A stretch of DNA of 57,599 nucleotides. Origin: Pseudomonas phage AAT-1. Where the stretch lies: the sequence record NC_073038.1; one strand, written 5' to 3'. How positions within the stretch are numbered: position 1 is the stretch's first letter; each line of letters opens with the position of its first letter. Both the position numbers and the translations under genes were made by a program. Of this stretch, positions 1-57,599 are shown piece after piece. The notes under the pieces are model-generated. The model searched no databases. It worked only from the letters and a program-made list of their open reading frames with translations, and was not told the origin of the DNA.

Positions 1-91
1 CGCTGGGCAATGTCGGGCGATCGGCGGTCCGGGCGCATTGCGTTCCGCGTCATGATCGAGAGCCCGACCAACCGAGCAAAGGAGCTCCCAC

Positions 92-1819
92 ATGACACGA
101 CCGACCGGCCCACAACTGCCGTTCTCCGACGAGCTGCACGCGGGCAAGTACCGCGCCGAGGGCGAGGGCTTCCGCGAGGCGATGAACCGCGTCGCCGCGG
201 GCCTCAAGGACGACGACGCCCACTTCCACTCCCTCCGCGACGTCCTCCTGGACATGCGCTTCATGCCGGCCGGGCGCATCCAGTCCGCCATTGGCTCCGG
301 CAAGAACACCACCCCCTACAACTGCTACGTCTCGGGCACCATCGCTGACAGCTACGTCGAGGGCGAGGGCTCGATCATGGAGCGCGCCACCCAGGCGGCC
401 GCGACCATGCGCATGGGCGGCGGCATCGGCTACGACTTCTCCACCCTGCGTCCGAAGGGCGACCTGATCGTCAAGCTCCAGTCCCGCAGCTCCGGCCCCA
501 TCTCCTTCATGGAGATTTTCGACGCGGTCTGCCGCTGCACCTCCTCGTCCGGCCACCGCCGCGGCGCGCAGATGGGCGTCATGCGTATCGACCACCCCGA
601 CATCTTCGAGTTCGTGCACGCCAAGCAAAACGAGCACTTCCTGCGCGGCTTCAACATCTCCATCGCCGTCACCGACGAGTTCATGGAGTGCAAGCGGGAC
701 GGCAAGCCATTCCAGCTGAAGTGGGGCGGGCGCGTCTACCGTGAGGTCGACCCCAACGAGCTGTGGGACGCCGTCATGCGCTCTACCTGGGACTGGGCCG
801 AGCCGGGCGTCCTGTTCATCGACACCATCAACCGCATGAACAACCTCTGGTACTGCGAGGAGATTGCCGCCACCAACCCGTGCGGCGAGCAGCCGCTTCC
901 GCCCTTCGGTGCCTGCCTGCTGGGCTCCTTCAACCTGGTGCGCTACCTCAAGCGCGACATGGCAGGCTGGTCCTTCGACTGGCACCAGCTAGCCGAGGAC
1001 ATCCCGGTCGTCGTCCGCGCTATGGACAACGTGGTGGACCGTGCGCGCTACCCGCTCCCGCAGCAGGAGCACGAGGCGAAGTCCAAGCGCCGGATGGGCC
1101 TGGGCGTCACCGCCCTGGCGAACGCCGGCGAAGCCCTGGGCCACCCCTACGGCTCGCCTGGCTTCCTGGACTTCACCCGTCGCGTGCTGACGATGGTGCG
1201 CGACGAGTGCTACCGCGCGTCGGCCCTCCTGGCCCATGAGAAGGGCTCCTTCCCGCTCTTCGACGCCGACCAGTACCTGGCGTCGTCCTTCGTGCAGACC
1301 CTGCCTGAGGACATCCGCGAGATGATCGCCGAGCTGGGCATCCGCAACTCCCACCTGACCTCGATCGCGCCGACCGGCACCATCAGCCTGTGCGCCGACA
1401 ACGTGAGCTCCGGCCTGGAGCCCGTGTTCTCCTATGGCATGGAGCGCACTGTCATCGACGAGGGCGGCCCCCGCAAGGAGCTCATCGAGGACTACGGCGT
1501 GCGCGTGCTCGGCGTCAAGGGCAAGCGCTCCTCGGAGGTCTCCGTGGCCGACCACGTCGCCGTGCTGGCGGTTGCCTCCGAGCTGGTGGACTCCGCGGTG
1601 TCCAAGACCTGCAACGTGGACTCGCGCGTCAGCTGGGACGAGTTCAAGCAGGTGTACGACCAGGCCTGGGAGCTCGGCTGCAAGGGCATCACGACCTACC
1701 GGGCGGACGGCAAGCGCGGCGGGGTCATCGTGGCGAAGGACGACGACACCGGCAAGGCCCAGGAGGAGGCCGCGTCGTGCCAGATCGACCCGGAGACCGG
1801 ACGCCGCAGCTGCGAGTGA
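92..1819 (+). CDS. nrdJ: Ribonucleotide reductase class II (adenosylcobalamin-dependent, NrdJ-like)
   Basis: 575 aa. Contains the NPCGEQ active-site region and a C-terminal CxxxxxxxxC pair typical of class II RNR. AAGGAG SD lies 8 nt upstream of the ATG. Confidence 0.8.
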   Translation: MTRPTGPQLPFSDELHAGKYRAEGEGFREAMNRVAAGLKDDDAHFHSLRDVLLDMRFMPAGRIQSAIGSGKNTTPYNCYVSGTIADSYVEGEGSIMERATQAAATMRMGGGIGYDFSTLRPKGDLIVKLQSRSSGPISFMEIFDAVCRCTSSSGHRRGAQMGVMRIDHPDIFEFVHAKQNEHFLRGFNISIAVTDEFMECKRDGKPFQLKWGGRVYREVDPNELWDAVMRSTWDWAEPGVLFIDTINRMNNLWYCEEIAATNPCGEQPLPPFGACLLGSFNLVRYLKRDMAGWSFDWHQLAEDIPVVVRAMDNVVDRARYPLPQQEHEAKSKRRMGLGVTALANAGEALGHPYGSPGFLDFTRRVLTMVRDECYRASALLAHEKGSFPLFDADQYLASSFVQTLPEDIREMIAELGIRNSHLTSIAPTGTISLCADNVSSGLEPVFSYGMERTVIDEGGPRKELIEDYGVRVLGVKGKRSSEVSVADHVAVLAVASELVDSAVSKTCNVDSRVSWDEFKQVYDQAWELGCKGITTYRADGKRGGVIVAKDDDTGKAQEEAASCQIDPETGRRSCE

Positions 1820-1850
1820 CGCCCAGCTAGAAACGATGGCTCCGTGAGAT

Positions 1851-1892
1851 GAGGGGCGACGGTAACATGGGAACCGTCGCCCCTCTTCTATT
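1851..1892 (+). terminator. Rho-independent terminator after nrdJ
   Basis: Hairpin gaggggcgacgg...ccgtcgcccctc followed by ttctatt. Confidence 0.6.
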
Positions 1893-1926
1893 GCCCCGGC
1901 CTGGCGACACCGGGTAGGAGACCACC

Positions 1927-2407
1927 ATGAAAGCAACCCTCGGGACCAAGCCTGCACCGCGGCCGCCGTTCTACGCCGGCTACTTCGACGACCTCACCCG
2001 CTCGGCGCACACCGCCCTGGCGCGTGCCCTGGAGCAGGGCAAGGGCTGGCTCTTCCGCGTCGACGCCGGCGACCTTTTCGACAAGTACCTCACCCAGTTC
2101 GCCGGCGTGGACGACCGCCAGTACCACAACTGCAACTGCTGCCACTCGTTCCTGCGTCGCTTCGGCTCCCTCGCCGTGCTGACCGAGGACGGGCGTATCG
2201 TGTCCGCTCTCTGGGACGAGGGCCTGCTGCCGCACCACCATGCCTACCACGATGTGGCCCACGCCCTCCGTCAGGCCGTGGAGTCGGGTCGCGTCGTCGA
2301 CCTCTTCCTGTGGGACGAGCGCGAGTGGGGCGTGCGCGAGGCCGGCGGCTTCACCCACCTGTGGGCCGCTCGAAGACCCCTGCACCGCTGGGCACGTCGT
2401 GACATGA
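1927..2407 (+). CDS. Hypothetical protein, N-terminal segment (Cys/His-rich YHNCNCCHSF); the frame-1 ORF runs to 2736 but only about the first 155 codons look coding
   Basis: AGGAG SD before the ATG at 1927. Residues 1-155 have protein-like composition. After about nt 2400 frame 1 becomes Arg/Pro/Ala-rich (typical out-of-frame GC translation) with no stop until 2736, while frame 2 is open from 2408. Confidence 0.45.
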
Positions 2408-2422
2408 CGGCCGAGCAGGCCA

Positions 2423-3550
2423 ATGGCGACCAAGCGCGAGGACCGGCGCCACCTGGCCCGCGCCATCGCCACCATGCCTCGCGACGTCGTGCTCCGCGCG
2501 GCCGGCATGCTCCGCTCCGGCGAGCTGTCGCGTGGCGAGAAGCTCGTGGAGTGGGCCGACTGGATCGTGTCCCTGCAGGACGAGGCCGACTCCAAGGCCT
2601 CCCGCCATCAGCGCGAGTACCTGAACCGTCTGCTGTGGCGCGCAGTGGCCTCGGCGCCTGCCGGCTGGTGCACGCCGCGCTCGTCCTCGCTCGGCGCCCT
2701 GGTCGACGACCTGGCGTCCGGTCTGCCCCTCCGTGAGGTCAAGCGCCGCCACGAGGAGCGCGTCGACCCGCTGAAGTACCAGCGCCCGACGTCCCTCAAG
2801 GAGGGCAACGTGCGGCAGGCCGAGCGCTTGTTCGAGGAGATGGGTCTCGCCCCGGCCCTGCGCCGTCGCTTCGCCCTCGCCTCCGAGCTGGTACACCTGT
2901 GGACGCCGCAGCCGACGCCGGCGGGACAGGAGTCGGGCCTGTTCGGCCATCTCCTGCCGGGTCGTCGCAAGACAGCCGAGGCCAACCTGACGGCGGGCCA
3001 CGTGGCCATGACCTTTGCCAAGTTCCGCCGCGACGTCCTGCCGCGCGCCCTGGAGGTCGAGGTCCTCGTGCCGCAGCACGGGCAGTTCTCCGCGTTCACG
3101 ACCCAGTCGGACCGCGACGCGCCGCCGATCCTGCAGTGGGACTCGGAGGAGTGCCGTAACCCGTTCGCGTGGTACGTCTACCACAACGGGTCACCGGCAT
3201 CCGTGTGGGGCCTGCGCGGTGGTTCCCGCTCCCGTGTCGTCTCCATGTCGCTGATGCCGTGCTGCTGGGGTGACGAGGGCCGCCACCGCGACCTGGGCAA
3301 CCGCGCGCTGCTAGTGCTCGAGGGCGCCAAGGACGGGCGCAACTCGTCGCTGGCGCTGTTCCCCGAGTGCCTGCGCTCCGAGCTCCACGCCGTGCGCTCC
3401 ACCATCGAGGCACACTCCCGCGCCGGCCGGCTCGAGGACGTGGACGGTCAGCACGCCTCCGGCCTGCTGGTAGGCGATGGCTGCGAGGCGACACTCGTGG
3501 TGCGCACCCGCGAGGGCATCTCGTCCTACCGCATCGACCGGTGGGAATGA
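2423..3550 (+). CDS. Hypothetical protein (375 aa; frame 2 open from 2408); possibly the C-terminal part of a single gene split from 1927 by a frameshift
   Basis: Long ORF with protein-like composition. It overlaps the 1927 frame by more than 300 nt. No family recognised by eye. Confidence 0.5.
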   Translation: MATKREDRRHLARAIATMPRDVVLRAAGMLRSGELSRGEKLVEWADWIVSLQDEADSKASRHQREYLNRLLWRAVASAPAGWCTPRSSSLGALVDDLASGLPLREVKRRHEERVDPLKYQRPTSLKEGNVRQAERLFEEMGLAPALRRRFALASELVHLWTPQPTPAGQESGLFGHLLPGRRKTAEANLTAGHVAMTFAKFRRDVLPRALEVEVLVPQHGQFSAFTTQSDRDAPPILQWDSEECRNPFAWYVYHNGSPASVWGLRGGSRSRVVSMSLMPCCWGDEGRHRDLGNRALLVLEGAKDGRNSSLALFPECLRSELHAVRSTIEAHSRAGRLEDVDGQHASGLLVGDGCEATLVVRTREGISSYRIDRWE

Positions 3551-3566
3551 GGGCGTAGCCGGACAC

Positions 3567-3602
3567 GGGGCGGCGGTACGATCACCGCCGCCCTTTCTAT
3601 TT
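3567..3602 (+). terminator. Rho-independent terminator
   Basis: ggggcggcgg-tacgatca-ccgccgccc followed by tttctattt. Confidence 0.6.
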
Positions 3603-3619
3603 ATGCAAGGAGAAGACTC

Positions 3620-4510
3620 ATGTCCAAACAGTTCCGCCCCATGCTGTCCGCGACCGTGGCCGAGGTCGGCAAGCTCCGCTTCCCGCTGCTGGCTAGCCAC
3701 AAGCTGGACGGCATCCGCGCCCTGGTACGCGACGGCGTCGTCGTGTCCCGCAGCCTCAAGCCGATCCCCAACCGCCACGTGCAGGCCCTGTTCGGCCGCC
3801 CCGAGTACGAGGGCCTGGACGGCGAGCTCCTGGTCGGAGACCCGACCGACCCGACCGCATTCCTCGGTACGACCTCCGCGGTCATGAGCCGCGAAGGCGA
3901 GCCCGACGTGTACCTCCACGTCTTCGACGACGTGACCGAGCCACACCTACCCTTCCGCGACCGTCACGCTCGCCTGCAGGGTCGCCTGCAGGGTCGCCTG
4001 ACGCTGGTGGCGCAGGTGTACGTCGGCTCAGTGGCGGAGGTCGAGGAGTTCGAGCGCGAGGCCCTGGACGCCGGCCACGAGGGCATCATGCTGCGCTCGG
4101 CCGACAGCCCATACAAGTTCGGCCGCGGCACGCTGTCAAAGCAGGACCTGCTGAAGCTCAAGCGCTTTGAGGACGCGGAGGCCCGGGTCGTAGGCCTGGA
4201 GGAGCTGCTGCACAACTCGAACGAGGCGACAGTGGGCCTGCTCGGACAGACCGAGCGCGGCCACTCGAAGGCCGGCATGGTGGGCAAGGATACGCTCGGG
4301 GCCCTGCAGGTCGTCGGCGTCGGAGGGCGGTGGGACGGCGTCCGCTTCAACATCGGCTCCGGCTTCGACGCCGCCACCCGGCAGGCCATCTGGGACGCCG
4401 GCGACGCGTGGGTGGGCCGCCTGGTCAAGTTCAAGTTCTTCCCGCTCGGCTCCAAGGAGGCCCCGCGCTTCCCGATCTTCCTCGGCGAGCGCCACCCGGA
4501 CGACCTCTGA
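3620..4510 (+). CDS. ATP-dependent DNA ligase (small phage-type)
   Basis: 296 aa. KLDGIR adenylation motif I (KxDG) sits near the N-terminus. Size and layout resemble T7/Chlorella-virus ligases. AAGGAGAAG SD. Confidence 0.75.
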   Translation: MSKQFRPMLSATVAEVGKLRFPLLASHKLDGIRALVRDGVVVSRSLKPIPNRHVQALFGRPEYEGLDGELLVGDPTDPTAFLGTTSAVMSREGEPDVYLHVFDDVTEPHLPFRDRHARLQGRLQGRLTLVAQVYVGSVAEVEEFEREALDAGHEGIMLRSADSPYKFGRGTLSKQDLLKLKRFEDAEARVVGLEELLHNSNEATVGLLGQTERGHSKAGMVGKDTLGALQVVGVGGRWDGVRFNIGSGFDAATRQAIWDAGDAWVGRLVKFKFFPLGSKEAPRFPIFLGERHPDDL

Positions 4511-4591
4511 CGGGGAACCATCGTTGGCTTCCGACGTGGGCCGGGCGGTGTAGCATCGCGAGCTATACTGACCAACACCGAGGAGCTGACG

Positions 4592-6121
4592 ATGGCCGAC
4601 GGACCCAAGAAGAAGGCGACGGTTGCGACCCCGTCGTCTGCCTACCAGCGGATGTATCCGCGCTGGCGAATGATCGACGTCCTCCTGGGCGGCACTGAGG
4701 CCATGCGCGCGGCGGGCACCGAGTTCTTGCCCCAGTACGACAACGAGTCCAACAAGAACTATGCCGCGCGCCTGGCCCGCGCGACCCTGCTCAACATGAC
4801 CGAGCAGACGCTTGACACCATCGCAGGCAAGCCCTTCCGTGAGCAGGTGGTGCTTGGGGACGACGTGCCGCCACAGATCGAGGAGATGACCGAGGACGTG
4901 GACATGCAGGGCAACAACCTGCACGCGTTCTGCCGCACCTGGTTCCGCGAGGCCTGGGCGAAGGGCCTGTCCCACGTGCTCGTGGAGCACCCGACCCCGG
5001 AGGAGCGGGTCGACCCTGACACGGGCGAGACTCTCCCACGCACCCTGGCGGACGACCGCGCGGACGGGCTGCGCCCGTACTGGGTGCACGTCAAGCCCGA
5101 GTGCCTCATCGCAGCGTACTCTATGGTGGTCAACGGCCGCGAGGTCCTGACCCACGTCCGCATCCGCGAGACCACTGTGGAGCGGGTGGACTGGGACGAG
5201 GTAGAGGTGCAGCGCGTCCGCGTACTGGAGCCTGGACGTTGGGAGCTCTGGGCGCCGGACGATAAGGGCGAGGAGTGGCATGTCGAAGACGAGGGCTTCA
5301 CGGCCCTGGACTACGTGCCGCTTGTCACGTTCTACGCGGGCAAGCGCTCCGGCCTCATGGAGTGCAAGCCCCCGCTGACCGACCTGGCCCACCTCAACGT
5401 GGCCCACTGGCAGTCCTCGAGCGACCAGCGCAACGTCCTCACCGTGTCGCGCTTCCCGCTGCTTGCTGCCTCCGGCGTGCCCGCGGACCAGAAGGTGACG
5501 ATCGGCCCCAACAACTTCCTGACGACCGAGGCCGCGGACGGCAAGTGGTACTACGTCGAGCACACCGGCGCGGCTATCAAGGCCGGCGCAGAGGACCTCA
5601 CCTCGCTTGAGGACCAGATGGCCACCTACGGCGCCGAGTACATGCGGAAGCGCCCCGGGGACCAGACAGCTACTGGCAGGGCGCTAGACTCTGCGGAGTC
5701 CTCGTCCTACCTGGCGTCCACTGTGCGCGACTTCCAGGACTGCGTCGAGCTCGCCATGCAGTATACGGCCGACTGGCTTGGCCTCGACGAGGGCGGATCG
5801 GTGCGGATCAACGCGGACGTCGACCTCAGCGAGGCGGACGCGGCGGAGCTGGACGCGCTGCTCAAGATGCGTGCCCAGCGTGACATCTCCCGCAAGACGC
5901 TGCTCGACGAGATGCAGAAGCGCTCCGTGCTGTCCGACGACTTCGACGAGGAGGCGGACGCGGAGCTGCTAGCCGATGAGGGCAAGAATACCCTAGGCGA
6001 CATGTTCGGAGGCGGCAACGGCACTACCAGTCCGCTGCCGGCCGCCCCGGCCGCCCCGGCCGCGGGCCTGGAGGACGAGGACGAGGACTTGCCCACCAAC
6101 ACGCCCCCGGCTCAGGAGTAA
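4592..6121 (+). CDS. Portal protein (DUF4055-type)
   Basis: N-terminal YPRW...LLGGTEAMRAAG..FLP...NESN..Y..RL.RA pattern matches DUF4055 portals. Acidic C-terminus. Lies immediately upstream of the MuF-like gene, as in SPP1. Confidence 0.7.
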   Translation: MADGPKKKATVATPSSAYQRMYPRWRMIDVLLGGTEAMRAAGTEFLPQYDNESNKNYAARLARATLLNMTEQTLDTIAGKPFREQVVLGDDVPPQIEEMTEDVDMQGNNLHAFCRTWFREAWAKGLSHVLVEHPTPEERVDPDTGETLPRTLADDRADGLRPYWVHVKPECLIAAYSMVVNGREVLTHVRIRETTVERVDWDEVEVQRVRVLEPGRWELWAPDDKGEEWHVEDEGFTALDYVPLVTFYAGKRSGLMECKPPLTDLAHLNVAHWQSSSDQRNVLTVSRFPLLAASGVPADQKVTIGPNNFLTTEAADGKWYYVEHTGAAIKAGAEDLTSLEDQMATYGAEYMRKRPGDQTATGRALDSAESSSYLASTVRDFQDCVELAMQYTADWLGLDEGGSVRINADVDLSEADAAELDALLKMRAQRDISRKTLLDEMQKRSVLSDDFDEEADAELLADEGKNTLGDMFGGGNGTTSPLPAAPAAPAAGLEDEDEDLPTNTPPAQE

Positions 6122-6124
6122 CCC

Positions 6125-9100
6125 ATGGCCAAGACCGCGAACGAGGAGATTCTCGACGCTACGGTCCGCCACCAGATCAAGCTCCTGCGCTTCTCGCAGG
6201 GCGAGGCCAACATGGCCGCGTCCCTGTTGGCGGAGAGCGACGCGGAGCTGGTGGCGCTGATCCAGGCGGGCAACCTGACCGAGGCCAGCGAGGCGCGCCT
6301 GCGTGCCCTGCTGGCTGACGTGCGACGGCTCCGCTCCACCGTGGCCGAGCGTATCCAGTCGGAGCTCGAGGGCGACATGGAGGAGCTGGCGGCCACCGAG
6401 GCCGAGTGGGAGACGGCCATGCTGCAGGGCGCGACGCCCGTGGCTATGTCGTTCGCCTCCGTGCCTGTGACAACTCTCAAGGCCCTGTCGGCATCGCCCA
6501 TAAATGGTGTGCCGCTCGAGGGGTGGCTTGGCAAGATGGCGGTGAACGACGTCTCCCGTATAGAGCAGCAGCTACGCCTAGGCATCCTGGCCGGCGAGAC
6601 AAACGACCAGCTTGTGGCGCGCATCCGCGGCACGAAGGCGAACGGGTATAAAGACGGGGTGCTGGACATCACTCGGCGCGAGGCCGAGATGATCGCGCGC
6701 ACCGCGACCAACCATGTCTCGACGTCCGCACGGCAGGCCACCTGGGAGGCGAATGCCGACATCATCAGCGGCGTTCGGTGGGTGGCCACGCTCGATGGGC
6801 GGACCTCGCCTGTGTGCCAGTCCCGCGACGGCGAGGTATACTCCATCGACCGGGGACCGCGTCCGCCCGCGCACCCGAACTGCCGTTCAACCGTGGCGCC
6901 GGTGCTTGCCGGTGAGGAGATTGTCGGTGAGCGCCCGACCATCACTGACACCCGCACTCGTGCCCAGCGCGAGGTCGACTTCCGCGCCGAGGCGCGCGAG
7001 GCGGCAGGCGATAAGTGGAAGGGCATGAGCGAGGCGGAGCGCCGCGCGGCCATCAAGGCCCGCCGGGACAAGTGGGCTGACGAGAACATCGGCCAGGCAC
7101 CCACCTCCACGAACTACGAGAAGTGGCTACGCGGGCAGTCCAAGGAGTTCCAGGACGACGTACTTGGCAAGGGCAAGGCCCAGCTTTTCCGCGACGGCAT
7201 GCCTCTCGACAAGTTCGTGGACGAGAAGGGTAAACCGTACTCGCTGCAGCAGCTCAAGGCCGAGCTGGAGGGCGACAAGCTCAACGTGGTGCAGCCGGGC
7301 GTCGGCCTGAAGGCCAAGTCCCTGCTGCAGCAGGGCCTCTCCAACCAGCAGGTGCTTGACCAGATCAAGGCGGAGTACCCTGACGCCAGCACGTCGATCG
7401 CGTCGATCGCGTCCTACAAGTCGGAGCTGAACAAGGCCGGCGCACTGAGCCTGCCGGACGTCGGCAAGGTGCCGACCGGGGCCCTGGCGCAGGCCAAGAA
7501 CGTCAAGGCCGTGGTGGAGAACCTGGAGCAAGCACTACCGGCTAACGTCAAGCACGCCGTTGGCGGGCAGTGGTCCACGGTGGTCGAGGACCTGGACGGG
7601 GCGCCCGGGGTCTACGGCTACTACCAAGCCGGCAAGGGCGTGACGCTGAGCGGCAAGAAGCTGGCGGCGGTATCGACCGCGCAGGCCCAGCAGGCCGTGG
7701 CGCACGAGCTCGGGCACCTGCTGCACAAGCAGCACGACCTGCTACTCCCTGACGAAGTTCTGGCAGCCTTGAAGGCCTCGGCAAAGGGCCTGCCTCCGGA
7801 TGCCCGGAAGCTCTACTCGTACTATCTGAGCAGCGCAGACGAGCTCGTCGCTGAGGTCTACGCCCAGGCGCTCAGCCCGAGCGCGCTGACATCTCAGGGC
7901 CTGAGCGCCTTGGAGTTCAACAAGGCCTTTGGTCCTGCCATCGAGGCGGCCAAGAAGGCGATGGCGGACAAGTTCCCGATGCCTGCCGCGGCGGCCAAGA
8001 CGCCGCTGCCAGGCGGCCCCGTGTTACCCTTCGAGGTAGCTGGCAAGCACACGACGGTCGGCTCGCTGTCCAAGGCTCTGCTGCAACAGGGCATGCCGGA
8101 CGAGCAGGTGCTGCAGTCCGTGCTCGCTGAGTTCCCTGAGGCCAAGACCAAGCTGGCGTCCATCCAGAGCTACAAGTCGCAGCTCAAGAAGGAGGGCCTA
8201 CTGCCCAACAAGGCCTCCGGGCCGGTGGTGCAGCCGAAGGTCATCCCGGACGTGGCGCCAGTACCTGCCAGCGCAGAGGTAGCGGCAGCAGCGCCCGACG
8301 TCGTGGCCGCAGTTCCCTCGGCCGTGCAGCTGACGGCGGCCGAGCTCAAGGCCAAGGGGATGGAGCTACTCAAGCAGGGTGTGCTGGGCAACTCCGACGT
8401 GGCGACCACGCTCGACAAGATGTTCCCGCTTAACGCCGGGCAGGCGAAGCCCAGCACTGTGGCGACCTGGAAGAGCCTGTGGAAGAAGGCCGACCCGGAG
8501 GGATACGCGAAGGCCAGCGCCCTTGCGGAGAAGTCCACGGTCAAGGCAGCAGTCTCCGGCCCGGTAGCGCCGCCTAAGCTGCTAGGCCAGAAGCTTGGCG
8601 CCGTGTCGACTAAGGCCCTGGAGAAGGTCAAGTCGGTCGTCGCGGCTGGTGGCTCGGTGGACGAGGCGTACGCCGCCATGAAGTCGGTCTTCGGCTCAGT
8701 GCAGGAGCCCGGCGCCTCTGACCTGCTGGAGCTGGCCAAGTACCAGGTCGCGTCGGCCAAGGCCGCCGGTAAGCCCTACTTGGATGCCGCCTTCACTACG
8801 CCCAAGGGCTACGTCGCAAACCCCAAGATCGAGAGCTACGTCGCAAACCTGGACGCCAAGGGCAAGGCCGCGCTCGAGGCCTACAAAGAGGCCAAGGCCA
8901 AGGGCTTTGGCGTCGTCAAGACCAACAAGCTGGTGAAGGCCAAGGCGGGATACGAACCGTCGGCATCGGCCAAGGTGAAGTTGAAGGAGGCGGCTGACTA
9001 CGAGCTGACCAAGGCGGGCACGCCGATCCTCGAGCCGTACAGCCCGGCGGCCAAGGCAGCTCAGAAAGCCTCGCCGTCCGTCGCGCCGATACCGCCTACC

Positions 9101-9733
9101 GAGAAGGTGGACCTCACGCCAGTCCGTCCGGCTTCTACCCCACGCGACGGGCTGCCACCGCCTCCACGCTTCAACTCCCAGCAACGCGCTGCAGGAGTTC
9201 GCAAGTTCGCCGGCCGGGTCGAGACGTCCACGCTCAACTCCATGAACGCGCAGCAGCAGCGGCTCGGACTGCCCGAGCTAACGGCGGAGGAGGCGGCCGC
9301 GATTCGGTCGTATACTGGCAACACGTACCGGGCGCTGAACGACGCGCTCCGGTCGGGTAGGTACGCGTCAGACATGCACCTGCAGGCCTACGTAGATGCT
9401 GCCCAGCATGGACTCGCAAAGATGCCGAAGTTCGTGGGTCGGTCAGCCCGCGGTATGTCGTTTGGGGAGGCAGAGCTCAAGAAGGTGCTCGCGACCTACC
9501 GCAAGGGAGCTGTCGTCGAGGACTCGGCCTTCGTGTCGTCCTCGTACGGTGAGCAGGCGGCCTTCGGGGGCAATGTGTTCCTGCAGATCAACGGGAAGAC
9601 AGGGGTCAATATCTCCAGCTTCTCAAAGTACGGCGGCGAGCGTGAGGTACTGTTCATGCCTGGCACCCGCTTCAGGGTGGACGACGTGGTGCAGACCAAT
9701 GGTAAGTACGTGATAACTGTGACGGAGGTATAA
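6125..9733 (+). CDS. MuF-like (SPP1 gp7 family) minor head protein fused to a C-terminal C2/C3/VIP2-type mono-ADP-ribosyltransferase toxin domain
   Basis: 1202 aa. Mu-F motif VATLDGRTSPVCQSRDGEVY...HPNCRST. Middle part carries 3 copies of a roughly 35-aa helix-loop-helix module. C-terminus has LTAEEAAAIRSYTGNTYRALNDALR (NAD-binding helix), FVGRS (Arg), FVSSSYG (STS) and GGEREVLFMPGTRFRV (ExE ARTT loop plus EVL.PrGt.F.V). Confidence 0.8.
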   Translation: MAKTANEEILDATVRHQIKLLRFSQGEANMAASLLAESDAELVALIQAGNLTEASEARLRALLADVRRLRSTVAERIQSELEGDMEELAATEAEWETAMLQGATPVAMSFASVPVTTLKALSASPINGVPLEGWLGKMAVNDVSRIEQQLRLGILAGETNDQLVARIRGTKANGYKDGVLDITRREAEMIARTATNHVSTSARQATWEANADIISGVRWVATLDGRTSPVCQSRDGEVYSIDRGPRPPAHPNCRSTVAPVLAGEEIVGERPTITDTRTRAQREVDFRAEAREAAGDKWKGMSEAERRAAIKARRDKWADENIGQAPTSTNYEKWLRGQSKEFQDDVLGKGKAQLFRDGMPLDKFVDEKGKPYSLQQLKAELEGDKLNVVQPGVGLKAKSLLQQGLSNQQVLDQIKAEYPDASTSIASIASYKSELNKAGALSLPDVGKVPTGALAQAKNVKAVVENLEQALPANVKHAVGGQWSTVVEDLDGAPGVYGYYQAGKGVTLSGKKLAAVSTAQAQQAVAHELGHLLHKQHDLLLPDEVLAALKASAKGLPPDARKLYSYYLSSADELVAEVYAQALSPSALTSQGLSALEFNKAFGPAIEAAKKAMADKFPMPAAAAKTPLPGGPVLPFEVAGKHTTVGSLSKALLQQGMPDEQVLQSVLAEFPEAKTKLASIQSYKSQLKKEGLLPNKASGPVVQPKVIPDVAPVPASAEVAAAAPDVVAAVPSAVQLTAAELKAKGMELLKQGVLGNSDVATTLDKMFPLNAGQAKPSTVATWKSLWKKADPEGYAKASALAEKSTVKAAVSGPVAPPKLLGQKLGAVSTKALEKVKSVVAAGGSVDEAYAAMKSVFGSVQEPGASDLLELAKYQVASAKAAGKPYLDAAFTTPKGYVANPKIESYVANLDAKGKAALEAYKEAKAKGFGVVKTNKLVKAKAGYEPSASAKVKLKEAADYELTKAGTPILEPYSPAAKAAQKASPSVAPIPPTEKVDLTPVRPASTPRDGLPPPPRFNSQQRAAGVRKFAGRVETSTLNSMNAQQQRLGLPELTAEEAAAIRSYTGNTYRALNDALRSGRYASDMHLQAYVDAAQHGLAKMPKFVGRSARGMSFGEAELKKVLATYRKGAVVEDSAFVSSSYGEQAAFGGNVFLQINGKTGVNISSFSKYGGEREVLFMPGTRFRVDDVVQTNGKYVITVTEV

Positions 9734-9734
9734 G

Positions 9735-10022
9735 ATGGCAGGAGACACCGTGGACCGCAGCTTCGAGCCTGGGCCAGACTGGGATGACAAGACGTCCTTC
9801 GCCCCAGGAGTGCCGGACGACCCCGATGCTGTGCCAGAGCTGCTCTACCAGGTGCTGCTCGGCAAGGTCTTCACCCTTACGCGATGGCGCGACGGGTCCA
9901 CCGCACGCGGTGAGGTCGCGCTAGCCGACCTGGAGGCAGTCGCCGGCGGGCCGGTGGCTAAGGAGGGGTGGTACGATGCTCTCGGCAAGTATGTCGGGGC
10001 TGAGTTGCCCGGCTCTCTATGA
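9735..10022 (+). CDS. Hypothetical protein (candidate immunity/antagonist for the ART domain)
   Basis: 95 aa ORF directly downstream of the toxin-domain gene. GGAGG SD. Role inferred from position only. Confidence 0.4.
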   Translation: MAGDTVDRSFEPGPDWDDKTSFAPGVPDDPDAVPELLYQVLLGKVFTLTRWRDGSTARGEVALADLEAVAGGPVAKEGWYDALGKYVGAELPGSL

Positions 10023-10321
10023 TGAGGGACAGGCTCCATGACCGGGTGCTGCGCCTAGTCTCCGCCGTCAGGGAGTCGAGGTCTGACTCCGTCCAGGCGT
10101 ACACGCAGGGTGGATGCTACCAGTTCTTCCTGGTCCTGCGCGCTGCCTTTCCTGGCGCCGTTCCATACTACGACGGCGTGCAGGGGCACGTGCTGACCAG
10201 AATCGGAGGCCGGCTGTACGACGTGACCGGCGAGGTCCGCTGCCCGCAGGCCTACCCGCTCTCCCGCGAGCCGCGCATAGCGAGGCAGGCACATCGCTGG
10301 CAATACCGCAGCCACGCTTGA
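10019..10321 (+). CDS. Hypothetical protein
   Basis: 100 aa, ATGA-coupled to the upstream ORF. Confidence 0.4.
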   Translation: MMRDRLHDRVLRLVSAVRESRSDSVQAYTQGGCYQFFLVLRAAFPGAVPYYDGVQGHVLTRIGGRLYDVTGEVRCPQAYPLSREPRIARQAHRWQYRSHA

Positions 10322-10424
10322 ATGCTGGCTCACGATGCGCCGGCGCCCACGGTAAGGTGCCGGCAGTATGTCAACCCGGGCGCGATGCCCAACAATCGCG
10401 CGTGATGCGCAGAAGGAGAGAATA

Positions 10425-11201
10425 ATGGACTTCGAGTTCCTGAAGAACCCCACCGTGGACAGCCTGGACAATGTGCCCGAGCAATTCCGCGGCCTGTACG
10501 CCGAGGGCGAGGGCGGTTACGTCCTGAACGACGGCTTCAAGGGTGTTGCCACCGCGGTGGACGGCCTGAACAAGTCCCTCAAGGCCGCGCGCCGTGATGC
10601 GGACGAGGCCAAGCGCAACCGCCCCGACGTGTCGGGCTTCGCCGCGGTCGGCCAGCTGCTCGGCATCGAGGGCGACGACGCCACGAACGCAGACGCCCTG
10701 CGTACGGCCGTCGAGAAGGTCATCTCCGAGTCCAAGGACGGCAAGGTCAACTGGGACAAGATGAAGAAGGACCTCGAGCGGGGATTCCAGGCCCAGCTGC
10801 AGACCAAGGACGGCGAGCTGCAGACCATGAACAAGACCCTGCAGAAGTACCTGGTGACCACGGCCGCCGTGCAGGCGATCGCCGGCCACAAGGGCGTGCC
10901 CGAGCTGCTGCTCCCGCATATCCAGGCCAAGACCAAGGTCATCAAGGAGGGCGAGGAGTACGTCGTCCGCGTGGTCGACGAGAGCGGCGACCCGCGCGGC
11001 AACGCCTCCGGCGGCTTCATGACCGTTGAGGACCTGGTCAAGGAGATGAAGGCCAGCCCGACCTTCGGCCGCGCCTTCGAGAGCGAGGCACCTGCCGGCT
11101 CGGGCGTCAAGCCCGGCTCGACCCAGCAGAAGCCTGCCCAGAAGGGCCGCGAGCTGTCGCCGACCGAGAAGATCGCCGCGGGCCTCGCGAAGCGTCGCTG
11201 A
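10425..11201 (+). CDS. Capsid scaffolding protein (putative)
   Basis: Starts MDFEFLKNP after a GAAGGAGAG SD (the ORF-track start at 10368 lacks an SD). Helical, charged composition. Sits between the head-morphogenesis and capsid genes. Confidence 0.55.
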   Translation: MDFEFLKNPTVDSLDNVPEQFRGLYAEGEGGYVLNDGFKGVATAVDGLNKSLKAARRDADEAKRNRPDVSGFAAVGQLLGIEGDDATNADALRTAVEKVISESKDGKVNWDKMKKDLERGFQAQLQTKDGELQTMNKTLQKYLVTTAAVQAIAGHKGVPELLLPHIQAKTKVIKEGEEYVVRVVDESGDPRGNASGGFMTVEDLVKEMKASPTFGRAFESEAPAGSGVKPGSTQQKPAQKGRELSPTEKIAAGLAKRR

Positions 11202-11276
11202 CCGTCAAGCCCCCACTGATTGCGGGAAACAGTCGTGGGGCAACCCTCCACCGTCCTGGCGGAGGACCTACAAGAA

Positions 11277-11303
11277 GGGGAGCCAACCGGCTCCCCTTTT
11301 CTC
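11277..11303. terminator. Bidirectional intrinsic terminator between scaffold (+) and NADAR (-) genes
   Basis: ggggagcc-aacc-ggctcccc followed by ttttctc on +. The hairpin also sits directly 3' of the minus-strand gene. Confidence 0.6.
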
Positions 11304-11811
11304 ATTCCGCGTGCGGGCAGGTCGAGCACGACATGGGCAGCATCTGCTCTCGCAGGTCAGTCAGCACCTGCCCAAGCCAGTTACGCCCGCGCCAGCGTTC
11401 ACGGTTGTGCACGCGCGGGTCGTCCTCCGCCAGGCCGACTCCCCAGATGACGTCGGTCGGGCTGGCCTCGACGAGCACGGTGCCTTCGGTGAGCAGCAGC
11501 TTGGCACGTAGCTTCGGGTCGCTCGAGAACTTCGCGAGGCTGGCCCGCATCACGACATCGCGCGCCACGGTCTCCCAGGTCCGGACGTCGAACCCGCGCA
11601 CCAGCTTGCCAAGGCGCTTCTGCTGCGCCGGGTCGTCCGTCGACATGATGGCCCTCAGGGCAGCGTCGTCCCCGAACAGCCGGGCCTTCTGAGCCATCAT
11701 GTACTGCTCGGCGCAGGAGTAGGTCACGCCGTCTACTACCATCGGGGACGGGTACCACTGGCTAAACACGCCGCCGTAGAACGGCGTGAACTTTTCACTA
11801 TTGTTGGGCAT
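11302..11811 (-). CDS. NADAR (YbiA-like, DUF1768) domain protein
   Basis: 169 aa. SCAEQYMMAQKARLFGD plus ...DVIWGVG... match the YbiA/NADAR fold signature. Confidence 0.75.
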   Translation of the reverse strand: MPNNSEKFTPFYGGVFSQWYPSPMVVDGVTYSCAEQYMMAQKARLFGDDAALRAIMSTDDPAQQKRLGKLVRGFDVRTWETVARDVVMRASLAKFSSDPKLRAKLLLTEGTVLVEASPTDVIWGVGLAEDDPRVHNRERWRGRNWLGQVLTDLREQMLPMSCSTCPHAE

Positions 11812-11867
11812 CTAAGTCCCCTCCAGGTTGTGGCGGCCTGGCCGACCGCCGATCTACAGTTTAACGC

Positions 11868-12740
11868 TCACAGACGGCGCGACGTAGCCGGTGCAGGCTG
11901 CACCTCGTGCACCGACACTGCCTGCAGGACGAAGAACTTCTCTCCGCGGCTTACTCCCGCAAGACGCTGAGCCTCGCGCTCGGCGTCACGGCACGAGGAC
12001 TGGACGGTGACCGGCGGCTTCTTGAGCTGGGGCTTGCCGTGTGGGCCACCCTTCATGCAGTCACCTGAGGCCACGAGGAAGAAGCGCTGGTCATCCAGTG
12101 TGCTGGTGTTGCGCTCACCGGCCCAGGACGTGCTCGCCGACCCGCCCGACGTCGAGGTCTTACCCAGCACGGCCTCCACAAGAGCGCGCCCGTCGTCAGT
12201 GAGGTCAGGCTGCCGGCCACCGTGGCCGACCGTGGCGAGGCCCTCCGCCACCAGGTGGGCGAGGTCGGGGCCCGACGTGCCGACCCTCAGCTCGTTCTCG
12301 TAGGTCCCGCGGTAGAGCGCGAGCAGGGCCATCATGCGGTTGGCGGTCATCTTCATGGTCTTCTCCTTGGTTGGTTCGCGGAAGTCGTCTGCTGGGTTAT
12401 TGAGCCCGAGGTGCGACAGCCGCATCTCGATGGCGATGTGGGTGCGGCCGTGTCGCTCGGCAAGCTCGGCCACTGGCATCCCGTGGCGACAGTATGCCTC
12501 CTTAAGGTCCCAATCCTCCTGCTGATTCCAGCGGGCCCCATTACGTGGGGCGGTGGAAGTGGGCGTGCCACCAGAGGTAGACCAACCCAGAAGCGGGGTC
12601 GCCGACGGCTTCGCACTCAGCGAAGGCGGCGTCCTCGGCTCTGGTCCTGAGGCAACCGGGTCTCCCGTGGTACGGGCGAAGAGCGACTCGTCAAAGTCGT
12701 ACTCGTCACCTATCCCGTTTACTAAATCCCAATCGGGCAT
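11868..12740 (-). CDS. Hypothetical protein with Myb/SANT-like HTH region
   Basis: 290 aa. WNQQEDWDLKEAY...GMPVAELAERHGRTHIAIEMRLSHLGL resembles a SANT/Myb-type helix-turn-helix. The rest is unassigned. Confidence 0.4.
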   Translation of the reverse strand: MPDWDLVNGIGDEYDFDESLFARTTGDPVASGPEPRTPPSLSAKPSATPLLGWSTSGGTPTSTAPRNGARWNQQEDWDLKEAYCRHGMPVAELAERHGRTHIAIEMRLSHLGLNNPADDFREPTKEKTMKMTANRMMALLALYRGTYENELRVGTSGPDLAHLVAEGLATVGHGGRQPDLTDDGRALVEAVLGKTSTSGGSASTSWAGERNTSTLDDQRFFLVASGDCMKGGPHGKPQLKKPPVTVQSSCRDAEREAQRLAGVSRGEKFFVLQAVSVHEVQPAPATSRRL

Positions 12741-12753
12741 ATCGACTCTCCTA

Positions 12754-13299
12754 TCAGATAGTTGTCAGGGCCATCCACTCGGGCTGATCGCCCAGGCGGT
12801 ACTCGGCGATCGCGGACTTCTCCACGCGGTAGTAGGCGCGGTAGGCGGCCACCGGATCGGCTTGGCGGTACTGCTCGGGCATCGCGAGGGCGAACGGCGT
12901 CATGGCGTCGGGCCGATCGGCGCAAGCTTTGACGAGCGCACGGGGCGGGTTGCGCAGGACGGGCAGCACGTCCCATGTCTTGTGGCGCTTCTTGGCGCAG
13001 TCGCCGTAGCGGCGCTGGTACTCGTGCAGGAGGGCTTCGAGCAACGAGCAAGTCCAGCGGTAATTGCCGACGGCCTCGCGCACCCACACGGCGCACGGGT
13101 GGTTGGCGTGGGTGGGGTGGTACACGCGCTGGCCTCGCACCTCGAAGCAGTTGCGGGCCTCAGAGTATACGGCCTCACCAAAGTGGGCGTGGGCCGTGCT
13201 GAGCAGCTGGGCCGTCTCGAGCACCATCTTGACGACGTGCTTGTCGCAATGGGCTCGGGCGGCCAGCCGCGGGTTGCGGTCTAGCACGAACAGGTTCAT
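12754..13299 (-). CDS. Hypothetical protein (conserved His/Cys: AHCDKH, HPCAVW)
   Basis: 181 aa with protein-like composition. No confident family assignment. Confidence 0.45.
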   Translation of the reverse strand: MNLFVLDRNPRLAARAHCDKHVVKMVLETAQLLSTAHAHFGEAVYSEARNCFEVRGQRVYHPTHANHPCAVWVREAVGNYRWTCSLLEALLHEYQRRYGDCAKKRHKTWDVLPVLRNPPRALVKACADRPDAMTPFALAMPEQYRQADPVAAYRAYYRVEKSAIAEYRLGDQPEWMALTTI

Positions 13300-13361
13300 C
13301 TTGTTCTCCTAGTTTGTTGCGCCAAGGGTATGATGCGCCCAACTTGGGGCGCGCCATGCCA

Positions 13362-13658
13362 TCAATTGAGGGGCTTGGTCATCAGCTCCTTGGCCTCGTC
13401 CCACGAGGCATTCCAAAGGTCGACCCCCCAGTCGGGCATGCCGTCCTCGTCGTCCGGCAGCGCCACCACGCCGAGCGAGGCGAGGGCCTCGTCCATCGTC
13501 ATATTGGCGTCGCAGTAGTCGTGGGAGTAGCAGACTCCGGCGATGGGCTTCTCGCGTTGTAGGCGGCAGACCTCGGCGAAGTTCTCCTCGCCAATGTCCT
13601 CGCGCAGCTGCTTGATGAAGGCATGAGCCACTTGGCTCGTGGTGGGCGTGTTGGTCAT
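13362..13658 (-). CDS. Hypothetical small protein (CYSHDYCDANM motif)
   Basis: Start chosen at MTNTPTT with a GAGGAG SD. The supplied ORF extends further 5' with a non-coding-like N-terminus. Confidence 0.45.
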   Translation of the reverse strand: MTNTPTTSQVAHAFIKQLREDIGEENFAEVCRLQREKPIAGVCYSHDYCDANMTMDEALASLGVVALPDDEDGMPDWGVDLWNASWDEAKELMTKPLN

Positions 13659-13668
13659 TGCGGTCTCC

Positions 13669-13881
13669 TCAGAGGTCAAGTAGGTCGAGGCCGTCGTCAT
13701 AGGACGGCAATTCCCAATGGTCGGTGTGCTTCTTGCGGCCGTCGGCCGTGATAGCGATGAGGGTAGATTCATCGCCCAGCGTGGGGTGCTCGTAGAGGTC
13801 CACGCCGTGCACCCGGCCGATGAGGGTCGGGTTCTTGGCAAGAAAAGCCTTTGCCTTGTCGGTAGTTGGCTTGTTGGTCAT
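13669..13881 (-). CDS. Hypothetical small protein
   Basis: Start at MTNKPTT with an AAGGAG SD. Its 5' end and RBS are near-identical to those of the gene at 13658. Confidence 0.45.
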   Translation of the reverse strand: MTNKPTTDKAKAFLAKNPTLIGRVHGVDLYEHPTLGDESTLIAITADGRKKHTDHWELPSYDDGLDLLDL

Positions 13882-13891
13882 TGCGGTCTCC

Positions 13892-14119
13892 TTAGAAGGC
13901 AGTTGCCTTGATGTCGTCGGCGTAGGACTTGTAGGGCAGGTAGTGGGCACGCATCTTCGCCATCGCGCCGCGCTCGGTTGTGGCGTTGCCGATGATCTTG
14001 GCTATCTCCTCGTCAGAGTAACACTCGACGACGGCGTCCCAGCCCTTCTCGTAGTTGCGGATGGCGTGGGCCTTGATGTGCTGCACCAGCTCGGCGGTGG
14101 TCTTGGTCTCTTGTGCCAT
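13892..14119 (-). CDS. Hypothetical small protein (first gene of leftward accessory operon)
   Basis: Start at MAQETKTT with a GGAG SD. Lies directly downstream of the conserved promoter element. Confidence 0.45.
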   Translation of the reverse strand: MAQETKTTAELVQHIKAHAIRNYEKGWDAVVECYSDEEIAKIIGNATTERGAMAKMRAHYLPYKSYADDIKATAF

Positions 14120-14141
14120 GTTCGTGCTCCAGTTGTTTGCG

Positions 14142-14185
14142 TCGATGGGGTAATAATAGCGGGAAGAAGGTATCACTGGAGCCCC
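14142..14185 (-). promoter_or_regulatory. Conserved leftward promoter-like element P1 (GGGGCTCC..N..CTATTATTACCCCATCGA on minus strand)
   Basis: One of 4 copies sharing a GGGRGCTCCC box, a TATWAT -10-like hexamer and a CCCATCGA box, each 20-45 nt upstream of a minus-strand start codon. Confidence 0.5.
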
Positions 14186-14400
14186 TTGTTTAGATTATTT
14201 TTTATATTTTCTAGGGATGATTGATAATCTAAACCTATCTAAACCACCATCTAAGGCAGCAGGCAGTCTGCAGTCCTTGTCCGGCAAGGCTATCTGGACC
14301 TTCTGGACCTTCTAGGGCATCTCTCGACGCCGTGGCCGACCGTGGCCGGCTTGTCGGGTGTTCGTTTTCCTGGCGCAACACGGTCGAAAAGGCTCGTGCG
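14186..14400. promoter_or_regulatory. AT-rich regulatory region A
   Basis: About 30% GC stretch in a 65% GC genome. TCTAAACC x2 at 14221-14241 (+). ATCTGGACC x2 (inverse of GGTCCAGAT) and CTAGGGCATCT at 14290-14325. CGTGGCCGA direct repeats at 14326-14348. A roughly 40-bp block at 14351-14392 is homologous (inverted) to 54262-54300. Confidence 0.5.
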
Positions 14401-14684
14401 GCCCAAAATCAGCCTAAGGCCTTGGTGCGCAAGGCTTTTCGTGTACGAGCCTGGTTTTTACGGGGTCCAGAAGGCTCGTATAGCCACAACGTTGGCATAG
14501 GTTCATGGGGTTACGGGCCGCACGGGCTGCAGCATTATCCGCTCCATAGCGTGCGAGCGCGGACGACGTCCGAGCCCGCGCTCGCTGACCCGGCAGAGGC
14601 GTGACGCCCGGCAAGGGGTCGAATCGTCGGGCGATCCGGCACCAAACCAAGCACCACTTTCAACCTCTGTCTAGGAGAAATACC

Positions 14685-15614
14685 ATGGCTTCTGTAACCC
14701 TTGCCGAATCGGCGAAGCTGGCGCAGGACGAACTCGTCGCCGGCGTCATCGAGAACGTCATCACCGTCAACGAGATGTTCGAGCTGCTGCCCTTCGACGG
14801 CATCGATGGCAACGCTCTCGCCTACAACCGCGAGAACGCCCTGGGCGACGTCCAGATGGCTGGCGTCGGCTCGACCATCACCGCCAAGGCCGCCGCGACC
14901 TTCACGCAGGTGACCTCCACCCTGACCACCATCATCGGCGACGCCGAGGTTAACGGTCTGATCCAGGCCACTCGCTCCGGCGACGGCAACGACCAGAAGG
15001 CGGTCCAGATCGCCTCCAAGGCGAAGAGCTGCGGCCGCAAGTACCAGGACCAGATGATTAACGGCGATGGCACTGGCGCCAACATGACCGGCATGCTCGG
15101 CCTCGTTGCCGCGGGCCAGACCATCTCCGCCAATAACGGCGCCGCGAACGGCGCGGCCCTGTCCTTCGAGGACCTGGACGCGCTGATCGACCTGGTGACC
15201 GACAAGGACGGCCAGGTGGACTACCTGATGATGAACGGCCGCACCCGCCGTGCCTACCTGGCGCTGCTCCGCGCCCTGGGCGGCACCTCGCCGGGTGACA
15301 TCTACACCATGGTCTCCGGCCGTCAGGTGCCGGCCTACCGCGGCATCCCGATCTTCCGCAACGACTGGATCCCCATCAACCAGACCACCGGTACCAGCAC
15401 CAACACCACCACGGTGTTCGCCGGCACCCTGGACGACGGCTCCCGTAGCCATGGCATCGCCGGCCTGACCGCCGAGCGCATGGCTGGCATCAACATCAAG
15501 GAGGTCGGTGAGAAGGAAGACGCGGACGAGTCCATCACTCGCGTGGTGTGGTACTGCGGCCTGGCGCTCTTCAACGAGAAGGGCCTTGCCGCGCTCGAGG
15601 GCGTCACCAACTAA
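14685..15614 (+). CDS. Major capsid protein (HK97-like)
   Basis: 309 aa from the ATG after a TAGGAGAAATACC SD. Typical major-capsid composition and position, followed by a partial terminator. Confidence 0.75.
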   Translation: MASVTLAESAKLAQDELVAGVIENVITVNEMFELLPFDGIDGNALAYNRENALGDVQMAGVGSTITAKAAATFTQVTSTLTTIIGDAEVNGLIQATRSGDGNDQKAVQIASKAKSCGRKYQDQMINGDGTGANMTGMLGLVAAGQTISANNGAANGAALSFEDLDALIDLVTDKDGQVDYLMMNGRTRRAYLALLRALGGTSPGDIYTMVSGRQVPAYRGIPIFRNDWIPINQTTGTSTNTTTVFAGTLDDGSRSHGIAGLTAERMAGINIKEVGEKEDADESITRVVWYCGLALFNEKGLAALEGVTN

Positions 15615-15629
15615 CCAGCAGACCGGTGG

Positions 15630-15665
15630 CCCTCCCGCAGCTGACGCTGCGGGAGGGCTTTCTGG
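15630..15665 (+). terminator. Intrinsic terminator after capsid gene
   Basis: ccctcccgcag-ctgacg-ctgcgggaggg followed by ctttctgg. Confidence 0.55.
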
Positions 15666-15688
15666 CATAAAGTCGAAGGAGAAAAGAG

Positions 15689-16153
15689 ATGGCATCCGTC
15701 ACCCAGAAGTTCGTCCTGGTCGGCCCGCACGCTGGCAAGACCATGAACGTCAACGGACACGAGTTCGTCGACGGCGAGTACACTTTCCAGGGCAGCGCCG
15801 AGCAGGTCGCAGTGCTGGCCCGCGTCTTCAAGCGCTATGCGGCCTTGCCGGCCGAGCACGCAGAACTTGCTGAGCTCAAAGCCAAGCAGGCTGCTCCGGC
15901 TGCTCCGGCTGCTCCGGCTGCTCCGGCTGCTCCGGCTGCTCCGGCTGCTCCGGCTGCTCCGGCTGCAGGCAAGCCCACTCTTGGCGAGGCGATTGGCGCG
16001 CTTGACCCCGAGAACGACAAGCACTGGACCTCCAACAACCTACCGGCCCTCGACGTGCTTGAGGAGCTGACCGGCAAGAAGGTCGCTCGCAACGAAGTCG
16101 ACGCCGTGGCCGAGGGCTACACCCGCGCCAAGGCTCGCGCTGCTAAGCAGTAA
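15689..16153 (+). CDS. Hypothetical head-associated protein with (Ala-Ala-Pro)x8 linker
   Basis: 154 aa. N-terminal globular part, then an AAPAAP... linker, then a C-terminal domain. GAAGGAGAAAAGAG SD. Confidence 0.5.
   Translation: MASVTQKFVLVGPHAGKTMNVNGHEFVDGEYTFQGSAEQVAVLARVFKRYAALPAEHAELAELKAKQAAPAAPAAPAAPAAPAAPAAPAAPAAGKPTLGEAIGALDPENDKHWTSNNLPALDVLEELTGKKVARNEVDAVAEGYTRAKARAAKQ
15890..15961 (+). repeat. Tandem 9-bp repeat (gctgctccg x8) encoding (AAP)8
   Basis: Perfect tandem copies visible directly in the sequence. Confidence 0.9.
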
Positions 16154-16163
16154 GGAGTAGGAC

Positions 16164-16679
16164 ATGACGATCAAGGTCCAGAACGAGAACGGAACCGTCG
16201 AGGGCGCCAACTCCTACGTGGACGCGGCGGCCGTGCGTGCCTTCTGGCTGGACCGTGGCGTCGACCTCTCCGCCAAGACCGACGACGAGCTGTCGGTCGC
16301 TGCCGTGCGCGCGACCGACTACCTCGACGCGAAGTACCGCTGGACGGGCTACCAGCTCTACCGCCTGCAGGGCACGCAGTGGCCTCGCGGCGGTGTGACG
16401 TCCTTCCTGCGTGGGCTTCCCCCGGCGCTGGTCAGCGCAGCATGCATGCTAGCGCAACGGGCGCTGACCAAGCCGCTCATGCCGGACCCGACCTTCGACG
16501 CCTCCGGGCAACTGGTCACCGAAAAGACCACTGAGGTCGGGCCCATCAAGACAGGCGTCAAGTTCGCCGCGCCCACTGGCGTCAAGTCCATGACGCCGGA
16601 ATATCCCGAGGTCACCCTGATGCTGCAGGCCGCCGGCCTGATCGCGTCGGGCAACTCCGGCGAGATTGGGAGGGGCTGA
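16164..16679 (+). CDS. Head-tail connector/adaptor protein (putative)
   Basis: 171 aa, AAGGAG SD, in the position of gp6-like adaptors. Confidence 0.45.
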   Translation: MTIKVQNENGTVEGANSYVDAAAVRAFWLDRGVDLSAKTDDELSVAAVRATDYLDAKYRWTGYQLYRLQGTQWPRGGVTSFLRGLPPALVSAACMLAQRALTKPLMPDPTFDASGQLVTEKTTEVGPIKTGVKFAAPTGVKSMTPEYPEVTLMLQAAGLIASGNSGEIGRG

Positions 16680-16681
16680 GC

Positions 16682-17074
16682 ATGGCCTTCGACTACGCTG
16701 CGGTGCGCGAGGAGGCCAAGGCCATCCTGGACGAGTTCGGCGGGCAGATGACCGTCAGGCGCTACACCGACACGAGCAACGCCGTGGCCGGGACCGTCTC
16801 GCGCGTCGTCAGCCAGGAACAGACTCTGACGGCGGTCATCCTGCCGGCGTCACAAGGGACTCTCGAGGCCTTCGACGTGCGGTTCATGTCTGACCTGTTG
16901 GACAGTACCGACGTGCGGTTCACGATCATGTCCGCCAGCGGTGCGGCGTTCACACCGGCACCGAAGGACGAGGTCGAGTTCTGGGAAGACGGCAAGTGGC
17001 AAGTGATGGGATGCACTCCGCTGAACGTGAACGGGACGCCCGTCATCTTCAGCGTCGGATTGAAGAGGCCCTGA
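16682..17074 (+). CDS. Head-tail joining/head closure protein (putative)
   Basis: 130 aa, translationally coupled, in the structural module. Confidence 0.4.
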   Translation: MAFDYAAVREEAKAILDEFGGQMTVRRYTDTSNAVAGTVSRVVSQEQTLTAVILPASQGTLEAFDVRFMSDLLDSTDVRFTIMSASGAAFTPAPKDEVEFWEDGKWQVMGCTPLNVNGTPVIFSVGLKRP

Positions 17075-17075
17075 C

Positions 17076-17477
17076 ATGGCCGGCAGATTCGAGAGCCAGC
17101 TGCGCGGCTTCGGCATAAAGGCGCTGGACAAGGTTGACAAGATCAGGCGGGCCTCGGTGCTCGAGCTGTTCAAGCTAATCATCTACGCATCGCCGGTCGA
17201 CACGGGTCGGCTGCGTGGCAACTGGCAGACGACCATCAACTCGCCTGCCACGGCCCAGATCGAGCGCACAGACGCCAACGGCGGTCTGGCACTCGCGGAG
17301 GCCATGGCAAACCTGGGTGGCCTGCTAGACGTAGTATGGTTTACCAACAATCTGCCCTATGCCGAGCGCATCGAGTACGACGGCTGGAGCAGGCAGGCGC
17401 CAGAGGGCATGGTGCGTAAGCACGTGGCGCAGTGGCGCAGGATAGTTGAGGCCAAGGCGCGAGCCCTGGGCCGATAG
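17076..17477 (+). CDS. HK97 gp10-like tail completion/neck protein
   Basis: ASPVDTGRLRGNW motif characteristic of the Phage_HK97_gp10 family. Confidence 0.6.
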   Translation: MAGRFESQLRGFGIKALDKVDKIRRASVLELFKLIIYASPVDTGRLRGNWQTTINSPATAQIERTDANGGLALAEAMANLGGLLDVVWFTNNLPYAERIEYDGWSRQAPEGMVRKHVAQWRRIVEAKARALGR

Positions 17478-17492
17478 AGGAGGAGTTTGACA

Positions 17493-17915
17493 ATGGCTGT
17501 GAACCCGTATTCGGGTCTGCGAGGGGCGCTGATGCAGGGAGTCGAGGACTCCCCGCTCGGACTGCCGTACGCCGCCGAGAACTCCCCCTTCACGAAGCCG
17601 ACGGACCAGAGCCCCTGGGCGTCGGCCTTCGTGCTGATGAACCAGCCCTCTCCCGCCACGCTGGGCGCTGAGGGGCAGGATGCGCACGATGGCATCCTGC
17701 AGATCGACCTGAACTATCCGCTGATGACCGGCGAGGCGGCCGTGACGGCCAAGGCGGACGAGCTGTCAGACTTCTTCAAGGCGGGCAAGCGACTTGCCCA
17801 CTCCGGGGTCGAGCTCACGGTCACCTCGTGCGGCCGCTCACGCGGGCGCGAGGTGGATGGATGGTATCGCGTGAGCATGACAGTCACCTGGGAAGCCCGG
17901 GTGCCCCGAAACTAA
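17493..17915 (+). CDS. Tail terminator-like protein (putative)
   Basis: ATG at 17493 after a GAGGAGGAG SD (the track's TTG at 17487 is less likely). Lies just upstream of the major tail gene. Confidence 0.4.
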   Translation: MAVNPYSGLRGALMQGVEDSPLGLPYAAENSPFTKPTDQSPWASAFVLMNQPSPATLGAEGQDAHDGILQIDLNYPLMTGEAAVTAKADELSDFFKAGKRLAHSGVELTVTSCGRSRGREVDGWYRVSMTVTWEARVPRN

Positions 17916-17933
17916 CCTCTTAGGAGAACGACC

Positions 17934-18872
17934 ATGGCAAACGGCAGCCGCCACAGCATGCGCATCGTCGCCGAGTCGGCCTACGGCACGACCCCGGCAA
18001 CGCCCGCCTTCGACATCATCCGCCATACCGGCACCACCCTCGGCCTGTCCAAGGAGTCCCTGCAGTCTGAGGAGCTCCGCGACGACCGCCAGATCGCGGA
18101 CTTCCGCCACGGGGCCTACCAGGTTGGCGGCGACATCAACATCGAGCTGTCCTACGGCAGCTTCGACGAGCTGCTCGAGGCCGTCCTGTGCGGCACCTGG
18201 CAGACCGACTCGCCCGTGGTCGGCACCGATCGCCTGAAGGCCGGCACCGTGCGTCGTTCCTTCACGATCGAGCGCTTCTTCGGCGACATCCTGACGGTGG
18301 ACAAGCCCTACCACCGCTTCACCGGCGTCGAGTTCAACACCATGTCTCTGGCGATCAACGCCAATGCGATGATTACCGGCAGCTTCGGTGTGCTGGGCCA
18401 GAACATGACCACCAGCACGGCCATCGTGGCGGGGGCCACCTACAACTCGGCCACCACCACGAGCCCGCTGGACTCGTTTACCGGCGCGCTGCAGGAGGCA
18501 GGCACCCCCATCGCCGTCATCACGGAGATTCAGCTCAACGTGGAGAACGGGCTCGAGGCTCGCTTCGTGGTCGGTTCCAAGCAGTCGATCCGCCCGTCGA
18601 TCGGCCGCTCGAACATCTCCGGCCAGGTGACCGCGTACTTCGAGAACTCGACCCTGCTGGACAAGTTCATCAACGAGACCGAGTCCAGCATCGTGTTCGA
18701 GCTGCCGGACGGCGCTGGCAACCTGTACGAGGTCACGCTGCCGCGCATCAAGTACACTGGCGGCCAGCCGGACGTCGACGGCGAGGGCCCGATCACCCTG
18801 AGCATGCCCTTCCAGGCGCTGCTCGACTCGGTGACTGGCACCAACATCATAATCGACCGCACGCCGGCCTGA
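17934..18872 (+). CDS. Major tail (tube) protein
   Basis: 312 aa, Ser/Thr/Gly-rich beta-type composition, strong SD, upstream of the G/GT chaperones. Confidence 0.65.
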   Translation: MANGSRHSMRIVAESAYGTTPATPAFDIIRHTGTTLGLSKESLQSEELRDDRQIADFRHGAYQVGGDINIELSYGSFDELLEAVLCGTWQTDSPVVGTDRLKAGTVRRSFTIERFFGDILTVDKPYHRFTGVEFNTMSLAINANAMITGSFGVLGQNMTTSTAIVAGATYNSATTTSPLDSFTGALQEAGTPIAVITEIQLNVENGLEARFVVGSKQSIRPSIGRSNISGQVTAYFENSTLLDKFINETESSIVFELPDGAGNLYEVTLPRIKYTGGQPDVDGEGPITLSMPFQALLDSVTGTNIIIDRTPA

Positions 18873-18900
18873 TAGGCTGGCACACTAGGAGAGAAGTGGC

Positions 18901-19353
18901 ATGACCGATAACGATAACAAGGCCGCGGGCGCGGTCACCGGCATGGACGCATTCTTCACCCGCAGTCGGGCGAACGAGGGGCTGGAGTTGCCCCTCTACC
19001 TCCCCAACGGGCAGAAGAGTGAGCACTGGGTGCGCATCCTCGGGGTCGACTCCGATTCCTTCCGCAACGCGGAGGCGGAGTCCCGGCGTGATGCCTTCCG
19101 CATCGCGCAGATCGAGGACCTGACGGACCGGGCCAAGGCCATAGCGGACAGCAAGCGCCGCCTGGTCGCCAGCCTGGTGGTCGCCTGGTCGTTCGACCGG
19201 CCGTGCAACGTGGACGAGGTCGAGGCCTTCTTCCGCGAGGCCCCGCAGATCATGGACGCCATCGACCTGGCTGCGAGTAAGCGCGCACTTTTTTTCGGGG
19301 CAGGGTCGAGCAGCTCGCGGCCTACGCCGAGCACGAGTTCAAGCTCGACCTGA
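18901..19353 (+). CDS. Tail assembly chaperone G
   Basis: 150 aa ORF directly upstream of the tape measure gene. Contains the slippery run T_TTT_TTC at 19290-19296. Confidence 0.65.
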   Translation: MTDNDNKAAGAVTGMDAFFTRSRANEGLELPLYLPNGQKSEHWVRILGVDSDSFRNAEAESRRDAFRIAQIEDLTDRAKAIADSKRRLVASLVVAWSFDRPCNVDEVEAFFREAPQIMDAIDLAASKRALFFGAGSSSSRPTPSTSSSST

Positions 19354-19694
19354 TCCCGAAGGGGTCCAAGCAGACGCTGCGCGAGTCGCTCATGCAGGTC
19401 TGGAAGACCCTAAAGCGTAAGCCGCCACAACTGGCGGAGGCGCCCGAGCTCCCGGAGGAGCTCGGGTATGTCTGGGAGTGGTTCAGGGAGGTGTTCGCGG
19501 GTGAGCCGCTGACGTACCAGGAGCTGCAGGCGTGGTCCGGCATGACGGGCAAGCGGCTGCAGGGCTGGGAGGCCGAGCTGATTAAGTCCCTCGATCGTAT
19601 ATTCTGGAAGGTGCAGCATGGCAACCACCGACGTGGCAAGTCTGGCGATCAGGGTCGAGTCCCTGCAGGTGGCGGAGGCCAACCGTCGCCTTAA
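18901..19694 (+). CDS. Tail assembly chaperone GT (-1 programmed frameshift at 19290-19296 joining frame 1 to frame 0)
   Basis: XXXYYYZ heptamer t ttt ttc. The -1 frame is open from the slip site (..ALFF/RGRVEQLAAY..) to a stop at 19694 and overlaps the TMP start. This is the canonical G-GT arrangement. Confidence 0.55.
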
Positions 19695-22104
19695 GGGCAT
19701 GGCATCCTCCGGGGGCGGCGCCGAGCGCGCCACCTCCGGCCTCACCGGCGCGTTCACGCGCCTCATCGGGCCGCTGACCGCGGCCGTCTCCGCCACCGCA
19801 GCCCTTAGCAAGCTCGTGGACGTGCAGCGCCAGTTCGACGTGCTCAACGCCGGCCTGGTGACTGCAACCGGCAGCGCCGAGAGCGCCGGCGTCGCGTTCG
19901 ACGCCCTGCGCGAGTTTGCCGCCAACACGCCATACAGCCTGGACCAGGCCGTCGAGGGCTTCACCAAGCTCGTGAACCTCGGCCTCACCCCGTCCGAGCG
20001 CGCGCTGACTTCCTACGGCAACACCGCCTCTGCAATGGGCAAGGACCTCAGCCAGATGGTCGAGGCCGTGGCCGACGCCACCACCGGCGAGTTCGAGCGC
20101 CTCAAGGAGTTTGGCATCAAGGCCAAGCAGGAGGGCGACAAGGTCTCCCTCACGTTCCAGGGCGTCACCACGACGATCGGGAACAACGCGGCCGAGATTG
20201 AGGAGTACCTCACCAAGATCGGCGAGAACGAGTTCGCCGGCGCCATGCAGCAGCGCATGGACTCCCTAGACGGCGCCATCAGCAACCTCGGCGACACCTG
20301 GGACCAACTCTTCCTGACCGTATCCCAGTCTGGAGTCGGCGACGTCATCGAGGACGCCGTCCGGCTCGCCACGGACGCGCTCCAGGGCCTGACCGACATG
20401 ATCGCGTCGGGAGAGCTAGAGGCCTACCTGAAGTCCATCACGGTACAGTTCGACGCCTGGGGCCGCGACATCGAGCAGACCGTCACGATCCTGACTTCGT
20501 TCATCAAGGACAACTTCGGCGAATGGGAGGATGAGGCCAAGGCTACGGTCGACTTCCTCATCGCGGCCTTCAAGAATTGGCCCTCTAACGTCCGCGCCTT
20601 CATCCAGATCATGGTGGTCGAGGTCGCGGCCGGCCTCGACCAGGCGTCGGCATACGCCGGCGCGTTTGTGGACGGCATCAAGGCCATCTTCAACGACGAC
20701 ACCCTGGCAGGCGTCGGCCAACGCCTCGAGACCCAGCTGTCCGGCATCCGCTCAGCGCGCATGTCCTCCATCGAGGACGCGCTCAAGGAGCGCGACGCCT
20801 CCGTCAAGGCGAGCGACGACCAGATCGAGGCGGCCCAGCGCCTGCGCCGCGAGTACGAGGAGAACGCCGAGGCCCGGAAGAAGGCGAATGCGGGCCAGGA
20901 CCGCCTTGCAGGCTTCAAGGTCGGCGGCTCTGACGGCGGCAAGGCCAGCGGCGCAGTAGACAAGGCAGCCGAGACGGCGCGCAAGGCCCGGGAGCGCGAG
21001 TTCCAGTCGGTCGTCGAGGGTCTTCGCTCCGAGGAGGAGGCGCTCCAGGCGTCCTACGAGAAGCGCCGGGCGATCATCGAGGCCAACACCGGCGTGGAGT
21101 CCGCGCAGCGGGCCGACCTGATGGCCCGCCTTGAAGCCGACCGCGCCGAGCAGCTCAAGAAGCTGGAGGAGCAGCGCGGCGCCGAGCTCGAGGGCCTGCG
21201 CCAGTCCCTCCGCACCGAGGAGGAGGCCATTCAGGAGTCCTTCGACCGGCGCATGCAGATCATCGCGTCGAACACAGCCGAAGGCTCGGCACTGCGTGCC
21301 CAGCTGGAGGAGCGCACGGCCGCCGAGCGCGACAAGGCCCTGGCCGACCTCGAAGCCCAGCGGCAGCGCGAGCGGGACTCGCTCTACAGCGGGCTGCTGA
21401 CCGAGGAGGAGATGCTGCGTCAGTCGTATGAGCGGAAGAAGGCGCTGATCCTTGAGAGCGAGGCTGTGACCGAGACGGAGCGGCAGGAGCTCCTGCGCCG
21501 GCTGCAGCAGCAGTTCCAGGACGAGCAGGCAGCGATGGAGCAGAAGCGCATCCAGACCCAGCTAGGCGCAGCTTCCCAGATGTTCGACGGCCTGGCAGGC
21601 CTGGCTAAGGCGTACGCTGGCGAGCAATCGCAGGCTTACAGGGTACTATTCGCGATCAGTAAGGCGTTCTCCGTCGCGCAGGCAGCCATGTCGATCGCCA
21701 CCGGCCTGGCCAAGGCTCAGGAGCTAGGGTTCCCGGCCAACCTGGCGGAGATGGCCCGGGTCGCTGCGACTGGCGCGTCTATCATCTCGCAGATCAACGG
21801 CGCAAACTTCGCGGGAGCCTATGACCAGGGCGGGCAGATTCCGGCCGGCAAGATCGGCCTGGTCGGTGAGTACGGGCCGGAGCTGGTTAAGGGCCCGGCA
21901 TCCGTGACGGGGCGTGTGGGCACGGCCAGGGCGATGCAGGAGGCACAGGGCGAGGGAGCGGCTGCGGCCGCTCCACCGGTGGTGAACGTCAGGAACATCA
22001 ACGTGCTCGACCCGTCGGTCGTGGGGGACTACCTCGGGTCCGACGACGGTGAGCAGCTCATCATGAACGTGGTCCAGCGCAATCAACGCGCGCTGGGCTA
22101 TTAA
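19618..22104 (+). CDS. Tape measure protein
   Basis: 828 aa with a long coiled-coil region of internal RxxEEExLxxSY repeats. Canonical position. Confidence 0.85.
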   Translation: MATTDVASLAIRVESLQVAEANRRLKGMASSGGGAERATSGLTGAFTRLIGPLTAAVSATAALSKLVDVQRQFDVLNAGLVTATGSAESAGVAFDALREFAANTPYSLDQAVEGFTKLVNLGLTPSERALTSYGNTASAMGKDLSQMVEAVADATTGEFERLKEFGIKAKQEGDKVSLTFQGVTTTIGNNAAEIEEYLTKIGENEFAGAMQQRMDSLDGAISNLGDTWDQLFLTVSQSGVGDVIEDAVRLATDALQGLTDMIASGELEAYLKSITVQFDAWGRDIEQTVTILTSFIKDNFGEWEDEAKATVDFLIAAFKNWPSNVRAFIQIMVVEVAAGLDQASAYAGAFVDGIKAIFNDDTLAGVGQRLETQLSGIRSARMSSIEDALKERDASVKASDDQIEAAQRLRREYEENAEARKKANAGQDRLAGFKVGGSDGGKASGAVDKAAETARKAREREFQSVVEGLRSEEEALQASYEKRRAIIEANTGVESAQRADLMARLEADRAEQLKKLEEQRGAELEGLRQSLRTEEEAIQESFDRRMQIIASNTAEGSALRAQLEERTAAERDKALADLEAQRQRERDSLYSGLLTEEEMLRQSYERKKALILESEAVTETERQELLRRLQQQFQDEQAAMEQKRIQTQLGAASQMFDGLAGLAKAYAGEQSQAYRVLFAISKAFSVAQAAMSIATGLAKAQELGFPANLAEMARVAATGASIISQINGANFAGAYDQGGQIPAGKIGLVGEYGPELVKGPASVTGRVGTARAMQEAQGEGAAAAAPPVVNVRNINVLDPSVVGDYLGSDDGEQLIMNVVQRNQRALGY

Positions 22105-22114
22105 GGAGATAGGC

Positions 22115-23626
22115 ATGGCGAACCAAGTTGGTACCGCAAGCAACCTCGAGGACCTGTTCGGGAAGATTATCTCTTTCCTGACGACTGATTCTGCCCTCGT
22201 GGCAGCCAATCAGGATTGGACTGTCAACCGCCAGTTCCGCGATGGCCTGGCTGGGATGACCACGAACCTGACCGAGCCGACTACTGCTACTTCGCGGAAG
22301 ATTCTGCACTCCTTCCGGTACACCCCTCGATCACTGAACACGGATAACCCGAACAGCACCGCTGGTTATACCCAGTGCACCGGGTACGCCTCCGGGACAA
22401 GCCACATCTCGATGACCTTGCGCTCGGCGCAGGAAATCAAGAACGTGCGGTTGTGGGCACCTAACAACTCTGACGTCTCGACGATGTTGCAGAACTTCCG
22501 CCTGCAGTACTCGGACAACAACTCAACTTGGACCACAGCGCTGACTGTCAGCAGCAACCCGACTTACGCCCAGAATGAGATGAAGGACTTCGCTGTGCCT
22601 GGAACTCCGGGCGCCCACCTCTATTGGCGAATTCTGATCGACCGAGTGCAGAGTGGCTCGGGGTCGACGGTGTCCTGGCGCTCACTCCTGCTGCAGTTGA
22701 ACGACGGTACCATCGCCAACCACTTTGGCAGTGAGGCGCTCCTCAAGGCCCCCGGCAACTCTGGGACTGAGAATATCTACACCGGGATTCGCTGCGAATA
22801 CGATGCTGCCAATGGCTGGTACAACCTATTCCTCATGGGCTACACTGGCTATGACGCAAACGTGTTGGACTTTTTCCAACAGCCTGGTGCATTGTCCGGC
22901 TACGGCGACGTCAACCCGATGATCTGCCCGATGGTGCCATGCTGGAACACCTCGATGCCTTACTGGTTTGCAGCCACTGGCCGCTCATTCCGCTTTGGCG
23001 TGAAGGTGTCCACCAGCTTCGAAGGCGGGTACCTTGGATTCTTCCTGCCCTACGCCACGCCGGGGCAATATCCATACCCGCTCGCGGTCGGCGGGTCGTT
23101 GATTCCGACCAGCGGCGCTCGGGGAGTGGAGTGGCGTTACTCCTACAACGACTATCGCCATAGCGTATTCCCGACACCTGGAGCTTCATCAGTGTCAGCC
23201 CAGTTCACTGACGCGACCCTGTATCTGAGGTTGCCTGATGGAACCTGGCGCTCGGCTGGACAACGCGGCACGTCGAACAATCCGAATACCATCACTCGAA
23301 TGACGATGGGCTCCGCGTCACCTTTTGCGACAGGCGGTCCTGCGATAGGCGTATGGCCGACGTGCGTCCACTCAACAAACACGGGCGATGGTTGCCTGCC
23401 CTACCGTGAGGTGCTCGGAGGTGGTTATCTGCTGCAACCACTGATTCTCCTCCAACGCTTGCCCACACTTGCCGTCTGGGGTGAACTTGAGGGAGTCTAC
23501 TCCATCTCAGGTTTCAGCAACGCAGCTGAGAACACAACTACCTTCAGTGGCGTGAACCACGTGGTCTTCCAGAACGTGGCCCGCACAGAGGTCCAAGAAT
23601 ACTGGGCGCTGGCCCTCCCTGCCTAA
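22115..23626 (+). CDS. Minor tail protein (paralogue 1)
   Basis: 503 aa. Its N-terminus (..DLFGKIISFLTTD..QDWTVNR) is paralogous to the next gene. Confidence 0.5.
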   Translation: MANQVGTASNLEDLFGKIISFLTTDSALVAANQDWTVNRQFRDGLAGMTTNLTEPTTATSRKILHSFRYTPRSLNTDNPNSTAGYTQCTGYASGTSHISMTLRSAQEIKNVRLWAPNNSDVSTMLQNFRLQYSDNNSTWTTALTVSSNPTYAQNEMKDFAVPGTPGAHLYWRILIDRVQSGSGSTVSWRSLLLQLNDGTIANHFGSEALLKAPGNSGTENIYTGIRCEYDAANGWYNLFLMGYTGYDANVLDFFQQPGALSGYGDVNPMICPMVPCWNTSMPYWFAATGRSFRFGVKVSTSFEGGYLGFFLPYATPGQYPYPLAVGGSLIPTSGARGVEWRYSYNDYRHSVFPTPGASSVSAQFTDATLYLRLPDGTWRSAGQRGTSNNPNTITRMTMGSASPFATGGPAIGVWPTCVHSTNTGDGCLPYREVLGGGYLLQPLILLQRLPTLAVWGELEGVYSISGFSNAAENTTTFSGVNHVVFQNVARTEVQEYWALALPA

Positions 23627-23636
23627 GGAGAACGAC

Positions 23637-24632
23637 ATGGCATACGAAACTGGAACGGCAACCGGCGCCACTGATCTGCTTGACAAGCTTCGGTTGTTCG
23701 CCATCGCTCAGGGTTGGACTGTGAACCGCTGGGTATCATGGACCTCAGGCTACGAGCTGTGCCTGCAGAAAGGTTCGGCCTACTTCAATCTGCGCTCCTG
23801 CCAGAATGGTTCACTGCTGGTGAATGGTTCGACGCAGGCCAGCAAGTATGGCATCACCTTGAACGGATCAGACGGCTATGCCGGCGGCAGCGCCTGGGAT
23901 CGCCAACCCGGTTATGCTCAGCGCGCCATCACACCGTCGGCAACTGACCAATACCACGCCTTTTTGCCGATGGTCACAAACTTCGGTCCGTTCCCGGCGT
24001 ACCACCTGTTCGCGCCCGACAGCAAGACGATCTATCTCGAGTTGGAAATCTCGACCGGGGTCTTCCAACGTCTTGGATTTGGATCATTGGATTTGTACAA
24101 CCCGTCGACTCCTGGCGGTGGTCGTTTCTTCTACGCGACCGGCGCGGAGCACGTGACGAATGCCACCGGGGCGTCATCGTGGCTTGGGGCTGAAATTGAC
24201 TCCACTTGGTCGCAAGAGGAAGTTCCTTTCCGTGCCGCTGAGGTGCCCCTTTCTGCAGGGCGCTCAGGCTCGGCCGTTCGATGCGCGTTCGACGCGTTCG
24301 ATAACTGGGCCGGGTCTGGCACCACTTCGGGTGCTACACACTTGGCCCAGTCATGTCAGGGTGGTGGAACCCACGACCGTCTGATCCGGGATTTGGCCCC
24401 GAACCCCCTCAACAACATCGGACTCCTGACTCCCAACGTTGTGTCAGTCAACCGTGCCAACCTGTACCTGCATCCTATCGGTGTGGTTCCTGGTATGCGC
24501 TACATGGACATGGCCAACTATCTGCCTGGCGACGAGTTCACGCTGGGTTCTGATACCTGGAAGGTCTTCCCGTGGTACAACAAGGGCGGCCGCAGCTTCC
24601 AACGCGGAATTGCCTACCTGAAGGTGGTGTGA
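23637..24632 (+). CDS. Minor tail protein (paralogue 2)
   Basis: 331 aa. N-terminus (..DLLDKLRLFAIAQGWTVNR) is similar to the preceding gene. Confidence 0.5.
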   Translation: MAYETGTATGATDLLDKLRLFAIAQGWTVNRWVSWTSGYELCLQKGSAYFNLRSCQNGSLLVNGSTQASKYGITLNGSDGYAGGSAWDRQPGYAQRAITPSATDQYHAFLPMVTNFGPFPAYHLFAPDSKTIYLELEISTGVFQRLGFGSLDLYNPSTPGGGRFFYATGAEHVTNATGASSWLGAEIDSTWSQEEVPFRAAEVPLSAGRSGSAVRCAFDAFDNWAGSGTTSGATHLAQSCQGGGTHDRLIRDLAPNPLNNIGLLTPNVVSVNRANLYLHPIGVVPGMRYMDMANYLPGDEFTLGSDTWKVFPWYNKGGRSFQRGIAYLKVV

Positions 24633-24633
24633 T

Positions 24634-26316
24634 ATGGCCGTCATCACAGTCTACGGACTTCAGAACTACAACGTCTGGCGGCAGAAGAACCCGCCTGAGA
24701 TTGCACCCGGCTACGACGAAATTGACTTCGTCGACGGTTCGGTGCCACCTGACCGCCCTGTGATGCTAGCTCCGGGTTTTGGCTTCTGTACTATCACCGA
24801 CAATACACCGATCGACCTTGAACCTCATGAGGTGCTGACCAGCTATCGTCAGCAGTCGTTCCTTGACGACTACTATTTCCGCGTTCATGTTAATCCTGGG
24901 GTCATCGAGCTGGGCAACCTGTTGTCCACACAGACTCGCAACGTGGAGGTCTGGAGCGCCTACTTCGAGCCCCGGCTTCTGTCCAGTATAAGCCAGGTCG
25001 GTACTGACGGCATCACGCTGACCCAGCCAGCTCTGCCGCCGACGTCCTTCGCGGCGCTGGAGGCCCGAATCTATACACTGAACATCAGTACCAACGGGGC
25101 GCCGGTCATCAACGCCCTCTACACCTTCAACTTCCCCGGTGACTCGCCGACGCTCACGGTGACAGGTCGTCGCGTGGTCGTGTGGCCCTTCGTGCCGCAG
25201 ACGGAGCACCGCGAGACCCTGGAGTGGTTCACCGACATCCTGCCCAGCTTCGGCGCTGAGCAGCGGATTGCCCTGCGCACCGCGCCGAGGCAGTCCTTCA
25301 ACCACGAGTTCCAGCTGGACGAGTACCAGTACAGTCGAGCCAAGGCCATCGCCACGCAGTGGGCCCACCGGGTGTACGGCCTGCCTGTCTGGTCTGAGCT
25401 GACACGCCTCGGCCCGGTGCCGATGGGCACGACCGAGCTCATGTTCGACACGTCCAACGCAGACTACCGGTCTGATGACATCGTGATCGTGTGGGAGTCG
25501 GACGAGCACTTCGTGGCGGCCGAGTGCACCGACGTCCTGGCGGACCGCGTGGTGCTGAAGCTGCCGCTCGAGCAGTCCTACCAGAACGCCTACGTGGCCC
25601 CATTGCGGTTCGCCCGCACCTTTGAGGGCATGCAGTTCCGCCGCAGGGCGCACGACGTCGTGACGGCCAGCGCCACCTTCCAGGTCACGGCCAACAAGGA
25701 CCTTGGCGCCTCGGTAGGCCTCCCGCAGTACCGTGGCAAGGACGTGCTGACCGACCGCACCATACTCGTGGGCGACCTGGTCGAGCGCATCTCCCGCTCC
25801 ATCGACGAGTTCGATAACGGCTCTGGCCCCATAGCTGTCGACATCAAGAACGGCTGGGTGAACTACGCCAGGGCTATCACGTTCGACACTCTCGACCGTG
25901 CCGCCCGCTGGTCTGCCCGCAAGTGGGTCCACTCACGTCGCGGGCGCCAGAAGGCCTTCTGGCTGCCGAGCTGGAACCCCGACCTGGTCATACTGGACGA
26001 CGTCGGGCCGACGGGCGCCTCGCTGACGGTCCGGCCGATCGGCTATCCGCTTTACTATGGCATCAAGGACGTGATGATCGAGCTCAACGACGGCACTCGC
26101 ATCTTCAGCCGTGTGCTAGGCGCAGCGGTTGACGTGAACGGGAACGAGGAGCTTTCCCTCGAGGCGCCGGTCGGCACCGGGTTCGCAGCGGCAGACGTGG
26201 CGCTGGCCTGCTTCATGTCCCACGTGCGGTTCAACTCGGACCGCGTCGAGATTAGTCACAGCTACGCGGGCAGGGCCACGGCCTCCGTGCCCGTCACGGA
26301 GACGCCAGAAGCATGA
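24634..26316 (+). CDS. Minor tail / distal tail protein (putative)
   Basis: 560 aa, coupled to its neighbours, positioned between TMP and the gpL-like gene. Confidence 0.45.
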   Translation: MAVITVYGLQNYNVWRQKNPPEIAPGYDEIDFVDGSVPPDRPVMLAPGFGFCTITDNTPIDLEPHEVLTSYRQQSFLDDYYFRVHVNPGVIELGNLLSTQTRNVEVWSAYFEPRLLSSISQVGTDGITLTQPALPPTSFAALEARIYTLNISTNGAPVINALYTFNFPGDSPTLTVTGRRVVVWPFVPQTEHRETLEWFTDILPSFGAEQRIALRTAPRQSFNHEFQLDEYQYSRAKAIATQWAHRVYGLPVWSELTRLGPVPMGTTELMFDTSNADYRSDDIVIVWESDEHFVAAECTDVLADRVVLKLPLEQSYQNAYVAPLRFARTFEGMQFRRRAHDVVTASATFQVTANKDLGASVGLPQYRGKDVLTDRTILVGDLVERISRSIDEFDNGSGPIAVDIKNGWVNYARAITFDTLDRAARWSARKWVHSRRGRQKAFWLPSWNPDLVILDDVGPTGASLTVRPIGYPLYYGIKDVMIELNDGTRIFSRVLGAAVDVNGNEELSLEAPVGTGFAAADVALACFMSHVRFNSDRVEISHSYAGRATASVPVTETPEA

Positions 26317-27122
26317 CCTATAGCAGCTACGAGACCTCACTGGAGGCTGGCACGCCCGTCGAGCTCTACGAGTTCGTCCAGGGTATACAGCGCTGGAACT
26401 ACATAAGCGGGGCTGACTCGATCGTCCGCCTGGGGCAAGTCTACACGCCCATGCCGGTCACGCGCGACCGTATCAAGCAGTCCAGCGACATCTTCAAGGA
26501 CTCGCTGAAGCTGTCGTTCCCGCGCGACGACGCCTTCGCCAGCCAGTTCCTGGGCTTCGCACCCGAGGACGTCACCACGGTCACTGTGCTGCGCGGCCAC
26601 GTTGGCGATCCTGACGAGCAGTTCATCGTATACTGGAAGGGGCGCGTGGTCGGGGCTAAGGCCGCTGGCAACAAGGTAGACGTGGAGTGCGAGTCAGTCT
26701 TCACGTCGATCAAGCGGCCGGGCCTACGGGCCCGCTTCGAGTACGGCTGCCGTCACGCCCTCTACCTGCGCGGCTGCGGCGTCAACCGCGAGCTGTACAA
26801 GCTGGAGGGCACGGTCCTGTCCATAGCCGGCGGCCTCACCGTGGCCGTGGCCGGCGCCGCACTACAGCCCGCTGGGTACTACACCGGCGGCATGTTGGTG
26901 GCTCCGAGCGGGGCGTCCAGGTTCCTGGTGAACCATACGGGCGACCAGGTGACGATGGCCAGGCCCCTGGCAGAACTGGTCGGCGGCATGACAGTCGCCA
27001 TCTACCCTGGCTGCGACCACCTCAAGAGTACCTGCAAGGACAAGTTCAACAACCTGCCGAACTTCGGCGGCTTCCCGTACATACCGACGCGGAACCCGTT
27101 CGACGGCAGTTCAATCGCCTAG
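26313..27122 (+). CDS. Tail tip assembly protein, lambda gpL-like / 'phage BR0599' family with C-terminal Cys cluster
   Basis: C-terminal YGCRHALYLRGCG...YPGCDHLKSTCKDKFNNLPNFGGFPYIP matches the DUF2163/BR0599 (GTA g13-like, gpL-like Fe-S) signature. Confidence 0.6.
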   Translation: MTYSSYETSLEAGTPVELYEFVQGIQRWNYISGADSIVRLGQVYTPMPVTRDRIKQSSDIFKDSLKLSFPRDDAFASQFLGFAPEDVTTVTVLRGHVGDPDEQFIVYWKGRVVGAKAAGNKVDVECESVFTSIKRPGLRARFEYGCRHALYLRGCGVNRELYKLEGTVLSIAGGLTVAVAGAALQPAGYYTGGMLVAPSGASRFLVNHTGDQVTMARPLAELVGGMTVAIYPGCDHLKSTCKDKFNNLPNFGGFPYIPTRNPFDGSSIA

Positions 27123-27131
27123 GAGAATAGC

Positions 27132-27365
27132 ATGGCATGGGTTTACGCTATCATCTTTGTCGTGGCGCTGGTCGTCGCCTACACCATGCAGCCGAAGCCG
27201 GAGACGCGCCCTCCGGCCGGCCTCGACGAGATTCAGGCGCCGACGGCCGAGGTCGGGCGTGAGATTCCCGTGCTGTTCGGCCGCCGCCGGTTCGACGGCG
27301 CCAACGTCGTCTGGTACGGCCACCTGCGGACCGTGCCGATTAAGAGTAAAGGGGGCAAGAAGTGA
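27132..27365 (+). CDS. Small membrane-anchored protein
   Basis: 77 aa with an N-terminal TM helix (AIIFVVALVVAYT), between the gpL-like and gpJ-like genes. Confidence 0.35.
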   Translation: MAWVYAIIFVVALVVAYTMQPKPETRPPAGLDEIQAPTAEVGREIPVLFGRRRFDGANVVWYGHLRTVPIKSKGGKK

Positions 27366-27565
27366 CGGACAGCGTGACAGTACGGATGGAGCATTGCCGC
27401 GAGCTGCGGTACTGCGCCAGGGGCGTCCGCGAGCTGTTCGCCCGCTACGGGCTGGACTACGCCGACTTCCTGGTGAACGGGGTGGACTCCGGGCGACTGC
27501 TCGAGGCCACAGGCAACGACGCGATGGCCCAGGCGGCCGTGGAGGTGGCACGTGGGCGGAAGTAG
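27362..27565 (+). CDS. Hypothetical small protein
   Basis: 67 aa, ATGA-coupled. Confidence 0.3.
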   Translation: MTDSVTVRMEHCRELRYCARGVRELFARYGLDYADFLVNGVDSGRLLEATGNDAMAQAAVEVARGRK

Positions 27566-29726
27566 CAAGTCGGCGACGGTGGGCTACAAGTATTACCTCG
27601 GGATGCACATGATCCTGTGCCACGGGCCCATCGACAAGATAACCGCGATTGAGGTCGACGGCAAGACCGCATGGACGGGCACGTCCACCGGCGGCGCGGT
27701 CAACGTGTCGGCCGAGAACCTATTCGGTGGCGAGAAGCGCGAGGGCGGCGTGTCCGGCCGCGTCGACGTTGAGATGGGCGGGCCAACGCAGGGCCAGAAC
27801 GACTACCTGGTGGGACGGCTGGGCTCGGACATACCCTCCTACCGTGGAGTCGTGGGGGCAGTTCTGCGCCAGTGCTATCTTGGGCTGAATCCGTACCTCA
27901 AGCGCTGGGCTATTTGGGGCAGCCGAATCCACGTCAGGCAGAACGGCATCGCGCAGTGGTATGATGAGAAGTCGGAGATTGCTGGCGACATGAACCCCGC
28001 GCACATCATCCGCGAGTGCCTGACCGATCCGGACTGGGGCATGGGCTACCCGGAGGCGGACATGGACGACGTCGCCTTTGCCGCAGCAGCCGACCAGCTG
28101 TACGCCGAGGGCATGGGCATGTCCCTCCTGTGGGACCGCTCCGTGACGCTCGAGGAGTTCCTGCAGATCGTGCTGGCACACATCGACGCCTCGCTGTACG
28201 TGGACCGGAATACGGGCAAGTTCGTGCTCAAGCTGGCGCGCGACGGGTACAGCGTGGCTTCCCTGCTCGTACTCGACGAGGACTCGGTCGACCGCATAAC
28301 GGACTTCAAGCGCAACACGATTGGCGAGCTAGTCAACTCGGTCACCGTGGTCTACTGGGATGCCAGCACGGGCAAGAACGGCTCTGTGACTGTGCAGGAT
28401 ATAGCCCTGGTGGCGCAGCAGCAGGCCGTCGTCGGCACCACCAAGCAGTTCCCTGGCTTCACGAACGGCACCATAGCCACGCGCGTCGCCGCCAGGTCGC
28501 TGAAGGCGCTGTCAGTGCCGCTGGCCAGCGCGACGATCTACGCGAACCGCAAGGCGGCCTCGCTGAACGTGGGCGACGTCTTCGTGCTGAGCTGGCCGCG
28601 CTTCGGCGTGTCCCAGCTTGTGATGCGCGTCGCGAATGTCGAGCTCGGCGCTCTTGGCAGCAACCAGGTGAAGATACAGGCCGTCGAGGACGTGTTCGCC
28701 CTGTCCAGCGCCATCTACGCGCCGCCACCGCCGAGCGGGTGGACTGACCCCAACAATCTGCCTGCGCCGTGCCCGTACCACTCCGTGATCGAGGCCCCGT
28801 TCTGGGAGCTCTGCCAGCGTATGGGGGAGACGGACGCGCGCAGCCAGCCGCCCACCGCGGGCTTCGTGGTTGCTACCGGGGTTCGGCCCACGAGCGACGC
28901 GGGCAACGCGACGCTTATGACCAACCCCACTAACACGGCATGGGAGGAGGCCGGCACAGTAGACTTCTGCCCCACGGCCGTCCTGACTGCGGCCATCACT
29001 CCGGCGCAGACTGTGCTGCCGATCGGCAGCGGCGTCGACCTGGACGTCGTGAAGGTTGGTACCTACGCCCTGGTGGACAGCGAGCTGGTCTCGATCGTGG
29101 CCGTCTCCGACACATCCCTGACGGTAGGACGCGGGGTATTGGACACCGTGCCGGCGGCGCACTCCGTCGGGGCGCGCCTGTTCTTCTCGGACTTCTACTA
29201 CGAGACCGACCAGGTGGAGTACGCGACCGGCGAGGAGGCGCGCATACGGCTCCTGCCGACCACCGGCCGCGGCACGCTGGACATAGCCTCGGCGACCACG
29301 CAGACCGTGACCATAGTGGGGCGCGCCTACAAGCCCTACCCGCCGGGCAAGCTGCGCGTGAATGGCCTGGCGTACCCGGATGCCGTCCGCGGGGACCAGA
29401 ACCTCACGGTGACCTGGACGCACCGCGATCGCCTGCAGCAGACAGCCACCCTCGTTGACACGGAGGCTGCTAGCATCGGGCCTGAGGCAGGCACGACCTA
29501 CACCTGCCGCCTGCTCACCCAGGGCGGCTCTGTGATCGTCAGCCACACAGGGCTGACGGACCTCACCGATACCTTCACGCTGGCAGAGATGGGGTCAAAC
29601 TACGGGCGCCTGCGGGTGCAGCTCTGGTCCGTCAGGGACGGGGTTGCCAGTCTGCAGGTGCATGATTGGGAATTTACGCGCGCCGGGTACGGCGCTGGAT
29701 ATGGTTACGCCTACGGAGGTGCATGA
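27552..29726 (+). CDS. Tail tip/central fibre protein, lambda gpJ-like (host specificity)
   Basis: GTG start after a GGAGGTG SD. N-terminus MGGSSKSATVGYKYYLG resembles the lambda J start MGKGSSKG. 724 aa. Confidence 0.65.
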   Translation: MGGSSKSATVGYKYYLGMHMILCHGPIDKITAIEVDGKTAWTGTSTGGAVNVSAENLFGGEKREGGVSGRVDVEMGGPTQGQNDYLVGRLGSDIPSYRGVVGAVLRQCYLGLNPYLKRWAIWGSRIHVRQNGIAQWYDEKSEIAGDMNPAHIIRECLTDPDWGMGYPEADMDDVAFAAAADQLYAEGMGMSLLWDRSVTLEEFLQIVLAHIDASLYVDRNTGKFVLKLARDGYSVASLLVLDEDSVDRITDFKRNTIGELVNSVTVVYWDASTGKNGSVTVQDIALVAQQQAVVGTTKQFPGFTNGTIATRVAARSLKALSVPLASATIYANRKAASLNVGDVFVLSWPRFGVSQLVMRVANVELGALGSNQVKIQAVEDVFALSSAIYAPPPPSGWTDPNNLPAPCPYHSVIEAPFWELCQRMGETDARSQPPTAGFVVATGVRPTSDAGNATLMTNPTNTAWEEAGTVDFCPTAVLTAAITPAQTVLPIGSGVDLDVVKVGTYALVDSELVSIVAVSDTSLTVGRGVLDTVPAAHSVGARLFFSDFYYETDQVEYATGEEARIRLLPTTGRGTLDIASATTQTVTIVGRAYKPYPPGKLRVNGLAYPDAVRGDQNLTVTWTHRDRLQQTATLVDTEAASIGPEAGTTYTCRLLTQGGSVIVSHTGLTDLTDTFTLAEMGSNYGRLRVQLWSVRDGVASLQVHDWEFTRAGYGAGYGYAYGGA

Positions 29727-30082
29727 TGCCCGCGTCAACTGAACCGCGCTCGGGGCTCAGCTTCGGCTGGACCCTGGGAGAGAATAACTGGAACACCGGC
29801 ATGGACGCCAACCTGCTGTCCATCGGCCGGTTCGCCTACCACCTGTCGGTCAAGGACCGCAACCTCGCGACGCCGCCAGGATCGCCTGTGGCAGGTGACA
29901 CCTACATCGTCGCTGCCTCGCCCACCGGGGCGTGGTCCGGGCAGGCAAACAAGGTGGCAGTCTGGTCCGGGTCCGCGTGGGTCTTCGGCACCCCGCGTGT
30001 TGGCTGGGTTGCCTACGTCGAGGACGAGGAGAAGCTCTGCGTCTACAAGGCGGCAGGCTGGTCGGCCGGCGTCGCGCTCTGA
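29723..30082 (+). CDS. DUF2793-like tail fibre/receptor-binding protein (putative)
   Basis: About 119 aa with the GDTYIV...GAWSG...VAVWSGSAWVF..P..GWVAYVEDE pattern seen in DUF2793 proteins next to GTA/phage tail genes. Confidence 0.45.
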   Translation: MMPASTEPRSGLSFGWTLGENNWNTGMDANLLSIGRFAYHLSVKDRNLATPPGSPVAGDTYIVAASPTGAWSGQANKVAVWSGSAWVFGTPRVGWVAYVEDEEKLCVYKAAGWSAGVAL

Positions 30083-30087
30083 CGGCT

Positions 30088-30129
30088 CGCCCATAAGCCA
30101 GCACGCAGTACAGTGCTGGCTTATGGGCG
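30088..30129 (+). other. Perfect 17-bp stem hairpin (loop 8 nt) without U-tract
   Basis: cgcccataagccagcac gcagtaca gtgctggcttatgggcg, between the tail and lysis genes. Confidence 0.7.
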
Positions 30130-30147
30130 ACATCAGGAGCACAGACC

Positions 30148-30459
30148 ATGGACCAACCAGACCGCAACCCAGGACAATCAAGCTGGCGGATTCGGCGACG
30201 CTTCATGTTCGCCGTCTCCGCCTTCTGCATGTGGACCGTCGCCTACGTGCTGTGGCGAGACCTGTCGTCTGGGCCGGCCGACACTGCCGTGACCATGTCC
30301 TTCCTGACCTTGCTAGGTATCGTCGGCTCGTACGTGTTCGGCGCCACCTGGGAGGACATCCGCATGACCCAGATGCGCGGCCCGTCGGCCGCGGCATCCA
30401 AGGCCACTAAGCCAGCGCCCGGCCCGGGCGCGCAGACGAAGATAGAGGATCAACCATGA
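30148..30459 (+). CDS. Holin candidate (two predicted TM helices)
   Basis: 103 aa. TM segments FMFAVSAFCMWTVAYVLW and FLTLLGIVGSYVFGATW. Immediately upstream of the endolysin and ATGA-coupled to it. Confidence 0.45.
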   Translation: MDQPDRNPGQSSWRIRRRFMFAVSAFCMWTVAYVLWRDLSSGPADTAVTMSFLTLLGIVGSYVFGATWEDIRMTQMRGPSAAASKATKPAPGPGAQTKIEDQP

Positions 30460-30956
30460 CCTACATGCTTGGCAACAAGTCGCGACAGAACCTGCAGGGC
30501 GTGCACCCGCACCTGGCCCGTGTGGTGGAACGCGCCATCGAGATGACCGCCGTTGACTTCAGCGTGCACGAGGGGCTGCGCACGCGGGCCCGTCAGGCCA
30601 AGTTGGTGGCGGCCGGGGCGAGCCAGACCATGGACTCGCGCCACCTGCCGAGCCAGGCCACCGGGTACGGCCACGCGGTCGACCTGGTGCCGTTCGTAGA
30701 CCTGGACGGCGACAACCGGGCGGAGCTGCGGTGGGACTGGAGCCTGTGCTACAAGGTGGCGGACGCCGTGCGCCGCGCGAGCATCGAACTCAACGTCCCC
30801 ATCCGCTGGGGAGGCGTGTGGGACAGCGCGCTGGCCGACCTTGCCGGTGACCTCGAGGACGAGGTGGCCGAGTACGTGGCCCGCCGCAAGGCCAAGGGCA
30901 AGAAGGCCTTCCTGGACGGCCCGCACTTCGAGCTGCCCGCGTCGCTCTACCCGTGA
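30456..30956 (+). CDS. Endolysin, peptidase M15 (L-alanyl-D-glutamate peptidase / VanY-like)
   Basis: SRHLPSQATGYGHAVDL (SxHxxGxAxD) plus a downstream D..H, the M15 zinc-peptidase signature. Confidence 0.7.
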   Translation: MTYMLGNKSRQNLQGVHPHLARVVERAIEMTAVDFSVHEGLRTRARQAKLVAAGASQTMDSRHLPSQATGYGHAVDLVPFVDLDGDNRAELRWDWSLCYKVADAVRRASIELNVPIRWGGVWDSALADLAGDLEDEVAEYVARRKAKGKKAFLDGPHFELPASLYP

Positions 30957-30963
30957 GGATCAT

Positions 30964-31452
30964 ACCATGCTCAGTCTTACTAGTCTTCAGTGGAAGCTCG
31001 GCGCTGGCGTACTTATCGGGGTTGTCGCGGTCTCGGTCATCGCGCTATCATATCGCCACTATACCGGCCTGGTCGATTCCAAGGCAGAGCTCTCGGCCCA
31101 GGTCGCAACGCTGCGCGAGGACGTCGCCCGGGAGAAGGCACGGGCTGACTCGTTCGAGCGTGCCATAGACCGGTGGGACCAGGCCGCCAAGGACCAGGCG
31201 AAGGTCCTGGACGACTTCACAATCGCCCAGCGTGAGGCTGGCACGTACGCGAGGGAGCTACTGGATGTTCTATCCAAGCACGACCTCGGCGCGCTCGCCA
31301 AGCGCAAGCCGGGTCTCATCGAAAATCGCATTAACGCTGGCAGCGCTGACGCTCTGCGCCTGCTCGAGCGTGCCACCCAAGGCCCAGCCGTCGACGGGGG
31401 CCAAGGAGCCACCGCTGCCGGTACTGCCACGCCCAGAGCCCGTGCGCGTTGA
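30964..31452 (+). CDS. i-spanin (Rz-like)
   Basis: N-terminal TM (LGAGVLIGVVAVSVIAL) followed by a coiled-coil periplasmic domain, directly after the endolysin. Confidence 0.55.
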   Translation, partial: TMLSLTSLQWKLGAGVLIGVVAVSVIALSYRHYTGLVDSKAELSAQVATLREDVAREKARADSFERAIDRWDQAAKDQAKVLDDFTIAQREAGTYARELLDVLSKHDLGALAKRKPGLIENRINAGSADALRLLERATQGPAVDGGQGATAAGTATPRARAR

Positions 31453-31627
31453 GCAGGTGAAGTGGCAGGTCGTCGAGGTGGACGGCGAGCCACTTTTCGC
31501 GCTCACAGCCCGAGGCTACGAGGCCCTGTCGCGCAACGTGTCCGAGATGGTACGCTGGGCCCAGGAGGCTTCATGGCAGCTCGACTTCTACCGCAGGGGC
31601 CGCGCGGCCGGGGAGGCCTCCAAGTGA
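31265..31627 (+). CDS. o-spanin (Rz1-like lipoprotein), out-of-frame overlap with the i-spanin
   Basis: Signal peptide plus a lipobox-like ALTLCAC, then a Pro-rich mature region. Starts inside the Rz gene in another frame and ends after it (overlapped architecture). The start codon choice is uncertain. Confidence 0.5.
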   Translation: MFYPSTTSARSPSASRVSSKIALTLAALTLCACSSVPPKAQPSTGAKEPPLPVLPRPEPVRVEQVKWQVVEVDGEPLFALTARGYEALSRNVSEMVRWAQEASWQLDFYRRGRAAGEASK

Positions 31628-31896
31628 GCGACAACGGCCCCGAGAAGCAGCTGCAGAACCTGACCCCCGAGGAGGCCCGCGCCCTGATCCGCGAGGCGGT
31701 GCGCGAGACCTTTCTCATGCTCGGCGTGAAGGTGGACGACCCGATCGAGGTGCAGAAGGACTTCCAGCACCTACGCGAGTGGCGCACCACCACTGACTCC
31801 ATCAAGTCAAAGGGCATGCTGACGATCGTCGGCATAGCCGTCTCCGGCCTTGCCGCCGCCGTCTGGCTCGGCTTCAAGGAGCTGGTAGGCAAGTGA
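31624..31896 (+). CDS. Small membrane protein with C-terminal TM (lysis-associated?)
   Basis: GTG start 8 nt after a GGGGAGG SD, overlapping the Rz1 stop. C-terminal TM MLTIVGIAVSGLAAAVWLGF. Confidence 0.35.
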   Translation: MSDNGPEKQLQNLTPEEARALIREAVRETFLMLGVKVDDPIEVQKDFQHLREWRTTTDSIKSKGMLTIVGIAVSGLAAAVWLGFKELVGK

Positions 31897-31943
31897 GCGC
31901 CCCGGCGCCTGCGGAAGTTCTCTCCTTCCTACCGCAGGACCTT

Positions 31944-31971
31944 CCGCCGCCTCCGGGCGGCGGCTTTTTCT
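31944..31971 (+). terminator. Rho-independent terminator ending the lysis/late operon
   Basis: ccgccgcc-tccg-ggcggcgg followed by ctttttc. Confidence 0.65.
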
Positions 31972-32088
31972 AAGCATCCAGGTGACCCACAGGCCCTCGG
32001 GCCACGGTGAGTAGCTCAGCACCAGGGCCTAGGCCACCTAGACCGCCTCGGTCTGCCCGGGACGCACGTGTGGCACGTCCTGGGCCGA

Positions 32089-32337
32089 TCATTGCACCCA
32101 GACGCGCTCGTAGCGCGCGGGCAGGCGGTCACAGGACCACTCGGACTCGACACCGTGATGCAGGGCCACGTGGTCCACGACCTCCACGCACTGCCCTGTC
32201 CCATACGACACGCGCACCTCAGGTAGGTCGAGGGCGTCCACGACGCCACGTACCAGCAGCCCCGCGCTCAGCGCGACAACCAACATCAGGGCCAAGTATC
32301 CGAGCAACGCCCGACCGCGGTTCCTCTTCAGCGTCAT
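32089..32337 (-). CDS. Small membrane protein
   Basis: 82 aa with TM LLGYLALMLVVALSAGLLV. Confidence 0.35.
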   Translation of the reverse strand: MTLKRNRGRALLGYLALMLVVALSAGLLVRGVVDALDLPEVRVSYGTGQCVEVVDHVALHHGVESEWSCDRLPARYERVWVQ

Positions 32338-32349
32338 GGTGTCTTCCTC

Positions 32350-32649
32350 CTACTGAAGAGCCGACGGGGCGTCGTGGGTCGGGGTCACCTCGTCGCCGAG
32401 CCCCTTGTCAGTCAGCTGAACCGTGGCCGTGCCAGCCCGCTCGTCTATCGCGATCGCTATGCCGCGGCCGTCGAGTTCCTTGAGCCCATCCAGTCGCAGC
32501 TCGACTGAGCCACCGGCTTGCAGGGCCACGAGTCCGAGCAGCCCCGTGATGCGGCCTAGCTGCACCTCGTGCAGGCACTTGCCGGTCAGTATGGCCAGCA
32601 GCTCGTCCGCCGACAAGCCGCCGTCCTTCTTCTCCGTGTTATCGCTCAT
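32350..32649 (-). CDS. Hypothetical protein
   Basis: 99 aa ORF in the leftward operon. Confidence 0.4.
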   Translation of the reverse strand: MSDNTEKKDGGLSADELLAILTGKCLHEVQLGRITGLLGLVALQAGGSVELRLDGLKELDGRGIAIAIDERAGTATVQLTDKGLGDEVTPTHDAPSALQ

Positions 32650-32650
32650 C

Positions 32651-32938
32651 TCAAGCCTCCCACTCGATCGCTATCGAAGTCGTGCTGGTCTTGCCGTCGA
32701 AGTGGCAGCTGCAGGGTAGCTCGCGGTCGAGCACCTTGGCCACGGCCGGCGCGTCGACGCGCGGGACGTAGCCGAGCTTGGTCCCGTCCGCTGCGTGTAC
32801 GGCCACGGCGTTGCGGTCGTGCGGGTTGGAGGGCTCGCGGACGAGCACGAGCTCCTCGCCCTTGCGCAGCTTGGCTATCGTCTCACGGGCGCCCGTGTGG
32901 TACGGGGCGCCCGCGACGTATGTCTTCATCACGGGCAT
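32651..32938 (-). CDS. HIRAN domain protein
   Basis: 95 aa from MPVMKTY after a GAGGAG SD. GAPYHTG..L..GEELVLVREPSNPHDRNAVAV...GTKLGYVPR is the HIRAN signature. The longer track ORF is an artefact. Confidence 0.65.
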   Translation of the reverse strand: MPVMKTYVAGAPYHTGARETIAKLRKGEELVLVREPSNPHDRNAVAVHAADGTKLGYVPRVDAPAVAKVLDRELPCSCHFDGKTSTTSIAIEWEA

Positions 32939-32948
32939 GGCTGTCTCC

Positions 32949-33461
32949 TCATTCTGCCTTGGCGGAGGCGCGGGGACGGTTGGGCACCTTCTCACCGCGC
33001 TCGCGCATGTGGACGGCATACCAGCGCAGGCATGCCACGGTTGTCTTAGCTCCCTCGAACTGTGCGAGCAGCGTGGACAGGATGTACTCGTAGGAGTGGC
33101 CCCACGGACGCTTGTCCTCGTCCACTTTGACGACCTCGAGCAGCAGCTTCTCGGCCTCGACTCTGATGACGGGGCCCTTCTCCTTCTTCTCGGTCGGTGC
33201 TTTCTTGACGCGCTTCGGCTTCTCCGACTTAGCGGGCTCCGACTTGGCGCCGAGCTGCATGAGGGACTTCGCGAATGCGCTCGGCTCCTCTGCCTTAGGT
33301 TCCTCCGGCGGCAGCTTGGCCTCCATGGCTTCAATCTGCGCGAGGAGCTTGGCCTTGCCTCGCTTGGCCAGGGTCTTGACGTCGGTGGAGGAGCCGTTGA
33401 GCTCGTTGAAGCGGGCGGCGATGTCGGCGATGGAGGATTCTGCGGTCAGCTTGGTCATGGT
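32949..33461 (-). CDS. Hypothetical protein with C-terminal recurrent helix-loop-helix module
   Basis: 170 aa from MTKLTAESS. C-terminus ..LLLEVVKV.....YEYILSTLLAQFEGAKTTVACLRWYAVHMRERG matches the module repeated in other proteins of this phage. Confidence 0.45.
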   Translation of the reverse strand, partial: TMTKLTAESSIADIAARFNELNGSSTDVKTLAKRGKAKLLAQIEAMEAKLPPEEPKAEEPSAFAKSLMQLGAKSEPAKSEKPKRVKKAPTEKKEKGPVIRVEAEKLLLEVVKVDEDKRPWGHSYEYILSTLLAQFEGAKTTVACLRWYAVHMRERGEKVPNRPRASAKAE

Positions 33462-33515
33462 TGCACCCCTGTGTGGTGGTTGATCGGTGTCTCTTAACTC
33501 AACGCATTGCATGCG

Positions 33516-33560
33516 TCGATGGGTTCCATTATACGCCTTCTGCGGGGTTCGGGAGCCCCA
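33516..33560 (-). promoter_or_regulatory. Conserved leftward promoter-like element P3
   Basis: Minus strand reads gggGCTCCCgaaccccgcagaaggcgTATAATggaaCCCATCGA. Confidence 0.5.
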
Positions 33561-33598
33561 TCGGGCGACTTTTTTCCATTATTTTTGCAGACGCTGGC

Positions 33599-34348
33599 TC
33601 ACTTGACCGCGCGCACGGCGGCGAGCATCGCCGGGTCGTCCATGCCGTTGAGCACGACCGCGCCCGGGTTGCGCTCCTTCACCTTGGCGACGTTCGCGGC
33701 GGTCGGCTCGCACTTGACGGTGTAGAGCTTGCCGTCGCGGACGAAGGCCACCTTGCCACGCGTCATCTTGGCCACGTCCTTGAGGAGGAGCGCGTCGTTG
33801 ACGAGCCCCTCGATAAAGAGCTCGGACGTCATGCTGAGCTCGGCAGGCCGGCCGGTGTCCGGGTCGATCCAATCGCAGACGCTCGGCGGCAGCGACGTGG
33901 CGTGCTCGTGCAGGGCCTTTTCCTCGTTGGTCATCTTGGCGACCCACGGGTTGCCCTTGTAGTCCTTGGTCTCCACCTCCACGAGGCCATCGGAGACGTC
34001 CTTCCACTCGATCTGCAGGGGTCCGCCGGACGCATCGTCGATCACGAAGGCGACCAGCTTGCCGTCTCGGTAGAGCGAGCCGTTGTAGCCGTAGCCCTCC
34101 ATGCCGACGAAGGTCTTGACGCCCTTGACCGTGTAAGTCGGGTGGCCGGACGCGGGGTAGAGCGCCTTGTGGATGGCGCGGCTAACGGAGCCCTCCTTGC
34201 CGCCAGCCTTTTTCTCCTTGCTGCGATAGTACGCCACGCAGGAAGCGTTGGTCTTGGCGGTCGGGTGGATGCTGCGCACGGCCTCGAGAATCTCGTCCGT
34301 GGTGGAGCCGAGGGCTATGCCGCGGCGGATGATGTCGGCGATCTTCAT
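33599..34348 (-). CDS. Hypothetical protein with N-terminal recurrent helix-loop-helix module
   Basis: Start MKIADII after a GGAG SD. DEILEAVRSIHPTAKTNASCVAYYRSKEKKAG matches the module. Confidence 0.45.
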   Translation of the reverse strand: MKIADIIRRGIALGSTTDEILEAVRSIHPTAKTNASCVAYYRSKEKKAGGKEGSVSRAIHKALYPASGHPTYTVKGVKTFVGMEGYGYNGSLYRDGKLVAFVIDDASGGPLQIEWKDVSDGLVEVETKDYKGNPWVAKMTNEEKALHEHATSLPPSVCDWIDPDTGRPAELSMTSELFIEGLVNDALLLKDVAKMTRGKVAFVRDGKLYTVKCEPTAANVAKVKERNPGAVVLNGMDDPAMLAAVRAVK

Positions 34349-34372
34349 GATGAACTCCAATGTTTGTTTGTT

Positions 34373-34407
34373 TCGATGGAGTAATAATAGATGGAAAGCG
34401 GACTGCT
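34373..34407 (-). promoter_or_regulatory. Conserved leftward promoter-like element P2
   Basis: Minus strand reads GGGGGCTCCCagcagtccgctttccatCTATTATTACtCCATCGA. Confidence 0.5.
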
Positions 34408-34484
34408 GGGAGCCCCCTCTAGCAACTTTTTTTTAGACCAGCAAAACATAAGGGGAGACCGAAGTCTCCCCTTATGATATTAGC

Positions 34485-34853
34485 CTATCTATATGGAGTT
34501 GAGTCAACTGCGCGAGCCAGCAGGTCTGCGGGCCGGTGGTCCGAGGGCAGCACTGACATCGAGGCCAGCGTCTCCTCTGTGACGCCCTCCTTGACCAGCG
34601 CCGTCTTCGAGCCCGGCACCAGGTACCGACGGACATCTCGCCCCTTGCCGACGCGCACGTAGAGCCACACATTGCCCCCACACTTCCAGCGGCGTCGGTG
34701 CCACACTACCTGGGACTGCCGGACGTCGAAGTCCAGCCGGCCGTCCCTGGCGGGCCGGTCGCAGCCCTTGAGCTCGAGCTCGAAGTACCGGCCCTTCCAG
34801 CAGCCGTCGACGTCCGGGTCGCCCTCGCTCACCAGATTCTCGACCCGGCGCAT
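34485..34853 (-). CDS. VRR-NUC domain nuclease (PD-(D/E)xK)
   Basis: GDPDVDGCW...YFELELK...SQ..W....GG.V.YV matches VRR-NUC. Start taken at MRRVENL after a GAGGGG SD. Confidence 0.5.
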   Translation of the reverse strand: MRRVENLVSEGDPDVDGCWKGRYFELELKGCDRPARDGRLDFDVRQSQVVWHRRRWKCGGNVWLYVRVGKGRDVRRYLVPGSKTALVKEGVTEETLASMSVLPSDHRPADLLARAVDSTPYR

Positions 34854-34903
34854 GTGCAGCCCCTCGACGCCGCGCAGGCCGTCGCGGAGCCACTCCCACA
34901 GTC

Positions 34904-35359
34904 TCACCTCGCGGGCCACTGCTGGTCCTCCCTGTACAGCTCTATGACCAGGGCGTCGTTCTTCACAAAGCCCCACGGCTCCTTCGGCAGCAGCTCGCGC
35001 AACGGCGCAAACGGTATGCCCTCGCCCAGGACGTGCTGGGTGCGGTGGATGAACGCCCTGTGGACCAGGCCGAGGCGCAGGGCCTCCATGGCGATAGTCG
35101 GGCCGCCGATCAGCCAGGCCTCCCGCATTAGGCGGCCGGCCATGTCGAGCGGCAGAGTCGAGCGGCTCAGGTGGACGATGTCCCGGCCAGGCAGCGGAGG
35201 CATGAGCCTGGCGGTCTGCTTGCCGGCCAGGAGCGGCTCACCGTCCGACAGGGTGAGCAGGCGGAAGGCGTACTTGTCCGCTGGGCCTGTCCAGCGCATG
35301 TCGTCGTCGGGCCCGGAGGCCAGAAAGCCGTCGCGGGAGACGGCAAGGATGAGCTTCAT
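34904..35359 (-). CDS. folA: Dihydrofolate reductase
   Basis: 151 aa from MKLILAVSRDGFLA after a GAGGAG SD. DHFR-like core with ..LIGGPTIAMEAL... The track ORF's N-terminal extension is GC-artefact-like. Confidence 0.7.
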   Translation of the reverse strand: MKLILAVSRDGFLASGPDDDMRWTGPADKYAFRLLTLSDGEPLLAGKQTARLMPPLPGRDIVHLSRSTLPLDMAGRLMREAWLIGGPTIAMEALRLGLVHRAFIHRTQHVLGEGIPFAPLRELLPKEPWGFVKNDALVIELYREDQQWPAR

Positions 35360-35363
35360 GGTG

Positions 35364-35828
35364 TCACTCCTCGTTGTATGAGATGATGTGGACCCCGCGC
35401 CGGAGCAGCAGCCCATCGGCCTCGGCCCAGGACTGTCCCCACCGCGCGTGGCCAAAGTCGGGCCGCTCGGGCACCACCAGCCGGGCCACGCCGGCCTCGA
35501 CGATCTTGGTGGCGCATGGCAGGCACGGGTAGCGGGTGACGTACAGCGAGCATCCACGCGGGTTGAACGGGGCCTGCCGGAGGCAGTTGTCCTCCGCATG
35601 TCTCATGTGGGCGTTCTTGAAGTCGCGGTCGGCCAGCAATGACGGCAGGTCGGGCACGTCCTCCGGGAACCCGTTGAACCCGAAGGACACCTGTCGCCGA
35701 TCGGCCGACGCAAGGACGGCGCCGACCTTGCGGTCTGGGTCCTTCGACAGCAGGGCAACCTGCCGCGCCAGGTCCATGAAGAACCTGTCCCAGTACCCCT
35801 GGCTCCGCTTGATCGGCGCCTCGTCCAT
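35364..35828 (-). CDS. dCMP deaminase (cytidine/deoxycytidylate deaminase family)
   Basis: HAEDNCL ... PCLPCATKI zinc-binding H-x-E / PC-x-x-C signature. Start is ATGA-coupled to the upstream stop. Confidence 0.75.
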   Translation of the reverse strand: MDEAPIKRSQGYWDRFFMDLARQVALLSKDPDRKVGAVLASADRRQVSFGFNGFPEDVPDLPSLLADRDFKNAHMRHAEDNCLRQAPFNPRGCSLYVTRYPCLPCATKIVEAGVARLVVPERPDFGHARWGQSWAEADGLLLRRGVHIISYNEE

Positions 35829-36244
35829 CACTCCACGACCTCCGTCAGCGCCTCAGCAAGTTCGAGCACGACCTCGTCACCCCAGGTGTTCTTGGCGGCG
35901 TTGTAGGCCCACACGACGAGCCGGCAGTTCCCCATAGTGTAGCCGAGGGCCGAGTCACGCCGGTCAATCGTCGGACTCCACGGGTTGGCCTTGGTGAAGG
36001 TGCCAAGGTCATAGTCAAACGGCAGGCGTGAGACCTCGCATTGCCCGCGGTCCAGACGCTCGCGCACCCACTCGACGGTCAGGTCGAACTCAAGGCCCCT
36101 CTGCCGGGCCCGGCTGCGCGCCTTGTGGAACAGGTACTGGGCGGGGTTGTTCTCCTTCCAGGCCTGTCTGGACTCGCGACTGCGCTCGGGGTGGCGCTCT
36201 CGCCATCGCCGGGCATACTCCGCCTTCTCTTCCTTCGTAGCCAT
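35828..36244 (-). CDS. HNH/endonuclease VII-like protein (putative)
   Basis: 138 aa from MATKEEK. C-terminal ..WSPTIDRRDSALGYTMGNCRLVVWAYNAAKNTW resembles HNH-family nuclease cores. Weak call. Confidence 0.35.
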   Translation of the reverse strand: MATKEEKAEYARRWRERHPERSRESRQAWKENNPAQYLFHKARSRARQRGLEFDLTVEWVRERLDRGQCEVSRLPFDYDLGTFTKANPWSPTIDRRDSALGYTMGNCRLVVWAYNAAKNTWGDEVVLELAEALTEVVE

Positions 36245-36310
36245 GCGCCCCTCCAAAATAAAAATGCAACCCGTATATCGTACGGGTTGCATCAGGGCAA
36301 CAATGCCAGC

Positions 36311-37207
36311 TTACTCGATGACCTCGGGACGAGGATTATAGGCCGGCCACGTCAGCTGCTTGGCCTCCTCGGCGTAGCGGACCACGTAGTCGTCAGGGGC
36401 GCGCTCGACCTGCGAGAGCGTCCAGCCCGGCAGCTGCAGCGCGGGCACGACGGGCTCCTGCTTCATCATCTCGACCGTCAGGTCCCAGTGGCTCTCGTAC
36501 AGGTGCGCGTGGGCCAGGGTGACGTGCATGACGCCAGGACGGAGGCGGAGCTCGTGGGCCACGGCGTCCATCAGCAAGGCATGGCCCATGACATCGTACG
36601 GCAGCCCAACGAACACGTCGGAAGAGCGGATGAAGAAGCTGGAGTGCAGCTCCCCGTTGAACACACTGAAGGTGAACGACGCGGGGCAAGGCACATTCCG
36701 CTGGCCGAGTGCGCCGAGCCCGTCCTCCGCCGGGTCCCAGGCGGAGACGTAGCAGCGGCGATCGCTCGGGTCCTTGCGCAGCGCCTCGACAGCGAGCCTG
36801 ATCTGGTCACGGCCGAAGTGGTTGCGCCAGCGATAGCCGTAGGCGGCCTTGACACCCTCGAAGGTGGGGTTGACCTGCACCTTCTCGGGCTGGTGCTCGC
36901 CGATCCGGCGCAGGTCGAGCTCGTCACCGCCAAGAGGCTCGACAAACTTGTCCCACAGTGGCGCGTACTTGCGGATGAAGGTCGCGTCCTGGGTGCCCTG
37001 CAGGTACCACGCGACCTCTGCCGCAGCAGACTTCGGGAAGGTCTTGCGGAAGCCGACCGTGGGCAGCATACCGTCGGACAGGTCCACGCGGAAGGACGTC
37101 CCGCCGCGGCCGACCTTCACACGCACGCCGGTGCGGGCGTTAGTCTCGACGTCGCCGGAGAACACCCAGGCCACGATGGCCCCGTAGGCGTCATAGAAGG
37201 GCACCAT
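36311..37207 (-). CDS. Thymidylate synthase family enzyme (ThyA-like; Asp at the Asn177-equivalent position)
   Basis: Aligns along its full length with E. coli ThyA: DQI..L..DPxxRR.xVSAW, catalytic PC (NVPCPASFTF), RSSDVFVGLPYD vs E. coli RSCDVFLGLPFN. ATGA-coupled start. Confidence 0.75.
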   Translation of the reverse strand: MVPFYDAYGAIVAWVFSGDVETNARTGVRVKVGRGGTSFRVDLSDGMLPTVGFRKTFPKSAAAEVAWYLQGTQDATFIRKYAPLWDKFVEPLGGDELDLRRIGEHQPEKVQVNPTFEGVKAAYGYRWRNHFGRDQIRLAVEALRKDPSDRRCYVSAWDPAEDGLGALGQRNVPCPASFTFSVFNGELHSSFFIRSSDVFVGLPYDVMGHALLMDAVAHELRLRPGVMHVTLAHAHLYESHWDLTVEMMKQEPVVPALQLPGWTLSQVERAPDDYVVRYAEEAKQLTWPAYNPRPEVIE

Positions 37208-38004
37208 CACTCCACCTCCGCCGTGGCAAGCGAGGCCTGCGACAGGCGACCATCGCGCATGGCCTCCGCGTAGTAGGTCGCATAGTTGATGAGGTCCTCC
37301 ACGGTGTCCAGGATGCCCTCGAAGTTAACCGGGCGACCGGTCTGCATGGCCTTGAGCAGCGACTGCAGGCGCAACTCCTTGGTGTGGATCATGTGGGCAT
37401 AGGACAGGTGTCCGAAGGGGAAGTAGGCGTCACGCCCGCCGGGGACGTCGTTGTAGTCCTTGCCCTTGGCCTCGCGCAGCTGCTGCAGGCGGAGCCACAC
37501 CGGGCTGAGGGCCTCACGCTGCGCCTCCTGATCGCGCAGGCGACGGAGGTCCGCGAGGTCGGCCAGGGTGAAGCCCAGGAGCCATGCGTGGTCCGGAGGG
37601 GTCCAGCCCTCGGGCTTGACGGCGTCGTGGCCCTTGGAGCCGGGGCGCTTGGACAGCTCGCCGCGCTCCTTGCCCATATTCGCGCGCTGCACCTCGTCCA
37701 TGACGGCAGTTGCGGGCACGCCCATCTCGATGAGGCGGCCGAGGGCAAAGTAGACAAGGTCGATGAGCGCATCCGCCGCCTCGAGCACGTCGCCCGCCTC
37801 ACAGGCCCCGTTGAACTCGGTCAGCTCCTCCTGCATTGCCGTGTTGGCCCACTCGAGGCGCTGCCCGTCCATGATGGACGGCTCGGCCGGGATGGGGAGG
37901 GCGCAGACCTCCAGGTTGAACTGCTCCACCTTGGCGAGCATGCGCGCTGCCACGGCTGCTGCAAACGCCTCGCGGGGGCTGATGTTGTCGGTTAGGTCGT
38001 GCAT
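37207..38004 (-). CDS. MazG/HisE-like nucleoside triphosphate pyrophosphohydrolase with an unassigned C-terminal domain
   Basis: QEELTEFNGACEAGDVLEAADALIDLVYFALGRL is the EExxE...E..D all-alpha NTP-PPase motif. 265 aa. Confidence 0.55.
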   Translation of the reverse strand: MHDLTDNISPREAFAAAVAARMLAKVEQFNLEVCALPIPAEPSIMDGQRLEWANTAMQEELTEFNGACEAGDVLEAADALIDLVYFALGRLIEMGVPATAVMDEVQRANMGKERGELSKRPGSKGHDAVKPEGWTPPDHAWLLGFTLADLADLRRLRDQEAQREALSPVWLRLQQLREAKGKDYNDVPGGRDAYFPFGHLSYAHMIHTKELRLQSLLKAMQTGRPVNFEGILDTVEDLINYATYYAEAMRDGRLSQASLATAEVE

Positions 38005-38088
38005 GGTTGACTCCTTACAGGTTGAACGTGGAAACTAGATGATGACATAGCCGGGGGCGTGAGCACGCCGCCATCCCGGCTTGAGTAG

Positions 38089-38316
38089 CTAAACGCTGAC
38101 GCCCTCGGCCCGTAGGATGCGGCGGACGGAGCAGCGGCAATTCTCGAGGGCGCGCCAGTCGCTCGGGGTCTTGGCGCAGGAGTAGGAGAACTTGCGGCCA
38201 CCAAGCTCCCACTTGACCTTCACGTGCTTGCGGCCGACGTGGACGGAGTACTCCAGGCCTGCGGCCTCGAGCACGGTGCCCACGACGTCGGACTCCTGTC
38301 GTCGGGCCACGGTCAT
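38089..38316 (-). CDS. Hypothetical small protein
   Basis: 75 aa ORF. Confidence 0.35.
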   Translation of the reverse strand: MTVARRQESDVVGTVLEAAGLEYSVHVGRKHVKVKWELGGRKFSYSCAKTPSDWRALENCRCSVRRILRAEGVSV

Positions 38317-39308
38317 TCCCCCTTCTTGGCCCGCGGCTGCTTTGCCCCGAAGACCACGTGGCCATCTGGGACGATGAGGCGGGCCATCGCACTGTCCTCG
38401 CTCAGCTCGTACCCAAGCCCGTTCTCCTTGTTGATGGTGAACAGGTGGGACAGCACGGCGGAGCGGTCCAGGTCCAGCTTGGCCATGGCCTCGGCGATGG
38501 GGAAAAACCCCGACACGAACATGCGGGCGACCGTGGCGCGCTTGCCCGGCTCAGGGATCGGCTTCAGGGCCTCCACGACGACGGGCTTGCCGCTGGTGCG
38601 CTTCCTGGGCTCGGGCGAGCCCTCTGGGCGCTCTGGCTTGGCGGCTCGGACGGGGCGCTCTGGCTCCACCCAGGCGAACAGGTCGAAGCCCTCTGGCACG
38701 ACCAGCCGAGCGCAGTCGCTCATCAGCTCGTAGCCGACGCCGTGGTCCTTGTTGAGGGTGAACAGGTGAGATAGCACCCCGGACCGTGTCAGGCCGAGAC
38801 GGGCCATTGCCTCGTGCAGAGACTGGGGCTCCTCGTGCATGAAGAAGCGCGCCACGTCGGCCCGCTTGCTGGATGGGTTGCACGGGCGGAGAGCCGCCTC
38901 GTCCACCTGCTTGCCGCCGCGAGCCTTGTTCTCGTCGCGCTTCGCCGGGTCCGGCGGTGGCGGCAGGAACTTTGGCACCGGCTGGCCGAGCTCGGTCAGC
39001 ACGAGGGCGGCCACGCCGAAGTCGCGTTGGAACCCAAGCTTGACGGCCTCCTCCCACGCTTGGTTGATGTGGTCAGCCAGCTTCTCCGGCGTCACCTCCA
39101 CGTCGACGGCCGAGGCCAGCTCGCCGCAGCGGTTGTTGACCTGGTAGGCCTCAAGCGTGAATGGGCTGAATATAGTGGAGCGCTTGTCGCCGGGGATGAT
39201 GACTGCGTGCCCGTGACCGCTGGTGGGAGGGTCGGTTATCTCGTACTTGTGCTTCCAGTAGTTCGGGGCGCCACCTCGGACGAAGTAGATGCGGGCGAAT
39301 CGGATCAT
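38313..39308 (-). CDS. Hypothetical protein with internally duplicated ~55-aa C-terminal modules
   Basis: ATG at 39308 after a CAGGAG SD. The two repeats SLHEAMARLGLTRSGVLSHLFTLNKDHGVGYELM... and IAEAMAKLDLDRSAVLSHLFTINKENGLGYELS... are clearly homologous. Confidence 0.45.
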   Translation of the reverse strand: MIRFARIYFVRGGAPNYWKHKYEITDPPTSGHGHAVIIPGDKRSTIFSPFTLEAYQVNNRCGELASAVDVEVTPEKLADHINQAWEEAVKLGFQRDFGVAALVLTELGQPVPKFLPPPPDPAKRDENKARGGKQVDEAALRPCNPSSKRADVARFFMHEEPQSLHEAMARLGLTRSGVLSHLFTLNKDHGVGYELMSDCARLVVPEGFDLFAWVEPERPVRAAKPERPEGSPEPRKRTSGKPVVVEALKPIPEPGKRATVARMFVSGFFPIAEAMAKLDLDRSAVLSHLFTINKENGLGYELSEDSAMARLIVPDGHVVFGAKQPRAKKGE

Positions 39309-39410
39309 GCTGTACTCCTGGCGGTACAAAGAGAAGAGGGACGTGCCTTTCGGTCACGTCCCTCATCTTACTGCCCGGGGCCAGCCCCGTGGACCATCAT
39401 CTTCCCGCGA

Positions 39411-39902
39411 TCACTCGAGGAAGCTCTGGCCCTCGCCGCTGGCCTGCTCGCCACCGGTCTCGCCAGCCGCCTGGGCCTTCTCGGCTTCCTTCTTGGCCTT
39501 GGCCTCGGCCTTCTCAGCGGCCTTGGCCTCCTTGGCGGCCTGCTTCTCGGCTTCCTTCTTGGCCTTGGCCTCGGCCTTCTCGGCCTCCTTCTTGGCCTTG
39601 GCCTCGGCCTTCTCGGCCTCCTTGGCGGCCTTGGCCTCAGCCTTGGCGTCCGCCTTCAGCTCGCGGGCGGTCGGCACGTTCTCGCCGTCGCCGCGCAGCT
39701 TGTTGCGGTACCAGTTGATGCTGGCCATGGAGGTCTTGGCCTCCGGGAACTGCTCCTTCACCGCGGCGAGGACCTCCTCGTTGGTCTTGCCCTCGCGGAT
39801 CAGGGTCTTGGCGACGTCGCCGACGCCCGGGCCCTTCGGCTCCTTGGTCTGCTCGGCCGCGCCCTCGGCGCCCTCGGTCTGGGTGTTCAGCTCTTCGCTC
39901 AT
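39411..39902 (-). CDS. Lys/Ala/Glu-rich (histone H1-like) protein with N-terminal helix-loop-helix module
   Basis: N-terminus EEVLAAVKEQFPEAKTSMASINWYRNKLRG. Then (AKAEAKAKKEAEK)n encoded by about 39-bp tandem DNA repeats. Confidence 0.5.
   Translation of the reverse strand: MSEELNTQTEGAEGAAEQTKEPKGPGVGDVAKTLIREGKTNEEVLAAVKEQFPEAKTSMASINWYRNKLRGDGENVPTARELKADAKAEAKAAKEAEKAEAKAKKEAEKAEAKAKKEAEKQAAKEAKAAEKAEAKAKKEAEKAQAAGETGGEQASGEGQSFLE
39470..39655 (-). repeat. Imperfect ~39-bp tandem repeats (ggccttggcctcggccttctcggcctccttctt...)
   Basis: Visible directly in the sequence. They encode the KAEAKAK repeats. Confidence 0.7.
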
Positions 39903-40038
39903 GGTTCTCTCCTTCAGAGTGGTTTGGTCAGACTGCGCCGCCCGATCGGGCGACGTGCCCGGCGTGCGTCAGTGGTTGCAAGTGTACCGCCGGGCTGCTG
40001 TGACCTGGAGCCGTCGTTCGCGCGCCCGGTCGGGGCTA

Positions 40039-41535
40039 TCACAGCTGCGCCCGGAATAGGGCCAGCAGACGATCGCGGAGGCCACGCCCTGCCAAGGACT
40101 CCGACACCGAGCGCTTCTCGCCGAGGTTGGCGAGGATGTACTCGTCGACAGTGCCTGGGGTGACGAAGTCCTTGATGGTCACGGTCTTGCCGCCGATCTG
40201 GGTCGCCCGCTCGTTCGCCTGGTCCCGCTCGATCAGGTCGAAGGTGTGGGAGTACCACAGGATCAGGTCGGCCGCCGACAGGTCGAGGCCCTGTCCACCA
40301 GCCTTCGGCTGGCCGACAAAGACCCGCACCCCTGGATCGCTGTTGAAGCTGTCGATGGCCTGCTGACGCTTGGCCTGCGAGTGGACCGCGCCGTGGTACT
40401 CCACGCAGCGGATGCCCTCCTTGGACAGGGAGCGCACGACGCGGCGGATGTCCTCGCGGTACTTGCACCAGACGATGACCTTGCGGTCCGACGAACGCAC
40501 CTCGTCCAGCATGGCCTGCAGCCTCGGGTTGTCCTCGTCGGCGACGAGCTCCCGTACCTGCCCGTCCACGTCGACGACGAAGCCGCCAAGCATCTGCTGT
40601 AGCTTGACTAGGCGGGCGCCGCCGTCTACGGCCTCGACCTCGCCGCCGTCCTCGAGCTCCAGGATCATCTCCTTGACGAGCGTGCGATACGCGTCCATCA
40701 GGCGCTCTGGCAGCGCCACGGTGCGCTCATCCATGACCAGGTCAGGCATGTCGTCGACGTCCTCGCGGAGGACCACTGAGGACCACCGGGCCATCCGCTC
40801 CTGCAGGTCGTCCAGGTTGCGGTAGTGGTCCAGCCGGTCGTACGATCTGCCGCCCTTCGTCCGCTCCTGGACGTAGTAGGCATAGTGCCCCTCGAAGTCG
40901 GCGAACGTGTCGAAGCCTAGCGCCTTGTCCTCGAGCAGCTCGAACTGGCTGTAGGCAGCCAGCGGGCTATTCGACACGGCGGTGCCCGTCAGGATGCGAC
41001 GGACCCGGCAGTACCGCTTGAGGGACCGCGCCCGCTTGGTGCGCTTGGAGCCCGGCGAGCGGAAGTCGTGCGACTCGTCCACCACGAGCATGACCCGCCC
41101 CTTGTACTTTCGCAGGAAGCGCCCGATGAGCTTGGCGGGCTTGTCGTGGATGATGGACTCCGAGTTGACGGCTAGCACGGCCAGCGCCTCGGACGGCTTC
41201 GCCGAGAGCACCCGCTCAAGGGAGGCTGCGTGCTCAGGCTTGGCCGCCTCGGACGCCTGCCACGCATGGGCTACGTACGGCACCGTGTTCCACATGTGGA
41301 TTGGTAGCTGGCGCCGCACCCAGTTGACGTGGACCCCATTCGGGGCTATGACCAGCACTGCGTCAATGTCGCCCCTGGCGCGGCGGTAGCAGGCGACGTC
41401 CAGGGTGGCCTTGGTCTTCCCGGTCCGCATCTGCCAGAGCAGCGCGCGGGCGTCGTCATCGCGGTGCCGCTCCCACTCGATTTGCTGGTGCTTGAAGTTT
41501 GCCAGGCGCAGCGGGAACTCAGTCATGGTAGCCAT
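40039..41535 (-). CDS. SNF2/DEAD-like helicase
   Basis: Walker A MRTGKTK, DESH motif II and a C-terminal helicase domain (..VFVGQPKAGGQGLDL..). 498 aa. Confidence 0.75.
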   Translation of the reverse strand: MATMTEFPLRLANFKHQQIEWERHRDDDARALLWQMRTGKTKATLDVACYRRARGDIDAVLVIAPNGVHVNWVRRQLPIHMWNTVPYVAHAWQASEAAKPEHAASLERVLSAKPSEALAVLAVNSESIIHDKPAKLIGRFLRKYKGRVMLVVDESHDFRSPGSKRTKRARSLKRYCRVRRILTGTAVSNSPLAAYSQFELLEDKALGFDTFADFEGHYAYYVQERTKGGRSYDRLDHYRNLDDLQERMARWSSVVLREDVDDMPDLVMDERTVALPERLMDAYRTLVKEMILELEDGGEVEAVDGGARLVKLQQMLGGFVVDVDGQVRELVADEDNPRLQAMLDEVRSSDRKVIVWCKYREDIRRVVRSLSKEGIRCVEYHGAVHSQAKRQQAIDSFNSDPGVRVFVGQPKAGGQGLDLSAADLILWYSHTFDLIERDQANERATQIGGKTVTIKDFVTPGTVDEYILANLGEKRSVSESLAGRGLRDRLLALFRAQL

Positions 41536-41722
41536 CGTCTTCTCCTAGCACTTGGTACGGCGGCATGTCCTCCGTCATGCGCGAGGAGCTCGGCTGCCTG
41601 CGCATCCGCTTGTCCATGGCGCACCCGCAAAGGTAGTATGGCCCAACGCCGTCCCAGCCGCGGCCGTGGCGCGGGCACAGGCCCGCCTTCTTCTCTTTGT
41701 TCGTCTGCATCTCGTTCCTCAC
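41519..41722 (-). CDS. Small Cys-containing protein (possible)
   Basis: 67 aa ORF that exactly fills the gap between the polymerase stop and the helicase start. Confidence 0.3.
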   Translation of the reverse strand: MRNEMQTNKEKKAGLCPRHGRGWDGVGPYYLCGCAMDKRMRRQPSSSRMTEDMPPYQVLGEDDGYHD

Positions 41723-43992
41723 TTCTTGTACCTATACCCTGCCCAGCCTTCGGCCGCGACGGGGCATCCGTCAGCCCAGTCGGGCACGTGGGCCATGACG
41801 GCTTCGAAGTCCTCCACGCTGCCGACGCCCTCGTCGCACTCCGCGATGAGCTCGTCGTGCACTGACAGGATGACGTCGTACATGCCCTCCTGGTGGCAGC
41901 GCAGCATGGCATCCGCCATCAGGTCGCGGGCCGAGGCCTGCGTTATGTTCTCCACCAGCATCCCGCCGTAGGTGTCCTGCCGGCGCCACTTCTTGGTGTA
42001 CGGGTCGACGCCCATGTAGGTTAGGCAGTCGCGCTTCTCGCCCCACGGCGTCGCCTTCTTCTCGACGCGCGGGTCACAGTAGCCCAGGAGCCGACCGCTC
42101 GGGAGCCGACAGTGCAGGAACCCGTCAAAGCACATCCAGCGCACGCGGCCGCAGCGGAACTGCCGGCCAGGCTGCTGTACGGCGGCGATGGCCGCGGCCT
42201 CCTGGTCCCACCACATCTTCTTGACCCGCCAGAACTTCTTGCGGTACTTGTCAACGATGAGCTGGGCGAAGTCCAGCTCGATGAAGATGCCCCACTTCTC
42301 GGCAAGCGTCGCCTGGAACTTCTTGGCCCCCATCTGGTAGCCCAGGCCGAGGACGGCCTGCTTGCCCATCTGGCGCTCGTCGGCCTGCTTGACCTTGTCC
42401 GTGATTGGCCGCCCGTAAATCTCCGTGGCCATCGCCATGTAGATGCACTCGCGACGGCGGAACACGTCCAGCGCCTCGTCGTCTCCGGCAAGCCACAGCA
42501 CCACGCGAGCCTCGATGGCCGCGTAGTCCGCCACCATCAGCCGCCTACCGGGCGACGGGACGATCATCCCGCGCAGCGCGTGCGACAGGAGCGTCATCAC
42601 GTCCCCGTACATCAGCTCCATCAGGTCGACGTCGCGGGTCTTGATGACCTCCCACGCGAAGTCCATGTCCTTGATGCTGCCGCGGGGGAAGTTGTGCGGC
42701 TGCACGCCGGACCCTGACCACCGGCCCGTGCCGGCACCGTGGTAGAGCAGGCCGCCGTGGACCCGCCAGGTGCCCGGAGCGGCCCAGTTCTGCGCCGCAA
42801 CGAACTTGGCAGTGCTAGACCTGCCGAGCGCCCGGACGAGCTCCAGGCCGCGCCTGACCTCGGCCCCTAGGTCCTCGCGACGGAGCCACGAGTCGATGGT
42901 GCCACCCTGTGTGTCCTCGAGCGGCAGGCCCATCTCGTTGAACCACTGTATCATGCGGGCCCGCTGCGTCGCCTTCTGCACCTGCCCGTCCGTGAGGGCT
43001 ACCAGCTCGGCGTTGAGCTCCGAGAAGATGCCGTCCACCACCTCCAGCGCCGCGGCTATGCCCTCGTCGTCTAGCTGGAACCCGCGCTCGTTGATGGCCT
43101 GGTCCATGAGGTACATCTCCGTCTCCTTGGCGGAGAGGTCGCGCAGGCGGTGCGACGCTGCCTCCTCAGCCAGGACGTCCTGCCGGCAGTAGGCCCACAG
43201 GCGCTCGAACTCCTCCACGCCCTCGTGCCAGAAGAACGGCAGGCGGTACGACCGGTCCACCTGCGCGCCGTCCTCCCACGTGGCATCCACCAGCCAGCCC
43301 TCGTCCGTCGGCGAGACCGTGAAGTGTAGGGACTTGACGACCTGCTTGGCGGTGCCGATGTCGGAGTTCTCCAGTAGCCACTGCTTTACCTCGGCCTTGC
43401 GCGGCTTGCGCGGCTTGGAGACCTTCTTCATGACCTTGGCGCCCTCGGTGTCCTTCTTGACGGCAAGGGCCAGGGCCACGGTCAGCATGTCCAGCGAGCG
43501 CGGCAGGGAGTAGGCTGCAGCCTTGGCGGCGGAGCACCGCCACTGCCGGTGGCCGATCGCGGGCCAGCCCAGCTTGGGCACGCAGATGTTGGTCCAGATG
43601 CCGCGCTCGAACCACGCGTTGTGGGCCTCCACGAGCCCGCCGGAGACTATCCAGTCGAAGAGCTCGTCCAGCTCAGCATGGTCTGACTCGCGGATGCCGA
43701 GGTGCGGGTAGGCCGGGTGCCACAAGGCCGTGCGGCCCTCCTCCCAGTGAGGAAGACGGAAGGCCAGGCACATCACGGAGGTGGTGGGGTCGAGGGAGTA
43801 GCGCCACGACCCGCAGTCCTTGATGGAGCAGGCCGAGCGCGTCTCGAAGTCGATCGTGGCCTTCGGCGGGTTGTCGTACCGGAGCTCCCGGGTGGCGAGT
43901 ACCGACGCGGAGGGCCGCATCTTGGTCGCCACCACCGGCTCCAGGGTTGTCTCTGTCGTCAAGGGAGGGTCTCCTTCTAAGCAGTCTCCCAT
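41719..43992 (-). CDS. DNA polymerase I (family A) with 3'-5' exonuclease domain
   Basis: Exo I IDFETRS, motif A MVADYAAIEARV, motif B K..VLGLGYQMG, motif C VHDELI. Start uncertain: the ATG at 43992 abuts the upstream stop, alternatives are 44055 or 43920. Confidence 0.8.
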   Translation of the reverse strand: MGDCLEGDPPLTTETTLEPVVATKMRPSASVLATRELRYDNPPKATIDFETRSACSIKDCGSWRYSLDPTTSVMCLAFRLPHWEEGRTALWHPAYPHLGIRESDHAELDELFDWIVSGGLVEAHNAWFERGIWTNICVPKLGWPAIGHRQWRCSAAKAAAYSLPRSLDMLTVALALAVKKDTEGAKVMKKVSKPRKPRKAEVKQWLLENSDIGTAKQVVKSLHFTVSPTDEGWLVDATWEDGAQVDRSYRLPFFWHEGVEEFERLWAYCRQDVLAEEAASHRLRDLSAKETEMYLMDQAINERGFQLDDEGIAAALEVVDGIFSELNAELVALTDGQVQKATQRARMIQWFNEMGLPLEDTQGGTIDSWLRREDLGAEVRRGLELVRALGRSSTAKFVAAQNWAAPGTWRVHGGLLYHGAGTGRWSGSGVQPHNFPRGSIKDMDFAWEVIKTRDVDLMELMYGDVMTLLSHALRGMIVPSPGRRLMVADYAAIEARVVLWLAGDDEALDVFRRRECIYMAMATEIYGRPITDKVKQADERQMGKQAVLGLGYQMGAKKFQATLAEKWGIFIELDFAQLIVDKYRKKFWRVKKMWWDQEAAAIAAVQQPGRQFRCGRVRWMCFDGFLHCRLPSGRLLGYCDPRVEKKATPWGEKRDCLTYMGVDPYTKKWRRQDTYGGMLVENITQASARDLMADAMLRCHQEGMYDVILSVHDELIAECDEGVGSVEDFEAVMAHVPDWADGCPVAAEGWAGYRYKK

Positions 43993-43993
43993 G

Positions 43994-44446
43994 CTACCGC
44001 GGCGGGTCGGCGAAGTCCACCGCCGTCTCCCAGGCTCGGAAGACCTCGTTGGCACGAAGGCACTCCTCGCGCGTCAGCTCGCCGACGTGGAAGCGCCGCT
44101 CGGGCCCGAAGCCCATGAGGCCCGCCATGAGGCCGTAGACCTCGCCGCGCGACCGCAGGCCGGACTTCCAGGTGGGGTCTATCATGGCGTGCAGTGCCCT
44201 CCGCAGCGACCGAGTCTCGTCGTCCGCCATCAGACCCAGCGGGTAGACCGAGCGCGGATGGCACCCGACGAAGGCACCGCAGGCCATGCACAGATAGATC
44301 ATGGGCCAGTCGCCGCACTCCCGGCCGTAGACGACTTCGTTGCCAACCAGGACCACGAGGTCGTCGCCGCAGCAGTCGCAGGCCGTCGGGGGCTCCCGCC
44401 AGTCGGCGAACCGCTTGCGGTAGTTGTACGGTCGAAGGCTCACCAT
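43994..44446 (-). CDS. DUF3268-like zinc-finger protein
   Basis: CDCCGDDL...YLCMACGAFVGCHPRSVYPLG...SLRRALHAMIDPTWKSG matches the phage DUF3268 pattern. Confidence 0.5.
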   Translation of the reverse strand: MVSLRPYNYRKRFADWREPPTACDCCGDDLVVLVGNEVVYGRECGDWPMIYLCMACGAFVGCHPRSVYPLGLMADDETRSLRRALHAMIDPTWKSGLRSRGEVYGLMAGLMGFGPERRFHVGELTREECLRANEVFRAWETAVDFADPPR

Positions 44447-44835
44447 GAGGACTCGTCCTCCAGTATGGTCTGCATGTAGTGCGAGACTATTGGGTCACTG
44501 TCGGAGGTGTGCCCATTGGCCAGCGCACGCGCGGCCTTTTCCAGTCGCCCGACGTCGATGGCGCCTATGCGCGCCTCCCGGACCAGCGCGTTCTTCGTGG
44601 CGTAGATGGGCCGCAGGGCCGTCAGCTTGACGACCTCGAGCTCCTGCCACCGACGTCCGATGGATCGTATGACGTCGGAGAGCTTGACGTAGCGGACGCC
44701 GGGCACTAGGCCGTCTGGCCGATCCACCGGATTGCCGGCGAAGTCGGCCACGGCGTTGAGGTCTCTCAGGGGCCACGCGCCGAAGTGGCACAGCGGGCAC
44801 GGCTCCGACAGGTTGTGCTCCGTGCAGCGGCTCAT
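44440..44835 (-). CDS. Hypothetical protein
   Basis: Start at MSRCTEHN (131 aa). The upstream extension in the ORF track is Arg/Pro-rich artefact. Confidence 0.4.
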   Translation of the reverse strand: MSRCTEHNLSEPCPLCHFGAWPLRDLNAVADFAGNPVDRPDGLVPGVRYVKLSDVIRSIGRRWQELEVVKLTALRPIYATKNALVREARIGAIDVGRLEKAARALANGHTSDSDPIVSHYMQTILEDESSW

Positions 44836-45095
44836 CGGGTCGCCTCCGCCGCGTAGGCCTTCATGGTGTGCAGGAAGGTACGCCACAGCAGGTCGCTGCA
44901 GCCCATGTCGGACCAGTGCACGAGCACCGAGCGCGGCACCATGAGGTTGTCGCGAGACGCAGGGACCCGCGTCACCGCGTAGTCCTCGCCCTCTAGCTCT
45001 ACCCACTGACCGACGCCGAGCTGCACGCCGACCGGTCGGAACGCGTGGCCGTCCAGGGGGCCTCCGATGATGAGGAATATCTGCTGGCGGGCCAT
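44832..45095 (-). CDS. Hypothetical protein
   Basis: 87 aa from MARQQIFLI. Confidence 0.35.
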   Translation of the reverse strand: MARQQIFLIIGGPLDGHAFRPVGVQLGVGQWVELEGEDYAVTRVPASRDNLMVPRSVLVHWSDMGCSDLLWRTFLHTMKAYAAEATR

Positions 45096-45427
45096 CACTC
45101 GTCCTCGAGCTCGTGCGGGTAGTAGAAGACCTCCGATGAGGCCCCGTCGCGCAGCACCCACACCTTGCCCACGGGGTTCGGCTCCTGGAACACAACGACG
45201 CCGTGGGCGCCAGGGTGGAAGCCGGCCGACCTCGTGGCCGCGACACGGTCGCCGCGCTTGAAGCGCCGGACGGCCGGGAGCTTAAGGGTCGAGTCGACCC
45301 GCTCGATTGAGAGCCGGCGGCCGTGGCGGACCACGTAGTATGGTCGGCCCTCCTCCATGTGGCGTAACGGCGAGCGCACGCCGCCAGTCAGCAGCAGCAC
45401 AATAACCCAGCGCAAGAATGCCTTCAT
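45095..45427 (-). CDS. Small secreted/signal-peptide protein
   Basis: N-terminal MKAFLRWVIVLLLTGGVRSP looks like a signal peptide. Confidence 0.4.
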   Translation of the reverse strand: MKAFLRWVIVLLLTGGVRSPLRHMEEGRPYYVVRHGRRLSIERVDSTLKLPAVRRFKRGDRVAATRSAGFHPGAHGVVVFQEPNPVGKVWVLRDGASSEVFYYPHELEDE

Positions 45428-45428
45428 G

Positions 45429-45617
45429 TTAGTCCTCCTCGTTGTCTAGGCCAAGCACGCCCGCCGCGGCCCAGATGGCCTCGCCGTAGGTGCGCGAGCG
45501 CGTGCCCGGCGTCTCCGACCGGTCGTCGAGGTCGTACAGCGCCCAGCCAGAGTCGTCCCTCATGAACTGGAAGCCTGCGTCCTCGACGCGATCCCTCATC
45601 CGGACGGTCGGGGTCAT
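45429..45617 (-). CDS. Hypothetical small acidic protein
   Basis: 62 aa ORF. Confidence 0.3.
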   Translation of the reverse strand: MTPTVRMRDRVEDAGFQFMRDDSGWALYDLDDRSETPGTRSRTYGEAIWAAAGVLGLDNEED

Positions 45618-45841
45618 CCCGCCGTCTTCTCGTACTTACCGTCGGCACGGCGAGTGTACTCCTGCCCCTTGCCTGGGCCCAGCAGACCGCGGCCGGGGCC
45701 TAGTGCGTGGCACGAGGGGCACATGCAGGCCCATGCACCCATCTTGGTCGCGGCGTCATAGAACTTGCCGTCGATCGGCGTGTCGCAGGTGTCGCACTTC
45801 TTGGGCACGGGGCCCATCCAAACTGTCGCCATGGTTGTCAT
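45614..45841 (-). CDS. Small zinc-ribbon protein
   Basis: CDTCDT...CMCPSCH, i.e. CxxC...CxxC. Confidence 0.4.
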   Translation of the reverse strand: MTTMATVWMGPVPKKCDTCDTPIDGKFYDAATKMGAWACMCPSCHALGPGRGLLGPGKGQEYTRRADGKYEKTAG

Positions 45842-45876
45842 CCTATAAAGGGAGGGCCCGAAGGCCCTCCGCGTTG

Positions 45877-46185
45877 TTAGCCCTCGAAGCCCGGGACGTA
45901 GAAGCTCGGGAAGTAGAGGATGGTGCCGAGGCCCATCGCGTCCGTCCGTGCGTCCTGCATCATCTCAGGCAGCACCGACAGGATCGCCTCTCGGTCCTCG
46001 GCGTCCATGTCGTTGGCAGCCTCGAGCAGCTGGCCGAAGAAGGCCAGCGGGGTCACGTCTCTGTCCAGTGTGAAGCCGGCGCAGGTGCGGCCGAACATCA
46101 CACGACCGGAATAGTTGGGGTAGAGCTCGACGCCGTCCATCTCCTCGGCGACTTCCGCCACCATGGCGAGTAGTTCTTGTGCCAT
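45877..46185 (-). CDS. Hypothetical protein
   Basis: 102 aa, the first gene downstream of promoter element P4. Confidence 0.4.
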   Translation of the reverse strand: MAQELLAMVAEVAEEMDGVELYPNYSGRVMFGRTCAGFTLDRDVTPLAFFGQLLEAANDMDAEDREAILSVLPEMMQDARTDAMGLGTILYFPSFYVPGFEG

Positions 46186-46229
46186 CTCAGTTCTCCATCG
46201 ATCCGCCAGCGCGGCGCGCTGTTCAACGG

Positions 46230-46273
46230 TCGATGGGTTTATTATAGTGGGAGAACCTTGGCATGGGAGCCCT
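46230..46273 (-). promoter_or_regulatory. Conserved leftward promoter-like element P4
   Basis: Minus strand reads GAGGGCTCCCatgccaaggttctcccaCTATAATAAaCCCATCGA. Confidence 0.5.
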
Positions 46274-46276
46274 CTG

Positions 46277-46310
46277 AATAAAAAAAAGAGGGGACCCGAA
46301 GGCCCCCTCT
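46277..46310 (-). terminator. Rho-independent terminator (minus strand) after SSB-like gene
   Basis: On the minus strand, gagggggcc-ttcg-ggtcccctc is followed by ttttttttatt. Confidence 0.7.
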
Positions 46311-46346
46311 ACCCGACCGCCGACAGGCAGTCCCCACACCCGGACG

Positions 46347-46943
46347 TCAGTCCAGGAAGCTGGCGTCGCCCTCGGCACCCTCGCCCACGAAGTCGTCGAC
46401 AGAGTCGAAGTCGTCCTCGGCCGCGGTGCGACCGGAGAAGCGCTCGCCGTCGCCGAGCTTCTGCAGGTTCTGGAGGCCGAAGGCCACGCCCTTGTTGCCC
46501 GCCTTGTCGTAGCCGTAGGCCGTGATGGTGGCGCGGGCGTAGCAGCCGCTGTAGAAGTCGTCCTCGGAGATGATCCGATTCAGGCCCTGGTCCACGATGC
46601 CCGGCTGCATCTTGCTGGTGGCTGCGGCGAAGAAGCAGCCCTCGTAGCCGTCCAGCTCCGACTTCTCGGCGCCGTCACGGAGCGGGTTGCGCAGGCCGAT
46701 GAACCAGCCCTTGCCGTCCGGCTTCAGCTTGTCGCCGAACTTCTCCTTGGCGGCGTGGATCGCCAGCTTCTTCATCGCCTCGTACTGCGGGCTCTTCTGA
46801 GCGGCGCCGTCGAACAGCATGGTGACGCCGTACTTGGGATCGCCGGTGCTGCCCTCCATCGGGGGCTGCGGCTTGAACGCCCAGACGAAGCTGGCGCGGA
46901 ACTTGGGGGTCGTGACCTTGCGGACTTCTTTCTTCTCAGCCAT
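46347..46943 (-). CDS. ssDNA-binding protein, DUF2815 / T7 gp2.5-like with acidic C-terminal tail
   Basis: Start MAEKKEV after an AAGGAG SD. ..KFGDKLKPDG..LRNPLRDGAEK..DGYEGCFF.AATSKMQPGIVDQ follows the DUF2815 pattern. C-terminus DDFDSVDDFVGEGAEGDASFLD is acidic. Confidence 0.65.
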   Translation of the reverse strand: MAEKKEVRKVTTPKFRASFVWAFKPQPPMEGSTGDPKYGVTMLFDGAAQKSPQYEAMKKLAIHAAKEKFGDKLKPDGKGWFIGLRNPLRDGAEKSELDGYEGCFFAAATSKMQPGIVDQGLNRIISEDDFYSGCYARATITAYGYDKAGNKGVAFGLQNLQKLGDGERFSGRTAAEDDFDSVDDFVGEGAEGDASFLD

Positions 46944-47071
46944 GGTGTGCTCCTTATAGCAATTAGACTGGTTTGACGATGTAGACATGGAGCCTGCCCG
47001 ACACCTGGGGCTAGCTGCGTCCGGCACGGGGTCCGGGGCACGCGTCCTGCCAGGTGTTGAGCAGGATCGTA

Positions 47072-47368
47072 TTATCCCGAGGCGGGCCTGGGTCGCGGAC
47101 CGTCGATCGACCCCGAGTCCGCCAGCTCTGCCAGGACGTCGGCGTGGCACGGCCTCGGCTTGCACCAGCAGGCCAGCACCCTGCCGCGCAGCTCCGGCAG
47201 CCTGGCAAGCATGTCGGGGCGCGACAGCACCATCGCCCTATACTTGGCGATGACCTCGCGGCGCGTGCCGTCGACGCCCACGTGGAACGGGTTGCCCCAG
47301 AACGACGTCCGATCGACCATCAGGTCGTAAGGCTCGCCGCTCCGACGGTTGATGACGCGGGTCACCAT
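47072..47368 (-). CDS. DUF4326 family protein
   Basis: 98 aa from MVTRVIN. FWGNPFHVG...CWCKPRPCHADVL matches DUF4326. Confidence 0.55.
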   Translation of the reverse strand: MVTRVINRRSGEPYDLMVDRTSFWGNPFHVGVDGTRREVIAKYRAMVLSRPDMLARLPELRGRVLACWCKPRPCHADVLAELADSGSIDGPRPRPASG

Positions 47369-47898
47369 CCGCCAGCGATCCGCTCGAGCTCGGCCATCAG
47401 CTTGCGAGTGACCGTGGGGTCGATCGTCAGCCCGCTGAACTTGGGCTGCATCTCGATTGCCACAAGCTCGCGGTGCCGCTCCTCGTTGAAGGGCACGGAC
47501 GGCACGAGGTACTCCCAGGCCGCCCGCGCGCCTATCGGGTCGAACAGATCCTCGAATGGCAGATGCAGCCCCACGATCGAGTCGAGTAGCATGGCGTCGG
47601 CCGGGGACACAGGAGGCATACCGACGGCCCTCATGGACTCGATGACCTCGGCAGGCTCGCGGTGCAGTACCAGCTTGCGGGCGGGGTGATCGTTGAGCCA
47701 GTCGGTCCAGCGCCACACGCCGGTGCAGGACACGCCCACGACGCGACCGGGGGCGCGTGCGGGCAGCTCGCGATCCCAGTCCTCGTAGTGGCTCGTGTAC
47801 AGCGGGTCGTGCACGCAGTGGACCGAGTCGGTGGTGAGCCAGTTCGACGCCCAGGTCGTCGCGGACCTGGGCAGGGCTATGACCATGAAGTCCAGCAC
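47362..47898 (-). CDS. Stf0-like sulfotransferase-fold / P-loop protein (putative)
   Basis: N-terminal MVIALPRSATTWASNWL resembles the 5'-PSB (PKSGTTW / PRSGST) motif of sulfotransferases. Weak call. Confidence 0.35.
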   Translation of the reverse strand: MLDFMVIALPRSATTWASNWLTTDSVHCVHDPLYTSHYEDWDRELPARAPGRVVGVSCTGVWRWTDWLNDHPARKLVLHREPAEVIESMRAVGMPPVSPADAMLLDSIVGLHLPFEDLFDPIGARAAWEYLVPSVPFNEERHRELVAIEMQPKFSGLTIDPTVTRKLMAELERIAGGW

Positions 47899-47900
47899 GG

Positions 47901-48524
47901 TCAGGCCTCCGTGGTGGCGGAGGCTGCTGCAAGCACCTCCTCGTCGGTAAAGCGGCCGGTCGCCAGGTTGACCAGGCCGATGCGGTAGTGCCAGCTCTCG
48001 GCGACCTCCAGGTTGTCGCGCATGGCCTCGGCCTTGTCACGCTCGATCTTGCCGAGCTCGACTGCCTTGTCCATCGTGCGGTGCCAGGCCTCCAGGACCT
48101 CGCGGTCGGTGCGGGTCACCCACTTGTGGGTCGGCTCCAGGTCGCGAGGCAGGTCGAAGTGTGGGCCCTGCATCGACGAGACGGCGTGCTGGTACTTGGT
48201 CGCGCCGATGTTGATGACGAACGGCGTGACGCCGTCGCGGGAGTTCCAGACCAGCAGCCGCTCCGGACCCTCACCCTCAACGCGGACGTAGGTCATCAGC
48301 ATGAAGGCCTCCGCGTGGCCGAACTCGGGGCCGGAGGTCCGCACGCGGGACGTGGCCTCCTTGATGGTCTTGACCAGGCCGCGCAGGTGCATGACCTCGC
48401 GGGCTAGGTCCTTCTTGGACTGGGCCGCCAGGCCCTTCACCATGCCGGCCTCCTTGTCGATGAATGCCAGCAGGGTCTGCTTGAGCTGCTCGGCCTCAGT
48501 GGGCACGCGATCTTGTTGGTTCAT
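47901..48524 (-). CDS. Hypothetical protein
   Basis: 207 aa, protein-like composition. Confidence 0.4.
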   Translation of the reverse strand: MNQQDRVPTEAEQLKQTLLAFIDKEAGMVKGLAAQSKKDLAREVMHLRGLVKTIKEATSRVRTSGPEFGHAEAFMLMTYVRVEGEGPERLLVWNSRDGVTPFVINIGATKYQHAVSSMQGPHFDLPRDLEPTHKWVTRTDREVLEAWHRTMDKAVELGKIERDKAEAMRDNLEVAESWHYRIGLVNLATGRFTDEEVLAAASATTEA

Positions 48525-48542
48525 AGTTCTCTCCTTCAGATA

Positions 48543-48575
48543 TGAAAAAGCCCGCCAGCTTTCGCGGGCGGGCTT
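48543..48575 (-). terminator. Rho-independent terminator (minus strand)
   Basis: On the minus strand, aagcccgcc-loop-ggcgggctt is followed by tttt. Confidence 0.55.
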
Positions 48576-48587
48576 ACTAGCCGGGTC

Positions 48588-48851
48588 TTACTCGTCAAGC
48601 TTCATGCGGGCCGTCTGCACGAAACTCAAGCACTCGCGCAGGGTAATTTCCAGCTCGCGGAGCCCACGTCCGTTGTAGGACTTGGCCTCCCCGTCTTCGC
48701 CCTTGATATGGGCCGCGACGGCCTGGACAATCTTGTAGTGAGGCCCGCTGATATTGACCCGCTTGTCCTTGAGGACTTCGAGGTGGTTCTCGATGGCAAC
48801 GCGAATCTGACCGGCGGCAGACAGGGACTTCTTGGCGACTTCAGTCATGGT
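48588..48851 (-). CDS. Hypothetical small protein
   Basis: 87 aa from MTEVAKKS. Confidence 0.35.
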   Translation of the reverse strand, partial: TMTEVAKKSLSAAGQIRVAIENHLEVLKDKRVNISGPHYKIVQAVAAHIKGEDGEAKSYNGRGLRELEITLRECLSFVQTARMKLDE

Positions 48852-49001
48852 ACTTCTCCTGTATAGCAACAGCAGAGCTCGCGAGATTGCGAGCTTCTCA
48901 GCTGGTGACGAATAATGTGCCGGGCGGAATTGCTCGACACGGGGTAATGATGCCGGAGAAGACGAGGCTCGCACCCCGTCGTTCTCCGTATGATGGCTTG
49001 G

Positions 49002-50531
49002 TCAGTAGGACTGCTCGCCGTCGTCCACCGCGTCGAAGTCGGACTCGGCTGCCGCCGACGGATCGACAGGCTCGCGCGGGTCCGACAGCGGCGCGACGGT
49101 GATGCCGCCCTCCGGCTTGTAGGACACCTCGGCGACCAGCGCCTTGATGAACGCCGCCGGAGCCTTGACCTTCTCGGCCTTGAGCCTCGCCATCAGCTCG
49201 GGCGGGCGCACCGCCTCCACCTTGGACGGGCTCTTCGGCTTCGGCTCCTCGAACAGCAGCTCGCGCGGGATGCCCGCCTCGACCAGCTTGTCGAACGCAG
49301 TCACGGGCTCGCCCGTCACCTCGTCCGTCAGGTCCTGGCGGAAGGCGCGGTTGGCTTTCTTGCGGACCAGCTTGCCGTAGCAGGCCTGGCCGCCCGGCGT
49401 CTCGCGCAGGCGACGGAGCGCCTCCGTCTCGACCGACTTGACAAAGGCATCCAGCAGCGGGATGGCCCGCATGCGGAGCTCCAGGTCCTCGTCCGACGTC
49501 TCCGGGCCCGTGGCATGGAACGTCGGGTCGTCCCCGGGCTCCCCGAAGTCCACGCCGGCCTGGCGGAAGGACTCTTCCCGCAGCTCGGCGCAGACGGCGG
49601 CCGCCTTGCAGAACTTGCACCAGTCGCCGGCCTTGAGCGGCGCGTCCGGCTGCTCGGTCGCGAGGGCAGCCACGCGGAGCTCCTCCTCAAACTGGCGCAG
49701 GCGCTCCTTCGTCGTGGACCAGCGGCGGACCTTGCCGTCGGCATGGCGGGCGCGGGGCTGGACGATGACCAGGTCCAGGGTGTCGAAGGCCCAGTCGAGC
49801 TCCTTCGCGCACCCGAGGGCGTAGTACATCTCCTGCTCGTTGTCCTCCACCTCAACAACTACGCCCTGGCCGTGCTTATAGTCGAAGACGGAGACGTGGT
49901 CGAACAGTAGGACGACCGAGGCGTCGTTCGTGCCGAACATCGGCCCGTGGCAGACGCGGCCGTCGGCGTGGTACAGGCGGCCGTCGTCACCGCGGCGGAT
50001 GCCAGACGGCGAGACGTAGAAGTCGCCCGCCTCGAGCGCCCGGGCCTCGTCGTCCTCGTCGTAGTCGTAGCCGACCAGCCAGGACAGGTTGAACCGCTTC
50101 TCCACCTGCATCTCGGCGTGCTCGCCGAGGCGCGCCACCTCCTCGCGGACTGCGTCCAGGTAGACCTGCACGGCGTCCGTCATGTCGGCGTCGATGGGGA
50201 AGTCCTCGTGCCCCTCAGGCGGCAGGCCGTCCTCAGAGGCGTGGACTGGGACCACCATTGTCTTGTCGCCCTCATCCTCGCCCATGTAGGGCTGCTTCGG
50301 GCGATACACGGTGGCTTGCTCATTGGGGTCAAGCCGGACGAACCCGCCAAGCCACTCCCACGCCTCCGAGCCGTCCAGCAGGCAAGCCTCGCCCAGGGCA
50401 TGGGCGGCCGTGCCGAGCCGCGCGGCGTCGGAGGAGTTGTTGGGGCGGCCGTGCTCCATCTCGATGGAGCCCGGGCAGTTCATCCAGCGCTTGGCCCCCG
50501 ACGCGTTGCGTACGGCGTGGGCGCTAGGCAT
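49002..50531 (-). CDS. DUF2800-type PD-(D/E)xK (Cas4-like) exonuclease with C-terminal Cys cluster
   Basis: N-terminal HAVRNASGAKRWMNCPGS is the DUF2800 hallmark. C-terminal ..CKFCKAAAVC. Often paired with DUF2815 and PolA in phage replication modules. Confidence 0.6.
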   Translation of the reverse strand: MPSAHAVRNASGAKRWMNCPGSIEMEHGRPNNSSDAARLGTAAHALGEACLLDGSEAWEWLGGFVRLDPNEQATVYRPKQPYMGEDEGDKTMVVPVHASEDGLPPEGHEDFPIDADMTDAVQVYLDAVREEVARLGEHAEMQVEKRFNLSWLVGYDYDEDDEARALEAGDFYVSPSGIRRGDDGRLYHADGRVCHGPMFGTNDASVVLLFDHVSVFDYKHGQGVVVEVEDNEQEMYYALGCAKELDWAFDTLDLVIVQPRARHADGKVRRWSTTKERLRQFEEELRVAALATEQPDAPLKAGDWCKFCKAAAVCAELREESFRQAGVDFGEPGDDPTFHATGPETSDEDLELRMRAIPLLDAFVKSVETEALRRLRETPGGQACYGKLVRKKANRAFRQDLTDEVTGEPVTAFDKLVEAGIPRELLFEEPKPKSPSKVEAVRPPELMARLKAEKVKAPAAFIKALVAEVSYKPEGGITVAPLSDPREPVDPSAAAESDFDAVDDGEQSY

Positions 50532-50794
50532 CAGGCACCTCCTACGAGCTGGATGGTGGGATACTCGATTGTCACGCCGCGCAGGTCCTCGACTGCGAAG
50601 ACGGACTCAGAGCGCACGCCGCGCCCGTCCGGGTAGGACAGGAAGGCTACGACCTCGTCGCCGCCGCGGAAGCCAGCCAGGACCTTATCTGCCTCGTCGC
50701 GGGTGGTGAGGAAGGCGGTCGGCTGCGGCAGGCCCTTGAACCAAAACACGACCTGGGCCGCATCCTTCGGCATCTTCACGTTGGGCTGGTCCAT
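50531..50794 (-). CDS. Hypothetical protein
   Basis: 87 aa, ATGA-coupled. Confidence 0.35.
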   Translation of the reverse strand: MDQPNVKMPKDAAQVVFWFKGLPQPTAFLTTRDEADKVLAGFRGGDEVVAFLSYPDGRGVRSESVFAVEDLRGVTIEYPTIQLVGGA

Positions 50795-50795
50795 G

Positions 50796-51290
50796 TCACT
50801 TGCCCTCGCACTTGGCGATCAGCTCGCGCAGCTTGTCGTCGCCCTGCTCGGTCAGGGCCGAGACGGAGGAGGCGCCCATGGAGGTCAGCAGCTCCATGGC
50901 CGCGTCGTTGCCCTCGACGGAGGCGTAGGCTTTCAGCGCCTTGCGGGCGTCGTCGGCGGTCACCTTCTTCTCGGTGTCTGCCGGCTTGTCTTCCTTCTTC
51001 TCTGCGGCAGCATCGGCATCCGCTTTGGCCTTGACATCAGCGTCAGCCTTCTCCTTGGCAGCCTTCGCTTCGGCTTCCTTCTTCGCCTTGGCCTCAGCTT
51101 CGGCCTTGGCCTTCTTGTCAGCTTCGTCCGCCGGCTGGGCGTGGACTACGCTGCCGACAGCCTTCAGGTCCGTACCCTCGGGCAGGACGAAGTTGGTGAC
51201 GTGCACGCCATTGGCGTTGAGGGTCTCGATGCCCTCGGCGATGCGCTCCAGCAGGCTCAGGCTCTTCTTCATGTACTCGTTGACGTCCAT
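50796..51290 (-). CDS. Lys/Ala/Glu/Asp-rich protein (first gene of leftward early operon)
   Basis: Middle KKAKAEAEAKAKKEAEAKAAKEKADADVKAKADADAAAEKKEDK low-complexity region. Composition similar to 39411..39902. Confidence 0.45.
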   Translation of the reverse strand: MDVNEYMKKSLSLLERIAEGIETLNANGVHVTNFVLPEGTDLKAVGSVVHAQPADEADKKAKAEAEAKAKKEAEAKAAKEKADADVKAKADADAAAEKKEDKPADTEKKVTADDARKALKAYASVEGNDAAMELLTSMGASSVSALTEQGDDKLRELIAKCEGK

Positions 51291-51299
51291 CGTGCTCTC

Positions 51300-51503
51300 C
51301 TTCGTTGAGCGGGTTGTGGGACGCTCATGATACGGCCGGCCGGCGCATTGCGGAGCCGTCGAACGGGAGGCGCCGGCCGGGAGCCCTGCGAATCTGGGCC
51401 TCTAGGCCTTTCCAAGTACGCTGGCACGACCGACGGTCCCAGAACGCAATGCGTCGCGGCATCATGGCCTTCCCGACCGACAGAACACCCGAAAGGAGCA
51501 CCC
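51300..51503. promoter_or_regulatory. Divergent promoter/operator region between the leftward early operon and the rightward RHH-primase operon
   Basis: Inverted 9-mers GCGCATTGCG (51344) and CGCAATGCGT (51447), each adjacent to a start of divergent transcription. Confidence 0.4.
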
Positions 51504-51689
51504 ATGGCAAGCAAGCTACTGAGCCAGCAGGTCTCCCTCCGACTCTCCGAGGCACAGCGCACCGCGATCCGCGAGAAGCTGGAGGAGATGCGCAGGGACC
51601 ACCCGCGGCCGGATACAGTGACCGAGGCAGACGCCCATCGCGCCCTTCTCGACGAGGCAGCCGCCAAGAAGGCGGAGGCTAAAGAATGA
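51504..51689 (+). CDS. Ribbon-helix-helix (Arc/MetJ/CopG-like) DNA-binding protein (putative)
   Basis: 62 aa. The VSLRLSEAQRTAIREKLEEM N-terminus fits the RHH beta-strand/helix. GAAAGGAG SD. Overlaps the primase start. Confidence 0.45.
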   Translation: MASKLLSQQVSLRLSEAQRTAIREKLEEMRRDHPRPDTVTEADAHRALLDEAAAKKAEAKE

Positions 51690-54022
51690 GCGCAAACAAG
51701 AAGACCAACATGCGGCCGCGCACCGGGGACCTGCGCGCGTATATAGAAGTCGGACTGCAGCTCATCCCGCTGCACCGCTGGGACGCCAAGGACCAGCGCG
51801 GCAGGGACCGCGGCAAGACGCCCCGCGATGGCGCCTGGCAGGCACGCGAGTACGACAGCCGCGCCGTGGCCGCGCTGGCCGAGCGCGACGGCATCAACGT
51901 GGGCGTTCGCCTCCCGGATTCGATCATGGTCCTGGACGTAGACCCGCGCAACTTCCCAGATGGACGCGACTCCCTCGCAGAGCTGGTCAAGGACATGTCC
52001 CTCGACCTCTCGCAGTGCCCACACACCGTGACCGGCTCCGGCGGGCACCACTACTGGTTCCGCAAGCCCTCCGACGTGTCGCTGCTCGACTCGCTCGACG
52101 ACTACCAGGGCGTGGAGTTCAAGAGCCTCGGCCGTCAAGTCGTGGCCGCAGGCTCCGTCCACCCGTCGGGCCGCCACTACGAGTGGGACGACCTCGCCCC
52201 ACCGATCCAGGACGGCCTGCCCGAGCTGCCGGAGCGCCTGCTGCGCCTCATCCGCCGCCCCACCAGGGCGCACGGCGACGCCGCGGGCCTGGGCGAGCTC
52301 ACTCCGGAGATGCTGGCAGACACCCTCGAGCAACTGGACCCGACCGAGTTCCGCGACCACGACACGTGGCGCGACCTGATGATGGCCTGCCACCACGCCA
52401 CAAACGGGGACGGCCGTCAGGAGTTCATCGACTGGTCCACGCAGGACCCGCAGTACCAGGACGATGCCTGGATCATCGGACGCCGGTGGGACTCCCTGCA
52501 CGCGACCTCCGGTCGTGGCGGTCGCCCCGTCACCATCAAGTTCCTGCACAAAGTCGTGCAGGAGGCCGGCGGTGAGGTGGCGCGTGTCGAGCCGGAGGAC
52601 GACTTTGAGGTCTGGGAGGACCCGGACGAGGCCGGCCAGGGCGTGGACGATGCGCTGCTCCGCGAGGCGCCAAAGGCAGAGGGCATCGAAGCCGTGCTGG
52701 AGGACATGAACGACAAGCACTGCGTCGTGATGGAGGGCGGCAAGTTCCGCATCTTCACGGAGGAGATGGACCCGGTCCTCAACAGACCGTTCTTTCAGCG
52801 CTCCACCAAGGAGGACTTCGAGAACCTCTACTGCAACCAGCTGATAGAGATTCACGACAAGCTGGTGACTCGGTCCAACTACTGGATCAGGCACCCGCGT
52901 CGCCGCCAGTACAAGGGCGTGATCTTCGACCCCGAGCGGCATCACGATGGCTGGCTCAACCTCTGGCGCGGCTGGGCTGTGCAACCGAGGAAGGGCGACT
53001 GGTCCATGCTGCAGCAGCTCGTCCGCGAGGTCCTGGTGGACGGCGTCGAGGCCCACTACGAGTACGTGATGGACTGGCTGGCCTACATGGTCCAGCACCC
53101 GTCGCGCGCCGCCGAGGTGGCCATGTGCTTCAAGGGAGAAAAGGGCACCGGCAAGGGCACCCTCGGCCGCGCCGCCGCAATGCTGGCCGGCTCACACGGC
53201 CTGCACATCAGCTCGCCGGAGCACCTTGTCGGCCGGTTCAACTCGCACCTGCAGAACTGCATCTGCCTGTTCGCCGACGAGGCCTTCTGGGCTGGCGACA
53301 AGGCCGGTGAGGCGAAGCTCAAGCAGTTGGTGACCGAGCCCACAATCGCCTACGAGGGCAAGGGGCGTGACGCCGTGATGGGCAAGAACCACGTGCACAT
53401 CATCATGGCAGCGAACGGCGACTGGGTCGTCCCGGCAGGCCTGGACGGCGAGCGGCGCTTCGCGGTCTTCCAGGTCAACTCGTCCAGGCGCGGCGACAAG
53501 GCCTTCTTCAAGGCCCTGAACCGCCAGCTCTATCAGGAGGGTGGCATCGAGGCCATGCTGTTCGACCTGCTGGCCCGCGACATCGACGGGTGGGCACCGC
53601 GCGACGAGGTGCCCGCAACGGCCGCGCTCGTGGACCAGAAGGTGATGACCATGGACGACGTCGAGCGGTGGTGGTACAACAAGCTGCTCGACGGCATCCT
53701 CCCGAACGCACGCGGCGACTGGCACGAGGGCGGCGTGGTCGTCATCAAGGAGCACCTGCGCGCGGACTACGCGGACTTCGCCAAGGACCAGAGGGTGTAC
53801 CGCCCGGCCGACCCGGTGTCCTTCGGGATGCGCCTCAACAAGCTGGTCGGCGGCCGCCTCGAGAACACCCAGGTGAAGCCGGACGACACGGACTACGCGG
53901 TGAAGGTCGACAGGGCGGGGCGGGCATCCGCGACCAAGCTGCCGAGCCTCGCGGAGTGCCGCGCTACCATGGAGGACAAGCTGGGTGCGAAGGTGCCATG
54001 GCCGAAGGACGCGTTCGACTGA
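51686..54022 (+). CDS. Primase-polymerase (PrimPol) / D5-N / SF3 helicase (P4-alpha-like primase-helicase)
   Basis: N-terminal PrimPol-like block (..IMVLDVDPRN...HTVTGSGGHHYWF) and a C-terminal Walker A GEKGTGKGT with the P4-family primase C-domain. Confidence 0.75.
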   Translation: MSANKKTNMRPRTGDLRAYIEVGLQLIPLHRWDAKDQRGRDRGKTPRDGAWQAREYDSRAVAALAERDGINVGVRLPDSIMVLDVDPRNFPDGRDSLAELVKDMSLDLSQCPHTVTGSGGHHYWFRKPSDVSLLDSLDDYQGVEFKSLGRQVVAAGSVHPSGRHYEWDDLAPPIQDGLPELPERLLRLIRRPTRAHGDAAGLGELTPEMLADTLEQLDPTEFRDHDTWRDLMMACHHATNGDGRQEFIDWSTQDPQYQDDAWIIGRRWDSLHATSGRGGRPVTIKFLHKVVQEAGGEVARVEPEDDFEVWEDPDEAGQGVDDALLREAPKAEGIEAVLEDMNDKHCVVMEGGKFRIFTEEMDPVLNRPFFQRSTKEDFENLYCNQLIEIHDKLVTRSNYWIRHPRRRQYKGVIFDPERHHDGWLNLWRGWAVQPRKGDWSMLQQLVREVLVDGVEAHYEYVMDWLAYMVQHPSRAAEVAMCFKGEKGTGKGTLGRAAAMLAGSHGLHISSPEHLVGRFNSHLQNCICLFADEAFWAGDKAGEAKLKQLVTEPTIAYEGKGRDAVMGKNHVHIIMAANGDWVVPAGLDGERRFAVFQVNSSRRGDKAFFKALNRQLYQEGGIEAMLFDLLARDIDGWAPRDEVPATAALVDQKVMTMDDVERWWYNKLLDGILPNARGDWHEGGVVVIKEHLRADYADFAKDQRVYRPADPVSFGMRLNKLVGGRLENTQVKPDDTDYAVKVDRAGRASATKLPSLAECRATMEDKLGAKVPWPKDAFD

Positions 54023-54041
54023 CGCGAGCAGGTGGTGGGAT

Positions 54042-54069
54042 GAGGGCGCTTCGGCGCCCTCTTCTTTTT
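54042..54069 (+). terminator. Rho-independent terminator after primase
   Basis: gagggcgc-ttcg-gcgccctc followed by ttctttttg. Confidence 0.7.
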
Positions 54070-54099
54070 GCGCCGAGCTCGGCCACGGTCGTGCGAGGT

Positions 54100-54440
54100 C
54101 GAGGGACACGATCTAGGCCTTGGAAGGTCCAGATGCCCTAGATTGGGTTGGTCTGCTGGAGGAGCGTCTAGGACTAACGGGCCCTCAAACAGGCCAGGCT
54201 CAGACCAGGCTCAGCTAGAAAAAGCATTGCAGATCAAGGCCTTGTGCTCAGTCTGAGGCTGAAACGGACTCGACGAGCCTTTTGCGCTGTGTTGTCCCAG
54301 GAAAACGAAAAACGACATATTTTGACGACAAGAAAGCACGACAGCAACTCGGTCCAGATGGCTTAGATGCCTTAGATTGCTTATTTAAGTTATTGATTTT
54401 ATTGTACTTTTTAATCTAAACCTTAATCTAAACCTATAAA
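54100..54440. promoter_or_regulatory. Regulatory region B (motif-rich, AT-rich 3' part), homologous to region A
   Basis: GGTCCAGATGCCCTAGAT at 54109. A block at 54262-54300 is about 85% identical to the reverse complement of 14351-14392. GGTCCAGATGGCTTAGATGCCTTAGATTG at 54350. TAATCTAAACCTTAATCTAAACC at 54408. Confidence 0.5.
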
Positions 54441-54573
54441 TAAGGGTTTATACTGAATGGATTTTTCGGTTTTCCCAGCAAATATAGGCATGACGGTCGT
54501 GAAGGTCATGATGACTGTGACGGCCGGCGGGGCCTGGTTGCGGGGTAGGCGGTTCCCCTCAGAAGGGCGGCCG

Positions 54574-54622
54574 GTGGCCGACTCCGGCAGACCGTGGCCG
54601 ACTCCGGCAGACCGTGGCCGAG
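54574..54622 (+). repeat. Tandem 20-bp direct repeat (gtggccgactccggcagacc x2.4)
   Basis: Perfect copies seen directly. Related CGTGGCCGAC repeats occur at 14326-14348. Confidence 0.85.
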
Positions 54623-54794
54623 CGCGAGCCCCTCATAAGCAGCTCGTCTGCGTCCAAAATCCGTCGCCGGTCAGTCCCGGAGGGTTCGTGCGCGAAGGAA
54701 CGAGGGGCGGCCTCACCATCGCCGCTGGCTTACTCCTCAGGTCGGGCGCGGCACCATCGCGAGGATTCAGACCAACATGAGAAGGAGGTCCCCA

Positions 54795-55400
54795 GTGACC
54801 ACCAAGAATATGACGGACGACCAGCGGCTCTTCCTTCACGAGCGGGGCCCGGTGTCGGAGCTCGAGCTCGTGGAGTGGGAGCTGGACGGCCTCACTGCCC
54901 AGGAGCGCATGTCCCTGGAGCGCCGCCGGCTCTTCCTCCGCGCCTTCGCCTCGCGGGGCATTGTCCTCGAGGGCTGCCGGGCGGCGGGCGTGTCCCGCGA
55001 CGCCGTCTACCACTGGCGCGAGACGTCCGAGTGGTTCGAGACCCTCTACCAGATCGCTGTGGAGGAGGCTGCAGACCGCATCGAGGCTGAGGCTATCCGC
55101 CGCGCCGTGGATGGCTATGACGAGCCGGTCATCTACCAGGGCATGCCGACCCTTGTCACTGACCCGAACACGGGCGAGCAGCGTCAGCTGACGGTGCGCA
55201 AGTACAGCGACGCCCTGATGGCTCTGGTGCTCAAGGGTGCCCGTCCTGAGAAGTACCGCGAGAACCACAAGGTGGAAGTCGAGGGCGGCGCCACGGGTGT
55301 CCTGGTGGTGCCCGGTGTCATCGACCCGAAGGCGTGGGCAGAGGCGGCGCGCGAGCAGCAGGCCAAGTACGCGGGGAACGAGGGCGAGCCCTCGAGCTGA
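54795..55400 (+). CDS. Terminase small subunit (putative)
   Basis: GTG start 6 nt after a GAAGGAGG SD. HTH-like GCRAAGVSRDAVYHWRETSEWF. Position upstream of HNH and TerL. Confidence 0.55.
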   Translation: MTTKNMTDDQRLFLHERGPVSELELVEWELDGLTAQERMSLERRRLFLRAFASRGIVLEGCRAAGVSRDAVYHWRETSEWFETLYQIAVEEAADRIEAEAIRRAVDGYDEPVIYQGMPTLVTDPNTGEQRQLTVRKYSDALMALVLKGARPEKYRENHKVEVEGGATGVLVVPGVIDPKAWAEAAREQQAKYAGNEGEPSS

Positions 55401-55442
55401 CGCGCGGCACAATCTACACGACATCAACTAGGAGGAGCGGGC

Positions 55443-55697
55443 ATGCAGGCAGAGCACCACCCCGACCCGGTAGACCGCGCGTCGGCCGAGGCGGACGCGG
55501 CGACGGAGGACGCCCTGGCGCGTCAGGCTGGCGCCCACCAGCAGTACATGGGCAAGTGGCGGCCAGTCCTGGACCACGACACTGGCGAGCCGACCGGTGA
55601 GTGCGCCTGTGGCTGCGGTCGCGATGTGGACCCACGCCGGGTCGCCCTGGGCTACGGCCTGGCGATCGAGTGCGCAGAACGAATCCAGCGGAGATAG
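55443..55697 (+). CDS. Hypothetical protein
   Basis: 84 aa with a CACGCG Cys pair. AGGAGG SD. Confidence 0.4.
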   Translation: MQAEHHPDPVDRASAEADAATEDALARQAGAHQQYMGKWRPVLDHDTGEPTGECACGCGRDVDPRRVALGYGLAIECAERIQRR

Positions 55698-55702
55698 GCG
55701 AC

Positions 55703-56026
55703 ATGGGCGACAAGAAGTGCACCGCGTGCGGGGGCTCGGGCCACACGGCCGCGAACTGCCCCTGGTTCAAGGACTACGCGCTGACCGACGGCTTCAAGCT
55801 GGCGGTGCAGCGCATTGCCCGCACTGGCTGCTGGCACTGGCGTGGCGGGCGTGACGTGAAGACGGGCGAGCCGCGCTGCCACCGCAAGGGCAAGCGCGTC
55901 CGCGCAGCCCTGGTGGCGTGGGAGGCGGTGCACGGCGCCCTGCCGGTCGGGCAGCGCCTGGTCCGTGCCTGCGGCGACTCCACCTGCGTCAACCCGGCCC
56001 ACCACTTCCACGAGGCTGTGGCATGA
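55703..56026 (+). CDS. HNH endonuclease (terminase-associated)
   Basis: CTACGGSGHTAANC zinc knuckle and VRACGDSTCVNPAHH HNH core. Adjacent to the terminase, as in cos-type phages. Confidence 0.65.
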   Translation: MGDKKCTACGGSGHTAANCPWFKDYALTDGFKLAVQRIARTGCWHWRGGRDVKTGEPRCHRKGKRVRAALVAWEAVHGALPVGQRLVRACGDSTCVNPAHHFHEAVA

Positions 56027-56120
56027 TACGCGCCCTGCTGGAGGTAATGGCGGTAGCCGTCGCGATCAACGCGGCCGGCCTGGGGCTGACCTGGGCCGTC
56101 CTCTGCGCGTGGGGGTACCC

Positions 56121-57599
56121 GTGAAAAAGCCGCCGCCATGGGAGCTCAAGAAGCTCCGCGCTGCCGTGGAGCGCGAGCGCCCGCAGGTCAAGGCCTGGAT
56201 CGCCCAGGCCGGCAGCCAGGTCCTGTTCCTGTCCAGCCCCGTGTTCGAGACCCTCTACGAGGGAACCCGTGGCCCGGGCAAGACAGATGCGCTGCTGGCC
56301 GACTTTGTCCAGCACGTCGGGCAGGGCTACGGCGCTGCCTGGCGTGGCATCCTGTTCCGCTCCACCTACAAGCAGCTCTCCGACGTGGTGGCGAAGTCCA
56401 AGGCCTGGTTCAAGCTGTGGTTCCCCGGCGCCAAGTTCAACGAGCAGGACTACGTGTGGACCTTCCCGGACGGGGCCCAGCTCCTGCTCCGGTACATGTC
56501 GAAGCCCTCGGACTACGACAACTACCACGGCCACGCGTACCCGTGGATTGGCTGGGAGGAGCTCACGAACTGGGCCACCAGCGAGATGTACCTCAAGATG
56601 TTCTCGTGCTGCCGCTCCACCGTGCCGGGCATGCCCCGCAAGGTGCGTGCCACCACGAACCCGTACGGCAAGGGCCACAACTGGGTCAAGCTCCGCTGGC
56701 AGCTGCCGCAGATGCGCGGCCGGATCATCAGGACCCCCGGTGAGCCGGACCGCGTGGCGATCCACGGGCACATCAGCGAGAACCGCATCCTGCTGGACGC
56801 GGACCCCGAGTACATCTCCCGCATCCGCGCCGCGGCCTCGAACCCGGCGCAGATCGCGGCCTGGCTCGACGGCTCCTGGGACATCACCAGTGGCGGCATG
56901 TTCGACGACCTCTGGCAGACGACGGTCCACTGCGTGCCACACTTCCAGGTGCCCAGGTCCTGGACGGTGGACAGGTCCTTCGACTGGGGCTCCTCCAGGC
57001 CCTTCTCGGTCGGCTGGTGGGCGGAGTCCGACGGCACCGACCTGGTCCTGCCCAGCGGGCGCAAGATCAGCACGGTGCGCGGCGACCTGTTCCGCATCGG
57101 CGAGTGGTACGGATGCAAGAAGGGCACGGAGAACGAGGGCCTGCGGATGCTGGCGGCCGACATCGCCGAGGGGATCAAGTTCCGCGAGGTGGCCATGGGC
57201 CTGGCGGGTCGGGTCAAGCCGGGGCCGGCGGACTCCTCCATCTTTGACGAGGAGAACGGCAACTGCATCGCCAAGGACATGCAGGCGAAGGGCGTGCGCT
57301 GGGAGAAGGCGGACAAGGGCCCCGGCTCCCGGAAGCAGGGCTGGCAGCAGCTGCGCAAGCTGCTCAAGGGCGCGCTCAACCAGGACGAGGAGGGCAACCC
57401 GGTCGCCGGGCCCAGGGAGAAGCCAGGCCTGTTCGTCGTGGCCGAGCGCTGCCCCGACTTCGTGAGGACCTTCGTGCCCATACCGCGGGACGAGAAGGAC
57501 CCGGACGACGTGGACAGTGACGTCGAGGACCACATTGCCGACGAGGCGCGCTACCGCGGGCGGTTCAAGCGCAAGGAGGTGAGGCAGGGCAGCTTCTGA
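56121..57599 (+). CDS. Terminase large subunit
   Basis: GTG start. Walker A GTRGPGKT near the N-terminus. C-terminal nuclease-like region. Ends at the TGA at the window end. Confidence 0.75.
   Translation: MKKPPPWELKKLRAAVERERPQVKAWIAQAGSQVLFLSSPVFETLYEGTRGPGKTDALLADFVQHVGQGYGAAWRGILFRSTYKQLSDVVAKSKAWFKLWFPGAKFNEQDYVWTFPDGAQLLLRYMSKPSDYDNYHGHAYPWIGWEELTNWATSEMYLKMFSCCRSTVPGMPRKVRATTNPYGKGHNWVKLRWQLPQMRGRIIRTPGEPDRVAIHGHISENRILLDADPEYISRIRAAASNPAQIAAWLDGSWDITSGGMFDDLWQTTVHCVPHFQVPRSWTVDRSFDWGSSRPFSVGWWAESDGTDLVLPSGRKISTVRGDLFRIGEWYGCKKGTENEGLRMLAADIAEGIKFREVAMGLAGRVKPGPADSSIFDEENGNCIAKDMQAKGVRWEKADKGPGSRKQGWQQLRKLLKGALNQDEEGNPVAGPREKPGLFVVAERCPDFVRTFVPIPRDEKDPDDVDSDVEDHIADEARYRGRFKRKEVRQGSF

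What the first reader, a model, noticed from the sequence alone, without database searches (positions are those of the whole stretch)
6125..10321. MuF-family head protein carrying a C-terminal C2/C3-type ADP-ribosyltransferase, followed by two small candidate immunity genes
The 1202-aa ORF joins an SPP1-gp7/Mu-F head-morphogenesis domain to a complete R-S-E ART catalytic core: LTAEEAAAIRSYTGNTYRALNDALR, FVGRS, FVSSSYG, and GEREVLFMPGTRFRV. The ExE motif predicts arginine-directed mono-ADP-ribosylation. MuF proteins travel in the capsid, so the ART is plausibly an injected effector (Alt-like) or a MuF polymorphic-toxin module. The two downstream ORFs (9735..10022, 10019..10321) are in the classic immunity position. 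A NADAR (ADP-ribose-processing) gene sits 1.5 kb away in a leftward operon, suggesting a write/erase pair.
Basis: partly seen in the sequence, partly recalled or inferred. Interest (0 to 1): 0.7.

Follow-up and report, generated by a model that had tools for sequence, protein, structure and literature searches.

The report
Phage head protein carrying injected ADP-ribosyltransferase
This is the minor head protein of Pseudomonas phage AAT-1 fused to a zinc-protease-like domain and an ADP-ribosylating toxin, always paired with one small partner gene; the fusion is already published for sister phages, so only the partner gene and the protease domain are new details.

Summary
ORF 6125..9733 (1202 aa) has an SPP1-gp7/Mu-F core and a C-terminal R-S-ExE ADP-ribosyltransferase (ART) whose closest solved relative is Tre1. 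The window appears to be lytic Pseudomonas phage AAT-1. The fusion is already published for this genus: AXL1 gp16 was described as MuF + VIP2 ART, found in purified virions by mass spectrometry and compared with T4 Alt.

My additions:
1. ORF 9735..10022 is an obligate partner of this ART subclade. It follows the ART in every locus examined, usually with overlapping stop/start codons. It is missing where the ART is missing and replaced by unrelated small ORFs where the toxin domain differs. That is the toxin/immunity signature.
2. ORF 10019..10321 (YunG-like) is unrelated to the ART.
3. NADAR co-occurs often but is absent from at least five ART-bearing lineages, sits on the other strand and is only known to act on nucleic-acid bases. 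The write/erase link is weak.
4. The middle of the protein holds a conserved anthrax-lethal-factor/Pro-Pro-endopeptidase-like zincin domain, and an invariant GLPPPPRF tract precedes the ART.

Verdict: new member of a known kind (MuF toxin plus immunity; polyvalent virion effector). Moderate interest.

The parts
4592..6121 (+). Portal protein gene (context: the MuF gene follows it directly, as in SPP1-type head modules)
   Evidence: Pfam DUF4055 E=2.5e-36; PHROG 145 portal E=2.6e-145
6125..9733 (+). 1202-aa minor head protein: MuF core, then helical repeats, zincin domain, linker and ART
   Evidence: ORF; PHROG 21789 'virion structural protein' over the full length, 2561 bits; more than 70 full-length orthologues
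6125..7309 (+). SPP1-gp7/Mu-F core (aa 1-~395); the ART-less relatives PaMx74 and DoCa5 end here
   Evidence: Pfam and TIGR01641 hits; alignment A2; loci L003 and L004
7289..7444 (+). First copy of a ~45-aa helical repeat 'LLQQG..QVL..(Y/F)P.A.T..ASI.SYKS.L.K.G'; further copies at 8051-8206 (clear), 8330-8494 and 8594-8764 (weaker). Function unknown
   Evidence: MAFFT alignment of the four segments; PHROGs 17205 and 38698 each match two stretches
7475..7972 (+). Zincin metallopeptidase-like domain of the anthrax lethal factor / Pro-Pro endopeptidase fold (aa ~451-616). HExxH = H527-E528-x-x-H531 (nt 7703-7717); predicted third zinc ligand E577 (nt 7853-7855)
8807..9124 (+). Lys/Ala/Pro-rich, indel-rich variable linker (aa ~895-1000)
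   Evidence: Large deletions and insertions among orthologues in alignment A2; composition
9149..9172 (+). Conserved 'GLPPPPRF' tract (aa 1009-1016) at the linker/ART boundary; candidate processing site (inferred only)
   Evidence: A G-x-PPPP-R-F/Y tract lies ~191 aa from the C-terminus in 56 of 57 ART-bearing orthologues and is also present in remote loci
9251..9724 (+). R-S-ExE ADP-ribosyltransferase domain (aa 1043-1200). R1109 = nt 9449-9451; S1138-S1140 = nt 9536-9544; E1172-R-E1174 = nt 9638-9646
   Evidence: Pfam ART and ADPrib_exo_Tox; Tre1 alignment; invariant residues R109, G110, S138, S140, E172 and E174 in alignment A3
9724..9737 (+). Coupling junction: GGAGG (9724-9728) inside the last ART codons, TAA stop (9731-9733), ATG of the partner gene (9735)
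   Evidence: Sequence; equivalent overlapping junctions (TGATG, TAATG) in remote loci
9735..10022 (+). 95-aa acidic protein (17 acidic against 8 basic residues; PHROG 20070, unknown function). Obligate partner of this ART subclade; predicted non-enzymatic inhibitor/immunity protein
   Evidence: Same 38 phage records as the ART. Downstream of the ART in all 24 IMG/VR loci with a homologous ART and in L005, L013, L016-L019 and L047. Absent from PaMx74 and DoCa5. Replaced by unrelated ORFs after divergent toxins. Not listed in AXL1 virion MS
10368..11201 (+). Head scaffolding protein gene (context)
   Evidence: PHROG 206 E=1.2e-46
11302..11811 (-). YbiA-type NADAR gene; a frequent but facultative companion, and its link to the ART is not established
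   Evidence: Pfam NADAR E=3e-49; TIGR02464 160 bits. Same 38 phage records as the ART, but absent in L020, L032-34, L041, L043 and L047

Best explanation
The gene encodes the SPP1-gp7/Mu-F-type minor head protein of a PaMx28-like siphophage (apparently AAT-1). It has been extended by about 800 residues into a 'polyvalent' cargo protein. In order, the parts are: MuF core, ~45-aa helical repeats, a lethal-factor/Pro-Pro-endopeptidase-like zincin domain, a variable linker, a GLPPPPRF tract, and an R-S-ExE ADP-ribosyltransferase (ART).

Shown here or in the literature:
- The domains and their catalytic residues are intact and conserved.
- The orthologue in phage AXL1 is a virion component.

Inferred:
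- The MuF core anchors the protein at the portal inside the capsid.
- The protein leaves with the DNA at the next infection.
- The ART then mono-ADP-ribosylates arginine residues of host proteins, acting like T4 Alt or Bxa.
- The zincin domain probably processes the polyprotein. One possibility is cleavage at or near the conserved poly-proline tract to free the ART. This step is speculative.

The 95-aa acidic protein encoded by the translationally coupled ORF 9735..10022 is the cognate partner of this ART subclade. Most likely it is a non-enzymatic inhibitor, functionally like Bsi of the Bxa system. It would keep the newly made ART silent in the producer cell during late gene expression and would stay out of the virion.

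The YunG-like ORF is an unrelated insertion. The NADAR is more likely a DNA-directed counter-defence enzyme than the ART's eraser.
For: Domains and catalytic residues.

Identity of the phage and its lytic report: 97% identity to phiH1, and the window length equals the published AAT-1 genome.

Virion presence of the orthologue: AXL1 gp16 gave 48 peptides and 48% coverage, while gp17 and gp19 are not listed.

The class is known:
- MuF fused to Alt/VIP2 ARTs is predicted to be head-packaged and injected.
- Bxa and Apk2 are MuF toxins neutralised by an adjacent small binder plus an enzymatic eraser.

Partner gene:
- It occurs in the identical 38 phage records as the ART.
- It follows the ART in all 24 IMG/VR loci with a homologous ART.
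- It follows the ART in all remote metagenomic loci, where ART identity is 37-50%. Stop and start codons overlap in four of these; in L047 they share a coordinate in the gene calls.
- It is absent together with the ART in PaMx74 and DoCa5.
- Unrelated small ORFs follow ARTs of 30% or lower identity and a Zeta-toxin MuF.

Zincin domain.

PPPP tract.
Against: - No biochemical data exist for this clade. The target, the arginine specificity and the injection step are all inferred.
- AAT-1 is reported as lytic, so the usual rationale for an immunity gene (protecting a lysogen or its kin) does not apply directly.
- The partner protein is at least as conserved as the ART (for example 84% against 72% in Xoo-sp2). 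Fast-evolving immunity proteins usually behave differently. An assembly or chaperone role would fit this equally well.
- Its AF2 model (pLDDT 77) has no significant structural neighbour.
- A complex prediction could not be run.
- The window's own zincin block is below Pfam thresholds, and Foldseek found nothing significant.
- One orthologue (P0172) keeps the PPPP tract, the ART and the partner gene but lacks HExxH. Zincin-mediated cleavage at PPPP therefore cannot be obligatory.
- The published MS data do not say whether the ART end of gp16 is in the virion.
Confidence: 0.6

Rival explanations
1. ORF 9735 is not an inhibitor. It is a dedicated chaperone or packaging adaptor that keeps the ART domain, or the long extension, soluble or unfolded so it can be incorporated into procapsids.
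For: - It is strictly co-inherited and translationally coupled with the ART.
- It is highly conserved rather than fast-evolving.
- It sits between the MuF gene and the scaffold gene in the head-assembly module.
- The phage is reported as lytic, so self-protection is less obviously needed.
Against: - It tracks the ART subtype, not the MuF core, the zincin domain or the linker. It persists with P0172, which lacks HExxH, and it is replaced when the toxin changes.
- Characterised MuF toxins (Bxa, Apk2) use adjacent small ORFs as inhibitors.
- The protein is strongly acidic, while the ART domain has a net basic composition.
Confidence: 0.2
2. NADAR is the ART's cognate enzymatic eraser, so the system is a write/erase pair analogous to Bxa-BAH or YarT-YbiA. 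This would mean either that the ART modifies nucleic-acid bases, or that this YbiA-type NADAR removes Arg-ADP-ribose.
For: - In cultured phages, NADAR orthologues (at least 56% identity) occur in exactly the 38 records that carry the ART, and both are missing from PaMx74 and DoCa5 (also noted in PMC9206674).
- Dual immunity (binder plus eraser) is the rule for the characterised MuF toxins.
- An ART-YbiA toxin-antitoxin pair is known.
Against: - A sensitive profile found no NADAR in L020 (ART 83% identical, 8.8 kb of downstream sequence), L032-34, L041, L043 or L047. All of these keep the ART and ORF 9735.
- A rough 2x2 count (about 20 with NADAR and 5 without among ART-bearing loci; 0 with and 2 without among ART-less relatives) gives p of about 0.06 by my own hand calculation, ignoring phylogeny.
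- NADAR lies on the opposite strand, in a separate cassette beyond the scaffold gene.
- The activities described in the NADAR papers read here are on guanine/cytidine ADP-ribose, and phage NADARs act as anti-DarT1 factors.
- The ART has ExE and Tre1/SpvB/ExoS-type relatives, not QxE/pierisin-type ones.
Confidence: 0.17
3. The protein is a classical MuF polymorphic toxin used for inter-bacterial competition. It would be released at lysis or induction to kill non-immune neighbours, rather than being an effector that helps the phage's own infection.
For: - The architecture and the toxin/immunity cassette swapping match the MuF toxin family.
- The relative DLP4 was reported to lysogenise its host.
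Against: - Jamet et al. found MuF toxins exclusively in temperate phages, mostly of Firmicutes. AAT-1 is reported lytic, and no integrase or repressor was found in DLP4.
- No route of entry into a neighbouring cell is known other than the virion itself.
- A lytic phage gains nothing from protecting kin cells.
Confidence: 0.08

Closest known systems
Stenotrophomonas phage AXL1 gp16 and the other Pamexvirus/Bradleyvirinae 'minor head proteins' (McCutcheon et al. 2022, PMC9206674)
   Same: Direct orthologue (about 75% identity over the full length). It was already described as Phage_Mu_F plus a VIP2 ART, detected in virions by MS and compared with T4 Alt. The paper states that all Pamexvirus phages except PaMx74 carry the fusion and a YbiA gene.
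   Different: In the passages read here, that paper does not name the downstream 90-aa gene as a partner, and its mentions of the zincin domain and the PPPP tract were not searched for. It leaves the function open.
Bxa-Bsi-BAH of Bacteroides prophage PhiBxa, and the Apk2 MuF toxins (Alexei et al. 2024, PMC11699363)
   Same: A MuF N-terminus with a C-terminal arginine-specific ART that is toxic in bacteria. It is neutralised by an adjacent small non-enzymatic binder plus an enzymatic eraser, and related MuFs carry other toxins.
   Different: - The PHROG match to Bxa is weak (E=5e-8, no individually significant stretch).
- The host phage there is a prophage.
- The eraser there is an ARH1-family hydrolase encoded next to the toxin. 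Here the only ADP-ribose hydrolase is a facultative YbiA-type NADAR on the other strand.
- ORF 9735 matches no family in Pfam, NCBIfam or PADLOC.
- A zincin domain in Bxa was not looked for here.
T4 Alt (head-packaged, injected ART)
   Same: An R-S-E ART delivered from the capsid with the DNA that modifies host proteins at the start of infection. Works-like comparison, based.
   Different: Alt is not a MuF fusion. By recall, it is targeted by a capsid-targeting sequence and trimmed by the prohead protease. No prohead protease gene lies between the portal and major head genes of this window or in the annotated PaMx28 locus. No partner inhibitor is known for Alt.
Tre1-Tri1 (Serratia T6SS effector; PDB 6DRE/6DRH)
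   Same: Closest solved sequence relative of the ART domain (E=3.4e-17), with the same aromatic/Ala-R-G, S-T/S-S and ExE motifs. By recall (Ting et al. 2018, not retrievable here), Tre1 ADP-ribosylates arginine in FtsZ.
   Different: It is delivered by T6SS through a PAAR domain. By recall, its immunity protein Tri1 is an ARH-type hydrolase that also occludes the active site. ORF 9735 is unrelated to it.
Polyvalent proteins with zincin-like MPTase domains (Iyer et al. 2017, PMC5512222) and Certhrax (PDB 4FXQ)
   Different: [quoted passage not shown] This protein combines one with an MPTase-like domain.
- By recall, Certhrax's lethal-factor-like domain is a non-catalytic PA-binding module. Here the HExxH...E motif is intact.

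Membership tests
SPP1 gp7 / Mu F minor head protein family | Profile match above the curated threshold | tested here: met
   PF04233 52.9 bits (cutoff 29.6); TIGR01641 62.1 bits (cutoff 39.65)
SPP1 gp7 / Mu F minor head protein family | Gene lies immediately after the portal gene in the head module | tested here: met
   Portal 4592..6121, then MuF 6125..9733, then scaffold 10368..11201
SPP1 gp7 / Mu F minor head protein family | Protein is present in virions and released with the DNA | not testable with these tools
   Virion presence is published for the orthologue AXL1 gp16. Ejection has not been tested in this clade
R-S-E (C2/C3/VIP2/Tre1-type) arginine ADP-ribosyltransferases | ART fold profile match | tested here: met
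   PF01129 E=6e-15; PF03496 E=1.2e-11; Tre1 E=3.4e-17
R-S-E (C2/C3/VIP2/Tre1-type) arginine ADP-ribosyltransferases | Catalytic Arg, S-T/S-S motif and ExE motif are present and conserved | tested here: met
   R1109, S1138-S1140 and E1172/E1174 align to Tre1 and are invariant across 10 sequences down to 46% identity
R-S-E (C2/C3/VIP2/Tre1-type) arginine ADP-ribosyltransferases | NAD-dependent transfer of ADP-ribose to arginine | not testable with these tools
   Inferred from the ExE motif and the nearest relatives only
MuF polymorphic toxin / immunity systems (Jamet 2017; Bxa, Apk2) | Conserved MuF N-terminus with interchangeable C-terminal toxin domains | tested here: met
   Related MuF cores carry this ART, other ARTs, Zeta_toxin or no extension
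MuF polymorphic toxin / immunity systems (Jamet 2017; Bxa, Apk2) | A small ORF immediately downstream that co-varies with the toxin type | tested here: met
   The ORF 9735 family follows every ART of at least 37% identity. Unrelated ORFs follow more distant ARTs and the Zeta toxin
MuF polymorphic toxin / immunity systems (Jamet 2017; Bxa, Apk2) | Encoded by temperate phages or prophages | tested here: inconclusive
   AAT-1 is reported lytic. DLP4 is reported to lysogenise, but no integrase or repressor was found. I did not scan the whole window for lysogeny genes
MuF polymorphic toxin / immunity systems (Jamet 2017; Bxa, Apk2) | The toxin is toxic and is neutralised by the downstream protein | not testable with these tools
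Polyvalent proteins with zincin-like MPTase (Iyer 2017) | Zincin fold with HExxH on one helix and a Glu on the following helix | tested here: met
Polyvalent proteins with zincin-like MPTase (Iyer 2017) | Autoproteolytic processing of the polyprotein | not testable with these tools
   Only a conserved candidate site (GLPPPPRF) was identified
ART-NADAR toxin/antitoxin pairs (DarT1-NADAR, YarT-YbiA) | ART and NADAR are encoded in one operon and strictly co-occur | tested here: not met
   Opposite strands, separated by the scaffold gene. NADAR is absent in L020, L032-34, L041, L043 and L047, which all keep the ART
ART-NADAR toxin/antitoxin pairs (DarT1-NADAR, YarT-YbiA) | ART belongs to a nucleic-acid-targeting clade (DarT / H-Y-E, or QxE pierisin-type) | tested here: not met
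   R-S-ExE motifs and no pierisin, Scabin or DarT hits
Tre1-Tri1 type effector/immunity | Immunity protein is an ARH (DraG-like) ADP-ribosylhydrolase | tested here: not met
   ORF 9735 has no Pfam, NCBIfam or PADLOC family and no structural neighbour

The most novel reading that the evidence does not exclude
The module could be a three-layer, self-regulating injected weapon.
1. The ORF 9735 protein plugs the ART in the producer cell.
2. After injection, the lethal-factor/Pro-Pro-endopeptidase-like zincin cuts the invariant GLPPPPRF tract and frees the ART from its MuF anchor.
3. The YbiA-type NADAR acts as a second, enzymatic safeguard that reverses the ART's product.

The third step would require either a new NADAR activity on Arg-ADP-ribose, or an ExE ART that modifies nucleic-acid bases.

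A corollary: the fusions P0061 and P0086 (an unrelated ~175-aa domain plus an ORF 9735-like domain) could be host proteins that reuse the immunity domain to sense incoming phage ARTs.
Probability: 0.12. Interest if true: 0.7.

Novelty: new member of a known kind. Interest (0 to 1): 0.4.

Why it matters
Capsid-delivered enzymes let a phage act on its host before any phage gene is expressed. T4 Alt is the textbook case, and MuF-toxin fusions are its widespread but barely studied counterpart. This clade infects Pseudomonas, Stenotrophomonas and Xanthomonas, which are phage-therapy and biocontrol targets, and it is culturable.

The comparative data give three concrete things to test:
- a previously unannotated partner/immunity family (PHROG 20070);
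- a precise catalytic triad to mutate;
- a candidate self-processing protease and its candidate cut site.

If the partner is an inhibitor, it would be the first reported immunity protein for a MuF toxin in phages described as lytic. That would explain how a phage can make a promiscuous toxin late in infection without damaging its own burst.

The basic fusion is not a discovery, because it is already published.

Tried and rejected
- Word-index homologue search with the middle region alone: zero hits although orthologues exist. This is a technical limitation of the index, not biology.
- Foldseek of the ORF 9735 model against PDB: nothing significant, best E=0.2.
- DarT-like neighbour of the fusion P0086: only sub-threshold Pfam hits (19.4 bits against a 22.5 cutoff), with no PDB, NCBIfam or PADLOC support. 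Left as unproven.
- PADLOC and NCBIfam on ORF 9735, the YunG-like ORF and the fusion proteins: no families.
- Weak Pyr_excise hit of the NADAR operon neighbour 12754..13299: E=3e-4, below cutoff, and no PDB sequence match. Not used as evidence.
- Promoter/terminator scan of 9500..14500: no more sites than in shuffled sequence.
- AXL1 supplement: no peptide-level data to show whether the ART end of gp16 is packaged.
- Ting et al. 2018 (Tre1) could not be retrieved. Statements about Tre1's target rest on my recall and on the citation in PMC11699363.
- Rejected: the YunG-like ORF as an immunity gene.
- Rejected: 'FVGRS' as the catalytic Arg motif.
- A degenerate or inactive ART was considered and rejected, because all catalytic residues are invariant.

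Full report
**1. What is there**

ORF 6125..9733 (+) encodes 1202 aa. Profile searches give these matches:
- Phage_Mu_F at aa 145-257, E=7.5e-14.
- Two ART families at aa ~1043-1200: PF01129 E=6e-15 and PF03496 E=1.2e-11.
- TIGR01641 phageSPP1_gp7 above its cutoff.
- A full-length match to PHROG 21789 'virion structural protein', 2561 bits.

The C-terminal 202 aa hit solved ARTs. The best is Tre1 (6DRE/6DRH, E=3.4e-17), followed by XopAI, Vis, SpvB, ExoT/S and Vip2.

The catalytic Arg needs correcting. It is R1109 ('sARGm' aligned to Tre1 'tYRGt'), not the Arg in 'FVGRS'. R1109 and G1110 are invariant in a 10-sequence alignment, and R1106 is not conserved. The triad is R1109 / S1138-S-S1140 / E1172-R-E1174. 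An ExE motif together with Tre1/SpvB/ExoS-type relatives predicts arginine specificity. That prediction rests on established knowledge of the family and was not tested here.

**2. Which genome, and what is already published**

The region is 97.3% identical to Pseudomonas phage phiH1 and is conserved, at 74-97% DNA identity, in 16 phage records. The window length of 57,599 bp equals that of lytic Pseudomonas phage AAT-1, a Pamexvirus.

The fusion is already in the literature.
- The AXL1 paper describes the orthologue gp16 (1192 aa) as Phage_Mu_F plus a VIP2 ART. It detects gp16 in CsCl-purified virions (48 peptides, 48% coverage) and compares it with T4 Alt. It states that every Pamexvirus except PaMx74 has both the fused ART and a YbiA gene.
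- MuF fused to Alt/VIP2-family ARTs is described as a class of head-packaged, host-injected effectors.
- MuF polymorphic toxins followed by small immunity ORFs were defined in 2017.
- For the prophage MuF-ART Bxa, arginine specificity, toxicity and two immunity proteins (the binder Bsi and the ARH1 hydrolase BAH) have been shown experimentally.

**3. The first small ORF (9735..10022) is a true partner of the ART**

Evidence from cultured phages:
- tblastn finds close ART orthologues in 38 phage records and ORF 9735 homologues in exactly the same 38.
- PaMx74 and DoCa5 have a MuF core about 60% identical that stops at ~397 aa. The scaffold gene follows directly, and they have neither the ART nor the small ORF.

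Evidence from metagenomes:
- An exhaustive profile search finds only 45 cluster representatives.
- For five remote stand-alone members whose upstream gene could be read, that gene ends in an ART domain. Pfam ART E-values run from 1e-7 to 1e-16, with 37-50% identity to AAT-1. Stop and start codons overlap in four of the five (TGATG, TAATG). In the window the junction is GGAGG-N2-TAA-G-ATG.
- In an IMG/VR scan, all 24 loci with a homologous ART (44-86% identity) have the small ORF downstream. It is immediately downstream in 23; in L043 it starts about 340 bp after the ART.
- The most divergent case, P0172 (ART 38% identical, no HExxH, no NADAR nearby), still has it at E=2e-13.
- MuF proteins with more distant ARTs (30% and 26% identity) or a Zeta-toxin domain are followed by unrelated small ORFs.

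This pattern, where the downstream gene swaps with the toxin subtype, is the signature of toxin/immunity cassettes.

Properties of the protein:
- It is acidic (17 acidic against 8 basic residues).
- Its N-terminal 30 residues are conserved but predicted to be disordered.
- It has a small beta/alpha core (AF2 pLDDT 77) with no significant structural neighbour.
- Its AXL1 orthologue gp17 is not among the virion proteins.

An inhibitor role is therefore the best reading.

**4. The second small ORF (10019..10321) is not linked to the ART**

It matches Phage_YunG-like (E=7.6e-29). Within this clade it is present only in AAT-1, phiH1, PA_LZ02 and phiH2. Otherwise it occurs in about 200 large myophages that do not carry this module.

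**5. NADAR**

NADAR orthologues (at least 56% identity) occur in the same 38 cultured-phage records as the ART and are missing from PaMx74 and DoCa5.

Several results weaken it:
- A sensitive profile finds no NADAR in L020 (ART 83% identical, 8.8 kb of downstream sequence), L032-34, L041, L043 or L047. All of these retain the ART and the partner gene.
- The gene is of the YbiA type (TIGR02464, 160 bits; PDB 8BAU and 2B3W).
- It lies on the opposite strand, in a separate cassette that interrupts the head module.
- The NADAR activities described in the papers read here are removal of ADP-ribose from guanine or cytidine bases. Phage NADARs counter DarT1. One ART-YbiA toxin-antitoxin pair exists, but its ART is of the H-Y-E type.

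I rate the write/erase link at about 0.17.

**6. The middle of the protein**

Residues ~451-616 are the best-conserved part of the extension.
- H527, E528 and H531 are at least 90% conserved, and E577 is invariant, in 30 orthologues down to 27% identity.
- The AF2 model is confident (pLDDT 88, pTM 0.84). It shows helices, a three-stranded sheet, a helix bearing HExxH and a later helix bearing the Glu.
- Two orthologues pass Pfam's Peptidase_M48 cutoff on this block. The window copy itself is sub-threshold.

This matches the 'zincin-like MPTase' proposed to autoprocess polyvalent proteins.

A G-x-PPPP-R-F/Y tract lies ~191 aa from the C-terminus in 56 of 57 ART-bearing orthologues. Because the nearest folds include Pro-Pro endopeptidases, cleavage there to release the ART is an attractive idea. 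It is untested. P0172 keeps the tract without HExxH, so such cleavage cannot be obligatory.

The remaining parts of the middle region are three or four ~45-aa helical repeats and an indel-rich Lys/Ala linker.

**7. Verdict**

The thing is a new member of a known kind. The fusion and its presence in virions are already published for the genus. The cognate partner family, the zincin domain with the PPPP tract, and the facultative nature of the NADAR are new but incremental.

Noticed in passing
window 7475-7972 (aa ~451-616 of the 1202-aa protein): A conserved HExxH...E domain with an anthrax-lethal-factor / Pro-Pro-endopeptidase-like zincin fold.
   Followed up: yes
window 9149-9172: An almost invariant 'GLPPPPRF' tract at a fixed distance (~191 aa) from the C-terminus in 56 of 57 ART-bearing orthologues. 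It could be a processing site or an N-terminal cap of the ART domain.
   Followed up: partly
window 7289-7444, 8051-8206, 8330-8494, 8594-8764: Three or four copies of a ~45-aa helical module ('LLQQG..QVL..FP.A.T..ASI.SYKS.L.K.G'). The same module matches several small stand-alone PHROGs of unknown function (17205, 34102, 38698).
   Followed up: partly
window 10019-10321: A Phage_YunG-like ORF whose start overlaps the stop of ORF 9735. Within this clade it is present only in the four closest relatives. Otherwise it is found in ~150-kb Kuttervirus-type myophages, so it looks like a recently inserted mobile small gene.
   Followed up: yes
window ~11302-14000 (minus strand): A leftward cassette (NADAR, a 290-aa protein, a 181-aa 'DNA binding protein' and small ORFs) interrupts the head module between the scaffold and major head genes. 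The cassette persists in PaMx74 and DoCa5 without NADAR. The 181-aa protein has a sub-threshold Pyr_excise hit that PDB search did not support.
   Followed up: partly
P0061 (L011 866-1666) and P0086 (L015 2823-3602): ~260-aa proteins that fuse an unrelated ~175-aa N-terminal domain to an ORF 9735-like C-terminal domain, outside any MuF context. P0061 sits next to a divergent HTH gene. P0086 sits near a 181-aa protein with sub-threshold DarT/DUF7002 hits. P0060 is a tandem duplication of the domain.
   Followed up: partly
P0166 (1822 aa), P0160 (1587 aa) and other long orthologues: Some orthologues are much longer. P0166 carries two ART domains (aa 767-922 and 1669-1821) in addition to the zincin block.
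   Followed up: no
L001 5475-5975 (PaMx28) compared with window 6121-6125: PaMx28 has an annotated endonuclease gene inserted between the portal and MuF genes, and AAT-1 does not. Related MuF proteins P0178, P0180 and P0184 carry intein/Hint domains. The portal-MuF region therefore looks like a hotspot for selfish elements.
   Followed up: no
L040 16335-17048 compared with the other loci: In one lineage the NADAR gene sits about 4 kb further from the scaffold gene than usual. NADAR therefore moves independently of the ART/partner pair.
   Followed up: no

Follow-up and report, generated by a model that had tools for sequence, protein, structure and literature searches.

What is a block of leftward genes doing inside the head-gene cluster of Pseudomonas phage AAT-1, and on which ADP-ribose marks would the NADAR enzyme that it encodes act? 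We analysed the locus within the 57,599-nt sequence NC_073038.1 (hereafter the window), whose genome belongs to Pamexvirus and is 97.5% identical to that of phage phiH1.

The scaffold–capsid junction

Six minus-strand ORFs spanning 11302-14119 are flanked by the scaffold and major capsid genes, which bears out, at or near the coordinates first proposed, the six-gene leftward block of the preliminary description, including its three small proteins (p98, p70 and p75). The features of the junction are as follows.

10425-11201, plus strand: scaffold gene (phrog_206)
11270-11300, both strands: hairpin resembling a bidirectional intrinsic terminator
11302-11811, minus strand: NADAR, the operon's last gene, 169 aa, predicted YbiA-type N-glycosidase / ADP-ribosylglycohydrolase (Pfam, TIGR02464, PDB)
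11868-12740, minus strand: p290, 290 aa, clade-restricted putative DNA-binding protein (phrog_18209, 3e-138)
12754-13299, minus strand: p181, 181 aa, T4 endonuclease V (DenV / pyrimidine-dimer glycosylase) fold
13362-13658, minus strand: p98, small acidic orphan of 98 aa, pI 4.2 (phrog_21393, 5e-55)
13669-13881, minus strand: p70, small orphan of 70 aa (phrog_11770, 7e-36)
13892-14119, minus strand: p75, first gene of the operon, lineage-specific orphan of 75 aa (ORF, GC3 0.87)
14141-14212, minus strand: promoter-like element P1 (motif copies and conservation)
14224-14318, no strand assigned: TCTARG / CYTAGA repeat array (six or seven units), part of the divergent control region and upstream of P1
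14319-14684, plus strand: conserved structured non-coding region of about 370 nt, adjoining the operon upstream of the capsid gene
14685-15614, plus strand: major capsid gene (phrog_212)

The GC3 of the six ORFs (0.78-0.88) resembles that of the neighbouring genes (0.85-0.93), the adjoining non-coding stretch giving 0.59; all but one of the six match a PHROG family, and the annotations of phiH1 and PaMx28 contain the same genes. The preliminary description regarded the content of the block as unknown, but it has already been published as the 'YbiA operon' of the Stenotrophomonas phages DLP4 (Peters et al. 2019, PMC6469090) and AXL1 (McCutcheon et al. 2022, PMC9206674), and both papers had noted the synteny with PaMx28. 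Judged by sequence, the AAT-1 block is the Pamexvirus copy of that operon and not a novel one: it shares with DLP4 and AXL1 the scaffold / cassette / capsid order, the leftward orientation, the single upstream promoter and the bidirectional terminator, as well as homologous NADAR (72-74% identity), p290 (about 41%), p98 and p70. In contrast, p181 and p75 are confined to the Pseudomonas aeruginosa branch, and in their place DLP4 and AXL1 have different small ORFs. The functions guessed by I-TASSER for the DLP4/AXL1 operon (phenol hydrolase, anti-sigma antagonist) were not supported by our analysis. In the passages of the two papers considered here (PMC6469090, PMC9206674), the link to a MuF transferase, the promoter family and the conserved leader dealt with below are not described for these phages.

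That the cassette had been inserted was confirmed by comparison with related phages, as the scaffold and capsid genes are adjacent in the outgroups Ab18, YuA and FP1 (gap of 140-195 nt, cassette absent). The further suggestion of a moron did not hold, since the cassette is neither sporadic nor recent: it occurs in 41/41 INPHARED records of the subclade, all of which have p290, and among 18 genomes p290 is found in 18, p98 in 17, NADAR in 16, p70 in 14, p181 in 6 and p75 in 3, four genes thus being conserved in 14-18 of them, while the codon composition equals that of the rest of the genome and is fully ameliorated (GC3). By these sequence comparisons the cassette is an insertion relative to the outgroup phages and an old, clade-wide accessory operon. 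At least one metagenomic lineage (L021/L034) nevertheless does without the block, which is entirely missing there and hence dispensable.

The block is bounded by elements of its own. The hairpin at 11277-11296, GGGGAGCC-N4-GGCTCCCC (stem 11277-11284 / 11289-11296, loop 11285-11288), has a fold energy of about -25 kcal/mol on each strand (z = -3.1 and -4.4 versus shuffles), and the A-tract and T-tract in its flanks give U-rich tails on both sides. A simple terminator scan did not pick it up; in PaMx28, DLP4 and AXL1 the homologous site carries a terminator annotation on each strand. The strong folding on both strands and this annotation agree with the bidirectional terminator proposed earlier, and the terminator-like hairpin would end two operons, the scaffold operon running rightward and the cassette running leftward. 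At the other end, P1 has the structure GGGGCTCC-N19-TATTAT-N3-CCCATCGAC behind an A/T-rich tract (tract 14186-14212, GGGGCTCC box 14178-14185, -10-like TATTAT 14153-14158, CCCATCGAC 14141-14149). The pattern GGGCTCC-N17-20-TATWAT occurs four times in the window (14153, 33528, 34384 and 46241), always on the minus strand, where 0.00 occurrences are expected, and the three copies other than P1 map to the leftward replication and nucleotide-metabolism gene region (phiH1 annotation). An alignment of 12 phages shows the element to be conserved ahead of the cassette; it was matched at 9 cassette-flanking loci, and the predicted promoters of DLP4 and AXL1 fall at the same place. The conserved promoter claimed at 14142-14185 was thereby confirmed as a motif, and P1 can be regarded as a putative promoter, one of four copies of a phage-specific motif (A/T tract, GGGGCTCCC box, TATWAT). 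P1 was rejected as a canonical sigma-70 promoter: it is without a TTGACA-like -35, and a promoter scan gave no minus-strand site. The cassette is thus a divergent, non-structural and independently terminated block with a conserved promoter-like element upstream, as had been claimed; leftward transcription would start at the P1-type promoter and be stopped by the bidirectional hairpin.

NADAR and the ADP-ribosyltransferase domain of the MuF protein

The NADAR gene product scores 167.8 bits against Pfam PF08719 (cut-off 35.1) and 160.3 bits against TIGR02464, 'riboflavin biosynthesis intermediates N-glycosidase' (cut-off 73.7), its best NCBIfam match, and it matches the PDB entries 8BAU and 2B3W. 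Residues E35, K42, W79, E115, D120 and W123 align with E43, K50, W89, E125, D130 and W133 of PnNADAR. The protein, which is 66-98% identical among the genomes that have it, is therefore a genuine family member with all catalytic residues kept, and the earlier proviso, a homologue lacking them, does not apply; most likely it removes N-linked ADP-ribose. It is of the YbiA/TIGR02464 type, with a glutamate in the last strand, and not of the DarG1-like or T4 AdfN type for which action against DarT1 has been shown. Of the preliminary interpretation, then, the insertion and the genuine NADAR stand, whereas the moron does not.

What that interpretation had overlooked is a putative transferase, and hence an alternative NADAR target, in the phage's own genome 1.6 kb away.

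6125-9733, plus strand: MuF-family head protein, 1202 aa, with a C-terminal ART domain (aa 1043-1200, nt about 9251-9724)
9735-10022, plus strand: 95-aa ORF, candidate binding-type immunity protein (phrog_20070, 2e-57)

Pfam matches of the MuF protein comprise Phage_Mu_F (7.5e-14), ART (6e-15) and ADPrib_exo_Tox (1.2e-11), and its C-terminal domain, an R-S-ExE ADP-ribosyltransferase with conserved R, STS and ExE motifs, matches Tre1 (6DRE/6DRH, 4e-17) and XopAI (1e-9) in the PDB. Searches with NADAR and with the ART domain return the identical 38 records, and PaMx74 and DoCa5 have neither; in IMG/VR, two contigs carry both and four non-redundant lineages (97% clusters) carry neither; ZQG1 has kept both in a remodelled cassette. 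NADAR without the MuF transferase was never observed among the subclade records and IMG/VR contigs compared. The new point of this study is thus that a NADAR of the ADP-ribose-removing kind is found in phages whose head protein bears an ADP-ribosylating toxin domain. Being only 1.6 kb apart, the two owe part of their co-occurrence to linkage; one deletion cannot have removed both, because the scaffold gene between them is retained. In the metagenomic contig L040 the ART domain is intact and NADAR is replaced by an HNH/EndoVII-like ORF, so NADAR is not strictly required alongside the transferase. The 95-aa ORF, directly 3′ of the MuF gene, accompanies the ART domain everywhere, L040 included, and is missing in the short-MuF phages PaMx74 and DoCa5.

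Since NADAR is present in exactly the 38 records with a MuF-ART head protein, the contig L040 being the one exception, self-protection is at least as likely as counter-defence. The reading that we favour, with a probability of roughly 0.45, is that of an old clade-wide operon whose NADAR provides enzymatic immunity against the phage's own MuF transferase: it would erase the ADP-ribose marks made by this enzyme in the producing cell, acting as an immunity protein alongside the product of the 95-aa ORF, and may additionally reverse ADP-ribosylation made by the host. Pairs of ART toxins and immunity proteins offer comparators (Bxa-Bsi-BAH, PMC11699363; Tre1-Tri1, 6DRE/6DRH; YarT-YbiA, PMC11125620; DarT1-NADAR, PMC11543638), the last two being precedents for a toxin with a NADAR. 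Bxa, itself a MuF-ART protein, is neutralised by the binding protein Bsi and the hydrolase BAH (PMC11699363); AAT-1 resembles this system in its MuF-fused C-terminal transferase and in the small ORF directly downstream, as for Bsi, but its hydrolase is a NADAR and not an ARH-family enzyme. As in YarT-YbiA (PMC11125620), a YbiA-type NADAR would be paired with an ART toxin domain, and guanine-ADPr made by the ARTC enzyme ScARP is reversed by NADARs (PMC11543638). Like the toxin-hydrolase pairs in general, AAT-1 has an ADP-ribose hydrolase near a putative toxin domain with which it co-occurs; unlike in them, the hydrolase lies 1.6 kb off in a convergent operon and does not adjoin the toxin, the toxin domain occurs once without it (L040), and the phage appears lytic rather than a prophage.

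Several observations speak against self-immunity. Independent events are few (one joint gain, one or two joint losses, one joint retention). NADAR and the transferase are encoded in transcription units that converge and that probably differ in timing class. The transferase, which has an ExE motif, is closest to Tre1, an arginine-specific enzyme. To our knowledge, NADAR activity has been demonstrated only on nucleobase-ADPr and not on arginine-ADPr. The replaced NADAR of L040 and the linkage of the two genes also count here, and the YbiA/TIGR02464 branch is regarded as housekeeping, in riboflavin metabolism, by Johannesman et al. 2025 (PMC11825919).

Alternatively, NADAR could be an AdfN-like orphan antitoxin that strips from guanines of the phage DNA the ADP-ribose added by DarT1-type or other transferases of the host, the other genes serving anti-defence or host takeover, as the preliminary description had suggested. 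Diverse phage NADARs (T4, Bas32, Bas60) neutralise DarTG1 (PMC11825919), and the AAT-1 enzyme is likewise a free-standing phage NADAR whose catalytic residues are intact and whose gene has no DarT next to it; guanine-ADPr activity is conserved across NADAR subfamilies, in vitro including E. coli YbiA (PMC11125620). The P1 promoter type common to the cassette and the leftward non-structural gene region, the acidic small orphans (p98, pI 4.2) and variable slots (p181, p75) reminiscent of anti-defence loci, and L021/L034, which do without the cassette, would also fit. However, the intact NADAR belongs to a different branch from AdfN, with Glu in the last strand where T4 AdfN has His and DarG1 has Asp; it is YbiA-type and not DarG1-like, T4-like, archaeal-like or of the Bas60 type, the Bas32 and Bas60 NADARs also falling in non-YbiA branches. 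In vivo, E. coli YbiA gave no rescue from DarT1 toxicity (PMC11125620), and of the phage NADARs in the AdfN study just one proved a distant relative of the YbiA group (PMC11825919). Moreover, phages from five host genera share the gene at 66-74% identity, a stability unlike that of a host-specific counter-defence gene, and its presence tracks the phage's own transferase and not the host genus. We therefore consider counter-defence possible but rather unlikely.

The published view of DLP4, a moron operon for lysogenic conversion in which prophage expression alters swarming and stress response and YbiA acts as a riboflavin-intermediate N-glycosidase, seems very improbable for AAT-1. The DLP4 ybiA gene is transcribed in the lysogen and complements an E. 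coli ybiA mutant defective in swarming (PMC6469090), TIGR02464 is the top NCBIfam match, and the cassette has its own promoter and terminator; but the natural host of DLP4 showed no change in swarming (published), phiH1 has no annotated integrase or CI-type repressor, and no relative of p290 turned up among 185,579 bacterial and archaeal genomes, each representing a species, so that prophage copies were not detected there. A genome-like composition and fixation in the entire subclade also speak against this view, and the co-occurrence with the MuF transferase domain would be left unexplained.

The probable capsid leader and p290

The region 14319-14684 is probably the leader of the capsid mRNA. 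It is present in the 41 records that have p290 and in 21 IMG/VR contigs, with a mean column identity of 71-72% and invariant runs of up to 21-29 nt in phages of five host genera. Its alifold energy gives z of about -7 versus column shuffles, 96.5% of cells are paired over 39 local pairs, helix 4 has three compensatory pairs, and 147/936 cells are G.U on the plus strand, which would be A.C if read on the minus strand. Searches against Rfam and for tRNA and tmRNA gave no match. The TCT cores of the neighbouring repeat array are invariant across 17-24 phages, and no comparable cluster of TCTARG-type repeats occurs elsewhere in the window.

In p290, residues 1-60 are disordered and variable, 66-115 are predicted to form a Myb-like three-helix bundle, 128-192 a winged helix and 200-280 an orphan alpha/beta domain (AF2 domain pLDDT about 75-87, pTM 0.29). 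Foldseek gave MarR/PadR/RosR winged-helix matches (probability 0.94-1.0 but E >= 0.06), profile searches weak matches to AspA and c-Myb R3, and phrog_323, 'transcriptional regulator', is matched weakly (6.5e-6). The Myb/SANT-like helix-turn-helix proposed earlier is thus weakly supported, and p290 is probably a clade-specific DNA-binding regulator with two predicted helix-turn-helix domains. Only 37 clusters of relatives were found in 5.8 billion proteins, and the C-terminal domain has 22 representatives.

One could imagine that p290 acts on the TCTARG array to time transcription of the capsid operon and that the other genes are passengers. It is the sole cassette gene in 18/18 genomes (ZQG1 has a truncated relative), the predicted domains and the unique conserved array between P1 and the leader would suit such a role, and p290 and the leader occur in identical records. 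However, L021/L034 keep the leader and the repeats without p290 and the cassette, so that capsid expression there does not depend on p290; co-occurrence within one monophyletic clade is not functional evidence, and the DNA-binding assignment is based on E-values of 0.06-0.6. We regard this regulatory role as quite unlikely.

p181 and the small orphan proteins

The cassette genes do not form one pathway. p181, a lineage-specific addition, is probably a DNA-lesion glycosylase. The preliminary description had listed it as a His/Cys protein; the invariant His/Cys-rich set is present (H21, H64, H67 and H106 invariant, C69 nearly so), but the identity is revised to a T4 endonuclease V fold. Like this enzyme and Pfam Pyr_excise, it has a conserved glutamate, equivalent in position to T4 E23, as well as a C-terminal P-x-W motif, and its cyanophage relatives carry the annotation pyrimidine-dimer glycosylase (PMC9964418). 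It differs in that sequence identity to T4 endonuclease V is about 9%, the Pfam score falls slightly below cut-off, a 40-residue beta insertion is added, the His/Cys set is missing from the T4 enzyme, and the N-terminus is Met-Asn where the latter has the nucleophile Thr2.

The p75 gene, found only in the window, phiH1 and PaMx28 among the 18 genomes, gave no match in family searches; it most likely starts at ATG 14119, because the alternative GTG 14176 lies upstream of the -10 element and overlaps the promoter. The p98 family is clade-restricted (27 clusters), without match in Pfam, NCBIfam or PDB, and p70 is 62-100% identical where it occurs. The genes for p70 and p98 have the ribosome-binding site and the first seven codons (MTNxPTT) in common, within a repeat of 76% identity (13639-13705 / 13862-13928), and the similarity of the two proteins is confined to the N-terminus.

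Gene content and signals of the leftward operon

AAT-1 is a Pamexvirus, and the window spans its complete genome (57,599 bp, 65.9% GC). Between its scaffold and major capsid genes lie six leftward genes with gaps of 10-62 nt, and the annotations of phiH1 and PaMx28 show the same six at this place. Over a 6.5-kb stretch around this cassette, phiH1 is 97.5% identical, PA_LZ02 and phiH2 are 95-97% identical and PaMx28 is 90% identical. The ORFs, named by length in amino acids except for the NADAR, are the following.

11302-11811, minus strand: NADAR, 169 aa
11868-12740, minus strand: p290, 290 aa
12754-13299, minus strand: p181, 181 aa
13362-13658, minus strand: p98, 98 aa
13669-13881, minus strand: p70, 70 aa
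13892-14119, minus strand: p75, 75 aa, start ATG at 14119

PHROG families were matched by five of the six. Database names are not always a guide here, the NADAR being misnamed 'GTP cyclohydrolase II' in the phiH1 record and the scaffold protein 'glutamate synthase small chain' in that of phiH2.

The promoter-like element P1 (14142-14185, minus strand) consists of an A/T-rich tract followed by GGGGCTCC-N19-TATTAT-N3-CCCATCGAC. It has a good -10 element and neither a TTGACA-like -35 nor a TGn extension, and a scan for canonical sigma-70 promoters gave no minus-strand site at P1. The motif GGGCTCC-N17-20-TATWAT occurs four times in the window, always on the minus strand, against an expectation of 0.00. 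The motif search placed the further copies as follows.

33528-33558, minus strand: P1-type copy
34384-34415, minus strand: P1-type copy
46241-46272, minus strand: P1-type copy

These three share an A/T tract, GGGGCTCCC, N17-18, TATWAT, N3 and CCATCGA; two of them are preceded by terminator hairpins, and placement by offset to phiH1 puts all three in its leftward region of replication and nucleotide-metabolism genes. P1 is kept upstream of the cassette in relatives and coincides with promoters predicted in DLP4 and AXL1. In phiH1, p75 is annotated from a GTG start (14176) that overlaps the promoter; since this codon would run into the -10 element, translation more probably begins at ATG 14119. 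At its other end the operon closes with a hairpin, GGGGAGCC-N4-GGCTCCCC (11277-11296), of about -25 kcal/mol on both strands (z = -3.1 and -4.4) with U-rich tails, and the site carries a terminator annotation on both strands in PaMx28, DLP4 and AXL1. The six-gene leftward block with a promoter-like element and a bidirectional hairpin, as proposed in the preliminary description, is thus borne out in the sequence, and a conserved promoter and terminator of its own are predicted from the motif family and the hairpin.

Age, stability and exchange of the cassette genes

The operon has been described before, and the novelty first attributed to the cassette was overstated, as it is a further member of a published family. 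By Peters et al. (PMC6469090), the DLP4 block is reported to have a lower GC content and a single promoter, it is named the YbiA operon and its genes are called morons, its synteny with Xoo-sp2, PaMx28 and AAT-1 is noted, and DLP4 ybiA is reported to restore swarming of an E. coli ybiA mutant and to be transcribed in the lysogen. For AXL1, McCutcheon et al. (2022; PMC9206674) report this operon too and call its role in phage replication unknown. The operon itself being in the literature, the finding as originally written adds little.

p290 was matched in 41 INPHARED records, all 41 of the subclade, which infect Pseudomonas, Xanthomonas, Stenotrophomonas, Janthinobacterium and Variovorax and correspond to the Bradleyvirinae 'cluster 4' of PMC11946847. 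The outgroups Ab18, YuA and FP1 have no leftward genes at this place, where 140-195 nt separate the scaffold gene from the capsid gene, and the cassette is therefore an insertion dating to the base of the subclade. Presence of the individual genes was scored in 18 genomes from a tblastn matrix, greedy ORF clustering of cassettes being too noisy in high-GC DNA: p290 was found in 18, p98 in 17, the NADAR in 16, p70 in 14, p181 in 6 and p75 in 3. Between Pseudomonas and Xanthomonas phages the NADAR (66-74% identity) and p70 (62-84%) are roughly as conserved as the scaffold protein (73-82%), and p290 diverges faster (36-42%). GC of the cassette genes is 0.59-0.67 against 0.66 for the genome, and their GC3 of 0.78-0.88 resembles that of nearby structural genes, the value for the adjoining noncoding stretch being 0.59. 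The cassette had been likened to moron, anti-defence and host-takeover cassettes; sporadic presence and odd composition, the marks of a moron, were not found, as the core genes are present in 14-18 of 18 genomes, p290 in all 41 records, and GC and GC3 are genome-like. Only p181 (6/18) and p75 (3/18) are sporadic. We conclude that this accessory operon is fixed and ameliorated, that two of its slots vary, and that it is no recent moron. Its accessory nature, predicted independent transcription and intact NADAR stand; the moron character was overstated, and one of two plausible targets for the NADAR had been picked.

The block can nevertheless be lost entirely, as follows from two metagenomic (IMG/VR) contigs, L021 and L034, which keep the capsid leader and have only endonuclease remnants where the cassette would be. 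In L034 (4431-4931) these are remnants of an HNH/EndoVII-like ORF, and a 226-aa ORF of this type (phrog_3322, 1e-33) lies at 3759-4439 of a third contig, L040, in the place of the NADAR. What emerges is an accessory operon with a stable core, in which individual genes are exchanged (the endonuclease V-like gene, small orphans, the HNH/EndoVII-like replacement).

The endonuclease V-like gene is p181. Its match to Pyr_excise (PF03013), at 21.4 bits, lies under the gathering cut-off of 23.0, and the domain is present in many p181 homologues; p181 can be assigned to the T4 endonuclease V fold. In a weak global alignment the invariant E28 corresponds to T4 E23 and D19/H21 to D14/H16. The N-terminus is an invariant Met-Asn, the nucleophile of T4 endonuclease V being the alpha-amino group of Thr2, and hhalign of the p181 family with T4 endonuclease V gave a weak C-terminal match only. 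The p290 family numbers only 37 clusters. In the p290 model a disordered N-terminus precedes a Myb-like bundle of three helices at 66-115; a winged helix follows at 128-192 and an orphan alpha/beta domain at 200-280. MarR, PadR, RosR, AspA and c-Myb are matched weakly but consistently, and phrog_323, 'transcriptional regulator', is weakly matched too. A Pfam search of all p290 homologues gave no match, PDB sequence searches with p181 and p290 gave nothing significant, and family searches with p98, p70 and p75 gave no informative match. p70 and p98 were considered as paralogues and rejected, their likeness being limited to the first ~20 residues. Both open with GGAGACCGCAATGACCAAC (MTNxPTT) because a 67-nt direct repeat of 76% identity (13639-13705 and 13862-13928), spanning the stop codon, ribosome-binding site and first codons, covers their starts; it may mark a joint at which recombination swaps genes, or serve both genes as a common element for initiating translation.

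It could also be that the cassette serves lysogenic conversion and is expressed from a prophage, as the transcription of DLP4 ybiA in the lysogen might suggest. This is a weak alternative for the present phage, since a search of 185,579 species-representative bacterial genomes found no p290 relatives or prophage copies, and no integrase is annotated in phiH1.

The NADAR and the ADP-ribosyltransferase domain of the MuF head protein

The NADAR is genuine. Pfam PF08719 is matched with 167.8 bits (cut-off 35.1), residues 14-157 covering positions 11-162 of the 163-position profile, and TIGR02464 with 160.3 bits (cut-off 73.7). Loss of the catalytic residues would have spoken against the reading of the preliminary description; in an alignment with the Phytophthora NADAR (8BAU), E35, K42, W79, E115, D120 and W123 take the places of PnNADAR E43, K50, W89, E125, D130 and W133, of which E43 and K50 have been described as the catalytic pair in the core helix and W89, D130 and W133 as binding ADP-ribose (PMC11543638). 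The alignment also pairs R79 with K69 and R93 with A83, with R84 adjacent. The last-strand glutamate E115 places the enzyme in the YbiA subfamily rather than with the DarG1-like (Asp) or T4 gp30.3 (His) enzymes. Compared with DarG1-like BC4488 it has Glu for Asp, it has no basic N-terminal extension, since the domain begins at residue 14 of 169, and no DarT is adjacent, its neighbours being p290 and the scaffold gene. The name AdfN is defined by function, as enzymes that strip DarT1-made ADP-ribose from DNA and restore growth on DarTG1 hosts (PMC11825919).

What the preliminary description overlooked is that the phage encodes an ADP-ribosyltransferase domain of its own near the NADAR, in its MuF head protein, which lies 1.6 kb upstream with the scaffold gene between.

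6125-9733, plus strand: MuF head protein, 1202 aa, with Phage_Mu_F at aa 145-257 and ART/ADPrib_exo_Tox at aa 1043-1200 (Pfam)
9735-10022, plus strand: 95-aa ORF, phrog_20070, starting 2 nt past the MuF-ART stop codon

The transferase domain (~9251-9724, plus strand) is of the R-S-ExE type, with conserved R, STS and ExE motifs. Pfam finds ART (6e-15) and ADPrib_exo_Tox (1.2e-11) in the C-terminus, and among solved structures the best matches are Tre1, a type VI effector (4e-17), and XopAI; in the phiH1 record the protein is labelled 'type III effector XopAI'. An N-terminal MuF followed by a C-terminal toxin domain is the layout of MuF polymorphic toxins (Jamet et al. 2017, PMC5576092; Bxa, PMC11699363).

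With the transferase domain as query, tblastn found 38 records of phage isolates, and the NADAR matches of at least 56% identity are in the identical 38 (37 of the cassette clade plus ZQG1), a co-occurrence that represents few independent evolutionary events between linked genes. PaMx74 and DoCa5, members of the cassette clade without the NADAR, have MuF proteins of 395-397 aa and no transferase domain, and Ab18, YuA and FP1, whose locus is without cassette or NADAR, have short head-morphogenesis genes (~1.2 kb as annotated). In ZQG1 the cassette is remodelled and p290 is represented by a truncated relative only, yet NADAR and transferase are both kept. Among the IMG/VR contigs two have both genes and four non-redundant lineages (97% clusters) have neither. 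A single deletion cannot take both genes, because the scaffold gene between them is retained. A NADAR without the transferase was never seen in the records and contigs compared. The converse exists: L040 has an intact transferase domain and the HNH/EndoVII-like ORF in place of the NADAR, and the NADAR is therefore not indispensable where the transferase is present. The 95-aa ORF accompanies the transferase in every genome checked, L040 included, and is a candidate for an immunity protein of the binding type.

The arrangement parallels that of Bxa, a prophage-encoded MuF-ART toxin for which both a hydrolase and a small binding protein act as neutralisers (PMC11699363), and likewise that of Tre1-Tri1; DarT1 and YarT, ART toxins with NADAR antitoxins, offer a parallel for the NADAR and the MuF transferase. 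The NADAR would then remove ADP-ribose set by the phage's own MuF transferase. NADARs reverse guanine-ADP-ribosylation made by the ARTC enzyme ScARP (PMC11543638); the ExE motif and the kinship with Tre1, however, point to an arginine target, and the NADAR activity shown so far is on nucleobase-ADP-ribose. The preliminary description had instead suggested a possible counter-defence module, which is plausible with host DarT1 as the target, diverse phage NADARs acting in this way and E. coli YbiA hydrolysing guanine-ADP-ribose in vitro. In vivo, however, YbiA gave no rescue of DarT1 toxicity, and the authors of the AdfN study class the YbiA branch as housekeeping, with only one distant phage example found. 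The distribution of the NADAR, moreover, tracks the phage transferase and not the host, and a literature search for DarTG1 in Pseudomonas aeruginosa gave only a generic review mention. DarT1 is thus one of two plausible targets; we place removal of the phage's own modification slightly ahead, and both can hold together. The YbiA-type NADAR may then be the first of the NADAR class to act as an enzymatic immunity protein against a MuF ADP-ribosyltransferase that a lytic phage packages in its virion. The 38-record co-occurrence makes an unexplained 'YbiA' gene half of a testable toxin/eraser pair, and this in the YbiA-like branch that recent phage work has set aside as housekeeping.

The noncoding region ahead of the capsid gene

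The stretch from P1 to the capsid start, about 500 nt, shows more conservation than the genes on either side of it in phages of five host genera. Column identity in this noncoding region averages 71-72%, and stretches such as ATCGTCGGGCGATCCGGCACC are invariant in 24 of 24 non-redundant sequences. Two features were delimited.

14224-14318: TCTARG array, six or seven TCTARG (CYTAGA) repeats between P1 and the leader
~14319-14684, plus strand: structured leader of ~370 nt, from consensus folding

The TCTARG cores are invariant in all relatives, no comparable cluster occurs elsewhere in the genome, and the array is a candidate protein-binding array. Five TCTARG/CYTAGA motifs are loosely clustered within 260 nt at 54112-54371, and at ~51386-51420 a CCTAGAGGCCCAGAT pair adjoins a GGGCTCCC box; these may be more sites for the array's putative binding factor. 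p290 might be seen as a regulator of the capsid operon, and together with the array it would form the DNA-level half of a capsid switch, a proposal weakened by L021 and L034, which have no p290.

The consensus fold of the leader has a z of ~-7 against column shuffles on either strand, so that folding energy leaves the strand undecided. The leader forms local hairpins: of the cells in 39 local pairs 96.5% are paired, and sliding the partners by 1-3 columns lowers this to 31-44%. Three compensatory pairs occur in one helix. Read on the plus strand, G.U accounts for 147 of 936 cells, which would be A.C on the minus strand, and the structure therefore belongs to a rightward RNA. In the simplest case it is probably a structured leader of the capsid mRNA. 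Against Rfam the full window gave no match at gathering thresholds, nor did 11150-14750 at E <= 1, and the leader holds no tRNA or tmRNA; a tRNA-like/tmRNA-like 3' end (GGCACCA) was considered and was negative with ARAGORN. ZQG1 has the 3' half of the leader in diverged form, and the GATCCGGCAC motif is found even in YuA and FP1. About 50-65 nt before the capsid start lies GGGYGATCCGGCAC (~14630-14645 in the window, ~4440-4460 in YuA, ~4445-4460 in FP1), kept even in Rabinowitzvirinae, which are without the cassette and the remaining leader.

Sigma-54 sites were inspected because YuA has annotated -24/-12 promoters. Two candidates (GGCAC-N-AAGCA at ~14640, CTGGYGC at ~14400) were examined by eye and rejected, the GG-to-GC spacing being inconstant (12-14 nt) or the -12 element missing in many phages. 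Pairing of GGGGUUAC with capsid codons 4-6 (GUAACCC) found no support, GUA being changed to GUU in 9 of 24 sequences with no compensating change. Pairing of UUUCCUG with AGGAGA, the capsid Shine-Dalgarno, was predicted on one alignment and not on a larger one, both sides being invariant; as a speculation, the UUUCCUG element would pair with the Shine-Dalgarno and so gate capsid translation.

The 370-450 nt ahead of the capsid start codon, as a leader, may represent a new class of phage cis-regulatory RNA without an Rfam family. The joint claim, with the leader as such a class and, separately, the NADAR as an immunity protein for the MuF transferase, is unlikely to hold as worded, at a probability of roughly 15%. 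Further work is warranted on the co-occurrence of NADAR and MuF transferase and on the conserved capsid leader, the latter as a candidate for studying how late genes are controlled in a group of phages that is used against Pseudomonas, Stenotrophomonas and Xanthomonas.

Two other repeats lie in the window. Downstream of the capsid gene, ORF 15689-16153 contains eight to nine tandem 9-nt units (GGCTGCTCC) at 15880-15978, which give its protein an (AAP)n run. At 39444-39674 (plus strand), within a region of leftward genes, a long imperfect repeat with a 33-nt period (GCCTTGGCCTCGGCCTTCTCGGC...) probably encodes a Lys/Glu/Ala-rich repeat protein.

Follow-up and report, generated by a model that had tools for sequence, protein, structure and literature searches.

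Four minus-strand repeats in Pseudomonas phage AAT-1 are probable promoters with a sigma70-type -10 and an invariant G/C-rich upstream box

Four repeats on the minus strand of Pseudomonas phage AAT-1 are in all likelihood promoters, referred to here as class A. The fuller proposal, in which they also depend on a dedicated non-host factor, is more tentative, although it could well be right. The window, meaning the whole 57,599-nucleotide stretch analyzed (NC_073038.1), represents a Pamexvirus-like Pseudomonas aeruginosa siphophage with approximately 96% identity to PA_LZ02 and phiH1. Its minus strand carries four exact copies of GGGCTCC-N29-CCATCGA, each with TATWAT inside, at 14142-14184, 33516-33558, 34373-34415 and 46230-46272; none would be expected by chance. 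When both strands of the genome were searched with GGGCTCC-N15-25-TATWAT-N2-6-CCATCGA, four matches were returned (0.00 expected from 100 dinucleotide shuffles), and there was no match on the plus strand. This corroborated the original prediction of four conserved minus-strand copies, and the copies proved exact. Its description of the element as promoter-like, combining a sigma70-type -10 with a non-canonical box farther upstream, is likewise supported by the sequence; the early or middle timing that it suggested goes beyond what the letters can show.

Some particulars had to be corrected. The upstream box had been given as GGGRGCTCCC; its true form is (R)GGGGCTCC(C). The third copy, said to end at 34407, runs to 34415-34417. 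The distance to the start codon had been put at 20 to 45 nt, but the likely ATG follows CCATCGA by 22, 57, 24 and 44 nt at sites 1 to 4, the site 2 start codon being taken as 33458 from its Shine-Dalgarno sequence and from relatives. The gap between the box and CCATCGA is exactly 29 nt at all four sites, and that between GGGCTCC and the -10 is 19 nt at three of them and 18 nt at site 2. Each copy is preceded by an A/T-rich tract and followed by a leftward gene that has a Shine-Dalgarno sequence before its ATG; intrinsic terminators lie immediately 5' of site 3 (34476-34447) and site 4 (46310-46287). The putative promoters and their parts are as follows.

14142-14212, minus strand: class A promoter 1, predicted to drive the leftward YbiA operon (11302-14119); A/T tract at about 14211-14191, GGGGCTCC at 14185-14178, TATTAT at 14158-14153, CCATCGA at 14148-14142; predicted start A14146, ATG at 14119.
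33516-33585, minus strand: class A promoter 2, predicted to serve a 169-aa gene (32949-33458) and the genes downstream; AAAAAAGTCG tract, GGGGCTCCC at 33559-33551, TATAAT at 33533-33528 after an 18-nt spacer, CCATCGA at 33522-33516; predicted start 33520 +/-1.
34373-34440, minus strand: class A promoter 3, predicted to serve a 253-aa gene (33599-34348); AAAAAAAAGTTG at 34434-34423, GGGGGCTCCC at 34417-34408, TATTAT at 34389-34384, CCATCGA at 34379-34373; predicted start A34377, directly past the terminator.
46230-46290, minus strand: class A promoter 4, predicted to serve a 102-aa gene (45877-46185) and replication genes (DNA polymerase, helicase); GGGCTCCC at 46272-46265, TATAAT at 46246-46241, CCATCGA at 46236-46230; predicted start A46234.

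Judged from its letters, the anatomy of these elements is that of sigma70-family holoenzyme promoters with a non-canonical -35. The -10 is TATTAT at sites 1 and 3 and TATAAT at sites 2 and 4, and T-12, A-11, T-10, A-8 and T-7 are invariant among 19 non-redundant orthologs; the information profile of the 19 promoters peaks exactly on the box, the -10 and the CA of the predicted start. The predicted start is the A of a conserved C(-1)A(+1), seven nucleotides past the -10 (eight at site 2). Where the -35 hexamer would be expected, at -39 to -31, there is instead an asymmetric box rich in G and C, (R)GGGGCTCCC, within a -41 to -29 consensus of aggGGGCTCCCat. The box is non-palindromic, and its orientation relative to the -10 is constant. 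The -10 is close to TATAAT, but no sequence close to TTGACA lies 16 to 18 bp upstream: the in-register hexamer is CTCCCA or CTCCAG, which agrees with TTGACA at no more than three of six positions (T-34, C-31 and A-30). CCC occupies -17 to -15, and there is no TGn extended -10. The 30 nt 5' of the box are 57 to 83% A+T in a genome of approximately 66% GC, a composition that is consistent with an UP element (rich in A and T between -40 and -60), and an A-tract, often AAAAAAGTTG, is found at about -57 to -50. CCATCGA appears to be a local, clade-level form of the start-site box and not a class-defining feature; phages of Xanthomonas and Stenotrophomonas have CTCACACCA at this position. The four class A elements are very probably strong promoters. 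A consensus scan of 1-20000, 30000-49999 and 46000-57599 found no canonical sigma70 promoter scoring at least 10/12 and did not report the class A sites.

It is highly improbable that the copies are instead a non-promoter repeat, spread by duplication or recombination at module boundaries, or promoters for sigma54, sigma32 or a phage RNA polymerase. They do sit at module boundaries, the YbiA operon being an insert of lower GC content, and CCCCAT at site 1 resembles the sigma32 -10. However, the four copies have nothing in common in their spacers and flanks, and they are therefore not recent duplicates; CTTGAA is absent 13 to 15 nt 5' of CCCAT. As for sigma54, the GG-N10-GC spacing is missing and TTGC is not conserved. 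Matches to the sigma54 pattern, GG-N10-GC (TGGCAC-N5-TTGCW), numbered 26 against 23 expected, which is the level of chance; the class B boxes described below give GG-N9-GC, and relatives do not share the single good match, at 39977-39992. A bipartite layout with TATAAT and a predicted start at the seventh nucleotide after it is characteristic of a holoenzyme of the sigma70 family and not of a single-subunit polymerase. Unlike the contiguous block of about 20 bp (-17 to +6) of a T7-like promoter, conservation here is bipartite with variable spacers, and the annotations of PA_LZ02, PaMx28, PaMx74, Xp12, AXL1, phiH1 and Donnerlittchen include no RNA polymerase gene.

Orthologous copies were found in PaMx28, PA_LZ02, phiH1, PaMx74, Xp12, AXL1, DLP4, Donnerlittchen and IMG/VR contigs. 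Box, -10 and the CA of the predicted start are all retained in them, as is the 19-nt spacing, whereas spacers and flanks have diverged. The element is conserved in Pamexvirus, Bosavirus, Xooduovirus and unclassified relatives, and the box is invariant in phages of four genera (Pseudomonas, Xanthomonas, Stenotrophomonas and Janthinobacterium). The suggestion of a phage-specific class holds in the form of a clade-specific one, kept at orthologous positions while the spacers diverge. A distant relative has canonical, intergenic TTGACA-N17-TAnAnT promoters in the corresponding DNA-metabolism gene cluster. Promoter 1 has orthologs in PaMx28, PA_LZ02, phiH1, Xp12, AXL1 and DLP4; the YbiA operon downstream stands out for its lower GC content. 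At promoter 2, whose leader contains a near-copy of the palindrome CGCAWTGCG, GGGGCTCCC is retained in the PaMx28, PaMx74 and Donnerlittchen types and is absent from Xp12, AXL1 and Xoo-sp2, in which CATAATGGAACCCATCGACG is retained. The promoter 3 ortholog is kept in 13 IMG/VR loci. The T/A tract of promoter 4 overlaps the terminator and is common to both; its position holds a class A promoter in Donnerlittchen and a class-B-like TGGCGTCC..CATGAT in PaMx74, Xp12 and AXL1.

The core of the element extends beyond these four sites. GGCTCC-N18-20-TAnnnT occurs nine times (0.5 expected), seven of them intergenic, and GGCTCC or GGYYCC, 19 nt and a TAnnnT or CATSAT -10 together mark conserved candidate promoters on both the plus strand (26-56, 1837-1868 and 51435-51465) and the minus strand (51327-51358 and 39981-40013). 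Those designated class B appear to be weaker promoters with the same GGCTCC box and spacing as class A. Because the core (GGCTCC-N19-TAnnnT) recurs on both strands, the claim that the plus strand has no copy stands for the full element only. The separate regulatory logic proposed for the rightward operons is unsupported as stated, the core recurring in conserved promoters of both strands. No promoter was identified for the late structural operon, which starts at 14685. The candidates for the core are listed below.

51327-51366, minus strand: class B promoter of the first leftward operon; TTCGA-CGGCTCC (GGCTCC at 51357-51352), 19 nt, TATCAT at 51332-51327.
39981-40020, minus strand: class B promoter; GAACGA-CGGCTCC, 20 nt, TACACT.
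1837-1868, plus strand: class B-like element 3' of the ribonucleotide reductase gene; AACGA-TGGCTCC, 19 nt, TAACAT.
51430-51465, plus strand: rightward promoter candidate of the divergent region; CCGAC-GGTCCC (51435-51440), 19 nt, CATCAT (51460-51465).
26-56, plus strand: possible promoter of the ribonucleotide reductase gene (92-1819); GGTCCG at 26-31, 19 nt, CATGAT at 51-56.

The spacer of the first of these holds the palindrome CGCATTGCG (51344-51352); its box and spacing are kept in PaMx28, Xp12 and Donnerlittchen, the box being TGGCTTC in AXL1 and TCGGTCC in PaMx74. The promoter at 39981-40020, 5' of a 163-aa gene (39411-39902) and the gene for a 338-aa double winged-helix protein, is kept in all seven relatives examined, downstream CCACTGACGCACGCCGGGCA included. 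The -10 of the element at 1837-1868 sits within a terminator hairpin loop; this element is kept in PaMx28 and Donnerlittchen, and PaMx74 has a similar one at another site. The candidate at 51430-51465 lies 5' of a ribbon-helix-helix (RHH)-like gene (51504-51689) and primase and has the palindrome CGCAATGCG (51445-51453) in its spacer; its counterpart in alignment is CGGCTCC-N19-TATAGT in Donnerlittchen and GGTTCC-N19-CATGAT in PaMx74. The weakest member of the class is the candidate at 26-56, assigned from the similarity of its layout to that at 51430-51465, with CGCATTGCG (34-42) in the spacer.

We propose that the host RNA polymerase core, joined to a sigma factor of the sigma70 family, would transcribe from the class A promoters and that these would re-start leftward transcription past terminators or gene ends. 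A polymerase-associated specificity factor would read the box jointly with the -10. Such a factor is suggested by the constancy of the box, which varies in neither sequence, orientation nor spacing and yet resembles no -35 consensus known to us. The most likely reader is a phage factor associated with RNA polymerase, and we favor a protein that would be phage-encoded or virion-delivered, acting in the manner of sigma appropriation by T4 MotA/AsiA or of the cofactor postulated for YuA. The box also occurs in the divergent-region promoters, which are presumably the first to be used; this implies that its reader is present at infection and favors a host or virion-borne protein over an early phage protein.

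A reading in which these are simply strong host promoters is possible but rather unlikely. Here, the unmodified sigma70 holoenzyme would use the A-tract (through the alpha-CTD), the consensus -10 and the weak CTCCCA -35, and the G/C-rich box would be read by a conserved host component or would tune strength or DNA structure, with no need of a phage factor. This would account for the perfect -10, the 17-bp equivalent spacer, the CA start, the A-tract and the in-register agreement of T-34, C-31 and A-30 with TTGACA, as well as for the box of the divergent-region promoters and for the failure to identify a phage transcription factor among the roughly 30 proteins scanned. An UP element, a consensus -10 and a 3/6 -35 in register might be enough for sigma70. 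Nevertheless, GGGGCTCCC is to our knowledge recognized by neither sigma70 region 4 nor any known host factor, and TTGACA is what ordinary host promoters retain, whereas the box is invariant in phages of four genera. Those of the analogous YuA promoters that were tested were inactive without the phage (PMC10914365). A hint that class A may fire with host polymerase alone comes from the DLP4 lysogen or carrier state, in which the ybiA operon, preceded by a class A promoter, is expressed while cas4, a gene of the early-left operon, is silent (PMC6469090), although what is called a "lysogen" here may be a carrier state in which a part of the cells are lytic.

Among approximately 30 proteins compared with Pfam and PHROGs, a set smaller than the full complement of open reading frames, we found no sigma factor, MotA/AsiA-like protein or other recognized transcription factor; remote MotA/AsiA homologs could escape such a comparison. 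Two proteins are candidate regulators.

38313-39329, minus strand: candidate trans-acting DNA-binding protein of 338 aa, modeled as an N-terminal domain and two tandem winged-helix domains.
51504-51689, plus strand: candidate small regulator of 61 aa with an RHH-like sequence pattern, encoded at the head of the rightward early operon.

The model of the 338-aa protein (AlphaFold2 pLDDT 86.6) gave HlyU/ArsR, Z-alpha and MarR winged helices as best Foldseek matches (probability of about 0.9, E 0.1 to 0.5). Its gene contains an internal DNA duplication and is conserved in all relatives examined. The protein also occurs in a relative that uses canonical TTGACA promoters, which counts against it as the reader of the box. 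The 61-aa protein has a weak PDB sequence match to the regulator Reg576 (E=0.011) and possibly binds the CGCAWTGCG palindromes. In addition, the Mu-F-like head protein (1202 aa) has at its C terminus an NAD:arginine ADP-ribosyltransferase domain, through which a polymerase-modifying enzyme could enter with the DNA. PaMx74 retains class A promoters and has a homolog of only 398 aa, which, from its length, probably lacks this domain.

The presence of RHH-like and double winged-helix proteins, the reported ability of DLP4 to form lysogens (PMC6469090) and the overlap of the box with the -35 position would also suit an operator, GGGGCTCCC being bound by a phage repressor over the -35 of otherwise constitutive promoters for temporal shut-off or carrier-state upkeep. 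We consider this improbable. Repressor operators and stoperators vary in position and are often palindromic, whereas the box is asymmetric, has one orientation and is always spaced alike from the -10 (by 19 nt, or 18 nt at site 2), which fits a polymerase-read element better than an operator. There is no canonical -35 beneath the box, and the separate CGCAWTGCG palindromes of the divergent early promoters, whose position in the spacer varies, already look like operators.

No published description of the class A consensus was found in the literature. The closest known case to the polymerase-read box proposed here, with a different sequence, is that of YuA (Yuavirus, Mesyanzhinovviridae), whose repeats are annotated as "putative sigma70 promoter requiring phage-encoded cofactor" (Ceyssens 2008; Putzeys 2024, PMC10914365). 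Nine YuA repeat promoters coincide with start sites mapped by ONT-cappable-seq, and four promoters reported earlier were inactive in a promoter trap (PMC10914365). Both phages have a conserved, multi-copy intergenic motif, always on the coding strand, directly 5' of genes for DNA metabolism and unknown functions, with a sigma70-like -10 (TATACT in YuA, TATWAT in AAT-1) and, in some copies, AAAAAAGTTG exactly 33 nt 5' of it; neither has a phage RNA polymerase gene. YuA starts are experimental, whereas those of AAT-1 are predicted. Upstream of the -10 the motifs are unrelated (CTTTACTTCTTCGG-N8-CAC in YuA, GGGGCTCCC-N11-CCC-NN in AAT-1), and the -35 match is fair in YuA (TTTACT, 4/6) and 3/6 in AAT-1. 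Of the YuA-type consensus CTTTACTTCTTCGG-N8-CACTATAC, the AAT-1 elements share the -10 type and the AAAAAAGTTG tract only.

Class A also resembles T4 middle promoters, in which the sigma70 -10 is kept, an asymmetric phage-specific box at fixed distance and orientation replaces the -35, and transcription is restarted downstream of early units. The MotA box, (a/t)(a/t)(a/t)TGCTTtA, is centered at -30, whereas the G/C-rich class A box is centered at -35 and -41 to -29 reads aggGGGCTCCCat; unlike the T4 middle promoters, the AAT-1 box is also found in the presumed earliest promoters. With T4 early promoters, served by the virion-injected ADP-ribosyltransferase Alt, class A shares A-rich upstream tracts and (putatively) strength, but the T4 promoters have a recognizable -35 (GTTTAC) and class A does not, and the Alt parallel is weakened by PaMx74, which keeps class A although its head-protein homolog is short. 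Canonical sigma70 promoters with an UP element, such as rrnB P1, have in common with class A the -10, an equivalent spacer of 17 bp and A/T-rich sequence between -40 and -60, and they start at a CA 7 nt downstream, as is predicted for class A. Class A differs from them in a -35 of CTCCCA, which lies within the invariant GGGGCTCCC, and in having CCC at -17 to -15 in place of TGn.

We found that the four minus-strand, promoter-like elements originally predicted in the AAT-1 window (class A) were all exact in the sequence. Each combines a G/C-rich box in the -35 position with a TATWAT -10:

14142-14184, minus strand, site 1
33516-33558, minus strand, site 2
34373-34415, minus strand, site 3
46230-46272, minus strand, site 4

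A search of both strands with GGGCTCC-N15-25-TATWAT-N2-6-CCATCGA returned these four matches and no others, and the number expected from shuffled sequences was 0.00. GGGCTCC and CCATCGA were exactly 29 nt apart at 4/4 sites; the box and -10 were separated by 18 nt at site 2 and by 19 nt at the other three. Some details of the original prediction required correction. The box reads (R)GGGGCTCC(C) rather than GGGRGCTCCC, site 3 had been made ~8-10 nt too short, and the distance to the start codon, put at 20-45 nt, measured 22, 57, 24, and 44 nt. An A/T-rich tract (57-83% A+T) was present upstream of each copy in a genome with a GC content of ~66%, and strong intrinsic terminators were located immediately upstream of sites 3 and 4. 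Among the four copies, neither spacers nor flanks were related to one another, indicating that the copies are not recent duplications. A plus-strand terminator formed by the A-tract and box was considered and rejected; hairpins were weak and occurred at 2/4 sites only.

Gene blocks were assigned from a GC3-based gene map that was checked against annotated relatives:

92-11201, plus strand, rightward genes
11302-14119, minus strand, leftward insert, named the "YbiA operon" in the papers on DLP4 and AXL1
14685 to ~31900, plus strand, rightward structural and lysis genes
32089-51290, minus strand, long leftward block of nucleotide metabolism and replication genes
51290-51504, divergent region
51504 to the window end, plus strand, rightward genes for a small protein, primase, and terminase

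The window is ~96% identical to Pseudomonas phages PA_LZ02, phiH1, and phiH2 over most of its length and ~88% identical to PaMx28 (genus Pamexvirus). PaMx74, Janthinobacterium phage Donnerlittchen, and the Xanthomonas/Stenotrophomonas Bosavirus group (Xp12, Bosa, DLP4, AXL1) are more distant. All four elements were found in orthologous places in PaMx28, PA_LZ02, and phiH1, with diverged spacers. In Xp12, AXL1, and DLP4, the ybiA operon is preceded by an A/T tract, GGGGGCTCCC, a 19-nt spacer, and TATAAT; in Xp12 and AXL1, the same arrangement also precedes the ortholog of the 253-aa gene (named, like others below, by product length). The start-site box in these promoters is CTCACACCA, not CCATCGA. 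An exact-pattern scan of IMG/VR gave 3 loci only, all from close relatives, and a protein-alignment search with the 253-aa gene gave 14 loci, 13 of which were examined. A promoter-like element was directly upstream of the ortholog in 13/13, and GGGGCTCCC stood 19 nt from the -10 in 11/13; of the remaining loci, one carried GCGCTCC and one a GGGGGCCCC variant farther away.

An information profile of 19 non-redundant promoters revealed upstream peaks at an A-run (-57 to -50), T-48, and aggGGGCTCCCat (-41 to -29), and downstream peaks at CCC (-17 to -15), TATaAT (-12 to -7), and C-A, the A of which is the 7th nt after the -10. On sequence grounds, this layout is that of a promoter for sigma70-family holoenzyme with its start at the conserved A; starts are predicted at 14146, 34377, and 46234 and, for site 2, at ~33520. 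The in-register -35 hexamer is CTCCCA, which matches TTGACA only at T-34, C-31, and A-30, and class A promoters have no TGn extended -10. A generic sigma70 scan of 1-20000 and 30000-57599 did not report the class A sites and gave no promoter above 9/12. No promoter was found from sequence for the late structural operon (14685 onward).

To our knowledge, the box is unlike any known -35 or -24 consensus. A sigma54 promoter was tested and rejected, a sigma32 promoter was rejected by inspection (there is no CTTGAA-like -35 element), and class A is not a single-subunit-polymerase promoter. The box is asymmetric, constant in orientation, and 19 nt from the -10 except at site 2 and its orthologs (18 nt), which suggests that its reader acts within the polymerase complex and is not an independent dimeric regulator. 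In design, class A resembles a sigma70-type promoter with a replaced -35, of the sort found in T4 middle promoters and the phage-specific promoters of YuA. Class A lies outside both sequence families, since their defining boxes were tested for and were absent. YuA, a member of the same virus family, is the closest precedent; its repeats are annotated as "putative sigma70 promoter requiring phage-encoded cofactor." The YuA motif taken from GenBank features, CTTTACTTCTTCGG-N8-CACTATAC, differs in sequence from class A, but the -10 is of the same type in both, and both have a AAAAAAGTTG tract that precedes it by exactly 33 nt. ONT-cappable-seq confirmed nine such YuA promoters as genuine start sites, and the four known from earlier work were inactive in a promoter trap (PMC10914365).

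It is possible, though less likely than not, that GGGGCTCCC is recognized by a putative protein, encoded by the phage or delivered with the virion, that takes over -35 recognition from sigma70 region 4, in a new sigma-appropriation-type system common to the Bradleyvirinae of Pseudomonas, Xanthomonas, Stenotrophomonas, and Janthinobacterium. Were the reader an early phage-encoded factor, the box would not be expected on the presumably earliest promoters, where it also occurs, and a Pfam and PHROGs search of ~30 early or small proteins yielded no sigma factor, MotA/AsiA-like protein, or known transcription factor. Expression in DLP4 also argues against an early factor: ybiA, which lies behind a class A promoter, is expressed in the lysogen/carrier state, in contrast to cas4 in the early-left operon (PMC6469090).

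Three window proteins are candidate trans-acting factors, one of which, a 61-aa RHH-like protein, is treated below with the palindrome. The 338-aa protein (38313-39329, minus strand) is conserved across the clade and comprises an N-terminal alpha/beta domain followed by two tandem winged-helix domains (AlphaFold2 pLDDT, 86.6). Foldseek related it to HlyU/ArsR, MarR, and Z-alpha with a probability of ~0.9 and weak E-values. The winged-helix domains are encoded by an internal duplication, DNA repeats 38402-38493 and 38723-38814, which are 77% identical. A role as specificity factor was rejected: a distant homolog (35% identical) was found in a phage contig whose promoters are of the canonical TTGACA type, so co-variation gives the role no support. 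The phiH1 record labels its homolog "transcription factor." A further candidate, a 1,202-aa virion morphogenesis/minor head protein (6125-9733, plus strand), has an N-terminal Mu-F-like domain and, at residues 1043-1200, an NAD:arginine ADP-ribosyltransferase domain (PF01129, E=6e-15), recalling the injected Alt-type enzyme of T4. Its PaMx74 homolog is only 398 aa long, and thus probably lacks the ADP-ribosyltransferase domain, but PaMx74 retains class A promoters.

Xp12 DNA has its cytosine fully replaced by 5-methylcytosine, and the thymidylate-synthase-like enzymes of Xp12 and the window share 73% identity. The DNA of AAT-1, and hence the G/C-rich promoter box, may be modified too, in which case reading of GGGGCTCCC might depend on cytosine modification. 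The region 36311-37210 (minus strand), with 35364-35831, 34904-35359, and 37207-38004, encodes the thymidylate-synthase-like enzyme, dCMP deaminase, dihydrofolate reductase, and nucleotide pyrophosphohydrolase.

No account of the consensus was found in the papers on PaMx28, DLP4, AXL1, PA_LZ02, and Lydia, in literature searches on Pamexvirus and Mesyanzhinovviridae, or by a motif-string search. GenBank records carry at most one software-predicted promoter, adjoining the ybiA operon. Judged by its sequence, class A is a clade-specific phage promoter class of a kind already known. A promoter consensus is now defined for a whole clade with almost no promoter annotation in its records. Among the members of this clade are candidates for phage therapy against P. 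aeruginosa and S. maltophilia, as well as Xp12, the classic 5-methylcytosine phage. The consensus allows exact start sites to be predicted and offers a short box that can be mutated, and it places the ybiA operon, a "moron" that DLP4 lysogens express, and the replication genes under the same predicted promoter class. If a phage factor reads the box, T4 MotA/AsiA would be joined by a second example of a -35 replacement system, and the two would differ in host range. Engineering of Pseudomonas/Xanthomonas might also make use of the element as a compact promoter part that is infection-dependent or very strong.

A relaxed pattern, GGCTCC-N18-20-TAnnnT, gave 9 matches against 0.5 expected, 7/9 of them intergenic. 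The three added intergenic matches (class B) have GAACGA/TTCGA-YGGCTCC in common; their upstream regions are GC rich, and their -10 is weaker (TAYCAT or TACACT). They are listed here with two plus-strand candidates:

51327-51358, minus strand, class B, precedes the first leftward operon
39981-40013, minus strand, class B, precedes the 163-aa and 338-aa genes; kept, with 20 nt downstream, in 7/7 relatives examined
1837-1868, plus strand, class B, downstream of the ribonucleotide reductase gene
51430-51465, plus strand, candidate with GGTCCC, 19-nt spacing, and CATSAT -10, precedes the small protein and primase genes
26-56, plus strand, candidate with GGTCCG, 19-nt spacing, and CATSAT -10, precedes the ribonucleotide reductase gene

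At the position of 51430-51465, Donnerlittchen has CGGCTCC-N19-TATAGT. The GGCTCC-type family thus occurs on both strands, and the claim that there is no plus-strand copy holds for the full class A element alone. At the site 4 position in PaMx74, Xp12, and AXL1, a class-B-like element replaces class A, showing that class A and class B can substitute for each other at one locus. An intrinsic terminator shares the stretch 1837-1890 (plus strand) with the class-B-like box and -10, and its hairpin loop contains the -10, TAACAT; PaMx28 and Donnerlittchen keep this arrangement after the ribonucleotide reductase gene.

The 9-bp palindrome CGCAWTGCG has 3 exact copies in the window against 0.92 expected:

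34-42, in the spacer of the candidate ribonucleotide reductase promoter
51344-51352 and 51445-51453, in the spacers of two back-to-back promoters in the divergent region

All copies (3/3) lie within class-B-type spacers at a variable offset from the box, which is operator-like behavior; CGCAWTGCG probably is the operator for an early-gene repressor. The candidate 61-aa RHH-like protein would more plausibly bind this palindrome than the box. A near-copy is present in the site 2 leader (~33505-33513).

An Rfam search of the window found no known RNA family. Arrays of CTAGA, TTAGAT, and TCTAAAC-type short repeats occupy two A/T-richer noncoding stretches, 14190-14330 and 54100-54450, one upstream of the major head gene and the other separating the primase terminator from the terminase genes. 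Comparable repeats are found upstream of the ybiA promoter in Xp12, AXL1, DLP4, and PaMx74; iterons, packaging sites, and regulator sites are all possible roles for such arrays. Three minus-strand genes, 39411-39902, 33599-34348, and 32949-33458, are each directly downstream of one promoter, and their products share a ~45-aa helical domain (IADIIR..G.T.EEILAAV...P.AKT....V.YYRSK; PHROG cross-hits 17205, 17767, 38698, and 16873); 2/3 contain long Ala/Lys/Glu-rich repeats. Finally, the interval that separates the large terminase gene from the ribonucleotide reductase gene contains, in PA_LZ02 (2937-3337) and phiH1, one more class-A-like promoter, the fifth (CGCTCC-N19-TATAAT-GACTCCACACC), together with a small gene read leftward. 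The start of the window falls exactly inside this promoter, with the first 13 nt of the window (1-13) not matching it, and the window end (57597-57599) is at the terminase stop codon, indicating that ~385 bp are missing or cut at the window boundary.
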